Of a DNA stretch of 64,000 nt, positions 1-64,000 are shown in pieces. The notes under the pieces are model-generated. The model saw only the letters and a program-made list of their open reading frames with translations. It did not search any database and was not told where the DNA came from. The DNA is from Rhodosorus marinus CCMP1338. Taxonomy: Eukaryota > Plantae > Rhodophyta. Location of the stretch: contig JAMWBK010000006.1 in assembly GCA_029953675.1 (NCBI GenBank), positions 2,408,616 to 2,472,615 of the forward strand, written 5' to 3'. The translations under genes were made by a program, and so were the position numbers. How positions within the stretch are numbered: position 1 is the first letter of the stretch; the number at the start of each line of letters is the position of its first letter.

Positions 1-1463
1 CCCAACTTCAGCTTAGCCTTATTGTCGAGTAGCATATTTTCCAGTCTCACATCTCTGTGGCAAATGCCGAGACTGTGACAGCACTCCAAGGTCTCGAAAA
101 GTTGCCGCATGTAGTACCTTGCAACTTCCTCGGGGAGAAGGTTGCTGGGATAGAGCCTGACGATGTCAATCAGGGAGCCACCACCAAGGAGCTCCATTCT
201 TAGATACATGTTTTCGTCATCTTCGAGCACTTCTTCCAGCTCAACCACGTGCGGATGACCAGTCAACATCTTAAGGGACTCGATTTCATGATCTAACCGC
301 GACATGTAAGCACAGTTACCTAGAGGCAGCAGTGTTTAGACGATTAAGCAACGATCCAAACAGAAAATCGGCATCAACAGCTTCGTTCGAAGTCGATCAT
401 TCCGTTAGAGGAACGGCTCACCTTTCTTTACGATCTTCAGCGCGTATTTTTCATTTGTCTCCATGCTTGATGCGAATCTGACGATTCCAGTGGCTCCTTT
501 CCCTATGATTCTTCCGAGCTCGCAGTTCCCCACCGTATCCAGATGTCGAGATTCCCAGTACTCATACTCACGAGTAATCAGATCCGCAAGTATAATGAAG
601 TGGTCTTGATTAAGAACACCGGAGCCAACAGTATCAAATTCGCTCATGATTCTCTCTTCAGGGGAAACTCCGGGGGGATTAGAGAATGATAGCTCGGACA
701 GGTGAATGTTGTCGTACTCCAAGATGCGAAACAAACAGGATAGTTCGGCTATCGTCACGTAGTTCTGTCTACCAAAGTCTGTGACCTTCCAAAGCCACTG
801 CATAAACTCCTCCCGTGCACCATCCTCAGAGAGAAATACTGTTAGTTCCTTGAACATTTTGAGCCGAACTCTTTCTCCCACAGCGGTTGTTTTCGCGTGC
901 TCCGAGTACTCAACTTCTTCTGCATCGACCTCGTTTTCTGAGAGTACTTTCTCGGATTGTGCATCACTTGAGTTCCCATAAATGGCCACGGAGGGACCAT
1001 TAGTCTTTTCGGATATTCCAGAATCTCGAAGCGAATGTCTCTGAATCGAATCATCCGGGACGAACACGCTGCGAACCTTCGACAAATTTGCGAAACGACG
1101 GAACGTCGAACCGTTGCCAGTATGGGTGTCGCTGTCCGTCGTTTCCTGCTTCGTCAATTGCACACCCCTATTCAACAGCTCCTTGAATTCTGTGTCTGAA
1201 AGCTCGTCACGCAGTCTTTCTTTGGAAGTATTAAAGAAAGAATACGTGTCTGCTAGAGACTTGAAAGTGAGCGTGCCATTCTTTAGCTCGTCAAAATAAA
1301 ACAGAACTGGAAGACTGTTGATGAAAGTCCAACATTTCGGCACTTTTGCAATATCCCCCAGTGACAGATACCCGTTGTTTTGTGTGTCCAACTCATTTAA
1401 AAGCCCAACAAGCTGTTCCTCGTTCTCAATGGGCAGCCAATCGCTGCTATAGCTGGCTCCCAT
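1..1463 (-). CDS. Ser/Thr protein kinase (CAMK/SnRK-like) with N-terminal EF-hand-like region; 3'-partial
   Basis: Exon 1463-422 gives MGASYS, EF-hand-like loops (DTQNNGYLSLGD, DFGRQNYVTIAE, DTVGSGVLNQDH), GKGATG and YALK. A GT-AG intron spans 421-320. Exon 319-1 translates to HEIESLK..HPHVVEL..MELLGGG..HRDVRLENMLLD and runs off the window. Confidence 0.9.
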
Positions 1464-2679
1464 TTTTTTTGTTTGCTAGTGTCAAATAACAAAATTGAAT
1501 GGACTTGCTCGAAACAACGCGTTAGTCTCATCCGTGACCAAACAGACTGTTTAACACATTAGGCTCGGAGCGCGGCTGGCAATAACTGCTAATTCCCTCC
1601 AACGAATTTGACCCTTCGATACACGAACTCTGAGCAAGGCTCGTGAAAATCCTCCTTTGCTCAAAACGTCCAATTTCCGCTCCCCGCGTACTTGCTATGA
1701 GTCAGTCATAGCCGCACGGTGCCCTGCGTAGTCACTCGCTCAGACCAAAAGTCACCAAGAAGCAGGAAACGAGTCCTCACTCGGCTCTTCGTCAACTAAA
1801 TCCATCCACGTGAAAGTTCCAGTCCTCTTCGAGCGCGTGTTGTAGAGGGGAGAAACCACCTTATTTGTTCCCTCCTCGACTCTTCTCAACCCCTACAACT
1901 CTGATAATCCTTGCACTACTACGTAACTCCGCAATCCTCTCCCACTAGCTTCGAAACGAGCCAGCAAACGCCTATTTGAATCAGACAATCACCCCTCCAC
2001 AGTCTCCATCTGCCGCACGGAAATTCGGGAATCCCCGAAAGCGCCACAAATTAAATGACCGCTTTTTCTAGCCAACATTGGGGAGGCCTTTCCGGGAAAA
2101 AATGGCCTGGCATTCTGGAAGATTCCCGCAGGGGTTAGAGTTTCGGCGCTTACGGCTTTTCTGTGTGACGACTTTCGTCGGATTCTCCCCACCCCTTTTC
2201 AGTTTTCTTTTGAGAGCGAAAGTCGGAAGAGTTTTTTCGAAATATTGTTTCTATCTTGGAACCCATTCGGATTTTGCGATGTTTTTACAGTAGTATTGGA
2301 TGTGATGTACAAATGTGGCCTAGTGTTGAAGATCTGCGACCATATGCTTCAACATTCCACGTTTGTTCGCGGGCGGGGGTCCCAGTCTGAGGATAATCGT
2401 TAGCTAAGATTTCATCCCCGACTGCAAGCTGCGGGAACTCTCTTATATGCTGAATTGCTTAGTATGACGGGTCAGTTGTCATCCACGGCATCTCTTGCTC
2501 AGAGCAAGGGTGAAAGCGTGAGATCAAAGCCAGTAAAAGCTGTTCCGCAGCTCCTTTTAATCTGCCCCGAGAGTGTCATAGTTGCTCTCCGCAGAACGAC
2601 TATGGTAGGTGAATGCACAAAACCGTGAATCCACTCCAGCTGCTCAGTACTAAAGGGCATGCCTGCAAAAGATAAAACC

Positions 2680-2687
2680 TATATAAA
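2680..2687 (+). promoter_or_regulatory. TATA box (TATATAAA) upstream of structured intergenic segment
   Basis: Canonical TATA about 30 bp before the first predicted helix of the candidate ncRNA and over 500 bp from the next ATG (3203). Confidence 0.5.
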
Positions 2688-2711
2688 CTGAGACGAGTGC
2701 TGCTCGCGCTT

Positions 2712-3121
2712 GCCATTCACAGACCCAGCCAAAACAATCTCGCAGAGCACTAGTAACCGCTGCAGGGGCGGCCGGGGTTTACGTTAATCCGTACGAATGC
2801 CGAGATTTTCTTTTCTCTCTGCTTTGACGTTGTTCGCGGCTGGGTCGCTGTCCTTTGTTTAAGGGCTAACGTAACCCCAGACTAACGCACCCAAGGACCC
2901 TTCGAAGATTTCGCTTGTTTATATGGCGTGCTAACAAATTCGCTCTTTTGAATCGAGGCAAAAAGAAAAAAAAGAGTTTTCGTTGTCCAGATGCACTGGA
3001 CCTAGCTTTGGCTGGCTCCCTCCTGAAAACCTTCGAAACTGTACTAGCCAGTTTCGAAGGTTTCGGAGTTCATCGATGAGGAGTATCGGGATTTAATTCG
3101 GAAGCCCTAAGAGAGGGAGTC
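2712..3121 (+). ncRNA. Candidate telomerase RNA (TR/TER); boundaries approximate
   Basis: Contains 22-nt CTAACGTAACCCCAGACTAACG, one 16-nt unit plus a 6-nt terminal repeat, complementary to the G-rich repeat at retroelement junctions. Helices found by eye: 2722-2730/2838-2846, 2742-2747/2817-2822, 2850-2855/2893-2898, possible pseudoknot 2943-2949/2970-2976, 2985-3001, perfect 15-bp stem 3027-3041/3049-3063, closing stem 3014-3022/3113-3121. No long ORF. Confidence 0.55.
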
Positions 3122-3202
3122 TGAAGTACTAAAGGATTTCTAAGGCTGAGCGCGTCAGACATGCCGTTGTGCGAATGATCAGACCGGAATGAATCGAGAG
3201 TT

Positions 3203-4195
3203 ATGCCAGGATTTCAGTCGATTTTGTTCTTCCTAGTCGTATTGTACATTGCCTTGAGTACGAATCCCGATGAGGAATCTTTCCGGAGATTTGCGGGATC
3301 CAGAATACGACGACAGGAGAAGGTTCAGTGCTCGGAGTCGGGAATCTGTGTGCATGGTGGTGGATTCTCTAGGATCTTGGAACCTTTCAACACAGACTCC
3401 AAGAAGGTGCTAGGATTTCAAGTTGCAGACGGATCTCCGCGACTCTACTTCCGTGGCACGGACTGCGTCTTTTTCACTGTGGTGCATTGGACCAGTCCCT
3501 TGTCGGGCGCGTATCTCGGTATTCTGAATATATGGATAGCGCTTCCGCAACCGAAAGCGATTCGCGATGTGGTTGTGGTCAATCGCGATCAGTTAACGAG
3601 ACTTTTGCCAGCAATAGGACTGTGGCAGGGAAGGAACGAAGAACTACCTCCGACTGAACGTGTTCTCGGAATAGTGTATACAGTTATCTTCACGGCGCTT
3701 GCTCTCAGTTCACCCAGAGTCCGCGACGGACTCCTCTGGAGCAGGACATCAGCACGGAGAGGGCGCCTCTGGACAGCTGCCATAAGTCTTTTCGCTCATC
3801 GGACCTGGTTCTCGACCGCTCGCAGCGTGCTAGTTGTTCTCTTCTGTACATCTTCCCTAGTGGAATCAGTTGGCAAGTCCGCGTTTGTTGAGTTGCTGGG
3901 GTGCAGTGCTGTCGGTGCAATAGTGGCAACTGCAATGGCCGGCAGCGAGACCAGCCCGTTCTACCTTGGCCCGGTGACACCTTACAGTACTCTTGTTGCC
4001 CTTTGCATGGTTGGTCTTGATTCAAGGGTGAAGATTAGATGGCTAGTGTTCTCTAACCTGTCTGTTTCACCATTTGACGCTCTGATGGCGTCAGTAGCAG
4101 TGGAACTCATTGAAGGCAGTCTTCAGGGAGGTCTTATCGCTGCGGTAGCTGCGCTTACCTCCTGGCTGTTCGCTCGAATCGGACTTCTGCGTTAG
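3203..4195 (+). CDS. Multi-pass membrane protein with rhomboid-like C-terminal domain, probably catalytically inactive
   Basis: 330-aa single-exon ORF. WTAAISLFAH..LVESVGKSAFVELL resembles rhomboid TM2-3, but there is no GxSG motif (LGPVTPYS instead). N-terminal TM followed by TNPDEESF. Confidence 0.55.
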   Translation: MPGFQSILFFLVVLYIALSTNPDEESFRRFAGSRIRRQEKVQCSESGICVHGGGFSRILEPFNTDSKKVLGFQVADGSPRLYFRGTDCVFFTVVHWTSPLSGAYLGILNIWIALPQPKAIRDVVVVNRDQLTRLLPAIGLWQGRNEELPPTERVLGIVYTVIFTALALSSPRVRDGLLWSRTSARRGRLWTAAISLFAHRTWFSTARSVLVVLFCTSSLVESVGKSAFVELLGCSAVGAIVATAMAGSETSPFYLGPVTPYSTLVALCMVGLDSRVKIRWLVFSNLSVSPFDALMASVAVELIEGSLQGGLIAAVAALTSWLFARIGLLR

Positions 4196-4672
4196 ATGTT
4201 GGATGTACATTTGCATAGTTTGGGATAGAGCGTCCTGGAGCTAGGAGCTCTTGATTTACCGACTGAAGTCAGCGGACCTTCGTATATACGTGAACGCGAT
4301 ATCGCGATCGGTGTCCAGCGGCTTCTCAAGAAAGCCTACGAGTTGGAACTAGTTAACCATTGTAGAAAAAGCGTGTTTCCCCCTTGTTTGAGACTTCTCG
4401 CATGCTGCCATGAATCCGGAAGGATCAATGTGTGTCCCGACGAGGGTTTTCCTATCTTCAAGATGCGCTTTTTTCTCGGCGAAGCCGTTTCATTTTTTCC
4501 GCCTCGCATGGAACATTCGTTGTTACCGTAGAAGAAGTAAATCTTTTTCCACAAGGCATGTTAACCCCAGCTCGCAATCTGTGACGCTTCGTAAAGAGAG
4601 TGTTCAGAGCATTGAAAAGCTGCATCATAGAAGTCGATCAGCGCGCGCTTTTCATCTGGCTTCGTATTCGGT

Positions 4673-4771
4673 CTTTTCCATGCGAAGCCGGTTTACTTGC
4701 ACGCAAGCTTGACCTCCTACTGCGACGATTTAAAAGAACTGTCTGCGTTCAGCCTTTTCCATGCGAAGCCG
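4673..4771. repeat. 18-bp perfect direct repeat pair (CTTTTCCATGCGAAGCCG at 4673 and 4754)
   Basis: Identical 18-mers 81 bp apart, each followed by TTGCACG. Confidence 0.75.
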
Positions 4772-5810
4772 CTCATTTGCACGTAACCTTCGTCTCCTAA
4801 TGCGATAATCTAGACAACTGTCACCATCGTGCATCTTCTATGATCTACTGCGGCCCTGGAACAAGCAAAGGCATCTTGCGAAGTCAGCGTAACCACTGTT
4901 ACAGACCTCAACCTCCTTTTCCGGGGAAGCATGTCTCCTAGGCTTGTAAACAGAACGACGCCAGGAAGCCGCGACTTCGCGTGCTGGGCTCTACTGTATT
5001 TTGGACTCTTCAAAATTTTGTTTTTCATTTCCCGGGGAGGAGGAAGAGACGACCTCAAACCGAAACCGCAATGTCGAAACTCCTACAACCAAAGACACGC
5101 GTCCCTCATTCACTGGGTTAGGGACATCGTTTTTGTCTTAGGGGGTATACTCCGTCTTGAAGAATACCGTACTCTACCAAGAAAGCACTTTCGATTCCTT
5201 GATTGTTTGAGATACTGACAATATTTTGGAGGATCGTTGGGCGCATATACTGTCTTGTCAATGACAATGGGGAAGATTCGCCGAGCGTGAGATCGAGCTG
5301 CTTCGAAGACGATGGGCCGTTCATCATATTGTGGGGACAGAATCATCAAACTAGCAGAAATAGAATTTTCGGAGAAATTTCGACTCTTGCTAGCCTGGCT
5401 CAGATTTTTTCTTTGCTAGCAGGGATTGGGTGGTCGAAAGTGATAGGATTGGCCAAGAAGCAAATGAAGTTCTGCCTTATCCAATCACTGCCAGGATACA
5501 TTGGAACTCGCTCTCGAGGCGGCAGATCTTTGGATGGGGAATCGCTGAAAAACTTAATTTTTCTTCTTCGTCCTTTCTAGAGGAGGTCGACAAGCACCAC
5601 TCACTACCCTTGAAATTTGTAGAATCAGAACTGTTTCTTGTGGATTTCTTTTTTGCACGTTGGATAATGGTAGCGTATCCTCAGCTGGCAGACCACCATC
5701 CTGACTGTATTATAAGTTCGCTTTAGATCTGGAGAGCGTGCAGTAGGATTGTGGGAGTAGACGTGCAGGTCGTGGGAAAGGTTTGCGTTTCTGAACTTGC
5801 CTGTGGAAAT

Positions 5811-7190
5811 ATGGAGCAAGCTGCTTTTGTGTGTGGGGGTGTTTTTGGAGCTCGTAGGAGCACTCTGTCCACCTCGGATGTAGTGTCCTCCCGCAGCGCG
5901 TTTGTCGCGCGCCGTAGCAACGTTGGAGTTGGAAAGTTCTCGTTCCAGGCGAGTCAAGCCAAGCGTTCCGGTGTGATCGTCATGGCAACGGAAACCGACA
6001 CGATGGTGAAGGCCGACTCTGCCACAGGAATGCACACAGCTGCCGCAGTGAGTGCCGAAATCAGCAAGGCTATGGCCGCGAAGGGAATCGACCGACCAGT
6101 CATTATCGGTGTCGCTGCTGATTCCGGCTGTGGGAAATCCACCTTCCTGCGTCGTGTTGCGGATATTTTCGGAACCAAGCTTACGAAGGCACATACACCG
6201 CAGGGAGAGTTCCTGACGGTTATCTGCTTAGATGATTTTCATACGCACGATCGAATGGGACGTAGGGAGGCAGGTGTAACGGCCCTGGACCCAGCGGCAA
6301 ACAACTTTGACCTCATGTACGAGCAGGTTAAGGCACTGAAGGAGGGAAAGTCCGTCATGAAGCCAATCTACAACCACGAGACCGGAGAAATCGACCCGCC
6401 GGAGCTGGTTGAGCCGAACCATCTAGTGGTCATCGAAGGTCTCCATCCCATTTATGATGAGCGAGTGCGCGAGCTTTTGGACTTCAGCGTCTACTTGGAT
6501 CTCGCGGATGAAGTTAAGATCGCCTGGAAGATCCAGAGGGACATGGCTGAGCGAGGCCATACGCTGGAAGCTATTCTGGCTTCAATTGAATCTCGCAAGC
6601 CCGACTTTGCGGCATACATTGACCCACAGAAGAAGCACGCTGATGTTGTTATGGAAATTCTCCCGACCGAGCTGATTCCAGATGACGATGAGAAGAAGGT
6701 CCTTCGAGTTCGCCTCATCCAGAACGAGGGAATTGAGGGATATGAACCCGTGTTTCTTTTCGACGAAGGTTCCACGATGGAGTGGATTCCGTGTGGAAAG
6801 AAGCTTGCTTGCAGCTATCCTGGAATCAAGTTCCGATCTGGACCTGATACTTATTATGACAAGAGTGTAAGTGCCCATCAGGAATAGCAGCCCAGGCATT
6901 GTCGAACACCGAAAGAAGCTGATTTGACCCGTCCTCTTCTAACGTTGTAGGTCGATGTTGTAGACTGTGATGGTGGGTTTGAGAAGCTCGACGAGATGAT
7001 CTACGTCGAATCTCACATGAACAATACCAGCACGAAGTTCTACGGTGAAGTTACCCAGCAACTCCTGAAGAATTCGTCCGCACCGGGAAGCAAGAATGGC
7101 ACTGGTTTGTTCCAGGTCATTATGGCGCTCAAAATGCGTGAAGCTTACGAGCGAATTACTGGCAGATCTATCACCCCGGCCCTGTCGTAG
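5811..7190 (+). CDS. PRK: Phosphoribulokinase, plastid-targeted
   Basis: Transit-peptide-like N-terminus (MEQAAFV, Ser/Arg-rich), VIIGVAADSGCGKSTF, ICLDD, YNHETG, IEGLHP. GT-AG intron 6867-6950. Last exon VDVVDCDGGFEKLDEMIYVESHM ends at TAG 7190. Confidence 0.97.
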
Positions 7191-7919
7191 GACGATAGCG
7201 CCTCAACTTGTTAAAAACGTGAACGCTTTAGAGAGTAAAAATGAAATTTAGTTCCTCAAAGTCCATTTACTTTTTTGCCCTGGACTGTCAAATATAGTCG
7301 GGCGTGCGTCTCCATCCTCCCTCCCGCCCGCCCGTGTACAGCCTATGATGGTCACACTTTCCTTGCGATTCAAGACGATCGCCGAATGGATTCCAAAAAC
7401 ACCCGCTAGCTCATAATGGAGTACAATTTAGACACAGCGAAAACATGCTGATTTTGAAAAGCTGAACGAACACATTCTTTCGATAGCAAGCTGTGGGTCC
7501 TGCCGACGAACATGGAATACTGCATCTTGTGCATGCGGGAGAAGTCTAGCAAGATTGTTGCAAGTTTATGTCTGTCTTAGACTAGGCCGAGGCTCTCTTT
7601 TGAGCTCTGTTCGGGAACCCGGACAGGTAGTTGCTCCTTGACGAGTGTACATTTTCGCTGTTAAGCGTTTACGAGCGGACTTCGCTAGTGAATATGCTAG
7701 GCTACAGGGGAAACAGGTTGACAAATCGCAGATCAATTTAGTTCAGAATCAGCTTAGACACTCTCCTCTATCACATTAGGATGCCCCGCGGGGTTGGTTC
7801 TCCTGTGGTTGTGCTTTCTGTCTTGCTCGTCAGCTACATCGTTTGTTCCGATGTGATCGGCCAGTTCGGAGGCCAGGTCGGAGGTTACAGTTCATACTAA
7901 GCTCACACTTTTTTCCTTC

Positions 7920-10900
7920 TCACACATCTGTATCGTAATTGAGAATTGGCCTCAACCATTTTTCGGCCGTCCTCGTGTCCCATGACTTTCGCTCTTGATA
8001 GTCAGTCGCCTGTTCCTTTGTAATCTGCCCGACAGCAAAATACTTGCCTACGGACACCGAGAAAACAGAACGGGGTCAGTGAACGACGCAAGACCGTTAT
8101 GAGACGAGAGACCTTGGCAATGTATCATACTATTTGGGTGAGCGAAGAGCAAGCCGCTCACGCTCGCTGGTGGGGTCATGGCCAGCGACTCCGTTAGTCC
8201 TATTCCAGCCTTGTCCGCCTCCAAGAGTTCCCACATCACGGATTTCTCCGTATGATCAGGCTGGAGTGCGGTTTGAAACCAAAGCAGGCAGGCGTTCAGG
8301 GAAAATCTTCAGTAAACCGAGGATAAGCAATTACAATTTCCTCTTCAGACAAACACCCACCTGCGAAGGATATCCTGGGGCAGGTCTAATGCCTTCATAC
8401 TTAATTTTCAACAAGTCTTCTCTGTCCAGGCTTTCCTCCTTCGCATATCCCCATAAGGTTTTCCGAACCTCCTCGTGCATGTACTCCGCAAACGCTTCAG
8501 CAAGTCGATCTGCCAAAGCTTCAGTCATTATGGCTCTGTAGTCATCATTTTTCTTTTTGTAGTCCTCCACGAGCTCCTTTTTACTCGCGGACAAACAAGA
8601 ACCTCCTCCATGAGCTCCAGCTCTCATACACCCCACGCCACCCAAACAAATAAGTTTGCACGGTCACATAATCCGCAATGCTCACCTCGGCATTGATTCC
8701 AGCAGTACATGCAAACATGCCAATGTAGTCTCGAATTCCACTCTCGAGAGGCGCGACGAAATCAGACATCGCCAGGTATGGGTCGTCTGTCTCCTTCTCG
8801 CACTGCTGTCTCAACGTGTGTAGAACTCCAATTCGAGTCTGTTCGGATCTGTTCTGGTCGTCAGAGTAAACCTCAACGTCATCACCAACAGAATTTGCGG
8901 GATAGAAAGCCACGACGCCTGGAAATTAATGAAGGTGTTGAGCAAAGATCTTCCAGTGAGCGAAATGGGTATCAGACTAAAAATATAGTCGCATGGAGGC
9001 GTTGGCTTGCGTGCTCTAGCTTATACCGTTTGCACGCAGTAATTTTCCCTCGATGAACTCTTGCAGCATGTCTGCCGCATCCTTGTGCAGCTCCAAAGCC
9101 TGAGCACCGACATCCGGGTCCTTAAAGATCTTTGGATATCCCCGATTCGGATACTTTCCCCTAATCTGCCATGTACTGAAGAAAGGGTTCCAGTCTATGT
9201 ACGGAACCAACAGCTCCAACGGCAGCTCCAGTACTTCTCTCCTTCCGATGAAAGAAGGTTTCACCGCTGGTGGTCTTGTGAGGAAGTCTATCTCAAACTT
9301 GTTCTCGCGTGCTTCCGAAAGCGATAGGAACTTTCTCTCTTCCAGGCCTGCATAATGCTCCTGTGCAACAAGCGACGGATAATATGGCAGAAGGAATATT
9401 CAGACACCCAGAAAACACAACGTTTTAGGGGAGGTCGGACGAAAATTCAGAATTGCAAGGTTTACTTCTCGAAGTTCTTCGTATTCTTCATCAACGTCAG
9501 CAACAAAGTCTTCAGTATTCTTCTCATCCAACAGGCTCGAAACGACCGGCACACTTCGCGACGCGTCCAATACGTGCACAACTGGGCCACTGTAGGCTGG
9601 TCTGATCTTCACAGCAGTATGCATCTTTGAAGTTGTCGCTCCGCCAATTAATAGGGGAATCCTTAGCCTGGTTTTCTCCAACTTCTTAGCCATGAAAACC
9701 ATTTCGTCTAGTGACGGAGTGATTAGGCCGGACAATCCGACAACGTCGGCATTATTCTCTATGCACGCTTCAATAATCTTATCGGGCGGACACATGACCC
9801 CGAGATCTATGACTCGGTAGTTATTGCAGCCCAGCACAACTCCGACTATGTTCTTCCCAATATCGTGAACGTCGCCCTTGACCGTTGCAATAACAAACGT
9901 TCCAGCGTACATATCTGTTTCTTCCGCTGCCAAGCCAGCTTCCAAAGCCTTTCGCCTCGCCTCCTCCTTCTCAATTTCCATGTATGGAACCAATACTGCC
10001 ACTGCCTTCTTCATAACTCGGGCGCTTTTGATCACTTGAGGTAGAAACATCTTTCCCGCTCCGAACAAGTCTCCAACAACGTTCATACCGTCCATTAAGG
10101 GGCCTTCAATGACTTCGAGAGGCCTTGCATATTTTTGTCTGGCTTCTTCCGTGTCTTGCTCCACAAACTCATCGAGTCCTTTCACGAGAGAGTGTGTCAA
10201 ACGCTCCTGAACCGGAGCTTCTCTCCACTTCGACTTTTCCTTATCCTCCTTCCTCCCTTGAGAGCACAAACGGCAGTAAAGCGGTTGTGAACGAACGCTT
10301 TCACTAAGCTTCTAAAACATAGTTCCCTAGCAAACTGTCATGGCAATGTGCTCACCTTCTTTAGTCATAGTCAGTGAGTAGTTGAGAAGCTTTTCCGTGG
10401 CTTCTTCATGTCGATTCAGCAGAACATCTTCAATCAATTTCAGCAACTCCTTATCGATGTCATCATAGTTGGGAATCAGTCCAGCATTGACGATACCCAT
10501 ATCCAGACCCTTGTCTATTCCGTAGACAAGGAAAGCCGAATGCATGGCTTCTCGGAGAGTAGAATTCCCCCTGAAGGAGAAAGAGACGTTGGAGACTCCG
10601 CCAGAAACGTGGCATCCGGGCAACGTGTCTCTAATGATTCTCGAGGCTTCGAAGAAATTAACCGCGTAGTTGTTGTGCTCTTCAATGCCAGTGGCGACAG
10701 TCAAGATGTTTGGATCAAATATAATATCCGTCGGGGCAAAATTCACTATGTCGACCAGTATTTTGTACGCCCTGGTGCATATGCGAACCTAAGATCAAGC
10801 GGACAGTACAGGTCAGAGTAACCGGTGAACCACCTGAAGGTCCCGGGCCCAAGTATCACAAGCGCCGTCGAATAGAACATTGAAGTATTGGATTCGACTC

Positions 10901-12776
10901 TTGGTGTTTGAATGGTGTCTTTGAGGCAACGTACCTTATCTCGCATGGTTGCAGCCTGTCCTTGCTCATCGAAGGCCATAACCACAACAGCAGCACCGTA
11001 TCGTTTCACAATCCTCGCATTCTTAACAAACGCATCTTCACCTTCCTTCAGAGAGATCGAGTTGACTATACACTTTCCCTGCGTACATTGTAGGCCCTCC
11101 TCGACGACGCTGAATTTTGAAGAGTCGATCATGAAAGGCACCCTGGCCACATCCGGTTCTGTGGCGAGGAGATTGCAAAATCTCCTCATTACTGCGTGCG
11201 AGTCTAAAAGTCCCTCATCAAAATTCAAGTCTATAACTTGCGCCCCGTTAGCGACCTGCTTAACAGCGATGGCAAGCATTTTGTTGTAATCACCAGCGAT
11301 AACCGCTTTTTTAAACAGGGCGGAGCCCGCAACATTGCATCGTTCTCCGATGTTTACAAACTTGACAAACTCCGGGTCAAGCGTAAAAGGTTCCAGACCT
11401 GAGAGTCGAAGCAAACTCGGCAGGGATTTCGTCTTAAAGGGCTTCAAGGTCTGCAAGAATGACAAAGGCGGTCGCAAGAATGTCAAAGGCGGTCGCAACA
11501 ATCCCAAGTCAAAAAATGACGCGCGTCTACCAGTTTTCCAATAAGAACGCAGGCAAAGACCGAATTCATAGACGAACTGCGCCGCTTAGGCGTTCCGTAC
11601 CTTGTATGCGTGGACTATAGCCTCGATGTGATCCGGTGTCGATCCGCAGCACCCACCGACAATGTTAACGAGCTGATCCTTCCCAAAGCTAGCAACATCA
11701 AGAGCCATATCCTCAGGTTTATCGTCATACCCTCCCATGGCATTCGGAAGACCGGCATTCGGATATACAAGAATGAAGCAGTCACAGCATCTCGACAAGC
11801 GCTCAATGTACTGCTTCATGTCTTTGGCGCCGAGCGCGCAGTTGAGGCCAACCTGCATGATATGCGGACAAAGAGCACGTTTGTTATCACGGAAGCTCAA
11901 AGTTTCGTTCCAATGCGCCGCAGGCATTCCTACTTACCGCGAAGGGTTTCGCGTGTGAAACGGAGGTCCAAAAGGCCTCAGTTGTCTGTCCGGAGAGAGT
12001 TCGCCCAGAGTTGTCCACGATTGTCCCTGAAACGAAAACTGGCTTCCTCTCGTAGCTTGGGTTGTCGTCGAAAAACTTGTCGATGGCATACAAAGCTGCT
12101 TTTGCATTGAGAGTATCGAAAATTGTCTCGACAAGGAGAATATCAACATGACCATCGCAAAGGGCTCGAATCTGAGAGCACGCGCACAGGAGACTTGGTA
12201 CAATCAGTATCATACCCTGGTGCCTCTTCAACAACAAAGTTTGCACGGAAACAAGAGAGTCACCTGCGCCTCATAAGCTGACGCTACTTCCAGGAACGTC
12301 GTATTCCTAAAAGCGGGGTTCTCTACGCTCGGTGAAACCGAGAGGGTTTTGTTCGTTGGCCCAATGGCTCCGCAAACGAATCTAGGTTTGTTTGGAGTTA
12401 ACTCAGTATATTTATCAGCTGCCATACGAGCCAACTTGGCAGACTCAAAGTTAATGTCGTATACGTCCTTCGGATCTTTGTCGAGTTCGTAGTCAGCCTG
12501 GGCTATACACGTTCCGGAAAAAGTATTCGTCTCAATGAAGTCCGATCCTGATGCAAGGTAACGCTCATGTATTTCTTGAATAATATCCGGCCTTGTGATT
12601 GACAGGATGTCGTTATTCCCCTGAAGATCATGCCTATGCTCCGCATATCTTTCACCGCGAAAGTCTGGTTCTTTCAGTTTGTACTGTTGGATCACAGTTC
12701 CCATCGCACCGTCAAGGAACATGACCTTCTCCTTAAGGAGATGCGTCAGCTTCTCGAAGATAACTGGCTCCGCCAT
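7920..12776 (-). CDS. METH: Cobalamin-dependent methionine synthase, multi-exon
   Basis: LDGAMGT, ETNTF and GGCCG (Hcy-binding); [11 protein letters not shown] and [12 protein letters not shown] (pterin-binding); [12 protein letters not shown] (B12-binding DxHxxG); [10 protein letters not shown]|PDHTEK (reactivation domain). Ends YFAVGQI..NYDTDV* at 7920. Start Met at 12776 is the likely one. Confidence 0.97.
11453..11500. repeat. 21-bp tandem duplication in a METH intron
   Basis: GCAAGAATG(A/T)CAAAGGCGGTC twice plus a partial copy, next to a splice acceptor. Confidence 0.8.
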
Positions 12777-13365
12777 TCTTCCAGATCCCTCCCGTTCTAC
12801 AGATGGCCCCGTCGGCGAAAGTTCCCAGGAACCACAGAAATATGCCTTTTCGCTCCGATAGCAAGTGGGATAACTTGCACTTCTGCTCGTTGCATCCAAA
12901 GCATGTCCTCGTTGAAAACTTCTTTCGCCGATCAGCCCGAGATGAAAGAATTGTTTTTTCAATTTCTGAGATTAGTGACGTCAATCACTAACAATGGCTA
13001 AGGGGCACGTTCTTCGTGGATGATGTTGATTGCTGTGGGCACCGAGTATTTGTTAATCACCAGTCTGATGTCGCCTTAGAGACCGCTTCTCTCAGGTTGG
13101 CTTAGCTTTCATTTTCTCAGAGTTGTCGCTTCCGACTTTAAAACGAAACACCCGTTTTCAGCGTAGGAACGTCTGCTTGAATATTGGGACGCATCTACCC
13201 CTCCTCCGTCTTACCCTCAGGCTATCGTAATCCTGACTAAGCAATGAAATTTATACATATTTTCAAGAAAAATTGTCCATTATCCTCCCCCTAAAGATTT
13301 GCAAGTGTCTTGGGTTGGTCTTGCAGAAAAGGGGGGGTGGAGTTGTAGAGCTACAAGAAGGCCAA

Positions 13366-13427
13366 TGATGCCGACGACATCAGGGTAGTTGATGATACCG
13401 ACGACATCAGGGTAGTTGATGATGCCG
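13366..13427. repeat. 27-bp tandem repeat, about 2.3 copies
   Basis: TGAT(G/A)CCGACGACATCAGGGTAGTTGA repeated between METH and CTR9. Confidence 0.85.
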
Positions 13428-14641
13428 CAAGCGAGCGCAGGCAGAGATAAAGTGCCTCAACCTTCGAGTTCTTGTTGTGAGTAAAAATATGGGCTCCTGA
13501 TCTAGATGAATTTGTGCTGAATAGTGGAACGTGACGATTGCAACGTTATAGTTGGCCGCAGGAGTTCCCACGCCGCGGAGAAAACTCGTTTTAAGTCCAC
13601 GAGTCGAGTACAACAGCGCTTTTCAATCCTGGACCAGCGAAGTTTGGATGGGTGAGCAGGGTTCAAGAACTTACTAGCGCCTTTCTACGTGTTTAGAGAA
13701 ACTGGGTAGTTGTTTTGATTCCGATAACCGAGAAAAAACTAGATTATATGTTTTGCGCTATGATGAGTTGCATCACGTTCCACAAGCTAAGCGCTCACGG
13801 AGACGGTACTAGATGACCGTTCTGTCAGACCATAGCAACGAAAGGGTGCGTCCAGGAGAAGGCAGAAAACACATCCATCTACACAGCTCAGACCATCGAT
13901 TTTGTGCCCGGTCGCCTGACTCCGAGCAGAGAAGAAGGTGCTCAAGTGGTTCCAGCAGTCAAGCAAATGCAGTTGAAAGAAGAACGCTCCTAGGTCACCC
14001 ACCTTCGCTTCCCCAGTGAGGAAATCTTCTAACGATTTGACTGAGATTAAAAAAATCGATCTATCACAACCCGGTCTGGTCCAAAATGAATATAAACCAA
14101 TATTTTCAACTCTCCCCGTGCAGTGTACAATTCCACAGAATTTGATGAGACTTGATCGATTGATTGATTGGATTCGAGTCTGCTCTAGCATCGTTCGCAC
14201 ACTCCAGATGAATCAGTCACACTTGTTCAACGCATTGCCTCCTACCTCGCGTTGCTCTAATAAGCCTTCCGTTTTGGCACCCATCCAGTCTCGTAGTGGA
14301 GGTCTCATAGTCAACAGTCAGACGACCGAGCCGATTCTGAAACTGAGTCTCTCCGTTCCAATATATTACACAAACCGTTCAGCCTATTTATTTATCCGCA
14401 GTGAGCTCAAGGTTTCGGCAACGCGTTGGCGAAAACGAATTTCTTGCATAAAGGTGGTCGGAACGGTCTTGTTTTGGAAAGCCTGTACTCTTGTGGTTTC
14501 CGGGCTCCGACTTGGGAGCCGACGAGGTCTAGACAGCAGGTTGCCGAATTTAAGGTGAGAGCTGCAATTGGGTTTTGCACTGCGGAGAGGTCTAGTTGCC
14601 AGGTCAACCGGAGTGGTTGATGTGGAGACTACTCGAGAAGG

Positions 14642-17600
14642 ATGGCGGGGCTTGATCTTGATCGAGTTTACATTCCGCTGAGAGAGTCCGACCAAACTTT
14701 AGTATTAAGTTCTTCGAAGCTGCCATCTGATGTCTATGATGTGATTGAAATCCTTCGCTCTGAGGCCGCACCGCGGGAGGTATGGACGAAAGTGGGAAGG
14801 TTGTTTAATTCTGCATCCCGTTTGTCAGACTGCATTCGTATTCTGGAGGATGCTGTAAGCCCTTGCACTCCTCATTTCAATTGAGCGCGATCGCAGGCAA
14901 TAACTAAATTTTTTTAAACGCTCTCTTCCTTATTTTTTTTTTCCTCCTGCGCTGTTCTCAGCTGCGACCGGAGATGGAGGCACTGCTTTCTTCTATGGAG
15001 TCGGATGGAAGCCGCAAGGTTGAGCTCCTTGTTTCTCTAGCGGGAGCATATATTATTCAAGGACTAGAAGCGTCAGAGAAGGAAACGGATTATCAGCACA
15101 TGTTGGAACAAGCAGCAAGCGTTTTGAATCAAGCCGAAGCACTAAATGTGAACAATCCTTTGTTATGGGAAGCCAAAGCATGGAAGGAATTTTACAACAA
15201 CAATCTCGACCGGGCCCGGTACGAAGAGCGCTGTTTTCAAGCCTGCTATTCACTCTACCTCATTTCGCTAGAAAGTAACAACTAATTTGTTCTGCCCTGG
15301 TTGGTTCATGATGCGCAACGTAGGAGCTTCTTTGAGACGGCTGCTTCTATAGGGAACACATCTGCGGGTGGAAAGCTCGGCATGGCGGCCTTGCTGTTGA
15401 ATTTTAAAGAAACTAGCACGTCAAAAAGTCTCTTCAGGTCTACCATGCGAGACCTCCACTGCCCTATCTCTGCATGGCTTGGGCTAGCACATGCGTTTCT
15501 CGCCAACGGACAGCTCAGGAACGCCGAGGAAGCTTTTGAGAGAGTTTTGCATCAGTCTGCAGAAGGTACGACTGCGACAGGATCTGCCACCATTTTTTTT
15601 GGGGGGTACAATGCTTACGCTTGACTTTTGCTTTTTGTCCACTTACTGCGCTGCGCAGAATATAGACCAGAAGCTATAGAGGCTCTAGTGAACTTAGCAA
15701 CTATCAAGATGAACTCGGAACATGACTCTGGGGTGCGAGAAGCTCTCTTGCTAATTAAGTCTGCGCTCAGGATACAACATGGGGCGGAAGTCAATCTGGA
15801 TCCTCGGCTGCTTAGCCACGCGTCCGAGATTTTTTACTATGGCGGCGAGGTGCAGAGGGCCGAGTCCCTTGCTCTTTCGGCGGTACGCGAACTGAGAAAT
15901 CTGGAACCCGCCACTGAATTTGTTGCTGACCAGGGCACACCTGTGACATAATGCTCGTCAGGCAAAGATTGCGGGTATGAGAACGAGTCCGGAAACTCTC
16001 GGCGACATTAGGCTTCAACTAGCAAGGATTGCACATTCCCATGGTAGCTACGTTGACGCACTTCGTCTTTACAAGCAAGCCGAGGCACTTCAGGAGCAAT
16101 CAGGCAAGGATCGACTAGGGTCGCAAGTTCACCTCGGTTGCGGACTGCTCGGGCTGGCGTTACAAGAGGGCGAGAAAGATGATTACATAGTTGACCACTT
16201 ACAGGCGGTTTTAAAAGCAAACGACAAATGCTCCCGGGCTCGGAGAGCACTTGGTGTCGTGCTCGCCAAAAGCGTTCTTCGCAAAGGAAGCCTCGAGCTT
16301 TCCGTGGCTGCGAGGGAGCAGCGACGGGAATTGTCGAAGACTATGCTCCAGCAGGGCATCTTAGAGGATGGTAAGCAATTTGGTGCCATCAGTGTTTTGC
16401 GAGTGAGTTTTCAAGGTATCTAGAGGTTTTGGCGATCGAGGCTGCGTCGAATTTTCCTCGTTTACTGAGGATTGGCTTTGTCGTGCCTTTCACAGGTGGA
16501 GACGACGACATTCCCGCATTAATTACATATGCGCAACTCTTTGAGCTCAGCCGACCAGAAGTAGCGATTGCCTCCTACAAAAAAGCAATCGAGGCATACA
16601 AGAGGGTAGGAAAAGACGAGCCATTTGAGTTGTTGAATAATTTGTCCGCTCTCCAAGCTAGCATGTCTCAGTTCGGAGAAGCAAAAGACACCCTCGAAAG
16701 GTAGGACGAGAGTACTATGAGAAGGTCGAGACACTGCCTGCTGATGTGGTGTCATCCTCTTCATCCTTAGATCTATTCAGCTAGTCCGCAAGCGAAACAG
16801 GCTTACTGAGGGTGGCCCGCTGGGACCTCGTTATGTTACACTTTCGTACAACTACGCAAGACTGCTCGAAAAGGTAGGAGACGTGAATGCTGCCCAGGAG
16901 ATGTACCGCGAGATTACGAATTTGCATCCGAGCTATTCCGACGCGTCCGTTCGCCTTGGGTAGGATAGGAGCATCAAATTATAGTCTGTTTAGGGTTGAT
17001 GTTTCCAAAGTTCTGGGCCCTAAATCGCCTTTGCTGTTATTAACCAATTCCTAAAGGTACATCCTGCTAGAACGGGGGGACTTAGTCGGTTCCGAAGAGT
17101 GCGCGCAGAAAGCTGTAACGAGTTCATCAAAGAACTCTAGATCCTTCGCAGCGAGCTTGTTGGCGACGGTCCGGGCAAAGCAGCGGGCCTATCCATCATT
17201 GCAGAAAGTTTTGGAAAAGGGTAGCGAGAACAAGCTGGACATGTATGCCGAAGTCGCTTTGGCGTCGTTTTGGACCGAAAACCTGTATAGCATGGAACCT
17301 GAAAGAAGAAACAGAATGCTTGAGCGCATACATCGACTCCTCGCAAAGGTTGGATTGAGCAAATCTGCTTCTCGAGTGTGCTTAGCTTGCTGCTTTTGCG
17401 AACTCCGAACTTTTGGTCAGCCGTTAATGTTCAAACCTCTGACACGAAGATGACCCAATTATTTTCTACTTGTCAGGTGATTAGGGAAAACCCATCCAAC
17501 GCCGTTGCCGCTGCTGGAATTGGCTGTTTTCTTGCAATGAACCACCAGTACTCGGACGCTCGTGATGTGTTTTCGTCAGTTGTCGCTCATCGATATTGTG

Positions 17601-19014
17601 GTAATAACTTCAAAGTGAACCTTGCACATGTACAAGTCGAGATTGGGAAGGGGAGCAAGCGTAGAACACGCGACGCGTCGAAGACTGCTGATTCGTCTAG
17701 TTTTCAGCAAGCTGCAAAGTTGTACATTGATGCAATCGACAAAATCCGCACGGCGAATTCAGACTCGGAGCTTCTCCTCTACCTGGCGAGGACCATTTTC
17801 GAAGCAGGCGATTACGATGAGGCGCTACGGTTGACTCAGAAACTTGTGCACTTAAGCCCCCAGTATCTACCTCTATGGTAAGGGTCAAACGGAACTGCGT
17901 GGGTGAGGATTGGCGGATGCAGTAGAGCAATTCTGAAATTGGTACATTCCTGAAATCGATGGTACGGCAAGGTACAACTTTGCGGTGGCCCTGCAAGAGT
18001 GTTCTTTGGCGAAAATGGAGTCGAACGTGAAATCCGTGAAGCAAATCAAACAAGGAGCAGCAGAACTGGATAGGGCGCATCGCTTATTTGGTCGCCTTCG
18101 TAGTTATGTGCCCTACGAAGGTTCCGGACCTGTACATGCCAAACCAACTCCCCAGAGCACTGAGGCTCACTACCGCTTTTGCAAGGTTTGATACCTTGAT
18201 GGTTTGCAAAATTAATGGGTCAGGGGAATTGACGCGGGACTGACCCCTATTTCTGCTGCACCACAGGAGCGTCTAAACAAAGCCCGAGTGGTGCTCGTGA
18301 ACGCGGAGCAGACGGAGAGGACGGCGCAGGAAAGACTTGAACAGCAAAAACGAGAGGTAGAACATCGACTAGCAGCTGAAAAAGCGGAGCGAGAGGAGGC
18401 AGAGAGGTGGGAGCGAATGGACGAAATAGCTCATCGGCGAGATCTGCTTGCTTTTGCTATCATTTGCGGTTGGCTGATCATGGAAACTGGCTTCCCTTAA
18501 CAAAATGCGGGGTTGTCTTAACAGGAAACATCTGGAAGAGAAAGAGGCTCTTGAGCAGCGGCAGAGGCTCTTGGACGAGAAATTACAACAGGAGCTCGTA
18601 CAAAAGGACCAAAATGAAGCTGTTAGCGACGGGGGTGATCCGGATATGCCATATCCCCAAGAAGAGGCTGTTTTGCAATCTAAGAAGCGAAAGGTTAGTT
18701 ATCATCTAGGGAGTCTTTGGAGCTGACCGCCCTCGGCAGATGAAGTCGGCTTCCCGGAAGAACGAAGTACTTTAACGCTTGTCTAATAGTTATTCCTAAT
18801 AAATTCCTTTATATGCAGACTGTAGAATCCGATGAAGACGAGGAAGGCGCTGAACACGAAGAGAACGGTGGGCCCAGAAATACTAAGCGGAACAAAGTGA
18901 TCTCGGAATCTGAGTCAGCTGAGAGTATGCAGCACTTTCTTCCTCTTTCCCAGTTGGCACGCAATTCCTGAGCTGACTGCGGGCATTGTTGTCATAGGTG
19001 ATCGAGTTGGCTAG
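14642..19014 (+). CDS. CTR9: RNA polymerase-associated protein CTR9 homologue (PAF1 complex, TPR repeats), multi-exon
   Basis: N-terminus RVYIPLRESDQTLVL..LPSD..VIEILRSEAAP matches the CTR9 start. Multiple TPR exons; C-terminal IRENPSNAVAAAGIG, VNLAHV, LYLART, YNFAVALQ and a coiled-coil/acidic tail. The 3' exon assignment is approximate. Confidence 0.88.
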
Positions 19015-19781
19015 GAAAACGCTGAGTGTTGAAACTCAGCTTGGTGTTCGATTCTGATAGATCACGGGCACAGCCGTGGATCTTGCGAGCCGGTTGGATC
19101 AGCTTTTAGGGACCAGATCGACTCTTTTCGGAGCTTGCCTGCAGAGCAACTAGGCGCAGAGGCCAGGAGTACCCGCAACCTTCACTCTCGCCGGTGCCCC
19201 CTCTTTCTCAACGCAGCTGAAACACAGAAAACACATACCAGTATGACTGTTTAGTTTATCCCCACTGTGATCAGCAGATTGAGAAATATGCCAGATTGGA
19301 ATGTGGCTTGTCGGAAGAACCCTGCGGTCAAATTTTTGTGATGTTTTTTTGAATGGGGCCCCCCCCTGAAGAAGCTGTGACCACGAAAGGATTCATGATT
19401 GTCGCAACCGATTGCAAGGCTTTCTCAGTTTGTATGTGACTAATAAACTCAGTATCTATTGCTGTCGCCGGTTAGCTGATCCTCCGTGTCTCGTGAGCGC
19501 TATTCTCATAGCTGGATGTTGTGAAGTGGCGTGTACATGCCACAGAAGATTGATCCGCAATTGAATATGGATCCGACAGAAGAAAAGCAGAGTAACATAA
19601 AAAGATTCACCTTAGCTTTACCCTCCAGCGGGGACTGCATCTAGGAAACGACTTCAAAGCAGGTATGCATAGGAGCTAAAGTTCCGCGAGCGCGGAAGCT
19701 AGCATCAGGCCAGCCCCGCACAATAAAAACGATCTGAGAATGAAGCATCACGATGCATTGAAATCCGGAGAATCACCACTA

Positions 19782-21521
19782 TCATATTCCGAGGACTCTT
19801 TGGAATATTCGCTGATTCGTGTTGAAGTTGCAAGGAATGACTCGCAGTGGAGCCTTAGTCTTTTTGACCTCCCTCCCGGTCGCCGGATCCAGTTGCACCA
19901 AACGCAGATCCACAGTTTCACCGTTCGTCAAGTTGTTGGGCACTCTGATTTTCCCAGGTACCGCATATCCTGGCACCCTTCCGTTGCCAGCCCTAACAGG
20001 AGCCGCAGTTTGGGCGATATTTGATATCGGAGTTTCTCCCTTAAGAAGGAGACAGCCGATTCTAACTGCTTGTAGAGCCGAGTATAAAGTATGTGGGCAC
20101 GGGAACTCCCGTCCAGGGCAGTTCTTGATAACATTTGGTGGGTCTCCCTGGTAGTGAAGCTCAGATTCTACGGGGGTCACGACAAAAGGGTATACAAAAA
20201 GCACTCCCCGTCCAGGCTTCCCCTTCGGGTCTGATCCAGAATTGTATCCTGGTGCTCCCACGAAAAGCATTCGATCATCCATTTCTACGATGCTGCCTAG
20301 ATTTGCAAGCCGCTGGCGATTCGGAAGTCGAATCATTCCGGTCTGATTAAAAGTGTTGTCCGTGCATTTGACGAACGTATAAGCGGTCCCTTCTTCTGGT
20401 ACTGGAAGGCCTTGGTTCGATTGAGGGGTAAAGCCCGGAGAACCAATCATGACAGTGTCCCGCACTCGGACAATCGACTCTCCAAAGCGGGCGTTTGGAG
20501 TACTACCATCCGGGTAGAGTCCAGCAGAGCTCTGTCTGTATTGGTCATTCAACAGGTTCCACATATAGGCAGCTCCAGATGTTGGGCTCTGCGGCCCGCT
20601 CGCATTAACGCCCCCAATCATGGCTACTTCAGGGTCAGTGGTGAGAGATATTCCCGTCCCGTATCCAGATCCAGCCTTCCTTGCTTGTATCCCGATGGAA
20701 GCCTCTGAGGGAGCCAGCTTCTGCTTGAAATACCAACTCCTTCCGCTCCATCGATACAAATACGCGGCTCCATAGCCGTTGGGGGCACTATTCGGTGCAC
20801 CCGCAAGCACAACACGGGGTCCAGTGAACGGAAATACTCCTTTAACACGCACATTTTTGCCGAACATTTGATCTCTCTGCTCGCCGTATAATGCTTGAGC
20901 GAGTACATAGCGGCTGGTTGTCGTCGCCTTTGAATAAATAAAAACAGCGCCCGTGTTGGGAATCGCAGCTTTAGCGACATTATTCTGACGAATTGAACCG
21001 ACGGCAATCATGAAACCATCCGCGTCCACTGAGTGGCCAAACTGCGCTCCCGGGTGACCAACATTCGCTGGAGGGACTAACATCTGAGCCCACACAAACC
21101 GTCCACCTTTCATCTCGAATACTTCCACAGAACCCGAGCTCAGTCCTTGTTGATCGGTAAGTGGGGCACCTACGGCAACAACAGGAACATTATAGGCCCG
21201 CGAGATGCTAACACTATATCCAAACTCGTCACCACTCTTTCCTGTGGGGGAAGCCAGTCGCTGCGTAAAGTTCCATACACCTTTGCTTCGCTGGAAAATA
21301 TATGCTGCCCCTTTGTCTGCTGTGTGTCCGGGAGCACCCACCACGAGAAAGTTTCCGACAATGTTCACGTCTGTCCCGAACTTAATACCTGTTAGATTCG
21401 GTTCACCCGGAGGCTCCAGTGCAACGCGTTTGGCGATCCGCATGCTAGGACACACCGTTTGGCCGAAGCAGGATCCAAGGATCCCTACGAGTATGCACAA
21501 ACTCAACGTTATGCCTTTCAT
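19782..21521 (-). CDS. Secreted FG-GAP repeat (integrin-alpha-like beta-propeller) protein
   Basis: 579 aa with a signal peptide and repeated FG-x-x-V...VGAP...G-AY-F units. Confidence 0.88.
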   Translation of the reverse strand: MKGITLSLCILVGILGSCFGQTVCPSMRIAKRVALEPPGEPNLTGIKFGTDVNIVGNFLVVGAPGHTADKGAAYIFQRSKGVWNFTQRLASPTGKSGDEFGYSVSISRAYNVPVVAVGAPLTDQQGLSSGSVEVFEMKGGRFVWAQMLVPPANVGHPGAQFGHSVDADGFMIAVGSIRQNNVAKAAIPNTGAVFIYSKATTTSRYVLAQALYGEQRDQMFGKNVRVKGVFPFTGPRVVLAGAPNSAPNGYGAAYLYRWSGRSWYFKQKLAPSEASIGIQARKAGSGYGTGISLTTDPEVAMIGGVNASGPQSPTSGAAYMWNLLNDQYRQSSAGLYPDGSTPNARFGESIVRVRDTVMIGSPGFTPQSNQGLPVPEEGTAYTFVKCTDNTFNQTGMIRLPNRQRLANLGSIVEMDDRMLFVGAPGYNSGSDPKGKPGRGVLFVYPFVVTPVESELHYQGDPPNVIKNCPGREFPCPHTLYSALQAVRIGCLLLKGETPISNIAQTAAPVRAGNGRVPGYAVPGKIRVPNNLTNGETVDLRLVQLDPATGREVKKTKAPLRVIPCNFNTNQRIFQRVLGI

Positions 21522-22196
21522 GGTCGCGACTTAGTGATTACTCACGTTCCGTAGTCCACTAAGCCGATCATGAAAATCCCGACCTTAAGATCCCTGTAGC
21601 ATACTTCATCAAGACTATCCGCACAAGCGTCCTCATAGGTTTAATATTATCGGGTCTCAACGGATACCCAGATCTCTGGGCTGCACACGAGTGTAGTCGC
21701 ATACCCAATTTCGTGCCAAACGCGCGGTGCAGCTATTGGAGCGGGTAGATGAGAAAAGGAGCGAAACCGAGAAAAAGTAGCCCCTGCCTTGAAAAGTTTT
21801 TCAAAAGAAGCAGCAGGTGCTTTCAAATATGCTTACAAACCAAAAAGCAATCAAGAGCGTTGAATAATTGATCTATTAAGGGTTCTCACGTTTCGTGGTA
21901 TTAAAAAATCCTAGTACCAGATTAGTACATGCAGTATGGAATAAACGAAGAAAATTCGGGTGCGTTTGATTAGAAATTTTCGAAAACATTTGTGGGATAA
22001 GCAAGACCGGGGTTGAACACGTAATCAGACGGGGGTGGGTATCCAAAGATTTGGCTTCGTTTGTTGTTTGCATATTTTATGGGGTTTCTTTTCTATACAA
22101 CGTTTTATTGTAAATTTTAATCTCTTTGGAAACCCCCCGAAAACGGTATTCGACCTAAAGCGGGATACAACCGTTCTATTCTAAAAGGTCTCCAAT

Positions 22197-23035
22197 GACA
22201 CAGACCGCGGGGATGAAACCCACTGACTCTACGCAAAGGTAGTCCAAATCAGACGCAGGGATGAAACCCGCTATCTTAACCCAAACCCAAAGAAACTCTG
22301 TTCTTTTATTCTATTCCCTCTTTCCTTCCCTCCCCTTAAATCTGCCGAAGCCCAGCTCACTAATTTCCCTGATACTCTCTGTGGGGAGGATTGCTTCTAG
22401 CGTCGGCAGATCTAGTGCCCCATCCATGGTGATTGATACTACAGCGATTGATTCCGTAAGGATTGATACTATCGACGTTACTACCGTTACTATTGTTGTA
22501 GCGTGTTCTCGTGGATCTCCACACTCCCCCGTTTTTCTTTGACGTCATATCATCAATGTACTCGTCAGCCGAGACTCGCAATTCTCCCGTCTCCAAGCAA
22601 CGATCCATGACTGCCGATCTCATGTCTTTCGTCAGACAGTCTGCCGGATTTTGATCTGATCTGATGAACGCACCCTTTGGATTTCTCTTCTCTTGTACGC
22701 CTCTCTCAGAGCAAACACGTCGAGAATCAAACTCCCCTCTTCTGGAACTGTGAATGCAGGAAATGCTTAGACGATACTCCGAGTGTCAGTGCATGGGAAA
22801 ATCGGAAGGGTTTCACCTATGGCCACCTGGATCAGCGCCTGTGTAGAGCCCACGCATGATCATATGCGTCCATCATTGCCATGAGCTCCGCCGCAAAAGT
22901 CGATTTTGCTACTAAGAAATATGGTACAAAACACGACGTTTTCGGGACTCGTCGACGGTTCACCCTCCTGATCACGTCCTTTTCAATCAATGACGTGGGC
23001 GGAGGTGCCATGCGAATTTCTTTGCCGTTCGTTCA
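22197..23035 (-). mobile_element. Degenerate Ty1/copia-type LTR retrotransposon 3' remnant (RNase H end, PPT, putative 3' LTR)
   Basis: Frameshifted minus-strand peptides KSTFAAELMAMMDAYD, LPIFPCTDTRS, ILDVFALREAYKRREI and NPADCLTK. Polypurine tract AAAAACGGGGGAG (22536-22524) is immediately followed by TG. The LTR far end is uncertain. Confidence 0.75.
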
Positions 23036-23070
23036 TATTTAATCTTGACTGCCGCATGTCTAATGCGCAC

Positions 23071-24685
23071 CTAGCTTTCCTCGGGTTTTGGTACGTAGTC
23101 ATGTTCAGTGTCATAAAACGCACCGGTATCCAAAACCGCTGTTAAACGATCCCGCTCGTTTCGGAGTTCTTGCGATGCTTCCTCCCGGTTTGTGATCATA
23201 GGGTAGCTGTCCAAGTCCCGCTTCTCATTCAACACGTCGTACCATCTCTCTCCGCCACCTTCATTACATACGAACACCTGATAAGCTGCTTGTGACCAGT
23301 TGATCTTGTCTGAAACGAAAAGTTGTACTCGCGGGAGTGATTTTCCGCCTCCCCGAACAGGTACGGATACTGGCTTTGGCCATGCAGTTCGTATCCATCC
23401 AAAAGGTCACTAGCTCCCATCAGGTCCGCCACCGTAGGTACGATGTCAACGAAAGATACGAACTCGTTCGATCTCCCTTGCTTTGTCATATTCATCCCAG
23501 GCGCATAAATGAACATTTGCACATGCGGACCCTTTTGCTTGTTCCTCGAGTCCTTGCCGTAGCCCTTGGTGCCGTTGTCTGTGGACAAAATGATCACCGT
23601 ATTGTCAAGAACCCCGAGTTCTTTGCACTTCTCCACATAAGGCCAAATCGACGTCTAACTCCGCCTTTGTTCATTCAACTCGTTGTGTAGTTTCCTGCCT
23701 CCCCCGTTATTACTGACTCCTGCTTTCTGTAACTCCTCCGTTGGGATTAAACCATAGCTTTGGAGTTGGTGACCATGTGTCAACCTGTTGGTTGTTGAAG
23801 TCGTAAGCTTTATGTCCGATTCTGGAGGTTGCATACAGGAAGAAAGGCTTCTCCTCGTCAGCGCAGGTTTCCATGAACTGCTTCGTCACTTCCATATCTA
23901 CGTCGGGACCGTACGTCCCCTTCCCGTACGCAGCTTTTGTCTCCTCCGTATTCGGGTGGCAGACCAATTGCCCATCCTCGTTTGGAGGATTGAACAGCAG
24001 TACAGGCGGCAGCCAAGTGTAGCTACGTTGAGCCCTGGCTCCTGGTTCTACCTTGCCGGTGTCCTTGTTCACGAATTCCCTGTTACCATTCTCGTCCTCT
24101 CCCGCTCCTACAATTTGAAAGTCTGACAGAGGACTGGGCGGGAGTTCCTGTGGAGGTGGAACGAAAACGCGTTGTCCAAACCCGAACTTGTCCAGGTTGT
24201 CCGCGTCCGTCATCCCTGCTCTTCCTCCCCAAAAATTCCCATACCCAGCACCTTTGCCAGATGTCCAATTCCCAGCAGAGACGTCATCCAAAGAGGCACG
24301 GTATCATCGACTTCCCCGTTTTCGTCAATCCACGATCCGTAATCAAAATTGTACCACCACTTGGTAATCGTTGCGTACCTCCCAGTCATCAGCATACCTC
24401 GACTTGCTGCGCAATCGGGGTAGCCCACGCCTTGTCGAAGAAGATCCCCTCCTTCGCGATCTTATCCAGCATCGGCGTCTTTGCTCGAAATTTGAGCTCG
24501 TCTGTGGTCTCCTCGTCTGTACTAGACCAGTTGCCAGTATCGTACTGCGGGAACTCCCTCGGACTCAGATCATCTCCAATCAAGACAATAATGTTAGGTT
24601 TCCCCGACGCCGCACCACCCGCTCCATACAGCAGAGCGCAACTCAACACCACGAACAATCCAAATGCAGCTCCAACGCCCTTCAT
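23071..24685 (-). pseudogene. Disrupted sulfatase paralogue
   Basis: Colinear with the intact copy at 28927-30588. It has a 1-nt deletion at the active-site Cys codon (TPI|CAASR), a second frameshift near GIGHLA, and a deletion of the HVEYLDYT segment. Confidence 0.85.
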
Positions 24686-25045
24686 CGTGCGAAAAAAAAC
24701 AACGACGTCCCGATCCTAACGCCATCGACATCCGCTTCCTCCCCCCCACGACATTGAAGATCACCCACATCCGAATCACATGTACATATATATATACTAC
24801 CCTCCCATCCAATGACCCTCAACCCAAACCAAAAAAAAAGCCAATACCCCCTAACCTCCTTCCCCCCGCGAACTGAAAATAGTGATAGTCGCTGTTCCTC
24901 GTATCGATCCTGAACCCAACCCTCCCGGGCGAACGGAAGACTAGTACGGAAACATTGTTCCTCGTGTTGAATTCTGGAGTTTTAAACCAGATCGTTTAAG
25001 ATTCCACTGCTTAGCATTTTACCCTAGAGACCTTTGCTTTTTCCC

Positions 25046-25047
<2 letters not shown>

Positions 25048-25077
<30 letters not shown>
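25048..25077. repeat. (CT)n microsatellite
   Basis: About 15 CT units. Confidence 0.95.
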
Positions 25078-25078
<1 letters not shown>

Positions 25079-26571
25079 GCTCTCTCTGCTCTGGACGTCT
25101 TGTCAGTTTTTTAGTTTCGCGTCAAAACAAGACAAGAGAAACAAAAATCAAAAAAAAAATTCGTCTTGAGAGCGGAAAAAGTCTACCTGTTGGCGGCTGA
25201 TGTTTGTTCACCAGTCCTTAATATATCTAAAAAACATTCTAGCGATATTCAACCAGTCATGCGTCAATTGACAAGCAAGTAATACATCGAAATTATTTTG
25301 TATGGTAACTTAAACGCACGTTCGTTAGTGATTCACGATTCGTTCATGGCATGACCTTCATGAACGAACTTGTGACATATGGGAGGGACGATTAAAGGGT
25401 ACCTGGTGGTACCATTTACGCGGCCATGTTGGTCGAGGTAGAAATATTGGAAAGCAATGATATGCAATGTTGTTGTTTCTTTTGAGGGGGGGGGGTGGGG
25501 GAAGGCGGAGGTGATTGAGGGATTGTGGAAAAGGCTGCGCGAAGGTGTCATATGGTCGGAGCTTTTCTGATGATGAGATGGGTTTTTGGGGGGGCCGCGG
25601 GATGGAGAAGTGCTAGCGTTTCTGGTTGCGGTGTGAGCTTTGTCGCTTTTTTTTTTTTTTTTTGGTGAGGTGTGGCATGGCAGGCTTTTGGATTGGTGTG
25701 TGGTTCTTGAGTGTAAGTTGGCTCGCTCTTGTGAAGACAGAAGTTTGCTTGCGAAGGATCGGTTAGATTTGACTTGGCTTTTCTGCATGATGTGTTTAGA
25801 ATCGAAAACAGTCGCGATAAAGAAACTGGACGCTCGTTGTTTAGCTTTTGGATTTGAGAGCGCTCCAATTGGAGACTCCTCGCCTTCAGTTTTTGGATTG
25901 GGGAGTGTCCCAACTGTGAAGGCTCGTCGTCTTTACTTTTTTTTACTTGAGAGCGTCCCAACCATGCCGAACGCAGGAAACAAATTCGGGATAGAGAGCA
26001 AAGAAGTGCTTTGAAGATTTCGTCCCACAAGCGCGGGGTTGTTGATTAGGACGGACCGTGACTAGTCGGCTTACAAGAATCTCACGCCTTCAACAATTGA
26101 GTCTTCGTATTCATGAGCTGAGACATGCACACATCAGACCAACACGAAAAAAGTTGTCTGGCGACGTACTAATCGATCGCCTGGCGTTCCCCCGGCCAAT
26201 ATCCCCGCAAACAACGAACTTCCCCCTCAACCTACAAATCTCCCCCAGTGTTTTTCTTTTATATTTTAAAGCTCCCCTACTTGGGACAAAAAAGAATTGG
26301 CCCATTTTACAAAGTCAACAAATAGATCAAACGGACCAACAGTTACTTGTCGTCGAAAAGTCATTCGCAAAAGAGTACTAAAAACAACTCAAAACAAACT
26401 TTCGGCGACGACCAATAATTATGCACATTTTTTCCTATCTGTTTTCACATTTCAAGAGGTAGCCCTGGTTATAGCGAGATCAACACACCAGATCTTAGAA
26501 GAGGAAAAGCACTTTAGAATACGTAAATGATGATGTTGATAGAATTTGACGGGCGGGGCTTTGCTGCCATT

Positions 26572-26810
26572 GAATGAATGAATTTGTCTAATCGGAGGCT
26601 GAAAGAAAAAAACCCCGAGGAGCAAAAAAAGACTAAGCGCGGCGAAGATCGTGCGCCTCCAACATCAAAGCAGCGTTCATACGCCACAGCAAGAAACCTA
26701 ACCGAGTAAGCACCTAGGACAGACGGTCAGGGCGTTCGCGGAACAGTTCCCGGAGCCAAACGAGAACCAACGGAATCCACAAAACCAAAACACTCAATGA
26801 CCCGAGGTCA
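26572..26810 (-). mobile_element. Family C retroelement 3' fragment
   Basis: Reverse complement of the C-terminal coding end and T-rich 3' UTR seen at 55170-55390. Confidence 0.85.
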
Positions 26811-26819
26811 TTGAATGCT

Positions 26820-27100
26820 TTATCCAAATGCAGCTCTAACGCCCTTCATCGTGCAGGAAAAAAAGCTCCCCGATCCCATCGCCATCGACGCCCGGTCCCT
26901 CCCCCCACGAAATTGGGGACCACCCACAGTTGACGTGCACATATAGATATCCACCACCCTCACATCCGATCATCAACCCAAACAACCAAAAAAAAGAAAA
27001 AAGAATGCCCTAAATCTTCTCCACCAGAAACTGAAGAATAGTAACGGACTTTTGTCCTGTCCTCGTATTGAATTCTGGAGTCGGAAACCCAGATAGATTC
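26820..27100 (-). pseudogene. Sulfatase 5' stub (promoter plus 9 codons)
   Basis: ATGAAGGGCGTTAGAGCTGCATTTGGATAA at 26849-26820. The upstream region aligns by eye with the upstream of the pseudogene at 24686-24900. Confidence 0.75.
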
Positions 27101-28315
27101 CAACATCCATTTTGCTTAACGGTCTAGAAGGAAACCGTTTTTCTACAGAATCAAAACTGCATAAAAAGCCTAAAAAGCAACCAACACACATAACCAGACA
27201 CATTCTGAGCTCGGGGAGAGCGAAATGGTGACCGAGCTCCACGCTTCGAGAAAGACTGCGTCGCGCTAGAGAGAGAGAGGATGCGGGACCCTCATCAGGT
27301 CAACCCTGATCAGGCTAACCCTGATCACGGAGTAGCTTGCCATATTATATACCCCTACATTGGTTCTAGGTAAAGAAATATTTTGTTCTAATCTAAGTTA
27401 TTCGCCTTAGACGAAGTATGACGTGCCAAGTTCACACATGGAGTTCCAGCAAAGTCTACCTGACATGACGTGCAATGTCATTTGTCCCGAGGGAGTGCTA
27501 ATATATCTTAATTTTTCTAGCGAAAGTTCATGACGTCCCAATGCGCGTATTTTATCTAATTTTTGTGATTATGGTATTGGTATAAAAAAAGAAAGTTTAT
27601 GAGGTGGTAAATTTGCTCAGTTTTTTTTTTTGGTAGGGGCGGTAAACAACGGGTTGCTGAGATCTTTAGAACTTTATGTGGATGAACGAATTTATTTACT
27701 CAGAGACAGAGACATAAAAAACAAAGAAAGGGACTGGAAAAATGACTAAACAATGGCGAAGATTGCACGCGGCCTCGAAACGTCAGAGCAGCGTTGATGC
27801 ACAACAGCAGCAGGGCCAGCAACTTGGACAGGAAAACAACGAGGAGAGACGCTTGCAGGGCAGTTCGCGGAGCAGCACTCCCGACGCTCACCAAGCTCAC
27901 CAAATGGCATCTAGAAACTCCAAACCATTATATAGTAGACGTTAAACGGCGTTAAATGCAGGGAATGATTCGGCATTTTTGTCTGCCTTTTCCCCGTTCC
28001 TACTTTTCAACAGTTTTCTGGAGATTGTGCCTCCGGAGGGACAAAAGGAAAAGGGAACTCCGCGTTTGCTTGCTTTTTTTGGGCCCGTGTCAGCACATCT
28101 GTTAAAATTTTTTTCCTGGCCAACGAGAAGTGGCTAGTGCCTCCGATGGTACACATCTCTAGAAACATTTCTATTTATTCTTTCTGTGCCTAAAAGAGAG
28201 CTGGCTTGCTGCCCAATGTTACACGATGAAGGGGGGAAAACCGTGATACAAATATCTCTTTCGAGGTTGCTTTGTTTTCTCCTCTTTTCTGTTGTTTTTG
28301 GTAACAAATGGAGGT

Positions 28316-28752
28316 ACGGCAAGCCGGTCCTGAAATCGAACATGAGAAGCCCCTGCCTGTCGCAGACTACCAAAATGATGGGCGCCGCGTGGCTGACCTC
28401 GTGGTCACCTGTGACGATAGCCGCCGTACGACGTACGTTGAGCTTGCTGCTCCTAATCCGGCAAATCTACTGCCAACATGAGACGTCGCAAAGAGTTGAA
28501 ATATGCGGGGGCCCTGTCTTCCCCAGGCATTCGTGCTTCGGCTCTAGTTCATCGCCTCGTACCTCTGGTTATTGAGTGCTTTGGGCTTATTGATTCCGTT
28601 GGTTCTCGTTGGCTTCGGGAATTCTTCCGCGAACGCCTTGACCGTCTATCCTCGTCGTTTACCCATTTAAGTTTCTTGCTTGGCGTATGAACGCTTAGTC
28701 TTTTTTTCCCCTCAGGGTTTTTTCTTTCAGCCTCGATTAAACCAATTCATTC
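28316..28752 (+). mobile_element. Family C retroelement 3' fragment (REL domain and 3' UTR), degenerate
   Basis: Matches 54870-55390 with frameshifts (RVADLVVTCDDSRRTTYV; IECFGLIDSVGSRWLRE). Confidence 0.85.
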
Positions 28753-28926
28753 AATGGAGGTGATGATGATGGGCGCAGAAAGGGCGGCAGCAAACGCTTT
28801 TTTTTAGACTATGATCGACTTGATGGGAGTTTTTAGGTCAATTTGGTAGTTTAGTATTTTATTAGTATGTACTAGGAGACGGACGCCGCCACAACTGCGG
28901 ACGTACCACGCACTATGTGTAGCTCC

Positions 28927-30588
28927 TCATTTTCGCTTTTTCCTCTTTTGGTTCGCTGTGGGGTCGTAGTCATGTTCGGTCTCGTAGACGTCGAATTCAT
29001 CCAAGACCTTGGATAATTCATCCCGTTCATCACGAAGCTCTTTCGGTACTTTGTTCCAGTTTGTGATTATAGGGTAACTGTCCAAGTCCCGTTTCTCATT
29101 CGACACGTCGTACCATCTGTCCCCGCCATCCTTCATCACATACGAACCTCTGATCAACTGTTTGTGACCGGTCGATCTGGTCTGATATGAAAAGTTGTAC
29201 TCGCGAGTGTGTTTTTTTGCGCCCCTAAACAAGTACTTATACAGACTTTGACCATGCAGCTCGTATCCATCCAGAAGGTAACTAACCCCCATCAGGTCCG
29301 CCACCGTCGGTACGATGTCAACGAAAGAGACGAACTCGCTCGACCTCCCTTGCTTTGTCATATTCATCCCGGGCGCATAAATGAACATTGGTACGTGTGG
29401 ACCCCTTTGCTTGTTCTTCGAGTCCTTGCCGTACCCCTTGGTGCCGTTATCAGTCGAGAAAATGATGACTGTGTTGTCAAGAACCCCGAGCTCTTTGCAC
29501 TTCTCCACGTACTGCCAAATTGTGTAGTCGAGGTACTCGACGTGGCGCCGAATCCCACCGTTGTTGATCCCCTTCGTCCTGTACTTTCCTCCCCGCTTCG
29601 ATATCACCGGCTCCTCCTTTGTGTACTTCTCCTTGGAGGCGTTCCAACTCAGGTTTGGAGTAGGTGGCCAAGTATCAGTCTTTTGATTGATAAAGTCGTA
29701 TGCTTTATGTCCGATTCTGGAAGTCGCGTAGAGGAAGAACGGTGTGTCCTCCTCCACACATGTTTCCATGAACTTTTTCGTCACTTCCATGTCCACGTCC
29801 GGACCGAAGGTTCCTCTACTGTATGCTTGTTTCGTCTTCCTCGTATTCGGATAGTAGACCAATTGCTCGTCCTCGTTTGGAGGATTTAACAGCAGCACAT
29901 GCGGCCGCCAAGTGTAGCTACGTTGAGGTCTGGCTCCTGGTTCTACCTTGCCGGTGTCCTTGTTTACGAATATCTTGTTGCCATCCTCGTCCACTCCCGC
30001 TCCTACAATTTGAAAGTCTGACAAAGGGCTAGGCAAGAATTCCTGTGGAGCTGGAACGAAAATACCTCGCTCAAACCCAAACTTGTCCAGGTTATTCACG
30101 TCCTTCATCCCTGCTCTTCCTCCCCAAAACGTCCCATACCCAGCAGCCGTTGCCAGATGTGCAATTCCCAGCGGAGACGTGATCCAAAGAGGAACGATAT
30201 CACCGACTTTCCCGTTTCCGTCAGTCCACGACCCGTAATCAAAATTGTACCACCACTTGGTAATCGTTGCGTACCTCCCGGTCATCAGCATGCCTCGACT
30301 TGCTGCGCAAATCGGGGTAGCCCACGCCTTGTCGAAGAAGATCCCCTCCTTCGCGATCTTATCCAGCATCGGCGTCTTCGCTCGAAAATGCTTCTTGTCC
30401 GTGGGCTCTTCGTCTGTACTAGACCAGACGCCCGTGTCGTACGACGGGAACTCCCTCGGGCTGAGGTCATCTCCAATCAAGACAATAATATTAGGTTTTG
30501 TGCGCGACTTTGCGCCATCCGCACCAGACAAAACAGCGCAATACAGCACCACGAACAGTCCCACAGAGAGCCCAACAGCCCCCTTCAT
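28927..30588 (-). CDS. Secreted sulfatase (formylglycine-type, Cys), intronless
   Basis: 553 aa with signal peptide, PNIIVLIGDD, KTPMLDKIAKEG, CAASRGMLMTGRY, IFSTDNG, GPHVPMFI and VSFVDIVPT. Confidence 0.93.
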   Translation of the reverse strand: MKGAVGLSVGLFVVLYCAVLSGADGAKSRTKPNIIVLIGDDLSPREFPSYDTGVWSSTDEEPTDKKHFRAKTPMLDKIAKEGIFFDKAWATPICAASRGMLMTGRYATITKWWYNFDYGSWTDGNGKVGDIVPLWITSPLGIAHLATAAGYGTFWGGRAGMKDVNNLDKFGFERGIFVPAPQEFLPSPLSDFQIVGAGVDEDGNKIFVNKDTGKVEPGARPQRSYTWRPHVLLLNPPNEDEQLVYYPNTRKTKQAYSRGTFGPDVDMEVTKKFMETCVEEDTPFFLYATSRIGHKAYDFINQKTDTWPPTPNLSWNASKEKYTKEEPVISKRGGKYRTKGINNGGIRRHVEYLDYTIWQYVEKCKELGVLDNTVIIFSTDNGTKGYGKDSKNKQRGPHVPMFIYAPGMNMTKQGRSSEFVSFVDIVPTVADLMGVSYLLDGYELHGQSLYKYLFRGAKKHTREYNFSYQTRSTGHKQLIRGSYVMKDGGDRWYDVSNEKRDLDSYPIITNWNKVPKELRDERDELSKVLDEFDVYETEHDYDPTANQKRKKRK

Positions 30589-33500
30589 CGATGAGGAAAA
30601 AAGAATAAAACAAAAAAAAGCAAGGGATCAAACGACTCGCTCCTCAGCAACGTCTTCCACACGCCCTTGCAGAGACACGCATGACTGTATATATATATGC
30701 GGCGCTATTAAGCCGATCACCAGAAAAGGAAATGCTGGCTGAAATATATGTACTCCATCAAGTAAACGAAAAAAATTCGGGGATACACACCCCGAAATCG
30801 GATCTATCTCGACTCTGATCCATCCTTTACGAAAATTTTCTCTCCATCTAGAAGCTTTTGACAAGCGCATCGCACGAGACAATTTATAAGACACATCGCG
30901 CTGTTCAATTCGGCTACAAATGTCACGACGGATAGCTACTGTTTCTTCCCCCAATAAGCGAAAAGCTCCGTCAAGCACAATTCTGTTTTGGTGAAATGCG
31001 GTTTTTGTGCGCCTGGGTAGGAATTAGACGAATGTTACATATTCATCATTTTTGGTTTTTATTTTTCCTTGGCCACGGAAGGTACAGGATAGGCCGACAA
31101 AACTAACTTTTTAGGAGGAGGGGGGAGGGGGTATGAACCGACTTTTTGTAAGGATAAGGAAATTTTGGTTTTATGTGTTTTCGATGTTTCTTCCTGACTG
31201 TTGCGGAATTCTTCTAGTTTCGAGTTGCAAGGCGGAAACTGTCTGATGGACAACGGTTGAGAAGATGAGCAAAAATACTAGAAAAAAACATCTCCGTTGA
31301 AAACAACCGGCCAATCTGAATGCGTTTTTTTCTCGACAGAAAATCAAAGTATCCTCAGCGGCAACAGTGGCCTATATTTTTTTTTGGCTCGCCAATATGT
31401 GCAACGAACCTATGGAGTTTCATTTTCGTTAGTTGATTTCAAAATACCTCAAGGGAATCGAACACTTTGTTTTAGGTCGAGGTACCTTGATGTGGAGAAA
31501 CAATACCAAGTTTAGGACCAAATTAGTTTTGACAAAAGGCGATAAGTGCTGAAGTTGTTCTCCATTACGAGGTCATGCTGGGAGAACTCTCGGTCCATAC
31601 TTAGAATTTTCTTGAAAACAATCAGGATACTGCAGAGTCATGGAGAGTGCAAGAGGATGTCAGAGGGGTGTAGTTGATGGCGTGGTGCGGATTGCATTCT
31701 TTCTTGTTCGTCGTGTTTTGAGACGTTAACGACGTGTTTTAGAACGTTCTGCTCCTATATCTTGAAGTTGAAACTTGTGGGGGGGGGGTAGGATAGAAAA
31801 AAAGCCATCCTTTTTCGTGGTTGGTGTAGCGGGTGTCTCCCCAGATTGTGCACCTAGAATAGTCCGGCTGTGAATCCCTTTTTTGGGTTGGTGAAGAGGT
31901 TGGATCGCGACAGAGGTTAACTCACGGCTAGAAATTGACCACTCCCCATGCAGGTGAACCGGGAGGTTGGTATGTATGGAGTGAATCACTTCAAGGAGGA
32001 AGACGTGATAAAGCGAGAAGATGACCGTCCCAAAGGAGAGTGGCGGAGTGGGGGGGAAGCAAATGCCATAAATCACTACACGAAGAACCTCAACCGGATG
32101 TTCTACTTTTTCATCGCTCAGCGCACTCGATTATAATAAAAATAGTATGCCCGACACGCCAGCGCTAGACCTCCCAAGATATTAAGGATGCAACTGAAAA
32201 GAACACGGCCATTAGCCGAGGCTCTGTCCAAGTCCTCATTGTGGCGAGATCGGTGCAAATGGGAAACCGACCCCCACTTAAAACTCCGCGCGAAGTTTGG
32301 TCCATCCGACTGAAGAAACAATCCCCAACCCTTTGCGTCCAGACCAACACACTTCCACCCACCCGCTCCAAGAACAAAATTTCCTTTTCCAGGTTTCCAA
32401 CCTAAGTCAATATCGATAGACTGGACAAAAAAAGGAAGTTATCGGAAAACAGTCGGAATTGAGTTTCTCCCTCATACACAACCAAGTGAAGGCTGATCGG
32501 CCTCAAAGACTCACAAACCGGCTCGCCTAACGCCCAAACCACCTCCTCTTTATCGCAGATCGAGAATTTCAGGTGGGCATTCTGAGACGTTTTGCACCAG
32601 TAACCAACGTGTCCAGATGCTTTCTTTCCTACATTAAGTTCTAGACAAAACAAAACGGTTACGAAAATAATTAGAAAATCGTTCTTAATCTACTGTTAAA
32701 GAGATTGAATGCAATCAATACGGAAGGCAGTGTTCTCTAGTACTCTGCGTTAAGTGTTTACAGAGTCGAAATATTGTAATGGCCGAAGACTATAGTCCCT
32801 TCCTTTGTTCTTTTTAGTCTCACCCTAAACGTATTTGAGTTGAAATAAATTGTAATGGCTTTGCATAGATGGGCAGGATAGAGCCCAGGGAGCCTTGGGG
32901 TGAGGGTATTGACTTTTAGGGGGACTAGTGCTTGTCGTGGGCTTTTTTACTATTATCTTCTTTTTGGTATCCACTACGCAAGCTCACATGAGAGAGAACG
33001 ATGACGGTTGCGGGTTTTAGTGCCTTGCTTATTGCGTACTTCTGTTGCAAACCCATCATAGCGCGGGAGCTCCTGCGTTTGAGGGCGTTCTCAGACTAGA
33101 TTAGATCGGGCAAAAGCCGATTAAAGCAGCGAGTCTCCTCCCAAAGCTCGAAAGAGAGAATCCAGGCATGGCTGTCTCCTTCTTTACAGCATGGCTTGCT
33201 GCGCACACACAGGATACTTCCCCAATCTTATGGTTGTTTACTTTTTTGCAGAGACGAGATGATTTTACGTATAAGCCTATGTCGTAGGCTTATCCGTCGC
33301 ACAAGCCTAGAAAACATCCGGGCGATAACATTCACATCCAGGAAAACGAGGAGCCGTCAGGTTTCTACTCCTGACATTCTCTACTTGTCTCAGGGTTCTT
33401 TGGTGCCACTGGCTGTGGTTGCCAATGCAATAAGGGTCACTCCATGGCTGTTCAAATGCAGCTTCAACAATTCAGAACACGAATCCACAAATTCCTCCCA

Positions 33501-33840
33501 GACCGGAGGCTATGAAGCAAAGGACTATGAAATAACCTTCCGTTGCACCAAATCCCGTCAAGTTGCTTTCGAAAGGTTCAGTCCCTTCATTCCGCGCTTC
33601 CCAATTACAGTCTCGAACCCTTTCAAAAGAGAAGGTCCAACACCAATCCCAACACCCGAAAAAGAAACAGCACAGATGTATAGAAATGCATTAAAAGTAG
33701 ATAGCACCAACTAACTAAATTGAAACTGCAAGCGAAGAATCTCTCGCGAAGCTTTTCGACTAAATCATTGGCCCATTCTGGTACTGTTTAGAAAATTATT
33801 CAAACCTTTTTAGTTATAAAATTCTGCACTTTCAAAACGA

Positions 33841-33876
33841 GGTTACGTTAGTCCGGGGTTACGCTAGTCTGAGGTT
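33841..33876 (+). repeat. 16-bp telomere-like repeat, about 2.2 units
   Basis: GGTTACGTTAGTCCGG GGTTACGCTAGTCTGA GGTT, at the point where the retroelement nest begins. Confidence 0.85.
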
Positions 33877-33903
33877 CACCAAGGCGAAGATGTAGATACA
33901 GAG

Positions 33904-34386
33904 ATGGAGCCAACGCCCACCTCTCCCGACACTGATGCCGTACAAGAGGTCCTCCGGAAGCTGACGAAGTACACTGAGTTCTACAGGGAGGTTGGGGTCT
34001 GCGACAATGCGATCGTTCGATTTTTTGATGGCGTGCACAAGCTCTATTTTTTTACCTCGGGGAACACCACCACCAAAGCAAACACAACCCACCCTGCATT
34101 CTCAAGCCCTTCTGAAGTGGTCACACACTCTGAAGTGCCAACCCACTCTGAAGTGCCAACCCACTCTGAAGTGCCGACCCACCCTGAAGTATCCACCGAT
34201 TCTGAAGAGCTCACCAACCTTGAAGTTTCAACCCATTCCGAAGTGCCAACCCCATCTGAGGTATCAACTTACCCTGACGGAGGAGACGAGAACTCGCACG
34301 CTGAGCTCCCCTGCAACCTTCAGGAACCTCCTCAACAAGGTTTGGAGTCTCCCAGCGACATAGGAGTTGACCAGGATGCGGAATCC
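33904..34386 (+). mobile_element. Family A ORF1-derived remnant with internal 18-bp in-frame repeats
   Basis: VQEVLRKLTKYTEFYREVGV and NSHAELPCNLQEPPQQ match the N- and C-terminal parts of ORF1 at 38263. About 9 degenerate SEVPTH units at 34111-34270. Confidence 0.75.
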
Positions 34387-34399
34387 TTAGTCTGGGGTT

Positions 34400-36230
34400 A
34401 CGTAAACCCCGTAGCCTTTATTCGGCTGCTACCTACCGTAGCGCACTACTAGAGCACTAGGTACGCTCTAAACATACCCAGACCCCCTGTCCAGGGGTCT
34501 CATCTAAAACTAGCTAACGGAAATATCGCCCGGTCCGCCCGGTCTTCTCGATCGCATGTTCGACTAGCTGCGAATTTTGCTGCCATAAATTGCGGTTCAA
34601 CTGACCTCTTACCGATGATAGGTGTGTTTCACGATCATGAAGATGAGCAGTTGCCTTTCGCAGAAACTCTAGCCCTGCCTGTCCCAGCCGTCCGTACGTC
34701 TCAAGAATGAATGATGCCAGTATCACCTCCCTGCGTTCAGCGCATATTACCTCCTGGTAGTGTGCCATTTTGCTTTGCTCCCCTTTCTCCGCTGCGTATC
34801 CGTTTCTCCAGCTCGTTTACCTCAATTGATGACGTTGAAGCGGCGACCTCACCATTACGTCCACCACGTACACATGTCCGGTGGTCGGGTGCCTCGCTAC
34901 ATAGTCGCTAATATCTGGTCGAATACCTGACCCGGAAAAGAACCCTTGCGGCTCCACTTGCAGGTCCGTAATATTCCACAGGTGCATCCATCGGCTCAGC
35001 TCCATTTTTAGTTCATCATTTCGCTCTGTTCGCATGCCTGACGATGTCCGGCAGTGATGCAGACGTTGATTTCCTCGTACAATATGAGGTTGTTCACAAA
35101 TCGTGCACGTGTATGACCGAGCTAGTCCTGGTAGTGGTAGCCCCAACAGCATCCGCATGCTCCATATCATCTCAGCTCTGTTCAACTGCCTCGGCCCTGT
35201 ACTGGACTTTACTAGCATAGCCCTGTACTAGGACAGTCTCGCAGCCATACGCCACATCCTGTTCCGGCTGCCGATCGGATGTGCGCCCGGTCAATACCTT
35301 CCAGCGTTGGATCCCCAGTAAGTACCTCAAAGGCTTGTCGGTGGCACTCTCGAGAGAGTGTTTTTTTTGTATTGGACCGTCAAACCTTTGGTTTCCTTCT
35401 GCGTCCTCAGCTGTGCCTTGGCTGACTCCTAAATCAACTGCCATTCCGCGATCCTCTTGATCCGCGCACTTGTGGTCGTTGACAACCGTCGTCCAATCGC
35501 GCGACTTGCCTCCCCCAGTTGCCTAGGAAGTGCGTCAGTTGTCCATTCTAGTCGACCCCTGAAACCGATTCCCCTTGCGCCACCGCAACACACTCCCGGT
35601 GAAGCCTTTCTAGGAATTTCGACTGAGTGACGTTCTCTTGCACGCTATTTTTCCACCCTGAGTGGAAGGCAACTGGTTGAATACGAGTTCGTGTGGCAAA
35701 TCCAAGTCCTCCCCATCGACAGGGTAGTCGTCTTTGTTGCTCAGCCTCTCGTTCGCTGATGTCTTGATGCTTTCGTGGCCCTCCGCACAACCCTTCCAGC
35801 TCCGAGAGCGTGATGGCATCGGCTTCTTATTCTAAAATGGGCTCCAAAAGGCGGAAAGGGGCTTCCCTGGCAGGGGGATCTCACTCTCTCCTTCCGTGAC
35901 AGTGGAGGCCATGCGGTGGGCTGCGGGTTTCTGCGAGTCAAGGCGCGAGCGCAGATACTCCAGGCGAGCATCCAGGTGCGCATGGATGGAAGCCGAGGTA
36001 GTGAACGGCATCGACTGCAGGGAAATCATGCGCTTAACTCTCTCCATCTGTTCAATGGCTCGTTCAAGTGTGCGTTGGCTAACTTCATGTGTCTGCAGTG
36101 TGAGCCTCTCATTGTACCCGATCAGGTTCCGCGCTTCTGGCTTGACTCCGGTGTGAATTGTTACCTGGTGATCTTGGCGGCGTCTCGCGAGGGATCCAAA
36201 CACCAGACTAAAGGTGGTGACACAGTGGAT
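34400..36230 (-). mobile_element. Family A retroelement, rearranged (ORF1 middle, RT C-terminus, CCHC, REL, 3' UTR)
   Basis: FGSLARRRQDHQVTIHTG (ORF1), LPCRWGGLG, CTICEQPH..LHHC, IRPDI..YVVDV and FILETYGRLG. The 3' UTR matches the family A consensus and ends in GGGGTTTACGT. Confidence 0.85.
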
Positions 36231-36240
36231 CCTTCGATCG

Positions 36241-36615
36241 GGTAGGCAGCTGCACAGTAAAGCTTACGGTTACCGACCGCGTTAGCGAACTGCTCATACC
36301 TCGACAACTAGGCATTGGAGTTAGCGGTGGAACTATCACTACACGCGATCCAGGTCCATCTCTCGTGCGAACCTGACGCCGTCGTCTTAGGGCTCGACCT
36401 GGAAAATGCGTTCAACCGCATCGACCGCCGCATCGCAAAGCAAATCCTGGACCACCATTTCCCCGAGCTGGGAGCCGTGTACCGGCTTGGCTACGGAAAT
36501 GACAGTACCGATGCTCCTACACTCTTCGGGTGGCGTGATACCCACGTTCGTAGTAGAAATAGTGATACGCTGCAGTGGGCAGCTGCCCAATAAAGTTTAC
36601 GGTTACGTTAGTCTG
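36241..36615 (+). mobile_element. Family A fragments: 3' end, RT segment, second 3' end with 16-mer
   Basis: GGCAGCTGCACAGTAAAGCTTACGGTTAC, then QLGIGVSGG..LGLDLENAFNRIDRR, then GGGCAGCTGCCCAATAAAGTTTACGGTTACGTTAGTCTG. Confidence 0.8.
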
Positions 36616-36665
36616 CGTACATAGTGTCTTAGTAGTGCGCTCTCCCACGCAACAGTCCGGGGTAA

Positions 36666-36702
36666 GCCCCTTTCGCCCCCTTTCGCCCCCTTTTCCCCCT
36701 TT
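36666..36702. repeat. C-rich 10-bp repeat (GCCCCCTTTC), about 3.5 units
   Basis: Four C4-5 tracts, which are G-tracts on the minus strand. Confidence 0.8.
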
Positions 36703-36814
36703 TTGGACTAAATCTGGTGGCTAGGGATCGGTAGGAATTGGGGGTGTAGGGGCAAGTCCACCCCTGCCTTTTTTTTTCTTTCGAAACGCGATTTGGGCCA
36801 GTCTACCCTGAAGC

Positions 36815-37000
36815 TGTACTCAATTTGTCCGCGAACGCCCTGACCGTCTTCAATCGTTGTTTACCCGCTTAAGTTTCCTGCTGTGGAGCATGAATGCCGC
36901 TTTGATGTTGGAGGCGCGAGTACTTCGCCGCGCTTAGTCTTTTTTTCCCCTCGGGGTTTTTTTTTTCAGCCTCCGATTAAACCATTCATTCATTTGTGCG
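36815..37000 (+). mobile_element. Family C 3' fragment
   Basis: CCGCGAACGCCCTGACCGTC...TAGTCTTTTTTTCCCCTCGGGGTTTT...CAGCCTCCGATTAAACC. Confidence 0.85.
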
Positions 37001-37199
37001 GGTGGGTAGCTGTGAATCGAGATTCATTGATTGATAGGAAGTGATTTTTGCGATATTGACTGCTTTTCTCGTCCGATCCTCTCAATTCTTCTTGCAGCTC
37101 AGGGCCTTGTACCTTCAATTCAGGCGTTTGCTCGGGGTCGCATCCGCAATTCCGCTGCTGAACACCTGTTTTTCTTTCGGGTTCGCCACTCGATTCCGG

Positions 37200-37290
37200 T
37201 ACAGTGAATGAATTTGTTTAATCGGAGGCTGAAAGAAAAAACCCCGAGGGAAAAAAAAGAAGACTATGCGCGGCGAAGATCGCGCTCTTC
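37200..37290 (-). mobile_element. Family C 3' end
   Basis: Reverse complement of the family C 3' UTR. Confidence 0.8.
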
Positions 37291-37299
37291 TTCTGTTCC

Positions 37300-38041
37300 G
37301 GGGAAGCCCACCCTCGGGCACGCGCACACAGGAGAAAGAGCTGCTGCAACAGCACCAGAAGCAGCAGCAGCACCAGCACCAGCGCCAGCATACAGGAGCA
37401 GAACAGGGCGCAGAGATGAATTCAGAAAACAGAGCAGAGGGGCAGGCTGGGGTCGACCCAGTTGCCGCCTTTCTCCACCAGCTGCACAGCTACGACCGGT
37501 GCTACCAAGCCCTGGGAATTGGCGAGTCTGACATTGTCCACTTTTACCAGGCAGTCTTCAACCTTTTATTCGGGCATAAATTGTTCGCAAGAACTGCAAG
37601 GAGTGACAGGACGCCTCAATGAGCTAGCACAAAAACCACATATGTGGCAAGGTGGACCAACCACTACGACCTCGCCTCAACTCTGGGGGTACAAACTGAT
37701 TCCGATTGCGATAGAAACCTTCGGCAGAACAGGGCAGATGACCCAAGACTTTCTCCGTGAGGGCTGTGGGCACATGCTAACTAAGCAGTACGAGCTGAGC
37801 AACGTGCGGGCTCAACTAAACAGAACACTCTGGGCAGGGAACGCAGAGCTCGCGTTAGGGGCTTTGCGCGTGGATCAGTCGGACCAGCCACTGATCCCTT
37901 ATTTTTCTTTTTTATCGTAGCTAGAGACCCCGGGAGACGGGGTTAAACACACACATGTTCCCTAGATCTTGATAGAATTAGTGTTGCGCTGCATTAGGCA
38001 GTTGCCGAGTAAAGTTTACAGTTACGTTAGTCTGGGGTTAC
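37300..38041 (+). mobile_element. Family A ORF1 N-terminus joined to REL C-terminus and 3' UTR ending in 16-mer
   Basis: AAFLHQLHSYDRCYQALG, a junction CTCTGGGGGTAC at 37681, IPIAIETFGRTGQM..ALRVDQ*, and a tail GTTACGTTAGTCTGGGGTTAC at 38021-38041. Confidence 0.85.
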
Positions 38042-38262
38042 AACCATTCGTTCGTTCGAACTCTCGCAGCACCATCCGCGGACGGCGGCAGTCAAGGGTT
38101 GTAAGTAATTCTCTAGTTAGTGATAGACTCAGTGTTACGCCGCATTAGGCGGCTGCCCAATAAAGCTTACCGTTACGTTAGTCTGGGGTTCGTTGCGGTT
38201 GAGGAGTCTGGGGTTAGTCTGGGGTTGAAGACAAAAGGAAAAGTTCGTAAGAGAGTCCGAAG

Positions 38263-39891
38263 ATGATTGTGAGGGAGGTACGCGGGCCGTACCCCGAACC
38301 TCTTGTAGTTCAGGGCCCGGACCCCTCGGGCACCCGGGAAGTTTTGCAAAGGCACCCGCACCAGTCTGATGGCGACGTGCAGGAGGCACCGACCGAACCA
38401 CAAGCAGGCGATGTTCAAGCAAGAACGCGGACCGAGTCTGCAGCCGCAACCGACCCGGCAGCCACATTCTTGCATCAACTGCGTAGCTTCGACAGATGCT
38501 ACCAGGACCTGGGCATCGCTGCGTCCGAAATTACAGACTTTTACAAAACCGTTTTTCAACTGTACTCGCGGGTCAACAGCTCGCAAGAGCTGCAAGGCGT
38601 CACCGGACGCCTTACGGAGTTGTCCCGGAAACCGGTTATGTGGGAAGGTGGAGCCGCTACTACGAATTCTGCACCATCTCCGCATGATCTCCCGCGACAG
38701 GCCGTAGGCAACCACCTCTCCCCCGAAACCCGTTACCGTAGCGGTCGTCTGCCAGGAAGTTATGACGTCCATGATTTAGGAACCGGGCTCCCTGCGCCCC
38801 AGGGGGGGACAGGTGTCCTGGATCTAGGACACTATGCGGAGGCATTCCCAGCCATCGGGGAGGGCCCTACAAGGCCAACCTTCGCCGAGTTTGCAGCTCA
38901 GAAAGAACCAGGGAGAGGAGGAGATGCTCGTTCCAGAACTTGTGGACGCCCCGGACCCCAGACCCAGCAGGCTGCCCTGCGTCAACTGCACGCTACGGTC
39001 GGGGGGTCTGGCTGGGGACCCGATGTTGCTCCAGTCCTCGCGACGCTACGGAATGTCCGACCCCCAAGGCTGGATGAGATGGCCCCTGCGGACTTTGCAA
39101 CGGTTCTTTGCAGAGCACTGGGTATGCCCAGCTCTTATGTGGTGCATGCGGACTTTATTGCCTCCCATGCCTGCCTGCTGTGCCATCCAGACGCAATTCC
39201 GATTCTCCAAAGTGCCATCTCCCGAGGAGTTTTCCGGACTGGGATTTTCGGATCCTTCACACAAGGACACGCCGATCGACAAGTAAGCCTTTACACTGGC
39301 CAGGCGCTGGACCCAGACAACCTTCTGGGTTACCTCGAACGTCATACCATCGCTCCCGGGGATATCGCTGCCCACACGCTGAAGCGGGCCATCGAGCAGC
39401 TTATCCGCATTCGTTCGAGGATCCGCAGGCGAAAAATCTCCTTCCACACTCTCGCAGCGCTCTACGAGTATCTGGAGCGACGAATAGAGCTCCTAAAAGC
39501 CAGACAACATCCGCCTGAGGTACCCGGGGAGTGCGCGGAACCCCCTGGGCCTGCAGCCGCTTCGAACGCAGACCCTGAAGCCTCGTCCCTTCCAGGGGAT
39601 GTACAGGCAGACCGTGGGACAGTTGACGCCCCGGTTGAGACCAGCGCGACTTCCCAAGTACCTGAGAACGCAGTGCACGAGGACAATCCCCATGCGGAGC
39701 TCCTCTGCAACCTTCCTGAGCCACCTCAACAGAAGCGCTCGCGAGTATCCGCCGATGGCACCGCACCGGATACTGAGATGACTCCGGCAGCCGTGGAGAC
39801 TCCACCGGATACCACTGTGACACAGGTTGCCCTTGAAGGCAACCATCACGCGATGGACACGCAGGAGAGCCAGGAAAACCCAGCGCAATAA
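38263..39891 (+). CDS. Family A retroelement ORF1 (gag-like, putative RRM-like domain)
   Basis: 542-aa open ORF preceded by 16-mer tracts (38172-38226). Homologous pieces at 33904, 35832, 37266 and 61689. Stop overlaps the ORF2 start (TAATG). Confidence 0.75.
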   Translation: MIVREVRGPYPEPLVVQGPDPSGTREVLQRHPHQSDGDVQEAPTEPQAGDVQARTRTESAAATDPAATFLHQLRSFDRCYQDLGIAASEITDFYKTVFQLYSRVNSSQELQGVTGRLTELSRKPVMWEGGAATTNSAPSPHDLPRQAVGNHLSPETRYRSGRLPGSYDVHDLGTGLPAPQGGTGVLDLGHYAEAFPAIGEGPTRPTFAEFAAQKEPGRGGDARSRTCGRPGPQTQQAALRQLHATVGGSGWGPDVAPVLATLRNVRPPRLDEMAPADFATVLCRALGMPSSYVVHADFIASHACLLCHPDAIPILQSAISRGVFRTGIFGSFTQGHADRQVSLYTGQALDPDNLLGYLERHTIAPGDIAAHTLKRAIEQLIRIRSRIRRRKISFHTLAALYEYLERRIELLKARQHPPEVPGECAEPPGPAAASNADPEASSLPGDVQADRGTVDAPVETSATSQVPENAVHEDNPHAELLCNLPEPPQQKRSRVSADGTAPDTEMTPAAVETPPDTTVTQVALEGNHHAMDTQESQENPAQ

Positions 39892-40420
39892 TGCCGAGCA
39901 GACGTAGGGGAATCAAACGACGCCGCGACGAGCCTCTGTTATTCTCGGATCGTCAAGACTGGATCAGACAGTGGAGCGTCCTCGTCGACGACGTCACGGA
40001 AGGAGGCAGGCAGTGGACGCGCCTTACACACTGCCCTGTTCCCACACGGCGATTTGTGCCACGCTGCCAGGTCCATACATGGAGCTGCCTCTTCCCTGCT
40101 GCATTAGAGCTCTCTATGGACAGCACCGCACCAACAAACGCCAGCCTGCTTCTTTTCGGACTTCCAGGCCTTGTCCTTGGACACTCTGCACTTGATGTTG
40201 GCATTCAGGTATCGCACGTGCTTGAAAGAGAATTCTCTACGGTCTGGAGCGCTCTAGAGGACAAGGCGTCTATGCTGTCGCATACTACCGCACCGAAAGG
40301 AGCTGAAGCGGTTCGACGCCAACATCTCGGGCGCCACAAGCGAGCGTTGAAGCTAGCACACCTTGGCCGCCTTTCAGATGCAGCTCGGAGCCTACAGGCC
40401 ACCGAAATGGCACCTTTTAC
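39891..40420 (+). mobile_element. Family A ORF2 N-terminus, 3'-truncated
   Basis: MPSRRRG..LLFGLPGLVLG..KRALKLAHLGRLSDAARSL, colinear with 62350-62880 where it leads into RT motifs. Confidence 0.8.
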
Positions 40421-40423
40421 CGC

Positions 40424-40620
40424 GGACCAAGCATGCTGCTCGAGTAGCGCCACAGAGAAACGCTTAAACGACGCAAAAGTTCCAAATATTCAACAGGATG
40501 CTCAGCAAAGCATTTCCGCAGCCACTCCAAACCCGACTTTTCCACGTGGCCAAAGCTTTCCCCAATGAAAGGCTGGAACCGGTGTGAGCGACCCTCTGCA
40601 CAAGGCAGACTGGCCATACT
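40424..40620 (-). mobile_element. Family B REL C-terminal fragment
   Basis: MASLPCAEGRSHRFQPFI.ESFGHV.KSGLEWLRKC on the minus strand. Confidence 0.85.
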
Positions 40621-41236
40621 CTCAGCGTACCGTAATGGACAACCAACACAGACAATCTTTACAGGAACGGCATGAAGTTATGGGAAAGAAAGCTAGAGTT
40701 TCTACTCCATACCAGGTTCCAGAAACACATGGTCACTGCATGAAGTATGCCCTAGTGGAGGCATATGCTACAAACTCACTCAGCTTCAAGACGTAGGATG
40801 CCTAGGACTGTAATGACCTGCATTTGTCGAAACCAGTACGGACAATCTTTACAGGAAGAGCACCAAATAAGGGGACAATGCTATAGTTTCCACCCCGGAC
40901 CAGATTCCAGTATCTTTTGCTCAATCCCACCTTGGAACTCAGCCTCCAGATTTCAGACTCCCGAGAAGCCTTAGAATGTCTCCGATTAAACCGGAATCTG
41001 CTTAATCAGAATGCGTATTCATACATATCTGCTAATCCCCCTTCCAGCATTTGTTTTCTCTGCGTTTTCCCCCTCCCTCCGATTTGCTCAGCCACCCAAC
41101 CTCCACGCTCTGTAAGGACATGAGCATTTAGTGGAAGCAGAGAACCCGACCTTCGCTGACCGTATTTCTTTGTCCACGCCAAGTTTTCTTTATTCTCAGA
41201 ATAAATAAACACATTTGCCGAGTCATTCAACCCTGT
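40614..41236 (+). repeat. Left arm of about 620-bp near-perfect inverted repeat
   Basis: Reverse complement of 42295-42916. Identical translated ORFs appear on opposite strands in the ORF track; only about 2 mismatches seen. Confidence 0.92.
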
Positions 41237-41239
41237 TTT

Positions 41240-41982
41240 GTTTGTCGGATTTCGAAGTGCGTACTTCACTGCGCTTATACCTCGGTTTACATCAGCCCCC
41301 TTGGCCGTACGAGATGGGTTCGTCGTGCCCTCTCTGCTCTCAGACTGAAGACAACGCAGATTTTGGTGCCCACCTGCTCACTAGTTGCCCGGCGGTGAAA
41401 GGTGCTCGAACCCGCCGCCATACACGGATCTTGAACCTGTTATACCGGGAACTTCGGCCTATAGTCCGGCAAGCCGGTCTGGAAATCGAACGTGAGAAAC
41501 CTTTACCCATCGCGGACTTTCAAAATGATGAACGCCGTGTAGCCGACCTGGTGATCACCTGTGACGACAGCCGCCGTACCACATACGTTGATCTTGCTGT
41601 TCCTAACCCTCAAGCTAGTCGTTATCTCCCGGCTGCGGGGGAGCGCCGTGGATCTGTCGCCGCCAGCATGAGACGCCGCAAAGAGATCAAATACGCGGGG
41701 GCTTTGTCTTCCCCTGGTGTTCGTGCTTCGGCACTAGCACATCGCTTGGTACCCCTGATCATTGAGTGCTTTGGGTTCATGGACTCTGTTGGTTCTCGCT
41801 GGCTTCGGGAGTTGTTCCGCGAACGCCCTGACCGTCTTCAATCGTTGTTTACCCGCTTAAGTTTCCTGCTGTGGCGCATGAATGCCGCTTTGATGTTGGA
41901 GGCGCGAGTTCTTCGCCGCACTTAGTCTTTTTTTCCCCTCGTTTTTTTTTTTTTTCAGCCTCCGATTAAACCATTCGTTTCG
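41240..41982 (+). mobile_element. Family C 5'-truncated copy (CCHC, REL, 3' UTR)
   Basis: CPLC..HLLTSC, RTRRH, RVADLV, YVDLAV, KEIKY and IIECFG; nearly identical to 54646-55390. Confidence 0.92.
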
Positions 41983-41989
41983 TTTTGTA

Positions 41990-42129
41990 AGCCTCTGAAA
42001 TCGAAACTAACTTTCAACCTTGGAAGTCGCAGTTTCTATTTATAGTCTGGGGGGTTTATAGAGGCTTACAGCCTCTGAAATCGAAACTAACTTGCAACCT
42101 TGGAAGTCGCAGTTTCTATTTATAGTCTG
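41990..42129 (+). repeat. 60-bp direct duplication with telomere-like filler
   Basis: AGCCTCTGAAATCG...TATAGTCTG at 41990-42049 and 42070-42129, separated by GGGGGTTTATAGAGGCTTAC. Confidence 0.88.
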
Positions 42130-42294
42130 CCACCTGTTTAATATTCTTCCTCTTAGAACATCGCTAGGATATATGCTCTGTTGAAGTGGTCCAACTTTTT
42201 TTTTTGAAGCCAGTGCGTTTGAAATCGTTCAATCATATTTCGGGGTGTGAGCTGCATTTCAAATCGACGGTCTTTGCCCTTTGGCTTCCGACCT

Positions 42295-42916
42295 CAGGGT
42301 TGAATGACTCGACAAATGTGTTTATTTATTCTGAGAATAAAGAAAACTTGGCGTGGACAAAGAAATACGGTCAGCGAAGGTCGGGTTCTCTGCTTCCACT
42401 AAATGCTCATGTCCTTACAGAGCGTGGAGGTTGGGTGGCTGAGCAAATCGGAGGGAGGGGGAAAACGCAGAGAAAACAAATGCTGGAAGGGGGATTAGCA
42501 GATATGTATGAATACGCATTCTGATTAAGCAGATTCCGGTTTAATCGGAGACATTCTAAGGCTTCTCGGGAGTCTGAAATCTGGAGGCTGAGTTCCAAGG
42601 TGGGATTGAGCAAAAGATACTGGAATCTGGTCCGGGGTGGAAACTATAGCATTGTCCCCTTATTTGGTGCTCTTCCTGTAAAGATTGTCCGTACTGGTTT
42701 CGACAAATGCAGGTCATTACAGTCCTAGGCATCCTACGTCTTGAAGCTGAGTGAGTTTGTAGCATATGCCTCCACTAGGGCATACTTCATGCAGTGACCA
42801 TGTGTTTCTGGAACCTGGTATGGAGTAGAAACTCTAGCTTTCTTTCCCATAGCTTCATGCCGTTCCTGTAAAGATTGTCTGTGTTGGTTGTCCATTACGG
42901 TACGCTGAGAGTATGG
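42295..42916 (-). repeat. Right arm of about 620-bp inverted repeat
   Basis: Reverse complement of 40614-41236. Confidence 0.92.
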
Positions 42917-42919
42917 GGT

Positions 42920-43294
42920 TATCGCTCACTACAAAGAAGCGATGGTGATGGAGAAACCGGATGATAAGTTCATCCCGATAGCAATAGAGACGTTTGGGCG
43001 TACGGGGCAAATGGCACAGGAGTTCCTCCGGGACAGCTGCAAGCACTTACTGCACAGGAGTGAGGAGCTGAGAGACGTGAGATCGCAGATAAACCGGCAA
43101 CTATGGCGAGGTAACGCAGAGATAGCATTAGGCGCTTTGCGCGTGGACCAGTTGGAGAATCCGCTGGTGCCTGTTTTTTCTTTTGAACGTAGCATGAGAC
43201 CCCGGTAGCGGGGTTCCAGTAAGTTTCTCCGTAGATGGGATTAGACGTAGTGTTGCGCTGCAGTAGGCAGCTGCCCAGTAAAGCTTACGGTTAC
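42920..43294 (+). mobile_element. Family A 5'-truncated copy (REL C-terminus, 3' UTR)
   Basis: KFIPIAIETFGRTGQMAQEFLR..ALRVDQ; 3' UTR ends GGCAGCTGCCCAGTAAAGCTTACGGTTAC. Confidence 0.88.
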
Positions 43295-43636
43295 AGGTCG
43301 CGTCCATTGCTACGTTGAGAATAAAGATTCAAGGACGCACTGAATCTTTCTCAGGGATCAGGCTCACGACGGCACCAGCGATCACTGACAACCTCCTCTA
43401 AGTTGTCAACGGGATATATGGAGGATTGCCTTCCAAAGTTCTGTCAACTGGACCACCTCTATCGAAACCTTTGGGCAGGATGAACAAGATCATTGAGACG
43501 GGGGTTCAGCCGAATTTTATGTGGTTTACTATCTTTTTTTTTTGTCCTAGTTGCGCCTAAACGCCGGACTTTCGCATCGGCTTCTCGCAGAATGCTTTTC
43601 TAACGAATCAGATTCGGTGTTGGAATCAGCTATAGG

Positions 43637-43785
43637 CTAGTTCCTCTTCACGTCTTGAGTAGCGCTTCGGGCTGTGCTAGTTACGCCTTGCGTAGCGCTT
43701 CAGGCTATGCTAGTAAAGTCCAGTTATGCTAGTAAAGTCCAGTAAAAACCGGGGTTACGTTAGTAAAGTCCAGTAAAAACCAGTT
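43637..43785 (+). mobile_element. Stack of family B 3'-end micro-insertions
   Basis: Four successive pieces of CACGCCTTGCGTAGCGCTTCAGGCTATGCTAGTAAAGTCC of decreasing length; one is fused to GGGGTTACGTT. Confidence 0.8.
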
Positions 43786-43955
43786 AAAGGGTCTGCGTCA
43801 AAGTTCCGGCAGAGGGGCACATATTTGATATTTATACTCTCCTTGCTCAAGACTCGGTGATGTCGGGCCTGGATATCATCCGAGCACGTATGGGTTTAGT
43901 CCGGAAGTGAGACGGATAGTGAAGAAAGAAGAAGAAGAAGAAGAAGAAGAAGATA

Positions 43956-46664
43956 GTGAGGCAAAAAATGAAAGTCACGACAAGTCTTATGTGGATGGTA
44001 GCGGTAGGGGCGGTGCTGCTCCTCGGAGTAGAAGGGCTTCCGATCAGCTGTGCGGGGATGCCGGAGTCTGCGCGTTCACAGCTGGCGATTCCGGATGAGT
44101 TGGTCTCAAGTCGCCAGGCGAACTGTGTTCAGGTAGCGCCGCTGCCGGCTAGTGCGGAGATGAAGGCTGTACTTGGGCAAAACTGTTTAGCGGTGACTGA
44201 CGCGGCGACAATTTTTACAGGGTTTGCAGACACAATATCAAAGCAAATCGCTGGGGGAGACAAGAATGCTGAAAAGATAATTGACAACATCCTCAGACCG
44301 ATCGAAGTTGCCATGAAGGTCAAGATGCAGTACATGTTCGATTATGCGAACGACAATATCTGTCTTGGCAACTTCATGGGCGGAGATTTGAAGGTGGAGA
44401 TCGAACTAGACCGAAGTCCGATGATGTACAACAAGTGCAAAGACATGCCCGTGTACAAGTACGACGAATGGTCTATATTCGCGTTTGCCCTCACCGCGCC
44501 CAACCCGATGTGCCTCACTGAGCAGGGGACCGCGGCGTTCTGCTTTGGAGTGAGTATCTGTGAGAAGACGGGGCTCCCGAGTGTCGCCTTCCTCATCAAC
44601 AGCGTCGCCATGGCATGTTTTGGAGAGAATGCTTCTATGGTTGACGGTGGAGTCAGTGCGAGCGCGACCAAGCTCTTCAGTTATGGCCTTGACTATATCT
44701 CTTACGGCATCTCGCTCAGCCAGGGCCTCGCTACCAAGTTGACTGTCTACACAGCTAGTGACAAGTCCAGTGTAAGGTTCATCACTTACGCAATGAAGGG
44801 CAACTACTACGACTCGGTAAAGATCAAGATCAAGCTGGAGAAACTCAAACTTCCAGCCTTCCTGGACCTCAGCGGCACCAGCGAGCGGATTTTGTCTATA
44901 AACGGACTCCAAGACCTCGACTTCGGTAGCGCCATTGCCTCGTTTCCCGGTGGAGAGGACTCAGATGGCTTCTCAAACGACATACTCGACTTCTTCGAGT
45001 CGTTCACAAACGTGAAAATACAGGTCGCGCAGATCTATAAGCTGAAGCTCAAGTTCAAATTCTCCAAGCTCAAAATCGGCAAGATCCTACCCGACTCGAA
45101 CTCGATGACTATCGGGGAGGCCAACGTGTTTTTGACGACTCACAAAGTTCAGCCAAGCCCATACTACGAAGAAGACGGCGTGGTTCTTCCCGCGGGCTTC
45201 TACATGTACATAGGAAGCGATGCCATCGCGTCGGTTATGAAAGGCATGATCACCTACTTCCTCCAGTTCACTTCGAGTACGCTCGACCTGCTCGGAAGTT
45301 GGGCGCCCTTCAAATTTGACGCCTCGACGCTTGTGGACAAGCTCAACTTCAACACGGAGGACGCATTCGCCATGGGACTCACCGCAAACGTGGAGCAATT
45401 TGGTATGGTCATGCACATTCCGTTAATCATCGAGGAGCTTGGATACATCACATTGGAGTGCCGAAGCAACTACGATAACTTCAAGTGCAAGATTGAGTCT
45501 GGATACAACTTCAAGTTCTTCGTGGCTGCTTATAAGGAGATCGCGTCCGGGACGATGTGGGTAGTCAACGAGAGCGATGAGTTCTTTAACAAGGTCGGGA
45601 GAGTGCTTAGTGTTGGCTATGATGACGCAATCGATGAGCTCGAATCCGTGTTCTCCAAGAATAACGTGATAAAAACGGCCAACATGATCGGGAACGGGGC
45701 GCTCGACCTCGGCGACGACGCGCTGGATGAGTTCAAGAGCTGGGGGAAGTGGTGCAAGGCGACCTACAACGATGTTGAGGACATACTTTCAGAGAAAATC
45801 AATCAAGGATTGAAAGATACTTCCCGTATCGGGGTAAAGGCCGTCGCGGGGGCTAAGGATTTGTGGGACAAAGCCAAGGTGGAGATGGAGGATACATATA
45901 ACTCGGTTGCGAATGAATTTGACTGCAATAGCTCCCAAGTCAAGGCGAGCAACAACAAGGACAGTAGCTTCACCTGCAGTGCTGTTGATGACATCGTGGA
46001 CACTTACAACACGGTCGAACGTAACCTCGAGAAAGCTTGGGAAACTGTTAAATCGAAAGCGATCCAGTACACGAAAACGGTGGGCGACGCTTTCTACTCT
46101 AAGAACATCTCATACAAATACAAGACCCTCGATCCAGCGCAGTACGATGGTTTCAATTGTAGACTGCGAAAGGTCTACAAGGTGACGAAAAAGAAGGTCT
46201 TCGGAAAGACCGTTAGCAAGAAGACGAAGTATGTTGGCAATGAGCCAGAGGAGGATTGCGTTAAAACCAAGTTTGGAAAGGTCATCGATATGATTATAGA
46301 GCAGGAGAATATCGATGAACTTCAGGACGACTATGAAAAAACGCTCGTCGAGAACGCTGATGCGCTCTTCGCCTCGGAGATCACTGTTGAGGATCTCGTC
46401 AACGACAGCGGACTTGAATGCAACAGCGAGGTCAGCAGGGACAATCCTTTGCCGGATTCGGAGATGATGGGGTTGACCGTCGTATGCAGCGCTAGGTCGA
46501 TCGGCGATGATGGAAGCTTCTCCGGACCAGTCGCCTCGATTTCCAGAAACACTCAATTCGACAACTCCGACTACCTCGGCAGGGATGCCGCCATCGAAGC
46601 TCTTTATGAACTGGTTAAGGAGGAGTTGGTCGATTCGATGACACCTTACATGTTGAAAACGTAG
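43956..46664 (+). CDS. Large secreted protein of unknown function, intronless
   Basis: 902-aa uninterrupted ORF with strong codon regularity, signal peptide, Cys-rich N-terminal half and charged helical C-terminal half. A (GAA)n tract sits just upstream. Confidence 0.85.
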   Translation: MRQKMKVTTSLMWMVAVGAVLLLGVEGLPISCAGMPESARSQLAIPDELVSSRQANCVQVAPLPASAEMKAVLGQNCLAVTDAATIFTGFADTISKQIAGGDKNAEKIIDNILRPIEVAMKVKMQYMFDYANDNICLGNFMGGDLKVEIELDRSPMMYNKCKDMPVYKYDEWSIFAFALTAPNPMCLTEQGTAAFCFGVSICEKTGLPSVAFLINSVAMACFGENASMVDGGVSASATKLFSYGLDYISYGISLSQGLATKLTVYTASDKSSVRFITYAMKGNYYDSVKIKIKLEKLKLPAFLDLSGTSERILSINGLQDLDFGSAIASFPGGEDSDGFSNDILDFFESFTNVKIQVAQIYKLKLKFKFSKLKIGKILPDSNSMTIGEANVFLTTHKVQPSPYYEEDGVVLPAGFYMYIGSDAIASVMKGMITYFLQFTSSTLDLLGSWAPFKFDASTLVDKLNFNTEDAFAMGLTANVEQFGMVMHIPLIIEELGYITLECRSNYDNFKCKIESGYNFKFFVAAYKEIASGTMWVVNESDEFFNKVGRVLSVGYDDAIDELESVFSKNNVIKTANMIGNGALDLGDDALDEFKSWGKWCKATYNDVEDILSEKINQGLKDTSRIGVKAVAGAKDLWDKAKVEMEDTYNSVANEFDCNSSQVKASNNKDSSFTCSAVDDIVDTYNTVERNLEKAWETVKSKAIQYTKTVGDAFYSKNISYKYKTLDPAQYDGFNCRLRKVYKVTKKKVFGKTVSKKTKYVGNEPEEDCVKTKFGKVIDMIIEQENIDELQDDYEKTLVENADALFASEITVEDLVNDSGLECNSEVSRDNPLPDSEMMGLTVVCSARSIGDDGSFSGPVASISRNTQFDNSDYLGRDAAIEALYELVKEELVDSMTPYMLKT

Positions 46665-46693
46665 ATAAAGTGGAGAATGATTCTAATAAAATG

Positions 46694-46737
46694 GACTGGA
46701 CTCTGCTGGACTCTACTGGATTTTACTGGACTTCACT
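46694..46737 (-). repeat. 10-bp tandem (AGTARAGTCC-like), 4-5 units, matching family B terminus
   Basis: Minus strand reads GTGAAGTCCAGTAAAATCCAGTAGAGTCCAGCAGAGTCCAGTCC. Confidence 0.75.
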
Positions 46738-46829
46738 TGGTCATTCATTCCAACTTGTTCATTTACTCCAACTACCGAATCTAGCGCCATGGGTACTAGA
46801 GAAAAACAGGAGGGGCTAGGCTAAGGAGA

Positions 46830-48095
46830 CCCCGGAGCGGGCTATAAGAAAACTATTTTCTATACGGAATATCGTCCGAACTGGATTATTTTTGCGCATG
46901 GCATGGATCACCAGGCGAGCCGTACCATGCCATAGTTCACGATTAAGGTCCACCCGCACGCGCGTCCGCTTTGTGCTCAAGATGTGCGAACTGGAAATAA
47001 ACTGGAAATCATGTGGTCACCGATGGCATCTCGATATTTGGCTCGTTTCCCGGCTTCAGAATTGACGGTGGCATAACCCGATTGACAGGCGGCGCGAGCG
47101 AGGAGATGGGCCCGCAATGGGGATTCCACCTTGACATCGATAACGTAGTGCTTACCCGTGCGGTGATGACGGACGACTATGTCAGGGCGGAGACGACTAC
47201 CCTCAAAAAACCCATAAGGCTCAACCTGAACATCCGGAAGGTGCCACCGCCGAAGGTGACGCACGAGCTCATCAAGAATCCGACTATGGCGCAGAGTCCA
47301 ATTCCCAGCCTAAGTAGAACAGTGAAAAAGACGTTGGGTCCCATCCGCAGCGGGTGGTTTGCCACAGACTGTGCATTCAGGAGTAGTGCGGAGACCAGGT
47401 ACCGGGAGTCCCAAAAGCAAGCGTAAACTGCATCGGATTTCTTCGGTGGAAATGAGCTCCGACCCTGTGCTAGGGAGGTCACGAAGCCAGCCACCAGCGC
47501 CAGCACCAGAAGCAGAGCGGACACGAGCACGAATGCTGTCGTCAAGCGCGGAATCATCCACAATATCCTCAAACGCTTTACGGTGACTCTCCTGAGAGAG
47601 TGTTTGTTTTAGAGGACCTGCGAGCGGAGGATTGATGGAAGCTGGAGCGGGATCACCTGTTGGAAGCGCCTTGGACCAAAGGGCGAGGGCGCGAATACGA
47701 GCAGAAGTGCGGGAGCTGCGGCGAGAAGTGGTCCAGCGGCTAGCGAGCGAGAACTGCTGTTCCAGGAGATCCGTTGAGCTGGAGAGATCCTCGAGAATAG
47801 ATTCGACATTGGGATCGGTCCCGCAACACGCCGTGCCCAGACGTCAGAAAGGTATGGTCAGCGGCATTAGTCTGCAGCGTGCGAATCTAAGCGGAATAAA
47901 AAGCAATCGGGTGAATGCGAACGCGCGTAGCCAGGTCAAGGCCACCCCACTTGCCAGGTAAGCGAATTTGTGCTTTCACGGTATCCAACTCCTCCTGTAG
48001 AAGCCCTTGGAGAGGAAGCAGACTTCAGCACAACCTATCCAACTCGTGCATTGTGATGGCAACTTGTTCATTGACTTCAACTACCGAATGTAGGG
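46830..48095 (-). mobile_element. Family A-related (subfamily A2) 3' half, frameshifted
   Basis: AQIRLPGKWGG, WLRDLPSTG, CTVCGK..LFHC, LRPDIVVRH..YVIDVK..KRAKY. Confidence 0.85.
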
Positions 48096-48135
48096 CTAGA
48101 GGGAAGAGAGAAAAACAGGAGAGGCTAGGCTAAGC

Positions 48136-50517
48136 GACATGCTTTCCGAGGCGCGCCATCGGCGCCTGGGGTTGCATGTTTCCCTCCCTAGTTATTAGTT
48201 CATGTTCATGCCTTGCGTAGCGCTTCAGGCTATGCTAGTCTTCGGTTGAGGTTGAGTCGGAACTGCCCAGATCAATCTCGGACTCTGCACCGCCCCGTTG
48301 TATAGCCGATCTCCTCGTCTCCGACGCTGCTGCCAGACGCTCAACATATGTGGACCTTGCGATTACCTGCCCCGTGGCCAGCGCCCACCTCACCGCAGCC
48401 CCCCGCCGCCGGGGGGCCGCGGCTTCAGCCCTTCGAAGAGTTAAGGAACGACGGTATGCTGAGAGCATGGCCAGTCTGCCTTGCGCTGAGGGTCGCTCTC
48501 ACCGGTTCCAGCCATTCATTGTGGAAAGCTTTGGTCACGTGGATAAGTCGGGTTTAGAGTGGTTGCGGAAATGTTTTGCTGAGCATCCTACTGAATATTT
48601 GGCGCTCTTGAGGCGTTTAAGTGTCTCCCTTTGGCGATATTCCAGCGACATGCTTTCCGAGGGGCGCCATCGGCGCCTGGGGTTGCATGCTTCCCTCCCT
48701 AGTTATTAGTTCATCTTCACGCCTTGCGTAGCGCTTCAGGCTATGCTAGTAATCTGGCTAGGGGACTGACCGCGATCGAAGCGATTGCACGTCGCGTCGG
48801 TTTGACTGTGGAAACAGAAAAATGTCGCTTTCTCCCCCCGAGGGACGTGTCGCTGAACTCTCTGCCACCCACTCTGCGACTAATCAGCGAACGTGAAGAG
48901 TTCGAACACCACGGCGTCGGATTGGGCACTGACAACTTTGTCCAAGCATCCTGCGAGCGAATTTTGGCACGGCACAAGCAACTTACCGACGCGATTGAGA
49001 ACCTACCCGACAGCATGCTGCAATCGGCCTGCTTGCTTTCCCGCTTTTGTGCCGGTCCCAGACTCAACTACTGGTTGCGCAGCCTGCCTCCAGCTTGGGG
49101 CTCGTGGATCGCGGCTAAAGCCGACGAAATGACCCTGCAACACTGGGGAACGCTCTTGGATGAGCCCCTCGATCTTGAAGCTGCTCCCGACAGGGACTTT
49201 ATTCGTGCACAGATCGCTCTACCGTTGCGATTAGGGGGATTCGGCGTCGCTGACCGTGGGCTGGTATGCTCGCCAGCGGCGGTTGCCTCCTGGGCTACCA
49301 CGCTGCGAACGTTGGTGACCTTCCAGATGCGAAGTGCCTGCCTCTTGGCTCGAGCTTTGACCAACGAGGATCCAGTGAGCCTGCCGCCCCCGCTTTTGAC
49401 AATTTATGATGGTCTTCAACACGCGTTCAGGAGGTGCAACGCCGTGCCGGACGCAAATCGGTCCCGCTTTCGTTCCTGGAGGGAGCTGTTATGGGGACGA
49501 GCTGAAGCGATTGAGGATTGTCCCCTCGAACGCGTTCTTGCCGATGACGGAGAGGCTAGCCCCGGGTCACCTGTTGCAGACTGCCCGGGTTTGAGCCGAT
49601 TGTGGAGCTCCCGCACTGATGTGATTCAACATAGCCTCACCTGGGGCCAACACAGTGCCGCTCACACAGTCATGCTCAATTCTCCTCTCACGCCGCCTAC
49701 CACTGCCGCTCGTCTCCGCGGCATGGGAGGCCACCTCTCGCACTTGTGGATAACCACTCTACCGTCGTCATTGAGTCATCGTTTCGATGCTTTCCAGTTC
49801 CGTTCTGCCGCACGGATCTATCTCGGTTTGCCACAGGCTCCGTGGCACTTTAATCGGCCGTCTCTCTGTCAGGGATGTGAGAGCCGGATTGACGCTTGTG
49901 GCTACCACTTCCTGGGTTCCTGCGGACTGTTGAGAGGTCTCCGTACGAGGCGTCACACTCGCCTCAAGTACATCCTCAGCGAATTTTTGACTCGGATAGG
50001 GCATACGGTTGAGGTTGAGTCGGAACTGCCCAGATCAATCTCGGACTCTGCACTGCCGCGTTGTATAGCCGATCTCCTCGTCTCTGACGCTGCTGCCAGA
50101 CGCTCAACATATGTGGACCTTGCGATTAGCTGCCCGTGGCCAGCGCCCACCTCACCGCAGCCGCCCGCCGCCGGGGGCCCGCGGCTTCAGCTTCGAAGAG
50201 TTAAGGAACGACGGTATGCTGAGAGCATGGCCAGTCTGCCTTGCGCTGAGGGTCGCTCTCACCGGTTCCAGCCATTCATTGTGGAAAGCTTTGGTCACGT
50301 GGATAAGTCGGGTTTAGAGTGGTTGCGGAAATGTTTTGCTGAGCATCCTACTGAATATTTGGCGCTCTTGAGGCGTTTAAGTGTCTCCCTTTGGCGATAT
50401 TCCAGCGACATGCTTTCCGAGGGGCGCCATCGGCGCCTGGGGTTGCATGCTTCCCTCCCTAGTTATTAGTTCATCTTCACGCCTTGCGTAGCGCTTCAGG
50501 CTATGCTAGTAAAGTCC
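48136..50517 (+). mobile_element. Three head-to-tail 5'-truncated family B copies (about 0.1, 0.5 and 1.77 kb)
   Basis: Each ends in TTCACGCCTTGCGTAGCGCTTCAGGCTATGCTAGT. The longest encodes GLTVETEKC (RT6), HHGVGLG (RT7), LPLRLGGFG, CQGC..HFLGSC, RTRRH, IADLLV, YVDLAI and PFIVESFG. Confidence 0.92.
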
Positions 50518-50922
50518 AGTACAGTCGAGTCGAGTAGGAAGGACAGAGGGGGAAGCTCGAGCCGCCGGGGCGTAGCTGCCGGTCGAACGACGCAGCTGAG
50601 GCTCATCGGCCATTAGCGCTGGGAAGTCCGCATTAGAAAGTTGATTGTTTGCGCAGTCAGTATCGTAAATCGAACGGTCTTTGGTTTCGTGAGGGTGTAT
50701 GGTGCTGGCTTTTGGTGGTTTTGAGTCGAAATTGTGTCCTTCGGTGGGAGGCGCTTCTTTCTGCAGCCTTTCCCCCGCATCTTCTAGTGGTGTGGTGCGT
50801 GCTGGGGGTTGCTAGCGCCCCTTGGAGGTCGTGGTGGTTTTTCTTTGGTTGCAAACGTTGGGAACAACTTCTCTTTTTGGGGGTTTCGTGGGGGAATCGG
50901 TTTTTCACACCTTCCAATCGTT

Positions 50923-52185
50923 ATGGTTGGGGTTTCCCCACCCATTCCGGCGGACGGAGCCGTTCTCTCAGCGCGCGTGGAGCTCAGCGTGGGCGGGTTT
51001 AGTACCGCGGCCACCCTCACGGACTGCGCTAACGAGTTGGCCCATGGGATCTGCTCGAAACTGACGAGTCTTCTTGTGACTGCTTCCCAGGAACACCGCC
51101 TGCCCCTGCTGATCGCCTATTTGGAGCGCTTCTCCGCCTCCGCGCCTGCCCCATACCCCCCGGTGCCCGTCCCCGCGGATCCGCACGGTACAGCGGGGCC
51201 TGCCTCCACCCGACCCGAGCGCTCCGCTCCGGTCATTCCTGATTCCGACTGGCCTACCCCTATTCAAGGACAGACGCCTCCTGGGCCCGCGTCGGGCCCG
51301 AATCCTGCTCCCTCCAGTGCCCCACGTGCGACCTATTCGCAGGTCCTGCGCAGAGGCTCTTCTGAACAACGCACGACGGCAATGGTGCGTATGATGCCAC
51401 AACACATCCCTATTGACTCTTCTCGCCAACTATCTCCGTTCCACTTTGTTTGGATGACGAACGTGCGTCCCCAGACCCCCTCTCGTGGTCGGGGCCGCGC
51501 GCCCGTCCACTACCGCGATTTTCGCGACACCATGGCTTCCTCCCTTGGGGTCGCCCCGTCTGAATTCCTATATGTGGACTTCACGGGCCCTCATGCCTGT
51601 TTTCTTGTTACTGACTCGGCTTACCAGTTCCTTCAATCGCTTGTAACCACCCCCGCGCCCCAGCGCTCTGCTCTGGCCAACATGATACTGACTCGTCCTC
51701 ATGTCTCTTTGTTTGTCGAGTTCGATCGTTTTGACGCCGGCTGGGTTCCTCCGTCGGCCTTGCAAAACCTGGTTGCCTCGCAGGCTTCGGTTGTCGCGCT
51801 ACACACTCATGCGGCGCGGCTCTCGCGCATACAGGCGAGCCTCTTCGCGTGTTTTCCTCCTCGCGGGGTCCTCCGCACCGCGCTAGAGGCCTTCCTCTCC
51901 ACTGAGGCCACCCTGCTGGAAGCCCACCCTGCGTTTGACCTTCTGCCGCCGACTCCTGAGCACCCTTCCTCCCCTCGCCCTGTCTCCGAGGCTCGTGACA
52001 CCGACATGGCAGAAGCACCATCGGCCTCTCCGAATCCGCTGGCTCTGGACACCCTCAGTCAAGACTCCGCTGCTGAAAACCCTGTGTCTACTTTCTTCAG
52101 GTCTTTTAGTTCCTTCGTGCGCCCCCCACGTAAGCGTCGTGCGGCTCCTGAGCCTCCCTCCGAGGCACCTCCTCCGGATATTTGA
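50923..52185 (+). CDS. Family C ORF1 (gag-like, putative RRM-like domain)
   Basis: First ATG gives MVGVSPP; a diverged homologue also starts MVGISP at 58721. Shares the NVRP..DF....LG...S...DF....HAC.L motif with family A ORF1. Confidence 0.75.
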   Translation: MVGVSPPIPADGAVLSARVELSVGGFSTAATLTDCANELAHGICSKLTSLLVTASQEHRLPLLIAYLERFSASAPAPYPPVPVPADPHGTAGPASTRPERSAPVIPDSDWPTPIQGQTPPGPASGPNPAPSSAPRATYSQVLRRGSSEQRTTAMVRMMPQHIPIDSSRQLSPFHFVWMTNVRPQTPSRGRGRAPVHYRDFRDTMASSLGVAPSEFLYVDFTGPHACFLVTDSAYQFLQSLVTTPAPQRSALANMILTRPHVSLFVEFDRFDAGWVPPSALQNLVASQASVVALHTHAARLSRIQASLFACFPPRGVLRTALEAFLSTEATLLEAHPAFDLLPPTPEHPSSPRPVSEARDTDMAEAPSASPNPLALDTLSQDSAAENPVSTFFRSFSSFVRPPRKRRAAPEPPSEAPPPDI

Positions 52186-52213
52186 TCTGCCTTCCCGACT
52201 GAGGGGAGGCCCG

Positions 52214-55200
52214 ATGTCTGAGTCTTCCTCCTCCGCGTGCGTATCGTCCCGGTTACCCCTGTTTACCAGTGACCGCTCAGCCTGGCATGAGCGTGTTCTC
52301 TCGTGGTTTTCGCACCTTGTCGCCTCCTACCCGGACGGTTCCCTTCCCCTTTGTCGTCAGAGCACGGCTGTACGGCTCCTTCGTCGACTTCATAAGCCCC
52401 TAGGATTGGTGTTGGATTTTCTCTGGCAGCAGGTCGCCGCGAACCCTCGCTGCTCTCTTCGCTGGGAACTCTTGTTCTTTTTTCCCCGCCTCGTGCTCAC
52501 CTCCTCTACCGTCCCCGGCAACCCACATCCTCGCCGGGTCCACCCTCGCCGAAAACTGCAAATGTTCCTTTCCGGCGACTTTGAGGACCTCGAACGTCTT
52601 TATTTCGCTTCTCTCTCCTCTTTTTCTCCTAGTGCTCCCTCAGCATTTAGGTCTTCTCGACAGAATCGGGCGCGTCACGCGGTGGCAGGCGGTAATCTGC
52701 GGCGGGCAGCCGGGATCCTCCAGCAGCGGCAACCTGTGGTTCCATACTCCGATGATCTTTCTTCACCGCTCCGTTTGCTCTTTCCCTCGGAAGGCTCCCC
52801 TTGGGACTCCTCGTTTGAATCAGTGTTGGAAGAGTACCGCGCCGCGCCACATCCCAGTGCGCGGTTAGTGGTCAATCTGGAGGCGGTGCGTGAGTTGGTT
52901 CATTATGCTCCGAAGGGCCGTTCTCCAGGGCCCTCGGGGCTGCGGGTGGAATATCTCCGTTTCTTAAGTGATGAAGGTTTGAAGGCGTTGGCGTTGGTGG
53001 TCGAAGCGCTTGTGAATGGTGATCCCCTGTGTGAGTGTGCGTGGTTCTTGGTCGGGCGTTCGCAGTTGTGTCTGCTTTCGAAGCCCAGCCACACGGCCTC
53101 GAGCCCTGCTATTCGCCCTATTGGCCTGGTTGAGGTGGTCCGCAAATTGGCGGCGCGATGGTTAGTGAAAATCCTGGTTCCCGAATCCCGCCGTTTCTTT
53201 GGGCACGTGCAGTTAGGCGTGGGCTATCGTGGTGGCTGTGAGTTGTTGTCTGTTTTACTCCGTTCGGAAATGGCGTACTCCCCAGATGCTGGGCTCCTCT
53301 CTGTAGATTTTACCAATGCGTTCAACCGCGTCTCTCGTCCGGCTCTCATGCACGTGCTGCGCGAAGTCTATCCTGTAGGCTTTCCCTTTGTTAGTAGACT
53401 TTATTCTCCGCTTGGCCGTGGGGCTACCTATGACACCCTTGGCGCTTCCTCACACACGTTTGCGGCGCGCACAGGGGTACAACAGGGTGATCCCTTGTCC
53501 CCTTTCCTACATGCCTGTGGACTACAACTCGTCTTGCTTTGTCTTCGCTCTGAATTCCCGCAGGTTCGTACGGTTGCATACCACGACGACGTGTGCCTCC
53601 TGGGGCCCCCCGATACTCTAGCGCTCGCTTATGATCGTCTCCGCTCCTTGGCTTCGCGGGTTGACTTGGAGGTTAATCATCACAAATCGTTCTACTGGGG
53701 AGGTGTAGCTGCACAAGAGCAGCAGGTACCTGCGTCGTTCCAGGATATTTGGAGACCGGATGGTTTTGTCCACTTAGGCATCCCCTACGGGTCGCCGTCC
53801 TTCGTTGAAGGCGAGTTGCTGCAGCTCCTCGGTAAGCACAGACAGCTGGTTGCAGAGTTTCGACGGCTACCTCCGGGCTTTCTCCAGTGCTCGTTGTTGC
53901 TGTTTCGAAATTGTTGCAGTCAGCGGTTAACCTATTGGCTCCGCTCACTTCCAACTCATTGGGGCCGGTGGTTGGCCACTCGTGCGGATGCTGAAAGTTT
54001 CCGTGACCTGGGGTATTTTCTCGATGAAGAGCTGAGCGCTCTGTCAGGTAGGCCTCCCATTGCGATTGGGGGGACTGGGCCTCTGCAACCGTGTTGTGGT
54101 CCAACCCGCAGCCGCAGTAGGGGCCTGGGGAACCGCACTTCCCACTTTGAGCAGCTTGGGTATCTCGAAGTTCCGCAATTTGATGGCGAGCCTCTCGCGG
54201 GGTGTCTTGCTTCCCAGCGTACCGGAAAGCGCCCAAGACTTGTTTCTGGAGCTCCAAACCGCCCTGAATTCCTGTACTAGTCTCCCCGAAACCGTTCAAC
54301 CCCGTCTTCCTGACTGGCGAGCTGTATTTGACCGCTCTCGAGGCTCCGCCCCGGGGATTCGTCCTGCGCCTGAACCTGTTCTAGGGGAGATTGACCCAGT
54401 GGTTGCCGCAGAAGAAGAAGTTCCAGTTGATCCTCCTGATGATTCCCAGCGCGCTGGGAGCAGAGCTCAAGCACGCACGGATGCGCTGCAAAATATCCTT
54501 TCTTGGGACTTGCACCGTGCTGCATATGGCCGACTCCTCGCGCAGATGGTCTCATCTTCTCGCGCTCGCGCCCGCCTACGTAGTCTTGGAGGGGTTCTTA
54601 GCTCTCAGTGGCTCATGACCGTACCAGCCTTTCCGCCACTCACACTGTCGGATTTCGAAGTGCGTACTTCACTGCGCTTATACCTCGGCTTACATCAGCC
54701 CCCTTGGCCGTACGAGATGGGTTCGTCGTGCCCTCTCTGCTCTCAGACTGAAGACAACGCAGATTTTGGCGCCCAGCTGCTCGCTAGTTGCCCGGTGGTG
54801 AAAGGTGCTCGAACCCGCCGCCATACACGGATCTTGAACCTGTTATACCGGGAACTTCGGCCTATAGTCCGGCAAGCCGGTCTGGAAATCGAACGTGAGA
54901 AACCTTTACCCGTCGCGGACTTTCAAAATGATGAACGCCGTGTAGCCGACCTGGTGATCACCTGTGACGACAGCCGCCGTACCACATACGTTGATCTTGC
55001 TGTTCCTAACCCTCAAGCTAGTCGTTATCTCCCGGCTGCGGGGGAGCGCCGTGGATCTGTCGCCGCCAGCATGAGACGCCGCAAAGAGATCAAATACGCG
55101 GGGGCTTTGTCTTCCCCTGGTGTTCGTGCTTCGGCACTAGCACATCGCTTGGTACCCCCCTGATCATTGAGTGCTTTGGGTTCATGGACTCTGTTGGTTC

Positions 55201-55330
55201 TCGCTGGCTTCGGGAGTTGTTCCGCGAACGCCCTGACCGTCTTCAATCGTTGTTTACCCGCTTAAGTTTCCTGCTGTGGCGCATGAATGCCGCTTTGATG
55301 TTGGAGGCGCGAGTTCTTCGCCGCACTTAG
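52214..55330 (+). pseudogene. Family C ORF2: reverse transcriptase and restriction-like endonuclease, two frameshifts
   Basis: IRPIG, QLGVG..GGCE, VDFTNAFN, GVQQGDPLSP, AYHDD, VNHHKS, HLGIP and LPLRLGGLG, followed by the zinc finger and REL. Frameshifts near 54047 and in the C-run at 55155-55160. Confidence 0.9.
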
Positions 55331-55574
55331 TCTTTTTTTCCCCTCGGGGGTTTTGTTTTTTTTTTTCAACCTCCGATTAAACGATTCGTTTCGCAGTAAG
55401 CAGCTGCCCTGTAAAGCTTACGGTTACGTTAGCCTGGGGTTTTCACGCCTTGCGTAGCGCTTCAGGCTTTGCAAATGAAGAAGAAGAAGAAATAAAGCCA
55501 AAGCGAATAAAGCCAATAAAATGATGACGGGCGAAATAAAAAAATGAAAGTTTTCATGTGAAAACAAGAAAAAC

Positions 55575-55699
55575 CAGAAAAACCGTTGGTGAAGACAAAC
55601 CCCAGAAAAACCGTTGGTGAAGACAAACCTCAGAAAAACCGTTGGTGAGGACAAACCCCAGAAAAACCGTTGGTGAAGACAAACCCGAGAAAAACCGTT
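55575..55699. repeat. 28-bp minisatellite, about 4.5 units
   Basis: CAGAAAAACCGTTGGTGAAGACAAACCC starting at 55575, 55603, 55631, 55659 and 55687. Confidence 0.93.
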
Positions 55700-56166
55700 C
55701 AAGTCTCTCTAAAGTCATGAAAACCCAAAACGGGTCTTTTAGGAGCAAAGCGTTTCTGAGGCAAAAAGAGTAAAAACCAGAATATCGTTAGAATCTTAGT
55801 AGATTGCTGGCTTCAATTTGTTGATTAGTAAAGTCCAGTTGAATAGGCCGGGCTCTTGGAGACCAGGCTGTCGAAGGCCGACTCGCATCCTGGCTTCGTG
55901 GCGGTATGAAAACGGGTATATGAACTACGGTTGGTGCTTTTGAGTGGCTATGGTGGCGAAGGAGCACGCTGAAGGCCCGCGCGAGATTGTTGTGAAGAGT
56001 GTTCGTACACGTTGAGGGGAAGGTGTCGTGGCCGGGAAGGGGTTGGGGTCGACATATTAGGTGAGCACTCACGAGGATTGAACAAATTTGGTTAAATCAA
56101 GACTGAAAAAAAGAAGAGTCCGACGCTTGAAGTGTTCTCGTCGAAGATTTCGAACTATAGTAGCCA

Positions 56167-57390
56167 TGTTCGCCATGGGTAGAATCATCACGTTCCTTCT
56201 GTTAAGTCTGACGCTGCTGGTGACGGTGAGATCTACCGGAGCGGATTCTGCGGATTCAACGTGCTCTGATGAGCCGCAGTTTACACGCTTTGCTCCTGCT
56301 TCCAATCGCTTTATAGCGAATTTGCAAACCAAAAAAGGTTCTGTCGTCGCGACGATCACTATGGATGTCGTGGCGAGGAACAACACAAACTGCTTTCTTG
56401 CGACGTTTACAGCTGCGGCATCGTCGAGCAGTCTGCTGAAGCTCAGGGCAGGAATCTTCACGACAGCAGGGGATCTTCCCACCGGTATGAATAGGGTCAC
56501 AAGGAGGAAGCTCGTTCCTCAACTCGACCCTTTGAGCAACCCCAGGAGCGAAATGTTCATCTGTCCCATGAATATGGTGCGGCGGAATACAGATTCTTGC
56601 TGTGGACTGCTTGAATTTTTAGCATTTGTCCAAATCCGTGTTGCTCGTTCGAGCGGTACCAAAATTGTAACGGGGTATCTAACGCCGACTGGACGTACAA
56701 ATCGGCCATGCCGAGTCCAAGACCCGGCGAACCCTTTCCGCTACGTCTGTACATTGGAAACCGTCTGTACACCGGAACCCACCTGCGAGTGTGCCCCGGG
56801 CACCTGCCGAGGAGAGGATGGGAGTTGCATTCTTATTAGTGACTTTTCTGCAAACTGTGCAAATAATCAGGTGTGCCCACCTGCCCTTCTCCGTGCTCTC
56901 CCGTCGACCTTTTGGCGAAGCAGAAACAAGTCTGACCATGTCTCCCTGATTCGTTCCCCTCTGCTCATGTTTCGTATAGTTTGCTGCGGCGAACCCCGAG
57001 AACGAAGCGTGTGAATGCGCGGATCTTGAGTGCTCAGGATCGGAATGCATCGAAGACGGACAATGCGTCGGAGCTAGAGGGTGGGGCCAGCAATGCCCTT
57101 CTGGCGAGGTATGTCCGTGGACTCTCAACCACAAGTAAACCGAACGGTAATTTACGTTCGTAGATGTGGCTCAGAACAAATCTTTCTGTGTCCCGTTTTT
57201 GTATCAAGTTTGGAGCAGCGGATGATGCGGGGATATGTAGTTGCCAAGACACTTGTCCGCCCGGGAGATGTCTTGACGTCGTCAGCAAAGTTTGTGTGGG
57301 TCCTAATCCCGGCAATTGTCGCCAGAGTTCCGCGGTATGAGAGATTTGCAACTGGGTCATATTGCACAAATCGAATTACTCACAATAACT
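56167..57390 (+). CDS. Secreted protein with N-terminal globular domain and Cys-rich (EGF-like) repeats; C-terminal part frameshifted
   Basis: MFAMGRIITFLLLSLTLLV signal peptide; CTPEPTCECAPGTC..C..C. Further Cys-rich units (CECADLECSGSECIEDGQC; CQDTCPPGRC) lie in other frames after about 56885. The end is uncertain. Confidence 0.65.
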
Positions 57391-57859
57391 TGGGTATTCA
57401 CACGGTTCACGCACATAGTTCCAATTCTTGGATCCAGATACGGGCTTTTGTCTTTGTTTGCAAGGCTGTAATAACTGTGCGCCGGGATCTGTACGTTTGT
57501 TTCCCCATTCTGACATCACGCGTGTTCGCCTTTCGAATTGCGATGGACTGCGTCAGTGTTCCTGTCACGAAAACTGAGAAAAAAAAACTAACATGTAATA
57601 TGGATCTAATTGTCGTCATGTAGGTGCCCACACCGACGGCGGATAAGAGCCGGTGTGAATGTGTTTCCCAGATTGACCCGTGACCTGATCGTACTAGCCA
57701 ATTTTCGCGAGAAAGTAAGAGCATGAATTTTCCTCAACGCAGAACGCGAATCTCTCCTGGACTTTACACATAGTCTGTAACACCCCACCGAGCTAGAAAA
57801 GTAAAGGAAAAGCTACACACGCTGCCGCTCACGCAAGGTTACTCAGCTCTCCCTTCACA

Positions 57860-58480
57860 CCGCCTCCATCACCGCCGCCTTGACGTCGATGGCCTACTAC
57901 TTATCTATGCGGTGATGACGAACGGTAATGACGGGGCGAAGACGACTCCCTCAAAAAAACCATAAGACTCGATCTGAACATCAGGGAGGTGTCACAGGGG
58001 ACAGTGGCGCGCGAGTTCATCACGAATGCGATTATGGCGCAGAGTCCAATTCCCGCCCAAGGTAGAACAGTGAAATAGTCCCATCCGATGCGTGAGGCTT
58101 GGCACAGACGTTGCATTCAGGGGGGGATTGATGGAGGCAGCAGCTGCATCGCCTGCGGGAAGCGCCTTAGACCAAAGAGCGAGCTTTCGAATACGAGCAA
58201 AAGTGCGGGAGTTGAGGCGGGAAGTTGTCCATCGCCTAGCCAGCGAGAGCTGCAGTTCCAGTTGATCCGTTGAGCTGGCGAGATCCTCAAGATGTTCGGC
58301 ATTAGGCCCCGGGACACGCAGTATCCAGACGGCTCATAAAAGGGATTGCCAGCGGCATTATTCCGAAGCCCGCGGAGCCACGCGGCATAAGAAGCAATCG
58401 GGTGAATGCGAACGCTCGTAGCCAGGCCAAGCCCTCCCCACTTGCCAGGTAATCGAATTTGGGTTTTCACTGTATTAGGT
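57860..58480 (-). mobile_element. Subfamily A2 fragment, internally deleted
   Basis: TQIRLPGKWGGLGLATSVRIHP...AIDVK; parallels 46830-48095. Confidence 0.8.
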
Positions 58481-58499
58481 GAGAGGAGCATTGGGGTTT

Positions 58500-58960
58500 T
58501 GTTTCTTTTTCGGTCACGAGCGTGTTCGTTTACGGGAAGCGCTTCCTTTGGTACGCCTTCCCCCCGTTTTTCAGGGGTGCGTCGTTTGCAATTGCAACTA
58601 CTTCTGTCTTCCGGGTGAGAGTGTTGCGGGGCCTTTCCTATTTGGGTTGGGTGTGTCGATTATTCTCTCGTTGAGGTCTCATATTGGTGGTGCAACGTTT
58701 CCTTTGCGCTTTCCCTCAGGATGGTAGGGATATCTCCGCGCTCGACGGAGCCTCATCCCAAGGAGGCACTGCCAGGTGGGGGACTCCGTGTTCGCCTCAG
58801 CTGCGGCACCTTTTCTTCCGAGGTTGACTTGGAGACCGCTTCTGGCACCCAGGCGCGTGCACTTATCTTCGTTGTCACCAGCCTGATAACGGCTGCGAGT
58901 GATCGTGGAGTGCTTCCTCAGCTCACCCAGAAGCTAGGTGGGCTGGAATCGGGGCCGCTG
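58500..58960 (+). mobile_element. Diverged 5' UTR and ORF1 start of a C-like element (possibly family B)
   Basis: MVGISP..RVRLSCGTFS..VTSLITAAS aligns by eye to MVGVSP..RVELSVGGFS..LTSLLVTAS. Confidence 0.65.
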
Positions 58961-59026
58961 GCCAGGCCAAATTCAAATTCGGACGAGAATTTGAATTGCA
59001 CCAGAGTGGCAGCGTTGGCTGAAGGC

Positions 59027-60688
59027 AGTCGGGTTTGGAGTGGCTGCGGAAATGTTTTGCTGAGCATCCTGTTGAATATTTGGAACTTTTGCGTCGTTTA
59101 AGCGTGTCTCTGTGGCGCTACTCGAGCAGCATGCTTGGTCAGGCGCGCCATAGGCGCCTGGGTTTGCACGCTTCCCTACCTAGTTCTTAGTCCCTTTTCA
59201 CGCCTTGCGTAGCGCTTCAGGCTATGCTAATAAAGTCCACCCACTCTGCGACTAATCAGCGAACGTGAAGGGTTCGAACACCACGGCGTCGGATTGGGGA
59301 CTGACAACTTTGTCCAAGCATCCTGCGAGCGAGTTTTGGCACGGCACAAGTCCACCCACTCTGCGACTAATCAGCGAACGTGAAGGGTTCGAACACCACG
59401 GCGTCGGATTGGGGACTGACAACTTTGTCCAAGCATCCTGCGAGCGAATTTTGGCACGGCACAAGCAACTCACCGACGCCATTGAGCACCTACCCGACAG
59501 CATGCTGCAATCGGCCTGCTTGCTTTCCCGCTTTTGTGCCGGTCCCAGACTCAACTACTGGTTGCGCAGCCTGCCTCCAGCTTGGGGCTCGTGGATCGCG
59601 GCTAAAGCCGACGAAATGACCCTGCAACACTGGGGAACGCTCTTGGATGAGCCCCTCGATCTTGAAGCTGCTCCCGACAGGGACTTTATTCGTGCACAGA
59701 TCGCTCTACCGTTGCGATTAGGGGGATTCGGCGTCGCTGACCGTGGGCTGGTATGCTCGCCAGCGGCGGTTGCCTCCTGGGCTACCACGCTGCGAACGTT
59801 GGTGACCTTCCAGATGCGAAGTGCCTGCCTCTTGGCTCGAGCTTTGACCAACGAGGATCCAGTGACCCTGCCGCCCCCGCTTTTGACAATTTATGATGGT
59901 CTTCAACACGCGTTCAGGAGGTGCAACGCCGTGCCGGACGCAAATCGGTCCCGCTTTCGTTCCTGGAGGGAGCTGTTATGGGGACGAGCTGAAGCGATTG
60001 AGGATTGTCCCCTCGACCGAGTTCTTGCCGATGACGGAGAGGCCAGCCCCGGGTCACCTGTTGCAGACTACCCGTGTTTGAGCCGATTGTGGAGCTCCCG
60101 CACTGATGTGATTCAACATAGCCTCACCTGGGGCCAACACAGTGCCGCTCACACAGTCATGCTCAATTCCTCCTCTCACGCCGCCTACCACTGCCGCTCG
60201 TCTCCGCGGCATGGGAGGCCACCTCTCGCACTTGTGTTTAACCACTCTACCGTCGTCATTGAGTCATCGTCTCGATGCTTTCCAGTTCCGTTCTGCCGCA
60301 CGGATCTATCTCGGTTTGCCACAGGCTCCGTGGCACTCTAATCGGCCGTCTTTCTGTCAGGGATGTGAGAGCCGGATTGACGCTAGTGGCTACCACTTCC
60401 TGGGTTCCTGCGGACTGTTACGAGGTCTCCGTACGAGGCGTCACACTCGCCTCAAGTACATCCTCAGCGAATCTTTGACTCGGATAGGGCATACGGTTGA
60501 GGTTGAGTCGGAACTGCCCAGATCCATCTCGGACTCTGCACCGCCCCGTTGTATAGCCGATCTCCTCGTCTCCGACGCTGCTGCCAGACGCTCAACATAT
60601 GTGGACCTTGCGATTACCTGCCCCGTGGCCAGCGCCCACCTCACCGCAGCCGCCCGCCGCCGGGGGCCGCGGCTTCAGCCCTTCGAAG
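59027..60688 (+). mobile_element. Family B 3' end followed by 5'- and 3'-truncated B copy with 115-bp tandem duplication
   Basis: Tail ends TAATAAAGTCC at 59238. 59233-59347 is duplicated at 59348-59462. Near-identical to 48860-50190 and cut within the REL. Confidence 0.9.
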
Positions 60689-60714
60689 AGTCTGGGGTTA
60701 CGTTAGTCTGGGGT

Positions 60715-61653
60715 ACCCAAAAACTCCTCTCCAACTGGAGTCACCGACGGGCATTCGAGGAAATGGTGGAGAACGCGGAGATCAGCGAGACGGCACGTGC
60801 GCGAATACGCTCCTGCAAGGGATCAGGAGGCGGTACTTGGCTGCGAGACTTGCCAATGAAACACGGACGCGGCCTAAGTAGCGGAGAACTGAACCTGAGC
60901 CTTCGACAACTGTTGGGATTGCCCCTGCCGGGTGTACGAATACTTAGTACGTGTACGATATGTTCCCAACCACACGACGCTGCAGGCATTCAACGCCTTC
61001 ACCACTGCACCAGCTCTACCGGCAGTTGGACAATTCGGCATAACATGGTCAGGGACGCCCTGGCGACAGTGCTGAGACAATGGCGACTAGAAGTGACAAT
61101 AGAACCGACCGGACACTACCAAGGCAGTCGGCTTCGGCCTGACATTCTAGCCCGACACCCACGAACAGGCAAGCTCTACGTGATCGATGTGAAGGTGACC
61201 TCGCCTTTGCAAAGAACACACCTCCACAAAGCGTCTTGGGAGACCGGGTATGCGGCACGGAAAGCGGAAAAGTTTAAAGAGTCCAAATACCGTGACAGTA
61301 TCGGAGAACATAACGACGACATCTTCGTCCCCTTCTGCCTGGAAACATTTGGGCAGATGGGACAACAAGCGAGTGAGTTCCTCAAGGAAGCGACTATACA
61401 CCTGGATCAGCGGGCAACGCAAGTAAGTGAGGCTCGGGCGATCTTGAACCGCACTTTGTGGAAAGGAAACGCTATCCTTGCCACCCAGGCTCGTCGTGTC
61501 GACGAAGCAGACTATGACATCGTCCCTATCTTCGAACGTAGCCACACAACCCATTAGGGGTTTCTTTGCTGACCAATAGGATCCTTATTGCTTCTTAATG
61601 GGCTCCAATAGGGAGTTCTTCAGTAAAGTGTACGCGGTTACGTTAGTCTGGGG
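60715..61653 (+). mobile_element. Family A 5'-truncated copy flanked on both sides by 16-mer tracts
   Basis: WLRDLP, CTICSQPH..LHHC, IRHN, LRPDI, YVIDVK, KESKY and PFCLETFG. Preceded by 60689-60714 and ending in GGTTACGTTAGTCTGGGG (61636-61653). Confidence 0.92.
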
Positions 61654-64000
61654 CAATTCCTCTTCTCCAAAGCGCAATCAGCCGGGGTGTGTTCCGGACT
61701 GGGATTTTCGGATCCTTTACCATGCGACACCCCGATCGACAGGTGAGCCTGTACACCGGGCACGGTTTAGAGGCGGATAACCTGCTGGGGTTCAACGAGC
61801 GGCAACGACTCGCCGGCGGAGATGTCAGGGCTCAAACGCTGAGACGAGCGATCGAGCAGATCATACGCATCCGCGCGCGGCTGAGCCGTCGACATCTCTC
61901 GTTTACAACTCTCGCCCGAGTGCACGAGATGCTGGACCAACGGCTTGAAAAGTTACAAGCCCTTCAACAGCAACCTGCGGTATCCAGGGAGAGCGCGGAA
62001 CCCTAACGACTGCAGCCGCACCAAACGCAGCCGCTGAAGCCTCGTCGTCTCCGGACGATGCACAGGCAGCCTGTGGGACTGTTGCCACTCAGGGTGACTC
62101 CGGTGGAACATCCCAAGTACCGCAGGATGTGGAAGAAGAGGACAATCCCCATGCGGAACTCTCGTGCAACTTGCCGGAACCTCCTCAACTTAAGCGCTCG
62201 CGCCGGTCTGCCAACGGATCTAGCACGGATGCAGAAATGACACCAGCTCCCCTCGACCCCACACCGAGCGAGAATGGACTACAACCTGAAACTGCAGCCA
62301 ATACAAACCCGTCGGTTCAGCAGGAAGCGCAGGACAACGAGCAATCATAATGCCGTCCAGACGCAGGGGACGTAAACGCCCACGAGAAGAGCCTCTGTTC
62401 TTCTCTGACCGGGAGGCCTGGATTTGCCGCTGGAACGCTTTCGTAGCTGAGATCACGGAGGAGGGGAGGCATTGGACGCGCATCACACATTGCCCGTGCC
62501 CACACGACACTTCGTGCCCCGAGCACACGTTTCTACATGGAGCCGGCTTCTTCGGGCTGCCCTCGAGCTTTCTCTGGACGCGACAGCACCTCCATTAGCG
62601 AGCCTGCTTCTCGTCGGCCTTCCGGGTCTGGTCCTGGGCCACTCCACCCTTGACACAGGGGTACAGGTCGCACATGTACTAGAAGGAGAGTTCCAGCGGG
62701 TCTGGACGGCCCTTGAGGAGAAAGCCGCCTCAATGAAACCCCCACCTACACCACACGGTGCCGAAGACGTTCGTCGACGAGTCGATGGCCGCCGCAAACA
62801 AGCACTTAAACTAGCACGACTCGGCCGCCTCTCGGATGCTGCAAGAAGACTCGAGGCCACCGAAATGGCGCCTTTTTCACAGCGGCTACCTGGCGGCAAC
62901 TACAACAGCTCTTTCCGAGCCCCGCCAGTGTGGATTCACCGGTGGAGATTGTGGAAGCCCTCCAAGGCCTACTCGACGGACAACGACACACTGAAGAGGC
63001 GGTGGGATCCAAAATGGCTGCCGACGAAGGCCTCCTCTCAATCGTGGCACGACTACCTCAAGGACGAGCCCTGGACCGAGTGGAATGCGCGCGGAACATT
63101 TGCAAGGGGCGAACCAACAGACTCAGGTAGCACTGATTCGGGTCTTGCGCCAACTCGCCACCGCGCCCGGGCGATTCTCACCCCTTCTGCTACGAGCCTT
63201 GCGTAGCAGTAGACTTCTGCCTTTCTCGAAGCCAGCACAGGGGGGGTAACTCCCAGGCCAAGGCAGGATCCGCCCAATAGGCGTGCCGGAGGTCCTACGC
63301 AAAGTGGCAACTCAGTGGGCGCTGCGGGAGCGGTGATGGACCGGGTCCGCGAGCTGTTGGTGCCGTTGCAGCTGGGAATCGGGGTCAGCGGTGGCTGTGA
63401 ACGGTCACTGCACGCCATCCAGGCCCACCTGTCATGTGAACCAGACTCGGTTGCACTTCGACTGGACCTCGAGAACGCCTTTAACCGCATTGACAGGCGA
63501 ATTGCCAAGAAACTGGTGGCCCCAGCACTTCCCTGAGCTCACAGCGGTGTATAGGCTCGATATGGAGGCGATGGGGAAACACCGACGCTTTGTGGATGGC
63601 GGACGACGCAAGAAGACAACCACACACAAGGACAGACTGACGCTGCAAGCAGAAACCGAGTACAACAAGGCGACCCTTTAGGTCCGGTGCTACATGCGCT
63701 CTCCTGGCCCCTTTTTCTCAAGGCACTCAGCAACAAGTTTCAGTCACGATCGTCGCCATCCATGACGACATCACTCTGGTCGGCGCATTGCCTATATTGA
63801 AGGAGGCTCTCCAATGGGGACAGACCCTGCTACCGTGCCTTGGAGCCCGCCTGCAGCTCAGCAAATGCAGCCTTTATGGTCGATCCCTCACCACTACACG
63901 CTTGGTGAACCCACGTGCGATTCCCGGCGTGCAAGTGACTAGGAAGGCCTCACAATCCACTCCCATCCCCCATCGGCACTCGGCAGTACATCGAGCACGA
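61654..64000 (+). mobile_element. Family A copy: ORF1 C-half, TAATG junction, ORF2 RT (frameshifted), runs off window
   Basis: FRTGIFGSF, NPHAELSCNL, TAATG at 62348-62352, QLGIGVSGGCE, LDLENAFNRIDR, VQQGDPLGP and IHDD. Confidence 0.9.

Follow-up and report, generated by a model that had tools for sequence, protein, structure and literature searches.

The final 30 kb of a 2.47-Mb contig of the red alga Rhodosorus marinus are filled by a stack of retroelements and tracts of a G-rich 16-bp unit. We propose that this unit is the target of site-specific non-LTR retrotransposons with a restriction-like endonuclease (RLE) and most likely the telomerase-made telomere repeat of R. marinus, (TTAGTCTGGGGTTACG)n, a reading that we regard as moderately probable. 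The window, i.e. the whole stretch of DNA that was analysed, comprises the last 64,000 bases of contig JAMWBK010000006.1 (GCA_029953675.1). Its scaffold position, proposed as a check in the preliminary description, was determined: base 64000 is base 2,472,615 of the 2,472,615-bp contig, and therefore the G-rich strand (+) points to the contig end. The R. marinus genome paper reports telomeres on 12 contigs; it does not give the motif and contains no remark on an unusual one.

Occurrence of the 16-bp unit

Merging 11-mer matches to any rotation of the unit and keeping merged stretches of at least 15 nt yielded ten GGGGTTACGTTAGTCT tracts (15-57 nt) between 33.8 and 61.7 kb; in each of them the + strand is the G-rich one. 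This bears out the initial observation of a G-rich unit at multiple junctions. The full 16-mer with up to three mismatches gave 11 matches versus 0.32 expected, a number reached by none of 100 shuffles, and the core GTTACGTTAG with up to one mismatch gave 11 versus 2.2 expected. Eight + copies are exact (33842, 36602, 38021, 38172, 43754, 55423, 60697 and 61637). As can be read directly from the sequence, the unit holds both GGGTTA and GGGG in the style of telomere repeats.

A chance similarity of unrelated short G-rich strings would account for the three shortest degenerate forms (11-12 nt), which are at chance level, but not for an excess that no shuffle reproduced in copies that sit at element junctions in a fixed phase. 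For copies of at least 15 nt it was rejected on the shuffles and the junction phase, and as an overall explanation its probability is negligible. Among the degenerate forms listed earlier, the one at 37682-37692 directly adjoins a W-family fragment at its 5' edge. The forms at 42042 and 42910, 12 nt each, do not exceed chance, with about 12 such 11-mer matches expected per window. The copy formerly called partial at 43289 is reduced to GGTTAC after a conserved tail, as is the one at 36268.

The longest tandem runs measure 2.4 units (33839-33876), 1.75 units (60688-60715) and about 3.5 degenerate units (38171-38227). No array of more than 3.5 units was found in the window, and the contig end falls within an element. 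Exact 20- or 26-mer matches were absent from metagenome, prokaryote-genome and viral collections.

Retroelements and junctions of the stack

Element mapping placed the tracts at element boundaries, as the preliminary description had stated. The array is a head-to-tail retroelement stack with short unit tracts at the joins, containing at least three families of non-LTR retrotransposons with RLE of the R2/CRE type (Table 1). The fall in gene density along the window was also evident: no gene is annotated between a sulfatase gene (28927-30588) and 40588, and beyond this only two models follow, both without a Pfam family. Scattered A-family fragments lie at 26.5-28.8 kb, and minus-oriented fragments occur in the window.

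Table 1. Features of the window referred to in the text (W, A and B, retroelement families; tail, 3' tail).
Feature	Position	Strand	Remarks
Perfect C-strand copy CTAACGTAACCCCAGACTAACG, 16 + 6 nt	2866-2887	opposite to array tracts	unique intergenic spacer, no element tail upstream
Tracts of at least 15 nt	33839-33876, 34385-34405, 36600-36617, 38020-38042, 38171-38191	+	merged 11-mer matches
Tracts of at least 15 nt (rest)	38204-38227, 43749-43765, 55421-55441, 60688-60715, 61634-61654	+	merged 11-mer matches
First tract, 2.4 units (GAGGTTACGTTAGTCC GGGGTTACGCTAGTCT GAGGTT)	33839-33876	+	38 nt; also found by TRF
Segment V, 508 bp; ORF 33904-34452 with 18-bp coding repeats	33877-34384	+	16-mer tracts on both sides
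1.3-unit tract entering near-palindrome GGGGTTACGTAAACCCC	34385-34405	+	
W-like element; RLE coding similarity 34553-35370; tail end 34411	34406-36213	-	
Two 5'-truncated W 3' fragments	36214-36617	+	tail ends 36267 (then GGTTAC only) and 36600 (then GGTTACGTTAGTCTG)
TCTGGGGGTAC (11 nt), W fragment 37693-38019, AGTTACGTTAGTCTGGGGTTACA	37682-38042	+	
W tail fragment, 128 nt, then 57 nt of about 3.5 degenerate units	38043-38227	+	includes 11-nt variant AGTCTGGGGTT twice
W fragment, tail end 43288, then GGTTAC only	42922-43294	+	
B 3' tails (..GCGCTTCAGGCTATGCTAGT AAAGTCCAGT) in tandem	43650-43790	+	
B, tandem 1763-bp 5'-truncated units; ORF 48724-50469, end of RT plus RLE	48243-50520	+	
A element; ORF1 50809-52185, RT 51935-54280, RLE 54060-55163	50521-55393	+	three overlapping frames
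W tail fragment, 28 nt (55394-55421), then GGTTACGTTAGCCTGGGGTT	55394-55441	+	next: B tail fragment of about 30 nt
B copy, 3' end lost at ..TTCGAAGAGT	59200-60691	+	intact copies continue at 48441 and 50201
1.75-unit tract between 3'-truncated B (left) and 5'-truncated W (right)	60688-60715	+	AGT overlap with B
W element, 5'-truncated within RLE (CTIC..HHC..RHN..E..RPD..DVK)	60716-61654	+	tail ..CAGTAAAGTGTAC, then GCGGTTACGTTAGTCTGGGG
Further element, 65-71% similar to 39193-40418	61655-64000	+	RT-like region leaves contig end

The reverse transcriptase (RT) is of the non-LTR type (RVT_1, E = 7e-11), with R2 and LINE-1 ORF2 as its best solved relatives. The RLE of W reads CTICSQPHDAAGIQRLHHC..RHN..EP..RPD..DVK, combining a C-terminal CCHC knuckle with PD-(D/E)XK nuclease motifs, and by motifs and alignment that of A and B reads C..C..C..RRHT..E..(V/I)ADL..VDL; the RLE profile matches R2 RLE domains in the PDB (E = 1.2e-6). 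Both RT and RLE features point to non-LTR retrotransposons with RLE of the R2/CRE/NeSL group. The label CRE clade is putative and taken only from the RepeatMasker LINE/CRE call in the supplement of the genome paper, where LINE/CRE makes up 9% of the genome.

At the inner boundary of the array, the first tract adjoins unique AT-rich DNA on its left, and no element tail lies upstream. Neither the window nor a second DNA stretch examined (L002) contains a homologue of segment V, which follows. The copy at 34400-34410, previously read as inverted, is the near-palindromic junction that joins a + tract to the 3' tail of the minus-oriented W-like element, whose own-sense tail is followed by GGGGTTTACGT. 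In family B, a tail closes each of the tandem units at 48243-50520, and the single GGGGTTACGTTAGT at 43749-43765 lies within the 31-nt period of the tandem tails. The A element has a counterpart with 98% identity on another contig and ends 3' in ..CAGCCTCCGATTAAACGATTCGTTTCG, with no 16-mer after it. A deletion, instead of a healed end, could also account for the junction at 60691.

Every W 3' end consists of a small conserved hairpin and AGTAAAGCTTAC, with G-strand units next on the sense strand in a single fixed phase. Tracts that precede an inserted copy end at GGGGTT(AC) in 8 of the 11 junctions. Two tracts in the array, 33839-33876 and 60688-60715, have no element tail before them, and the latter caps a B copy without a 3' end. 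Since tracts upstream of copies occur without a preceding W tail and end in the GGGGTT(AC) phase, the 16-mer is a specific insertion target and not just a dispersed 3' tail; judged from these junction sequences, W insertion is site-specific in the 16-bp unit. The copies at 33839-33876, 60688-60715 and 2866-2887, which lack an element tail upstream, argue against the fallback that the unit is simply the 3' tail of family A.

Under the mechanism that we propose, the endonuclease would nick the C-rich strand at or next to GGTTAC, and the freed 3' end would pair with the GGUUACG... end of the element RNA, thereby priming reverse transcription. Copies would usually be 5'-truncated, with about 5-6 bp (GGTTAC) duplicated, and the element sense would be that of the G strand. 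Repeated insertion into the remnant of a tract, or into a tract re-extended by telomerase, would then produce the head-to-tail stacking and leave 0.4-3.5 units between copies.

Identity of the unit

The W tails also allow a different, less likely reading, in which the 16-mer belongs to W as a short repeat of variable copy number at the end of its RNA and is at the same time the sequence that it recognises. The elements would then form self-targeting nests by inserting next to older copies, tracts that lack a tail would represent W copies with extreme 5' truncation, and another sequence would serve as the real telomere. In agreement with this, the motif is present in one phase in all W tails, the diverged W-like tail on the minus strand has a variant of its own (GGGGTTTACGT), very short tail-only fragments exist (e.g. 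28 nt at 55394-55421), and no long array was seen in the window. The B family ends in a specific variant as well, GGCTATGCTAGT, and therefore part of the motif travels with the elements. A like arrangement is found in an internal cluster: at about 0.80-0.83 Mb of the 1.11-Mb contig 13, about 280 kb inside, these families occur in both orientations and degenerate units adjoin a W copy.

Ownership by W, however, requires separate tail-only insertions at 33839, 60688 and 37682, each exactly at the point of a later insertion, whereas the fixed phase in which the upstream tracts end is as expected of a target site. The composition of a telomere repeat combined with the right polarity at a contig end also argues against it. 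Moreover, no other candidate for a telomere relic is present: the window and L002 contain no relics of TTAGGG, TTTAGGG or the AATGGGGGG type.

We consider it unlikely that the unit is a non-telomeric tandem repeat, e.g. a component of a satellite, repeat island or centromere, that serves as a landing pad, with the contig break reflecting an unassembled repeat island. LINE clusters mark centromeres in some green algae, LINE clusters are also found inside R. marinus contigs, and the contig end is not proven to be a chromosome end. Against such a repeat, the 110 kb of R. marinus DNA that were analysed contain no satellite-like array of the unit, and the unit resembles telomere repeats and points outward. 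In addition, fungal endonuclease-bearing relatives of these LINEs target telomere repeats.

The proposal that the tracts are relics of telomeric DNA with the chromosome end to the right thus stands in part. It is in agreement with the position at a contig end and with the tract-joined stack, but no long terminal array lies in the window (none in 61655-64000, up to the contig end). The strict polarity of the tracts mainly reflects the orientation of the elements, because most copies sit at the 3' end of family W, and it counts as effectively one independent observation. The mixed-orientation cluster on contig 13 indicates that the elements are not confined to chromosome ends; this cluster and the minus-oriented fragments in the window do not show the restriction to chromosome ends in one orientation that is typical of arrays of the MoTeR and FoTeR type.

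Comparison with known systems and a C-strand copy outside the stack

Telomere repeats are the insertion target of fungal CRE-clade elements, whose copies remain separated by one or a few of them. The R. marinus elements share with MoTeR (Magnaporthe oryzae), FoTeR (Fusarium oxysporum) and Cnl1 (Cryptococcus) an RT with a C-terminal RLE (CCHC, RH(D/N), E, (R/K)(P/A)D, D/E), and arrays with one or few repeats between copies, many of them 5'-truncated; the fungal arrays lie at chromosome ends, the one described here at a contig end. Unlike in all three, the host is a red alga and the repeat is 16 nt long instead of TTAGGG. Whereas MoTeR and FoTeR have their 5' end toward the chromosome terminus, the 3' end of the R. 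marinus elements faces the contig end because their sense strand is the G strand. FoTeRs are reported at telomeres only, in contrast to the families described here with their internal cluster.

R2 provides the closest solved structures for the RT and the endonuclease profile and shares the site-specific target-primed reverse transcription proposed for R. marinus; its target, however, is rDNA instead of a short tandem repeat, and the sequences share little identity (E = 1e-6 to 1e-10). SART1 and TRAS1 of Bombyx mori are R1-clade LINEs specific for a fixed position within the telomere unit; they have an apurinic-type endonuclease and poly(A) tails, and the 3' UTR structure and RNA end guide their target-primed reverse transcription. 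Site specificity at a fixed position of the unit is common to both systems, and SART1 has its sense on the G strand like the R. marinus elements, which differ in having an RLE and no poly(A).

Long telomerase-made units are found in Candida glabrata (16 nt), Kluyveromyces lactis (25 nt), Yarrowia lipolytica (TTAGTCAGGG) and Allium (CTCGGTTATGGG). The R. marinus unit is G-rich and keeps the GGGTTA/TTAG core as these do, and its TTAGTCTGGGG closely resembles the Yarrowia unit; the known units are proven terminal arrays with known telomerase RNAs, in contrast to the candidate described here. We know of no telomere sequence for most red algae outside the Cyanidiophyceae. Red-algal motifs in the literature are diverse (AATGGGGGG, TTATT(T)AGGG, TTTTTAGGGG), and tests of the relatives Rhodella and Porphyridium for all standard motifs, and for telomerase activity with standard primers, gave negative results.

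Overall, the 16-nt unit is a probable new telomere motif within a known kind of architecture. If so, it would exceed the Archaeplastida telomere motifs in the literature surveyed (7-12 nt, the Allium unit having 12 nt) and would provide a clear case, beyond fungi and insects, of LINEs with an endonuclease that have specialised in telomere repeats, with the sense strand as the G strand and about 9% of the R. marinus genome. Once verified, it would explain the negative results in Rhodella and Porphyridium, widen the known range of plant and algal telomere units and allow the telomerase RNA to be located through its template. If the unit is merely the elements' own tail and target, the stack would be an ordinary nest of site-specific LINEs.

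The perfect C-strand copy at 2866-2887, absent from the preliminary description, lies far outside the array. It is a candidate for a telomerase-RNA template, an interstitial telomere-like site or a promoter box; its 16 + 6 nt recall the K. lactis template, which comprises one unit and a 5-nt terminal repeat. A search for a telomerase RNA in Galdieria was unsuccessful, and none is known from red algae. It would take luck for one window to hold both the telomerase-made telomere repeat and, at 2866-2887, the template of the first red-algal telomerase RNA, and we consider this conjunction improbable. The candidate has no Rfam match and no orthologue. The spacer that holds the copy is gene-free over 1.7 kb, and the neighbouring mRNA starts about 200 nt downstream of the copy. 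A degenerate + copy lies at 2775-2790 as inverted partner, and the perfect copy is unpaired in the minimum-energy fold (z = -2.07).

Recurrent 16-nt unit and its place on the contig

Allowing up to three mismatches, the G-rich 16-mer GGGGTTACGTTAGTCT was matched 11 times in the window, compared to 0.32 expected, and none of 100 shuffled sequences reached this count. Its core GTTACGTTAG also gave 11 matches (2.2 expected), and eight exact plus-strand copies of it lie between 33.8 and 61.7 kb. Merging the matches to any rotation of the unit left ten tracts, 15-38 nt long, within the range named by the preliminary description, all of them G-rich on the plus strand, so that the recurrent motif proposed there is real. 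Less remained of the weaker copies on its list. At 43289, described as a partial copy, only GGTTAC is present, with a twin at 36268; of three degenerate forms, those at 42042 and 42910 do not exceed chance level, and the one at 37682 lies at the 5' boundary of an element fragment. The list lacked a perfect 22-nt copy on the opposite strand (2866-2887).

Locating the window on its scaffold, the check proposed together with the idea of telomeric relics, confirmed its terminal position: from the coordinates of two loci, window base 1 is position 2,408,616 and window base 64000 is position 2,472,615, the final base of contig JAMWBK010000006.1. The contig terminates within reverse transcriptase (RT)-like sequence, and a terminal repeat array is absent there. 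The left 33.8 kb of the window carries ordinary genes of this unicellular red alga (Stylonematophyceae), including phosphoribulokinase, methionine synthase, FG-GAP and sulfatase genes. Not a single gene is annotated between 30.6 and 40.6 kb, and just two gene models, both lacking any Pfam family, lie beyond 40.6 kb, which bears out the rightward fall in gene density noticed earlier. Two sulfatase genes (23149-24698 and 29020-30602), just inside the stack of retroelements that fills the right part of the window (the array), are 82% identical over 1.6 kb and may represent a duplicated subtelomeric gene family.

Coordinates of unit tracts, retrotransposon copies and a reference gene in the window
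Feature	Position	Strand	Remark
Phosphoribulokinase gene	5751-6887		matches Rhodosorus marinus NDN08_000991 at 100% identity
16-mer tract	33839-33876	+	merged rotation matches
16-mer tract	34385-34405	+	merged rotation matches
16-mer tract	36600-36617	+	merged rotation matches
16-mer tract	38020-38042	+	merged rotation matches
16-mer tract	38171-38191	+	merged rotation matches
16-mer tract	38204-38227	+	merged rotation matches
16-mer tract	43749-43765	+	merged rotation matches
16-mer tract	55421-55441	+	merged rotation matches
16-mer tract	60688-60715	+	merged rotation matches
16-mer tract	61634-61654	+	merged rotation matches
Family B	48243-50520		tandem 1763-bp units, 5'-truncated
Family A	50521-55393		ORF1 + RT + C-terminal ORF
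Family B, further copy	59200-60691		

Retrotransposon families of the array

Self-comparison and tblastn resolved the array into at least three non-LTR retrotransposon families, here named A, B and W, together with further pieces. The RT of family A matched RVT_1 (E = 7e-11), with R2 and LINE-1 as best solved relatives, and the copy in the window has a 98% identical counterpart on contig 13. Its 3' end reads ..GATTAAACGATTCGTTTCG, and no 16-mer follows. The tail AGTAAAGCTTAC was rejected as the end of family A: the 98% identical copy diverges at ..GATTAAACCATTCG, so that the tail beyond is a separate 28-nt W fragment. The ORF1, RT and endonuclease frames (51935-55163) overlap in three different frames, which could be real frameshifts or residual Nanopore errors; the copy on contig 13 has stops in the endonuclease part. 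In the gene-rich part of the window, the sulfatase genes are flanked by pieces of the 3' region of family A (26573-26808 and 28314-28753), which occur in both orientations and have no adjacent 16-mer.

Family B ends in ..GCGCTTCAGGCTATGCTAGT(AAAGTCCAGT). The sequence D10 (ACGCCTTGCG...), considered as the 5' end of the elements, was discarded in this role; it lies after the B coding region and has variable end points, and therefore represents the B 3' tail. Family W consists of 5'-truncated copies whose 3' ends have a small hairpin in common (5 pairs, 2 with compensatory changes), followed by AGTAAAGCTTAC. A restriction-like endonuclease is present in all three families, with the motifs C-x2-C..HHC..RHN..E..RPD..DVK in W and close variants in A and B. 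A profile of these domains matched solved R2 endonuclease domains (E = 1.2e-6), and their pattern is the one described for CRE, SLACS, MoTeR and FoTeR, which places the elements in the endonuclease-bearing non-LTR group.

Several further pieces were found in the array. An 898-aa ORF (43968-46664, plus strand) carries a gene annotation and lies with B tails on one side and a minus-oriented W-like fragment on the other. It matches no Pfam family, a second identical copy is not on record, and it may represent either the ORF1 of an element or a host gene that was captured. The two arms of a 622-bp inverted duplication (40614-41235 / 42295-42916, 99.7% identity) lie on either side of an 80-bp tandem duplication (41990-42129) and of a 3' part of family A (41243-41982) that shares 98% identity with 54646-55393. 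The sequence at 43723-43781 repeats in tandem with a period of 31 nt, GTTACGCTAGTAAAGTCCAGTAAAAACCGGG, in which the end of the B tail is linked to 14 bases of the 16-mer, as if copying had alternated between the two kinds of 3' end. The 508-bp segment V (33877-34384), with 16-mer tracts on either side, contains an ORF with about eight 18-bp repeats (34111-34252) and has no relatives in the window or in the contig 13 locus. Two further repeats are a 28-bp one of 4.5 copies (55574-55699), downstream of the short fragment of a B tail, and an exact 115-bp duplication (59233-59465) where the third B copy begins.

The unit as a probable insertion target

Among the element tails, the unit follows W only, always in the phase ..TTAC|GGTTACGTTAGTCTGGGG..., with 6, 6, 11, 15, 18, 20, 23 and 57 nt of it left after the individual tails. 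At 34411, in minus orientation, lies a diverged W-like tail, after which its own sense strand reads GGGGTTTACGT. Hence, the strand polarity described as strict holds for the ten tracts as such, but it is tied to the orientation of W. The fallback offered in the preliminary description, that the 16-mer is merely a dispersed 3' tail, would need separate tail-only insertions at three sites: tract 33839-33876 adjoins unique DNA and has no W tail before it, tract 60688-60715 comes after a B copy missing its last ~290 nt, at a point where both intact B copies read on, and at 37682-37692 the unit directly precedes a W fragment with no W tail ahead. In 8 of 11 junctions, the tract upstream terminates in GGGGTT, GGGGTTA or GG(T)TAC. 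W copies have GGTTAC at either side, which is suggestive of a short target-site duplication. The junction data are most simply explained by insertion of the elements into the unit, which is very probably a specific target of site-specific retroelements. The W RNA would then end in a few bases matching the unit.

In its overall architecture, the array matches telomere-repeat-targeted LINE arrays as in MoTeR, FoTeR and Cnl1, which have the same endonuclease type, and likewise SART1/TRAS1 of Bombyx. In contrast to all of these, the host is a red alga, and the orientation is reversed relative to MoTeR/FoTeR: here the sense strand is the G strand and the 3' ends point outward. Moreover, the elements also occur away from chromosome ends and thus do not form a strictly telomeric family. 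On contig 13 (locus L002, 1-15400; ~0.80-0.83 Mb of 1.11 Mb), A, B and W occur in both orientations in a cluster ~280 kb inside the contig, with a near-intact family A copy and a W copy that is followed by ~1.8 degenerate units. NDN08_000219, annotated as a gene there, is a spliced model drawn across the cluster. The RT query retrieved one annotated R. marinus relative only, internal on its contig, and distant RT relatives on two metagenome contigs offered no informative 3' junction. One of these contigs (L008, 33% identity) carries degenerate TTTAGGG-type arrays of opposite polarity on the two sides of the element (3261-3423 and 14004-14290), several kb away from it.

Possible telomere repeat and candidate RNA template

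In our final assessment, the unit serves site-specific retroelements as a landing site and is likely a novel 16-nt telomere repeat of R. marinus, a reading that we judge somewhat more probable than not. The composition is telomere-like (G-rich, with GGGTTA and TTAG), in tandem arrangements of at most 2.4 clean units. In favor of a telomere repeat, its G-rich strand points outward at the contig end, standard telomere motifs are found neither in the window nor in the internal cluster, and tract 60688-60715 caps an element with a lost 3' end. Target-primed insertion cannot yield a tract after a 3'-truncated element; a healed end would, and a deletion could too. In fungi, related elements with this endonuclease type insert into telomere repeats, of which one or a few remain between copies. 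The telomere motifs known from red algae vary to an unusual degree (AATGGGGGG, TTATT(T)AGGG, TTTTTAGGGG), and standard probes and primers gave negative results in Rhodella and Porphyridium. The genome paper, which reports 13 large contigs and describes telomeres on 12, states no telomere motif, nor do its supplements.

Against a telomere repeat, no long array of the unit was seen in R. marinus DNA around annotated proteins, the contig end is only a candidate chromosome end, and the contig 13 cluster is internal and of mixed orientation. In addition, the motif at the end of family B is a variant peculiar to that family, indicating that the elements themselves carry part of it. Neither a 26-mer nor a 20-mer from the tandem unit had an exact match in metagenome contigs, prokaryote genomes or viral contigs, and a full-text literature search with 11-12-mers returned unrelated primer matches only.

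The plus strand at 2866-2887, CTAACGTAACCCCAGACTAACG, comprises the full C-strand unit and its first six bases again. This 16+6 layout corresponds to that of a telomerase RNA template, a role we regard as improbable for this site. The match to the consensus is perfect and homology ends on both sides, within a 1.7-kb spacer without similarity to any element. In the minimum-energy fold of 2700-3110 the site is unpaired, right after a 6-bp hairpin, with a z-score of only -2.07; its 5' half could form pairs with a degenerate inverted copy at 2775-2790. If transcription started after TATATAAA at 2681, RNA polymerase III would be stopped by T-runs at 2805-2813. The copy is explained equally well as a promoter box or as an interstitial telomere-like site. 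It lies upstream of the neighbouring gene, ~200 nt from the mRNA 5' end as judged by another strain's transcript contigs, which begin at 3087. Such sites may be common, given one in ~49 kb of non-array DNA. Rfam gave no match in the spacer or the whole window, tRNAs were likewise not found, and the similarity of 2740-2790 to the W tail was not significant (score 21, null 95th percentile 20). Searches of relatives yielded no orthologue of the candidate RNA; a Logan contig of a related species stops 460 nt upstream of phosphoribulokinase. The same spacer also contains a U-rich/A-rich hairpin (2943-2975) and a perfect 15-bp hairpin (3027-3063).
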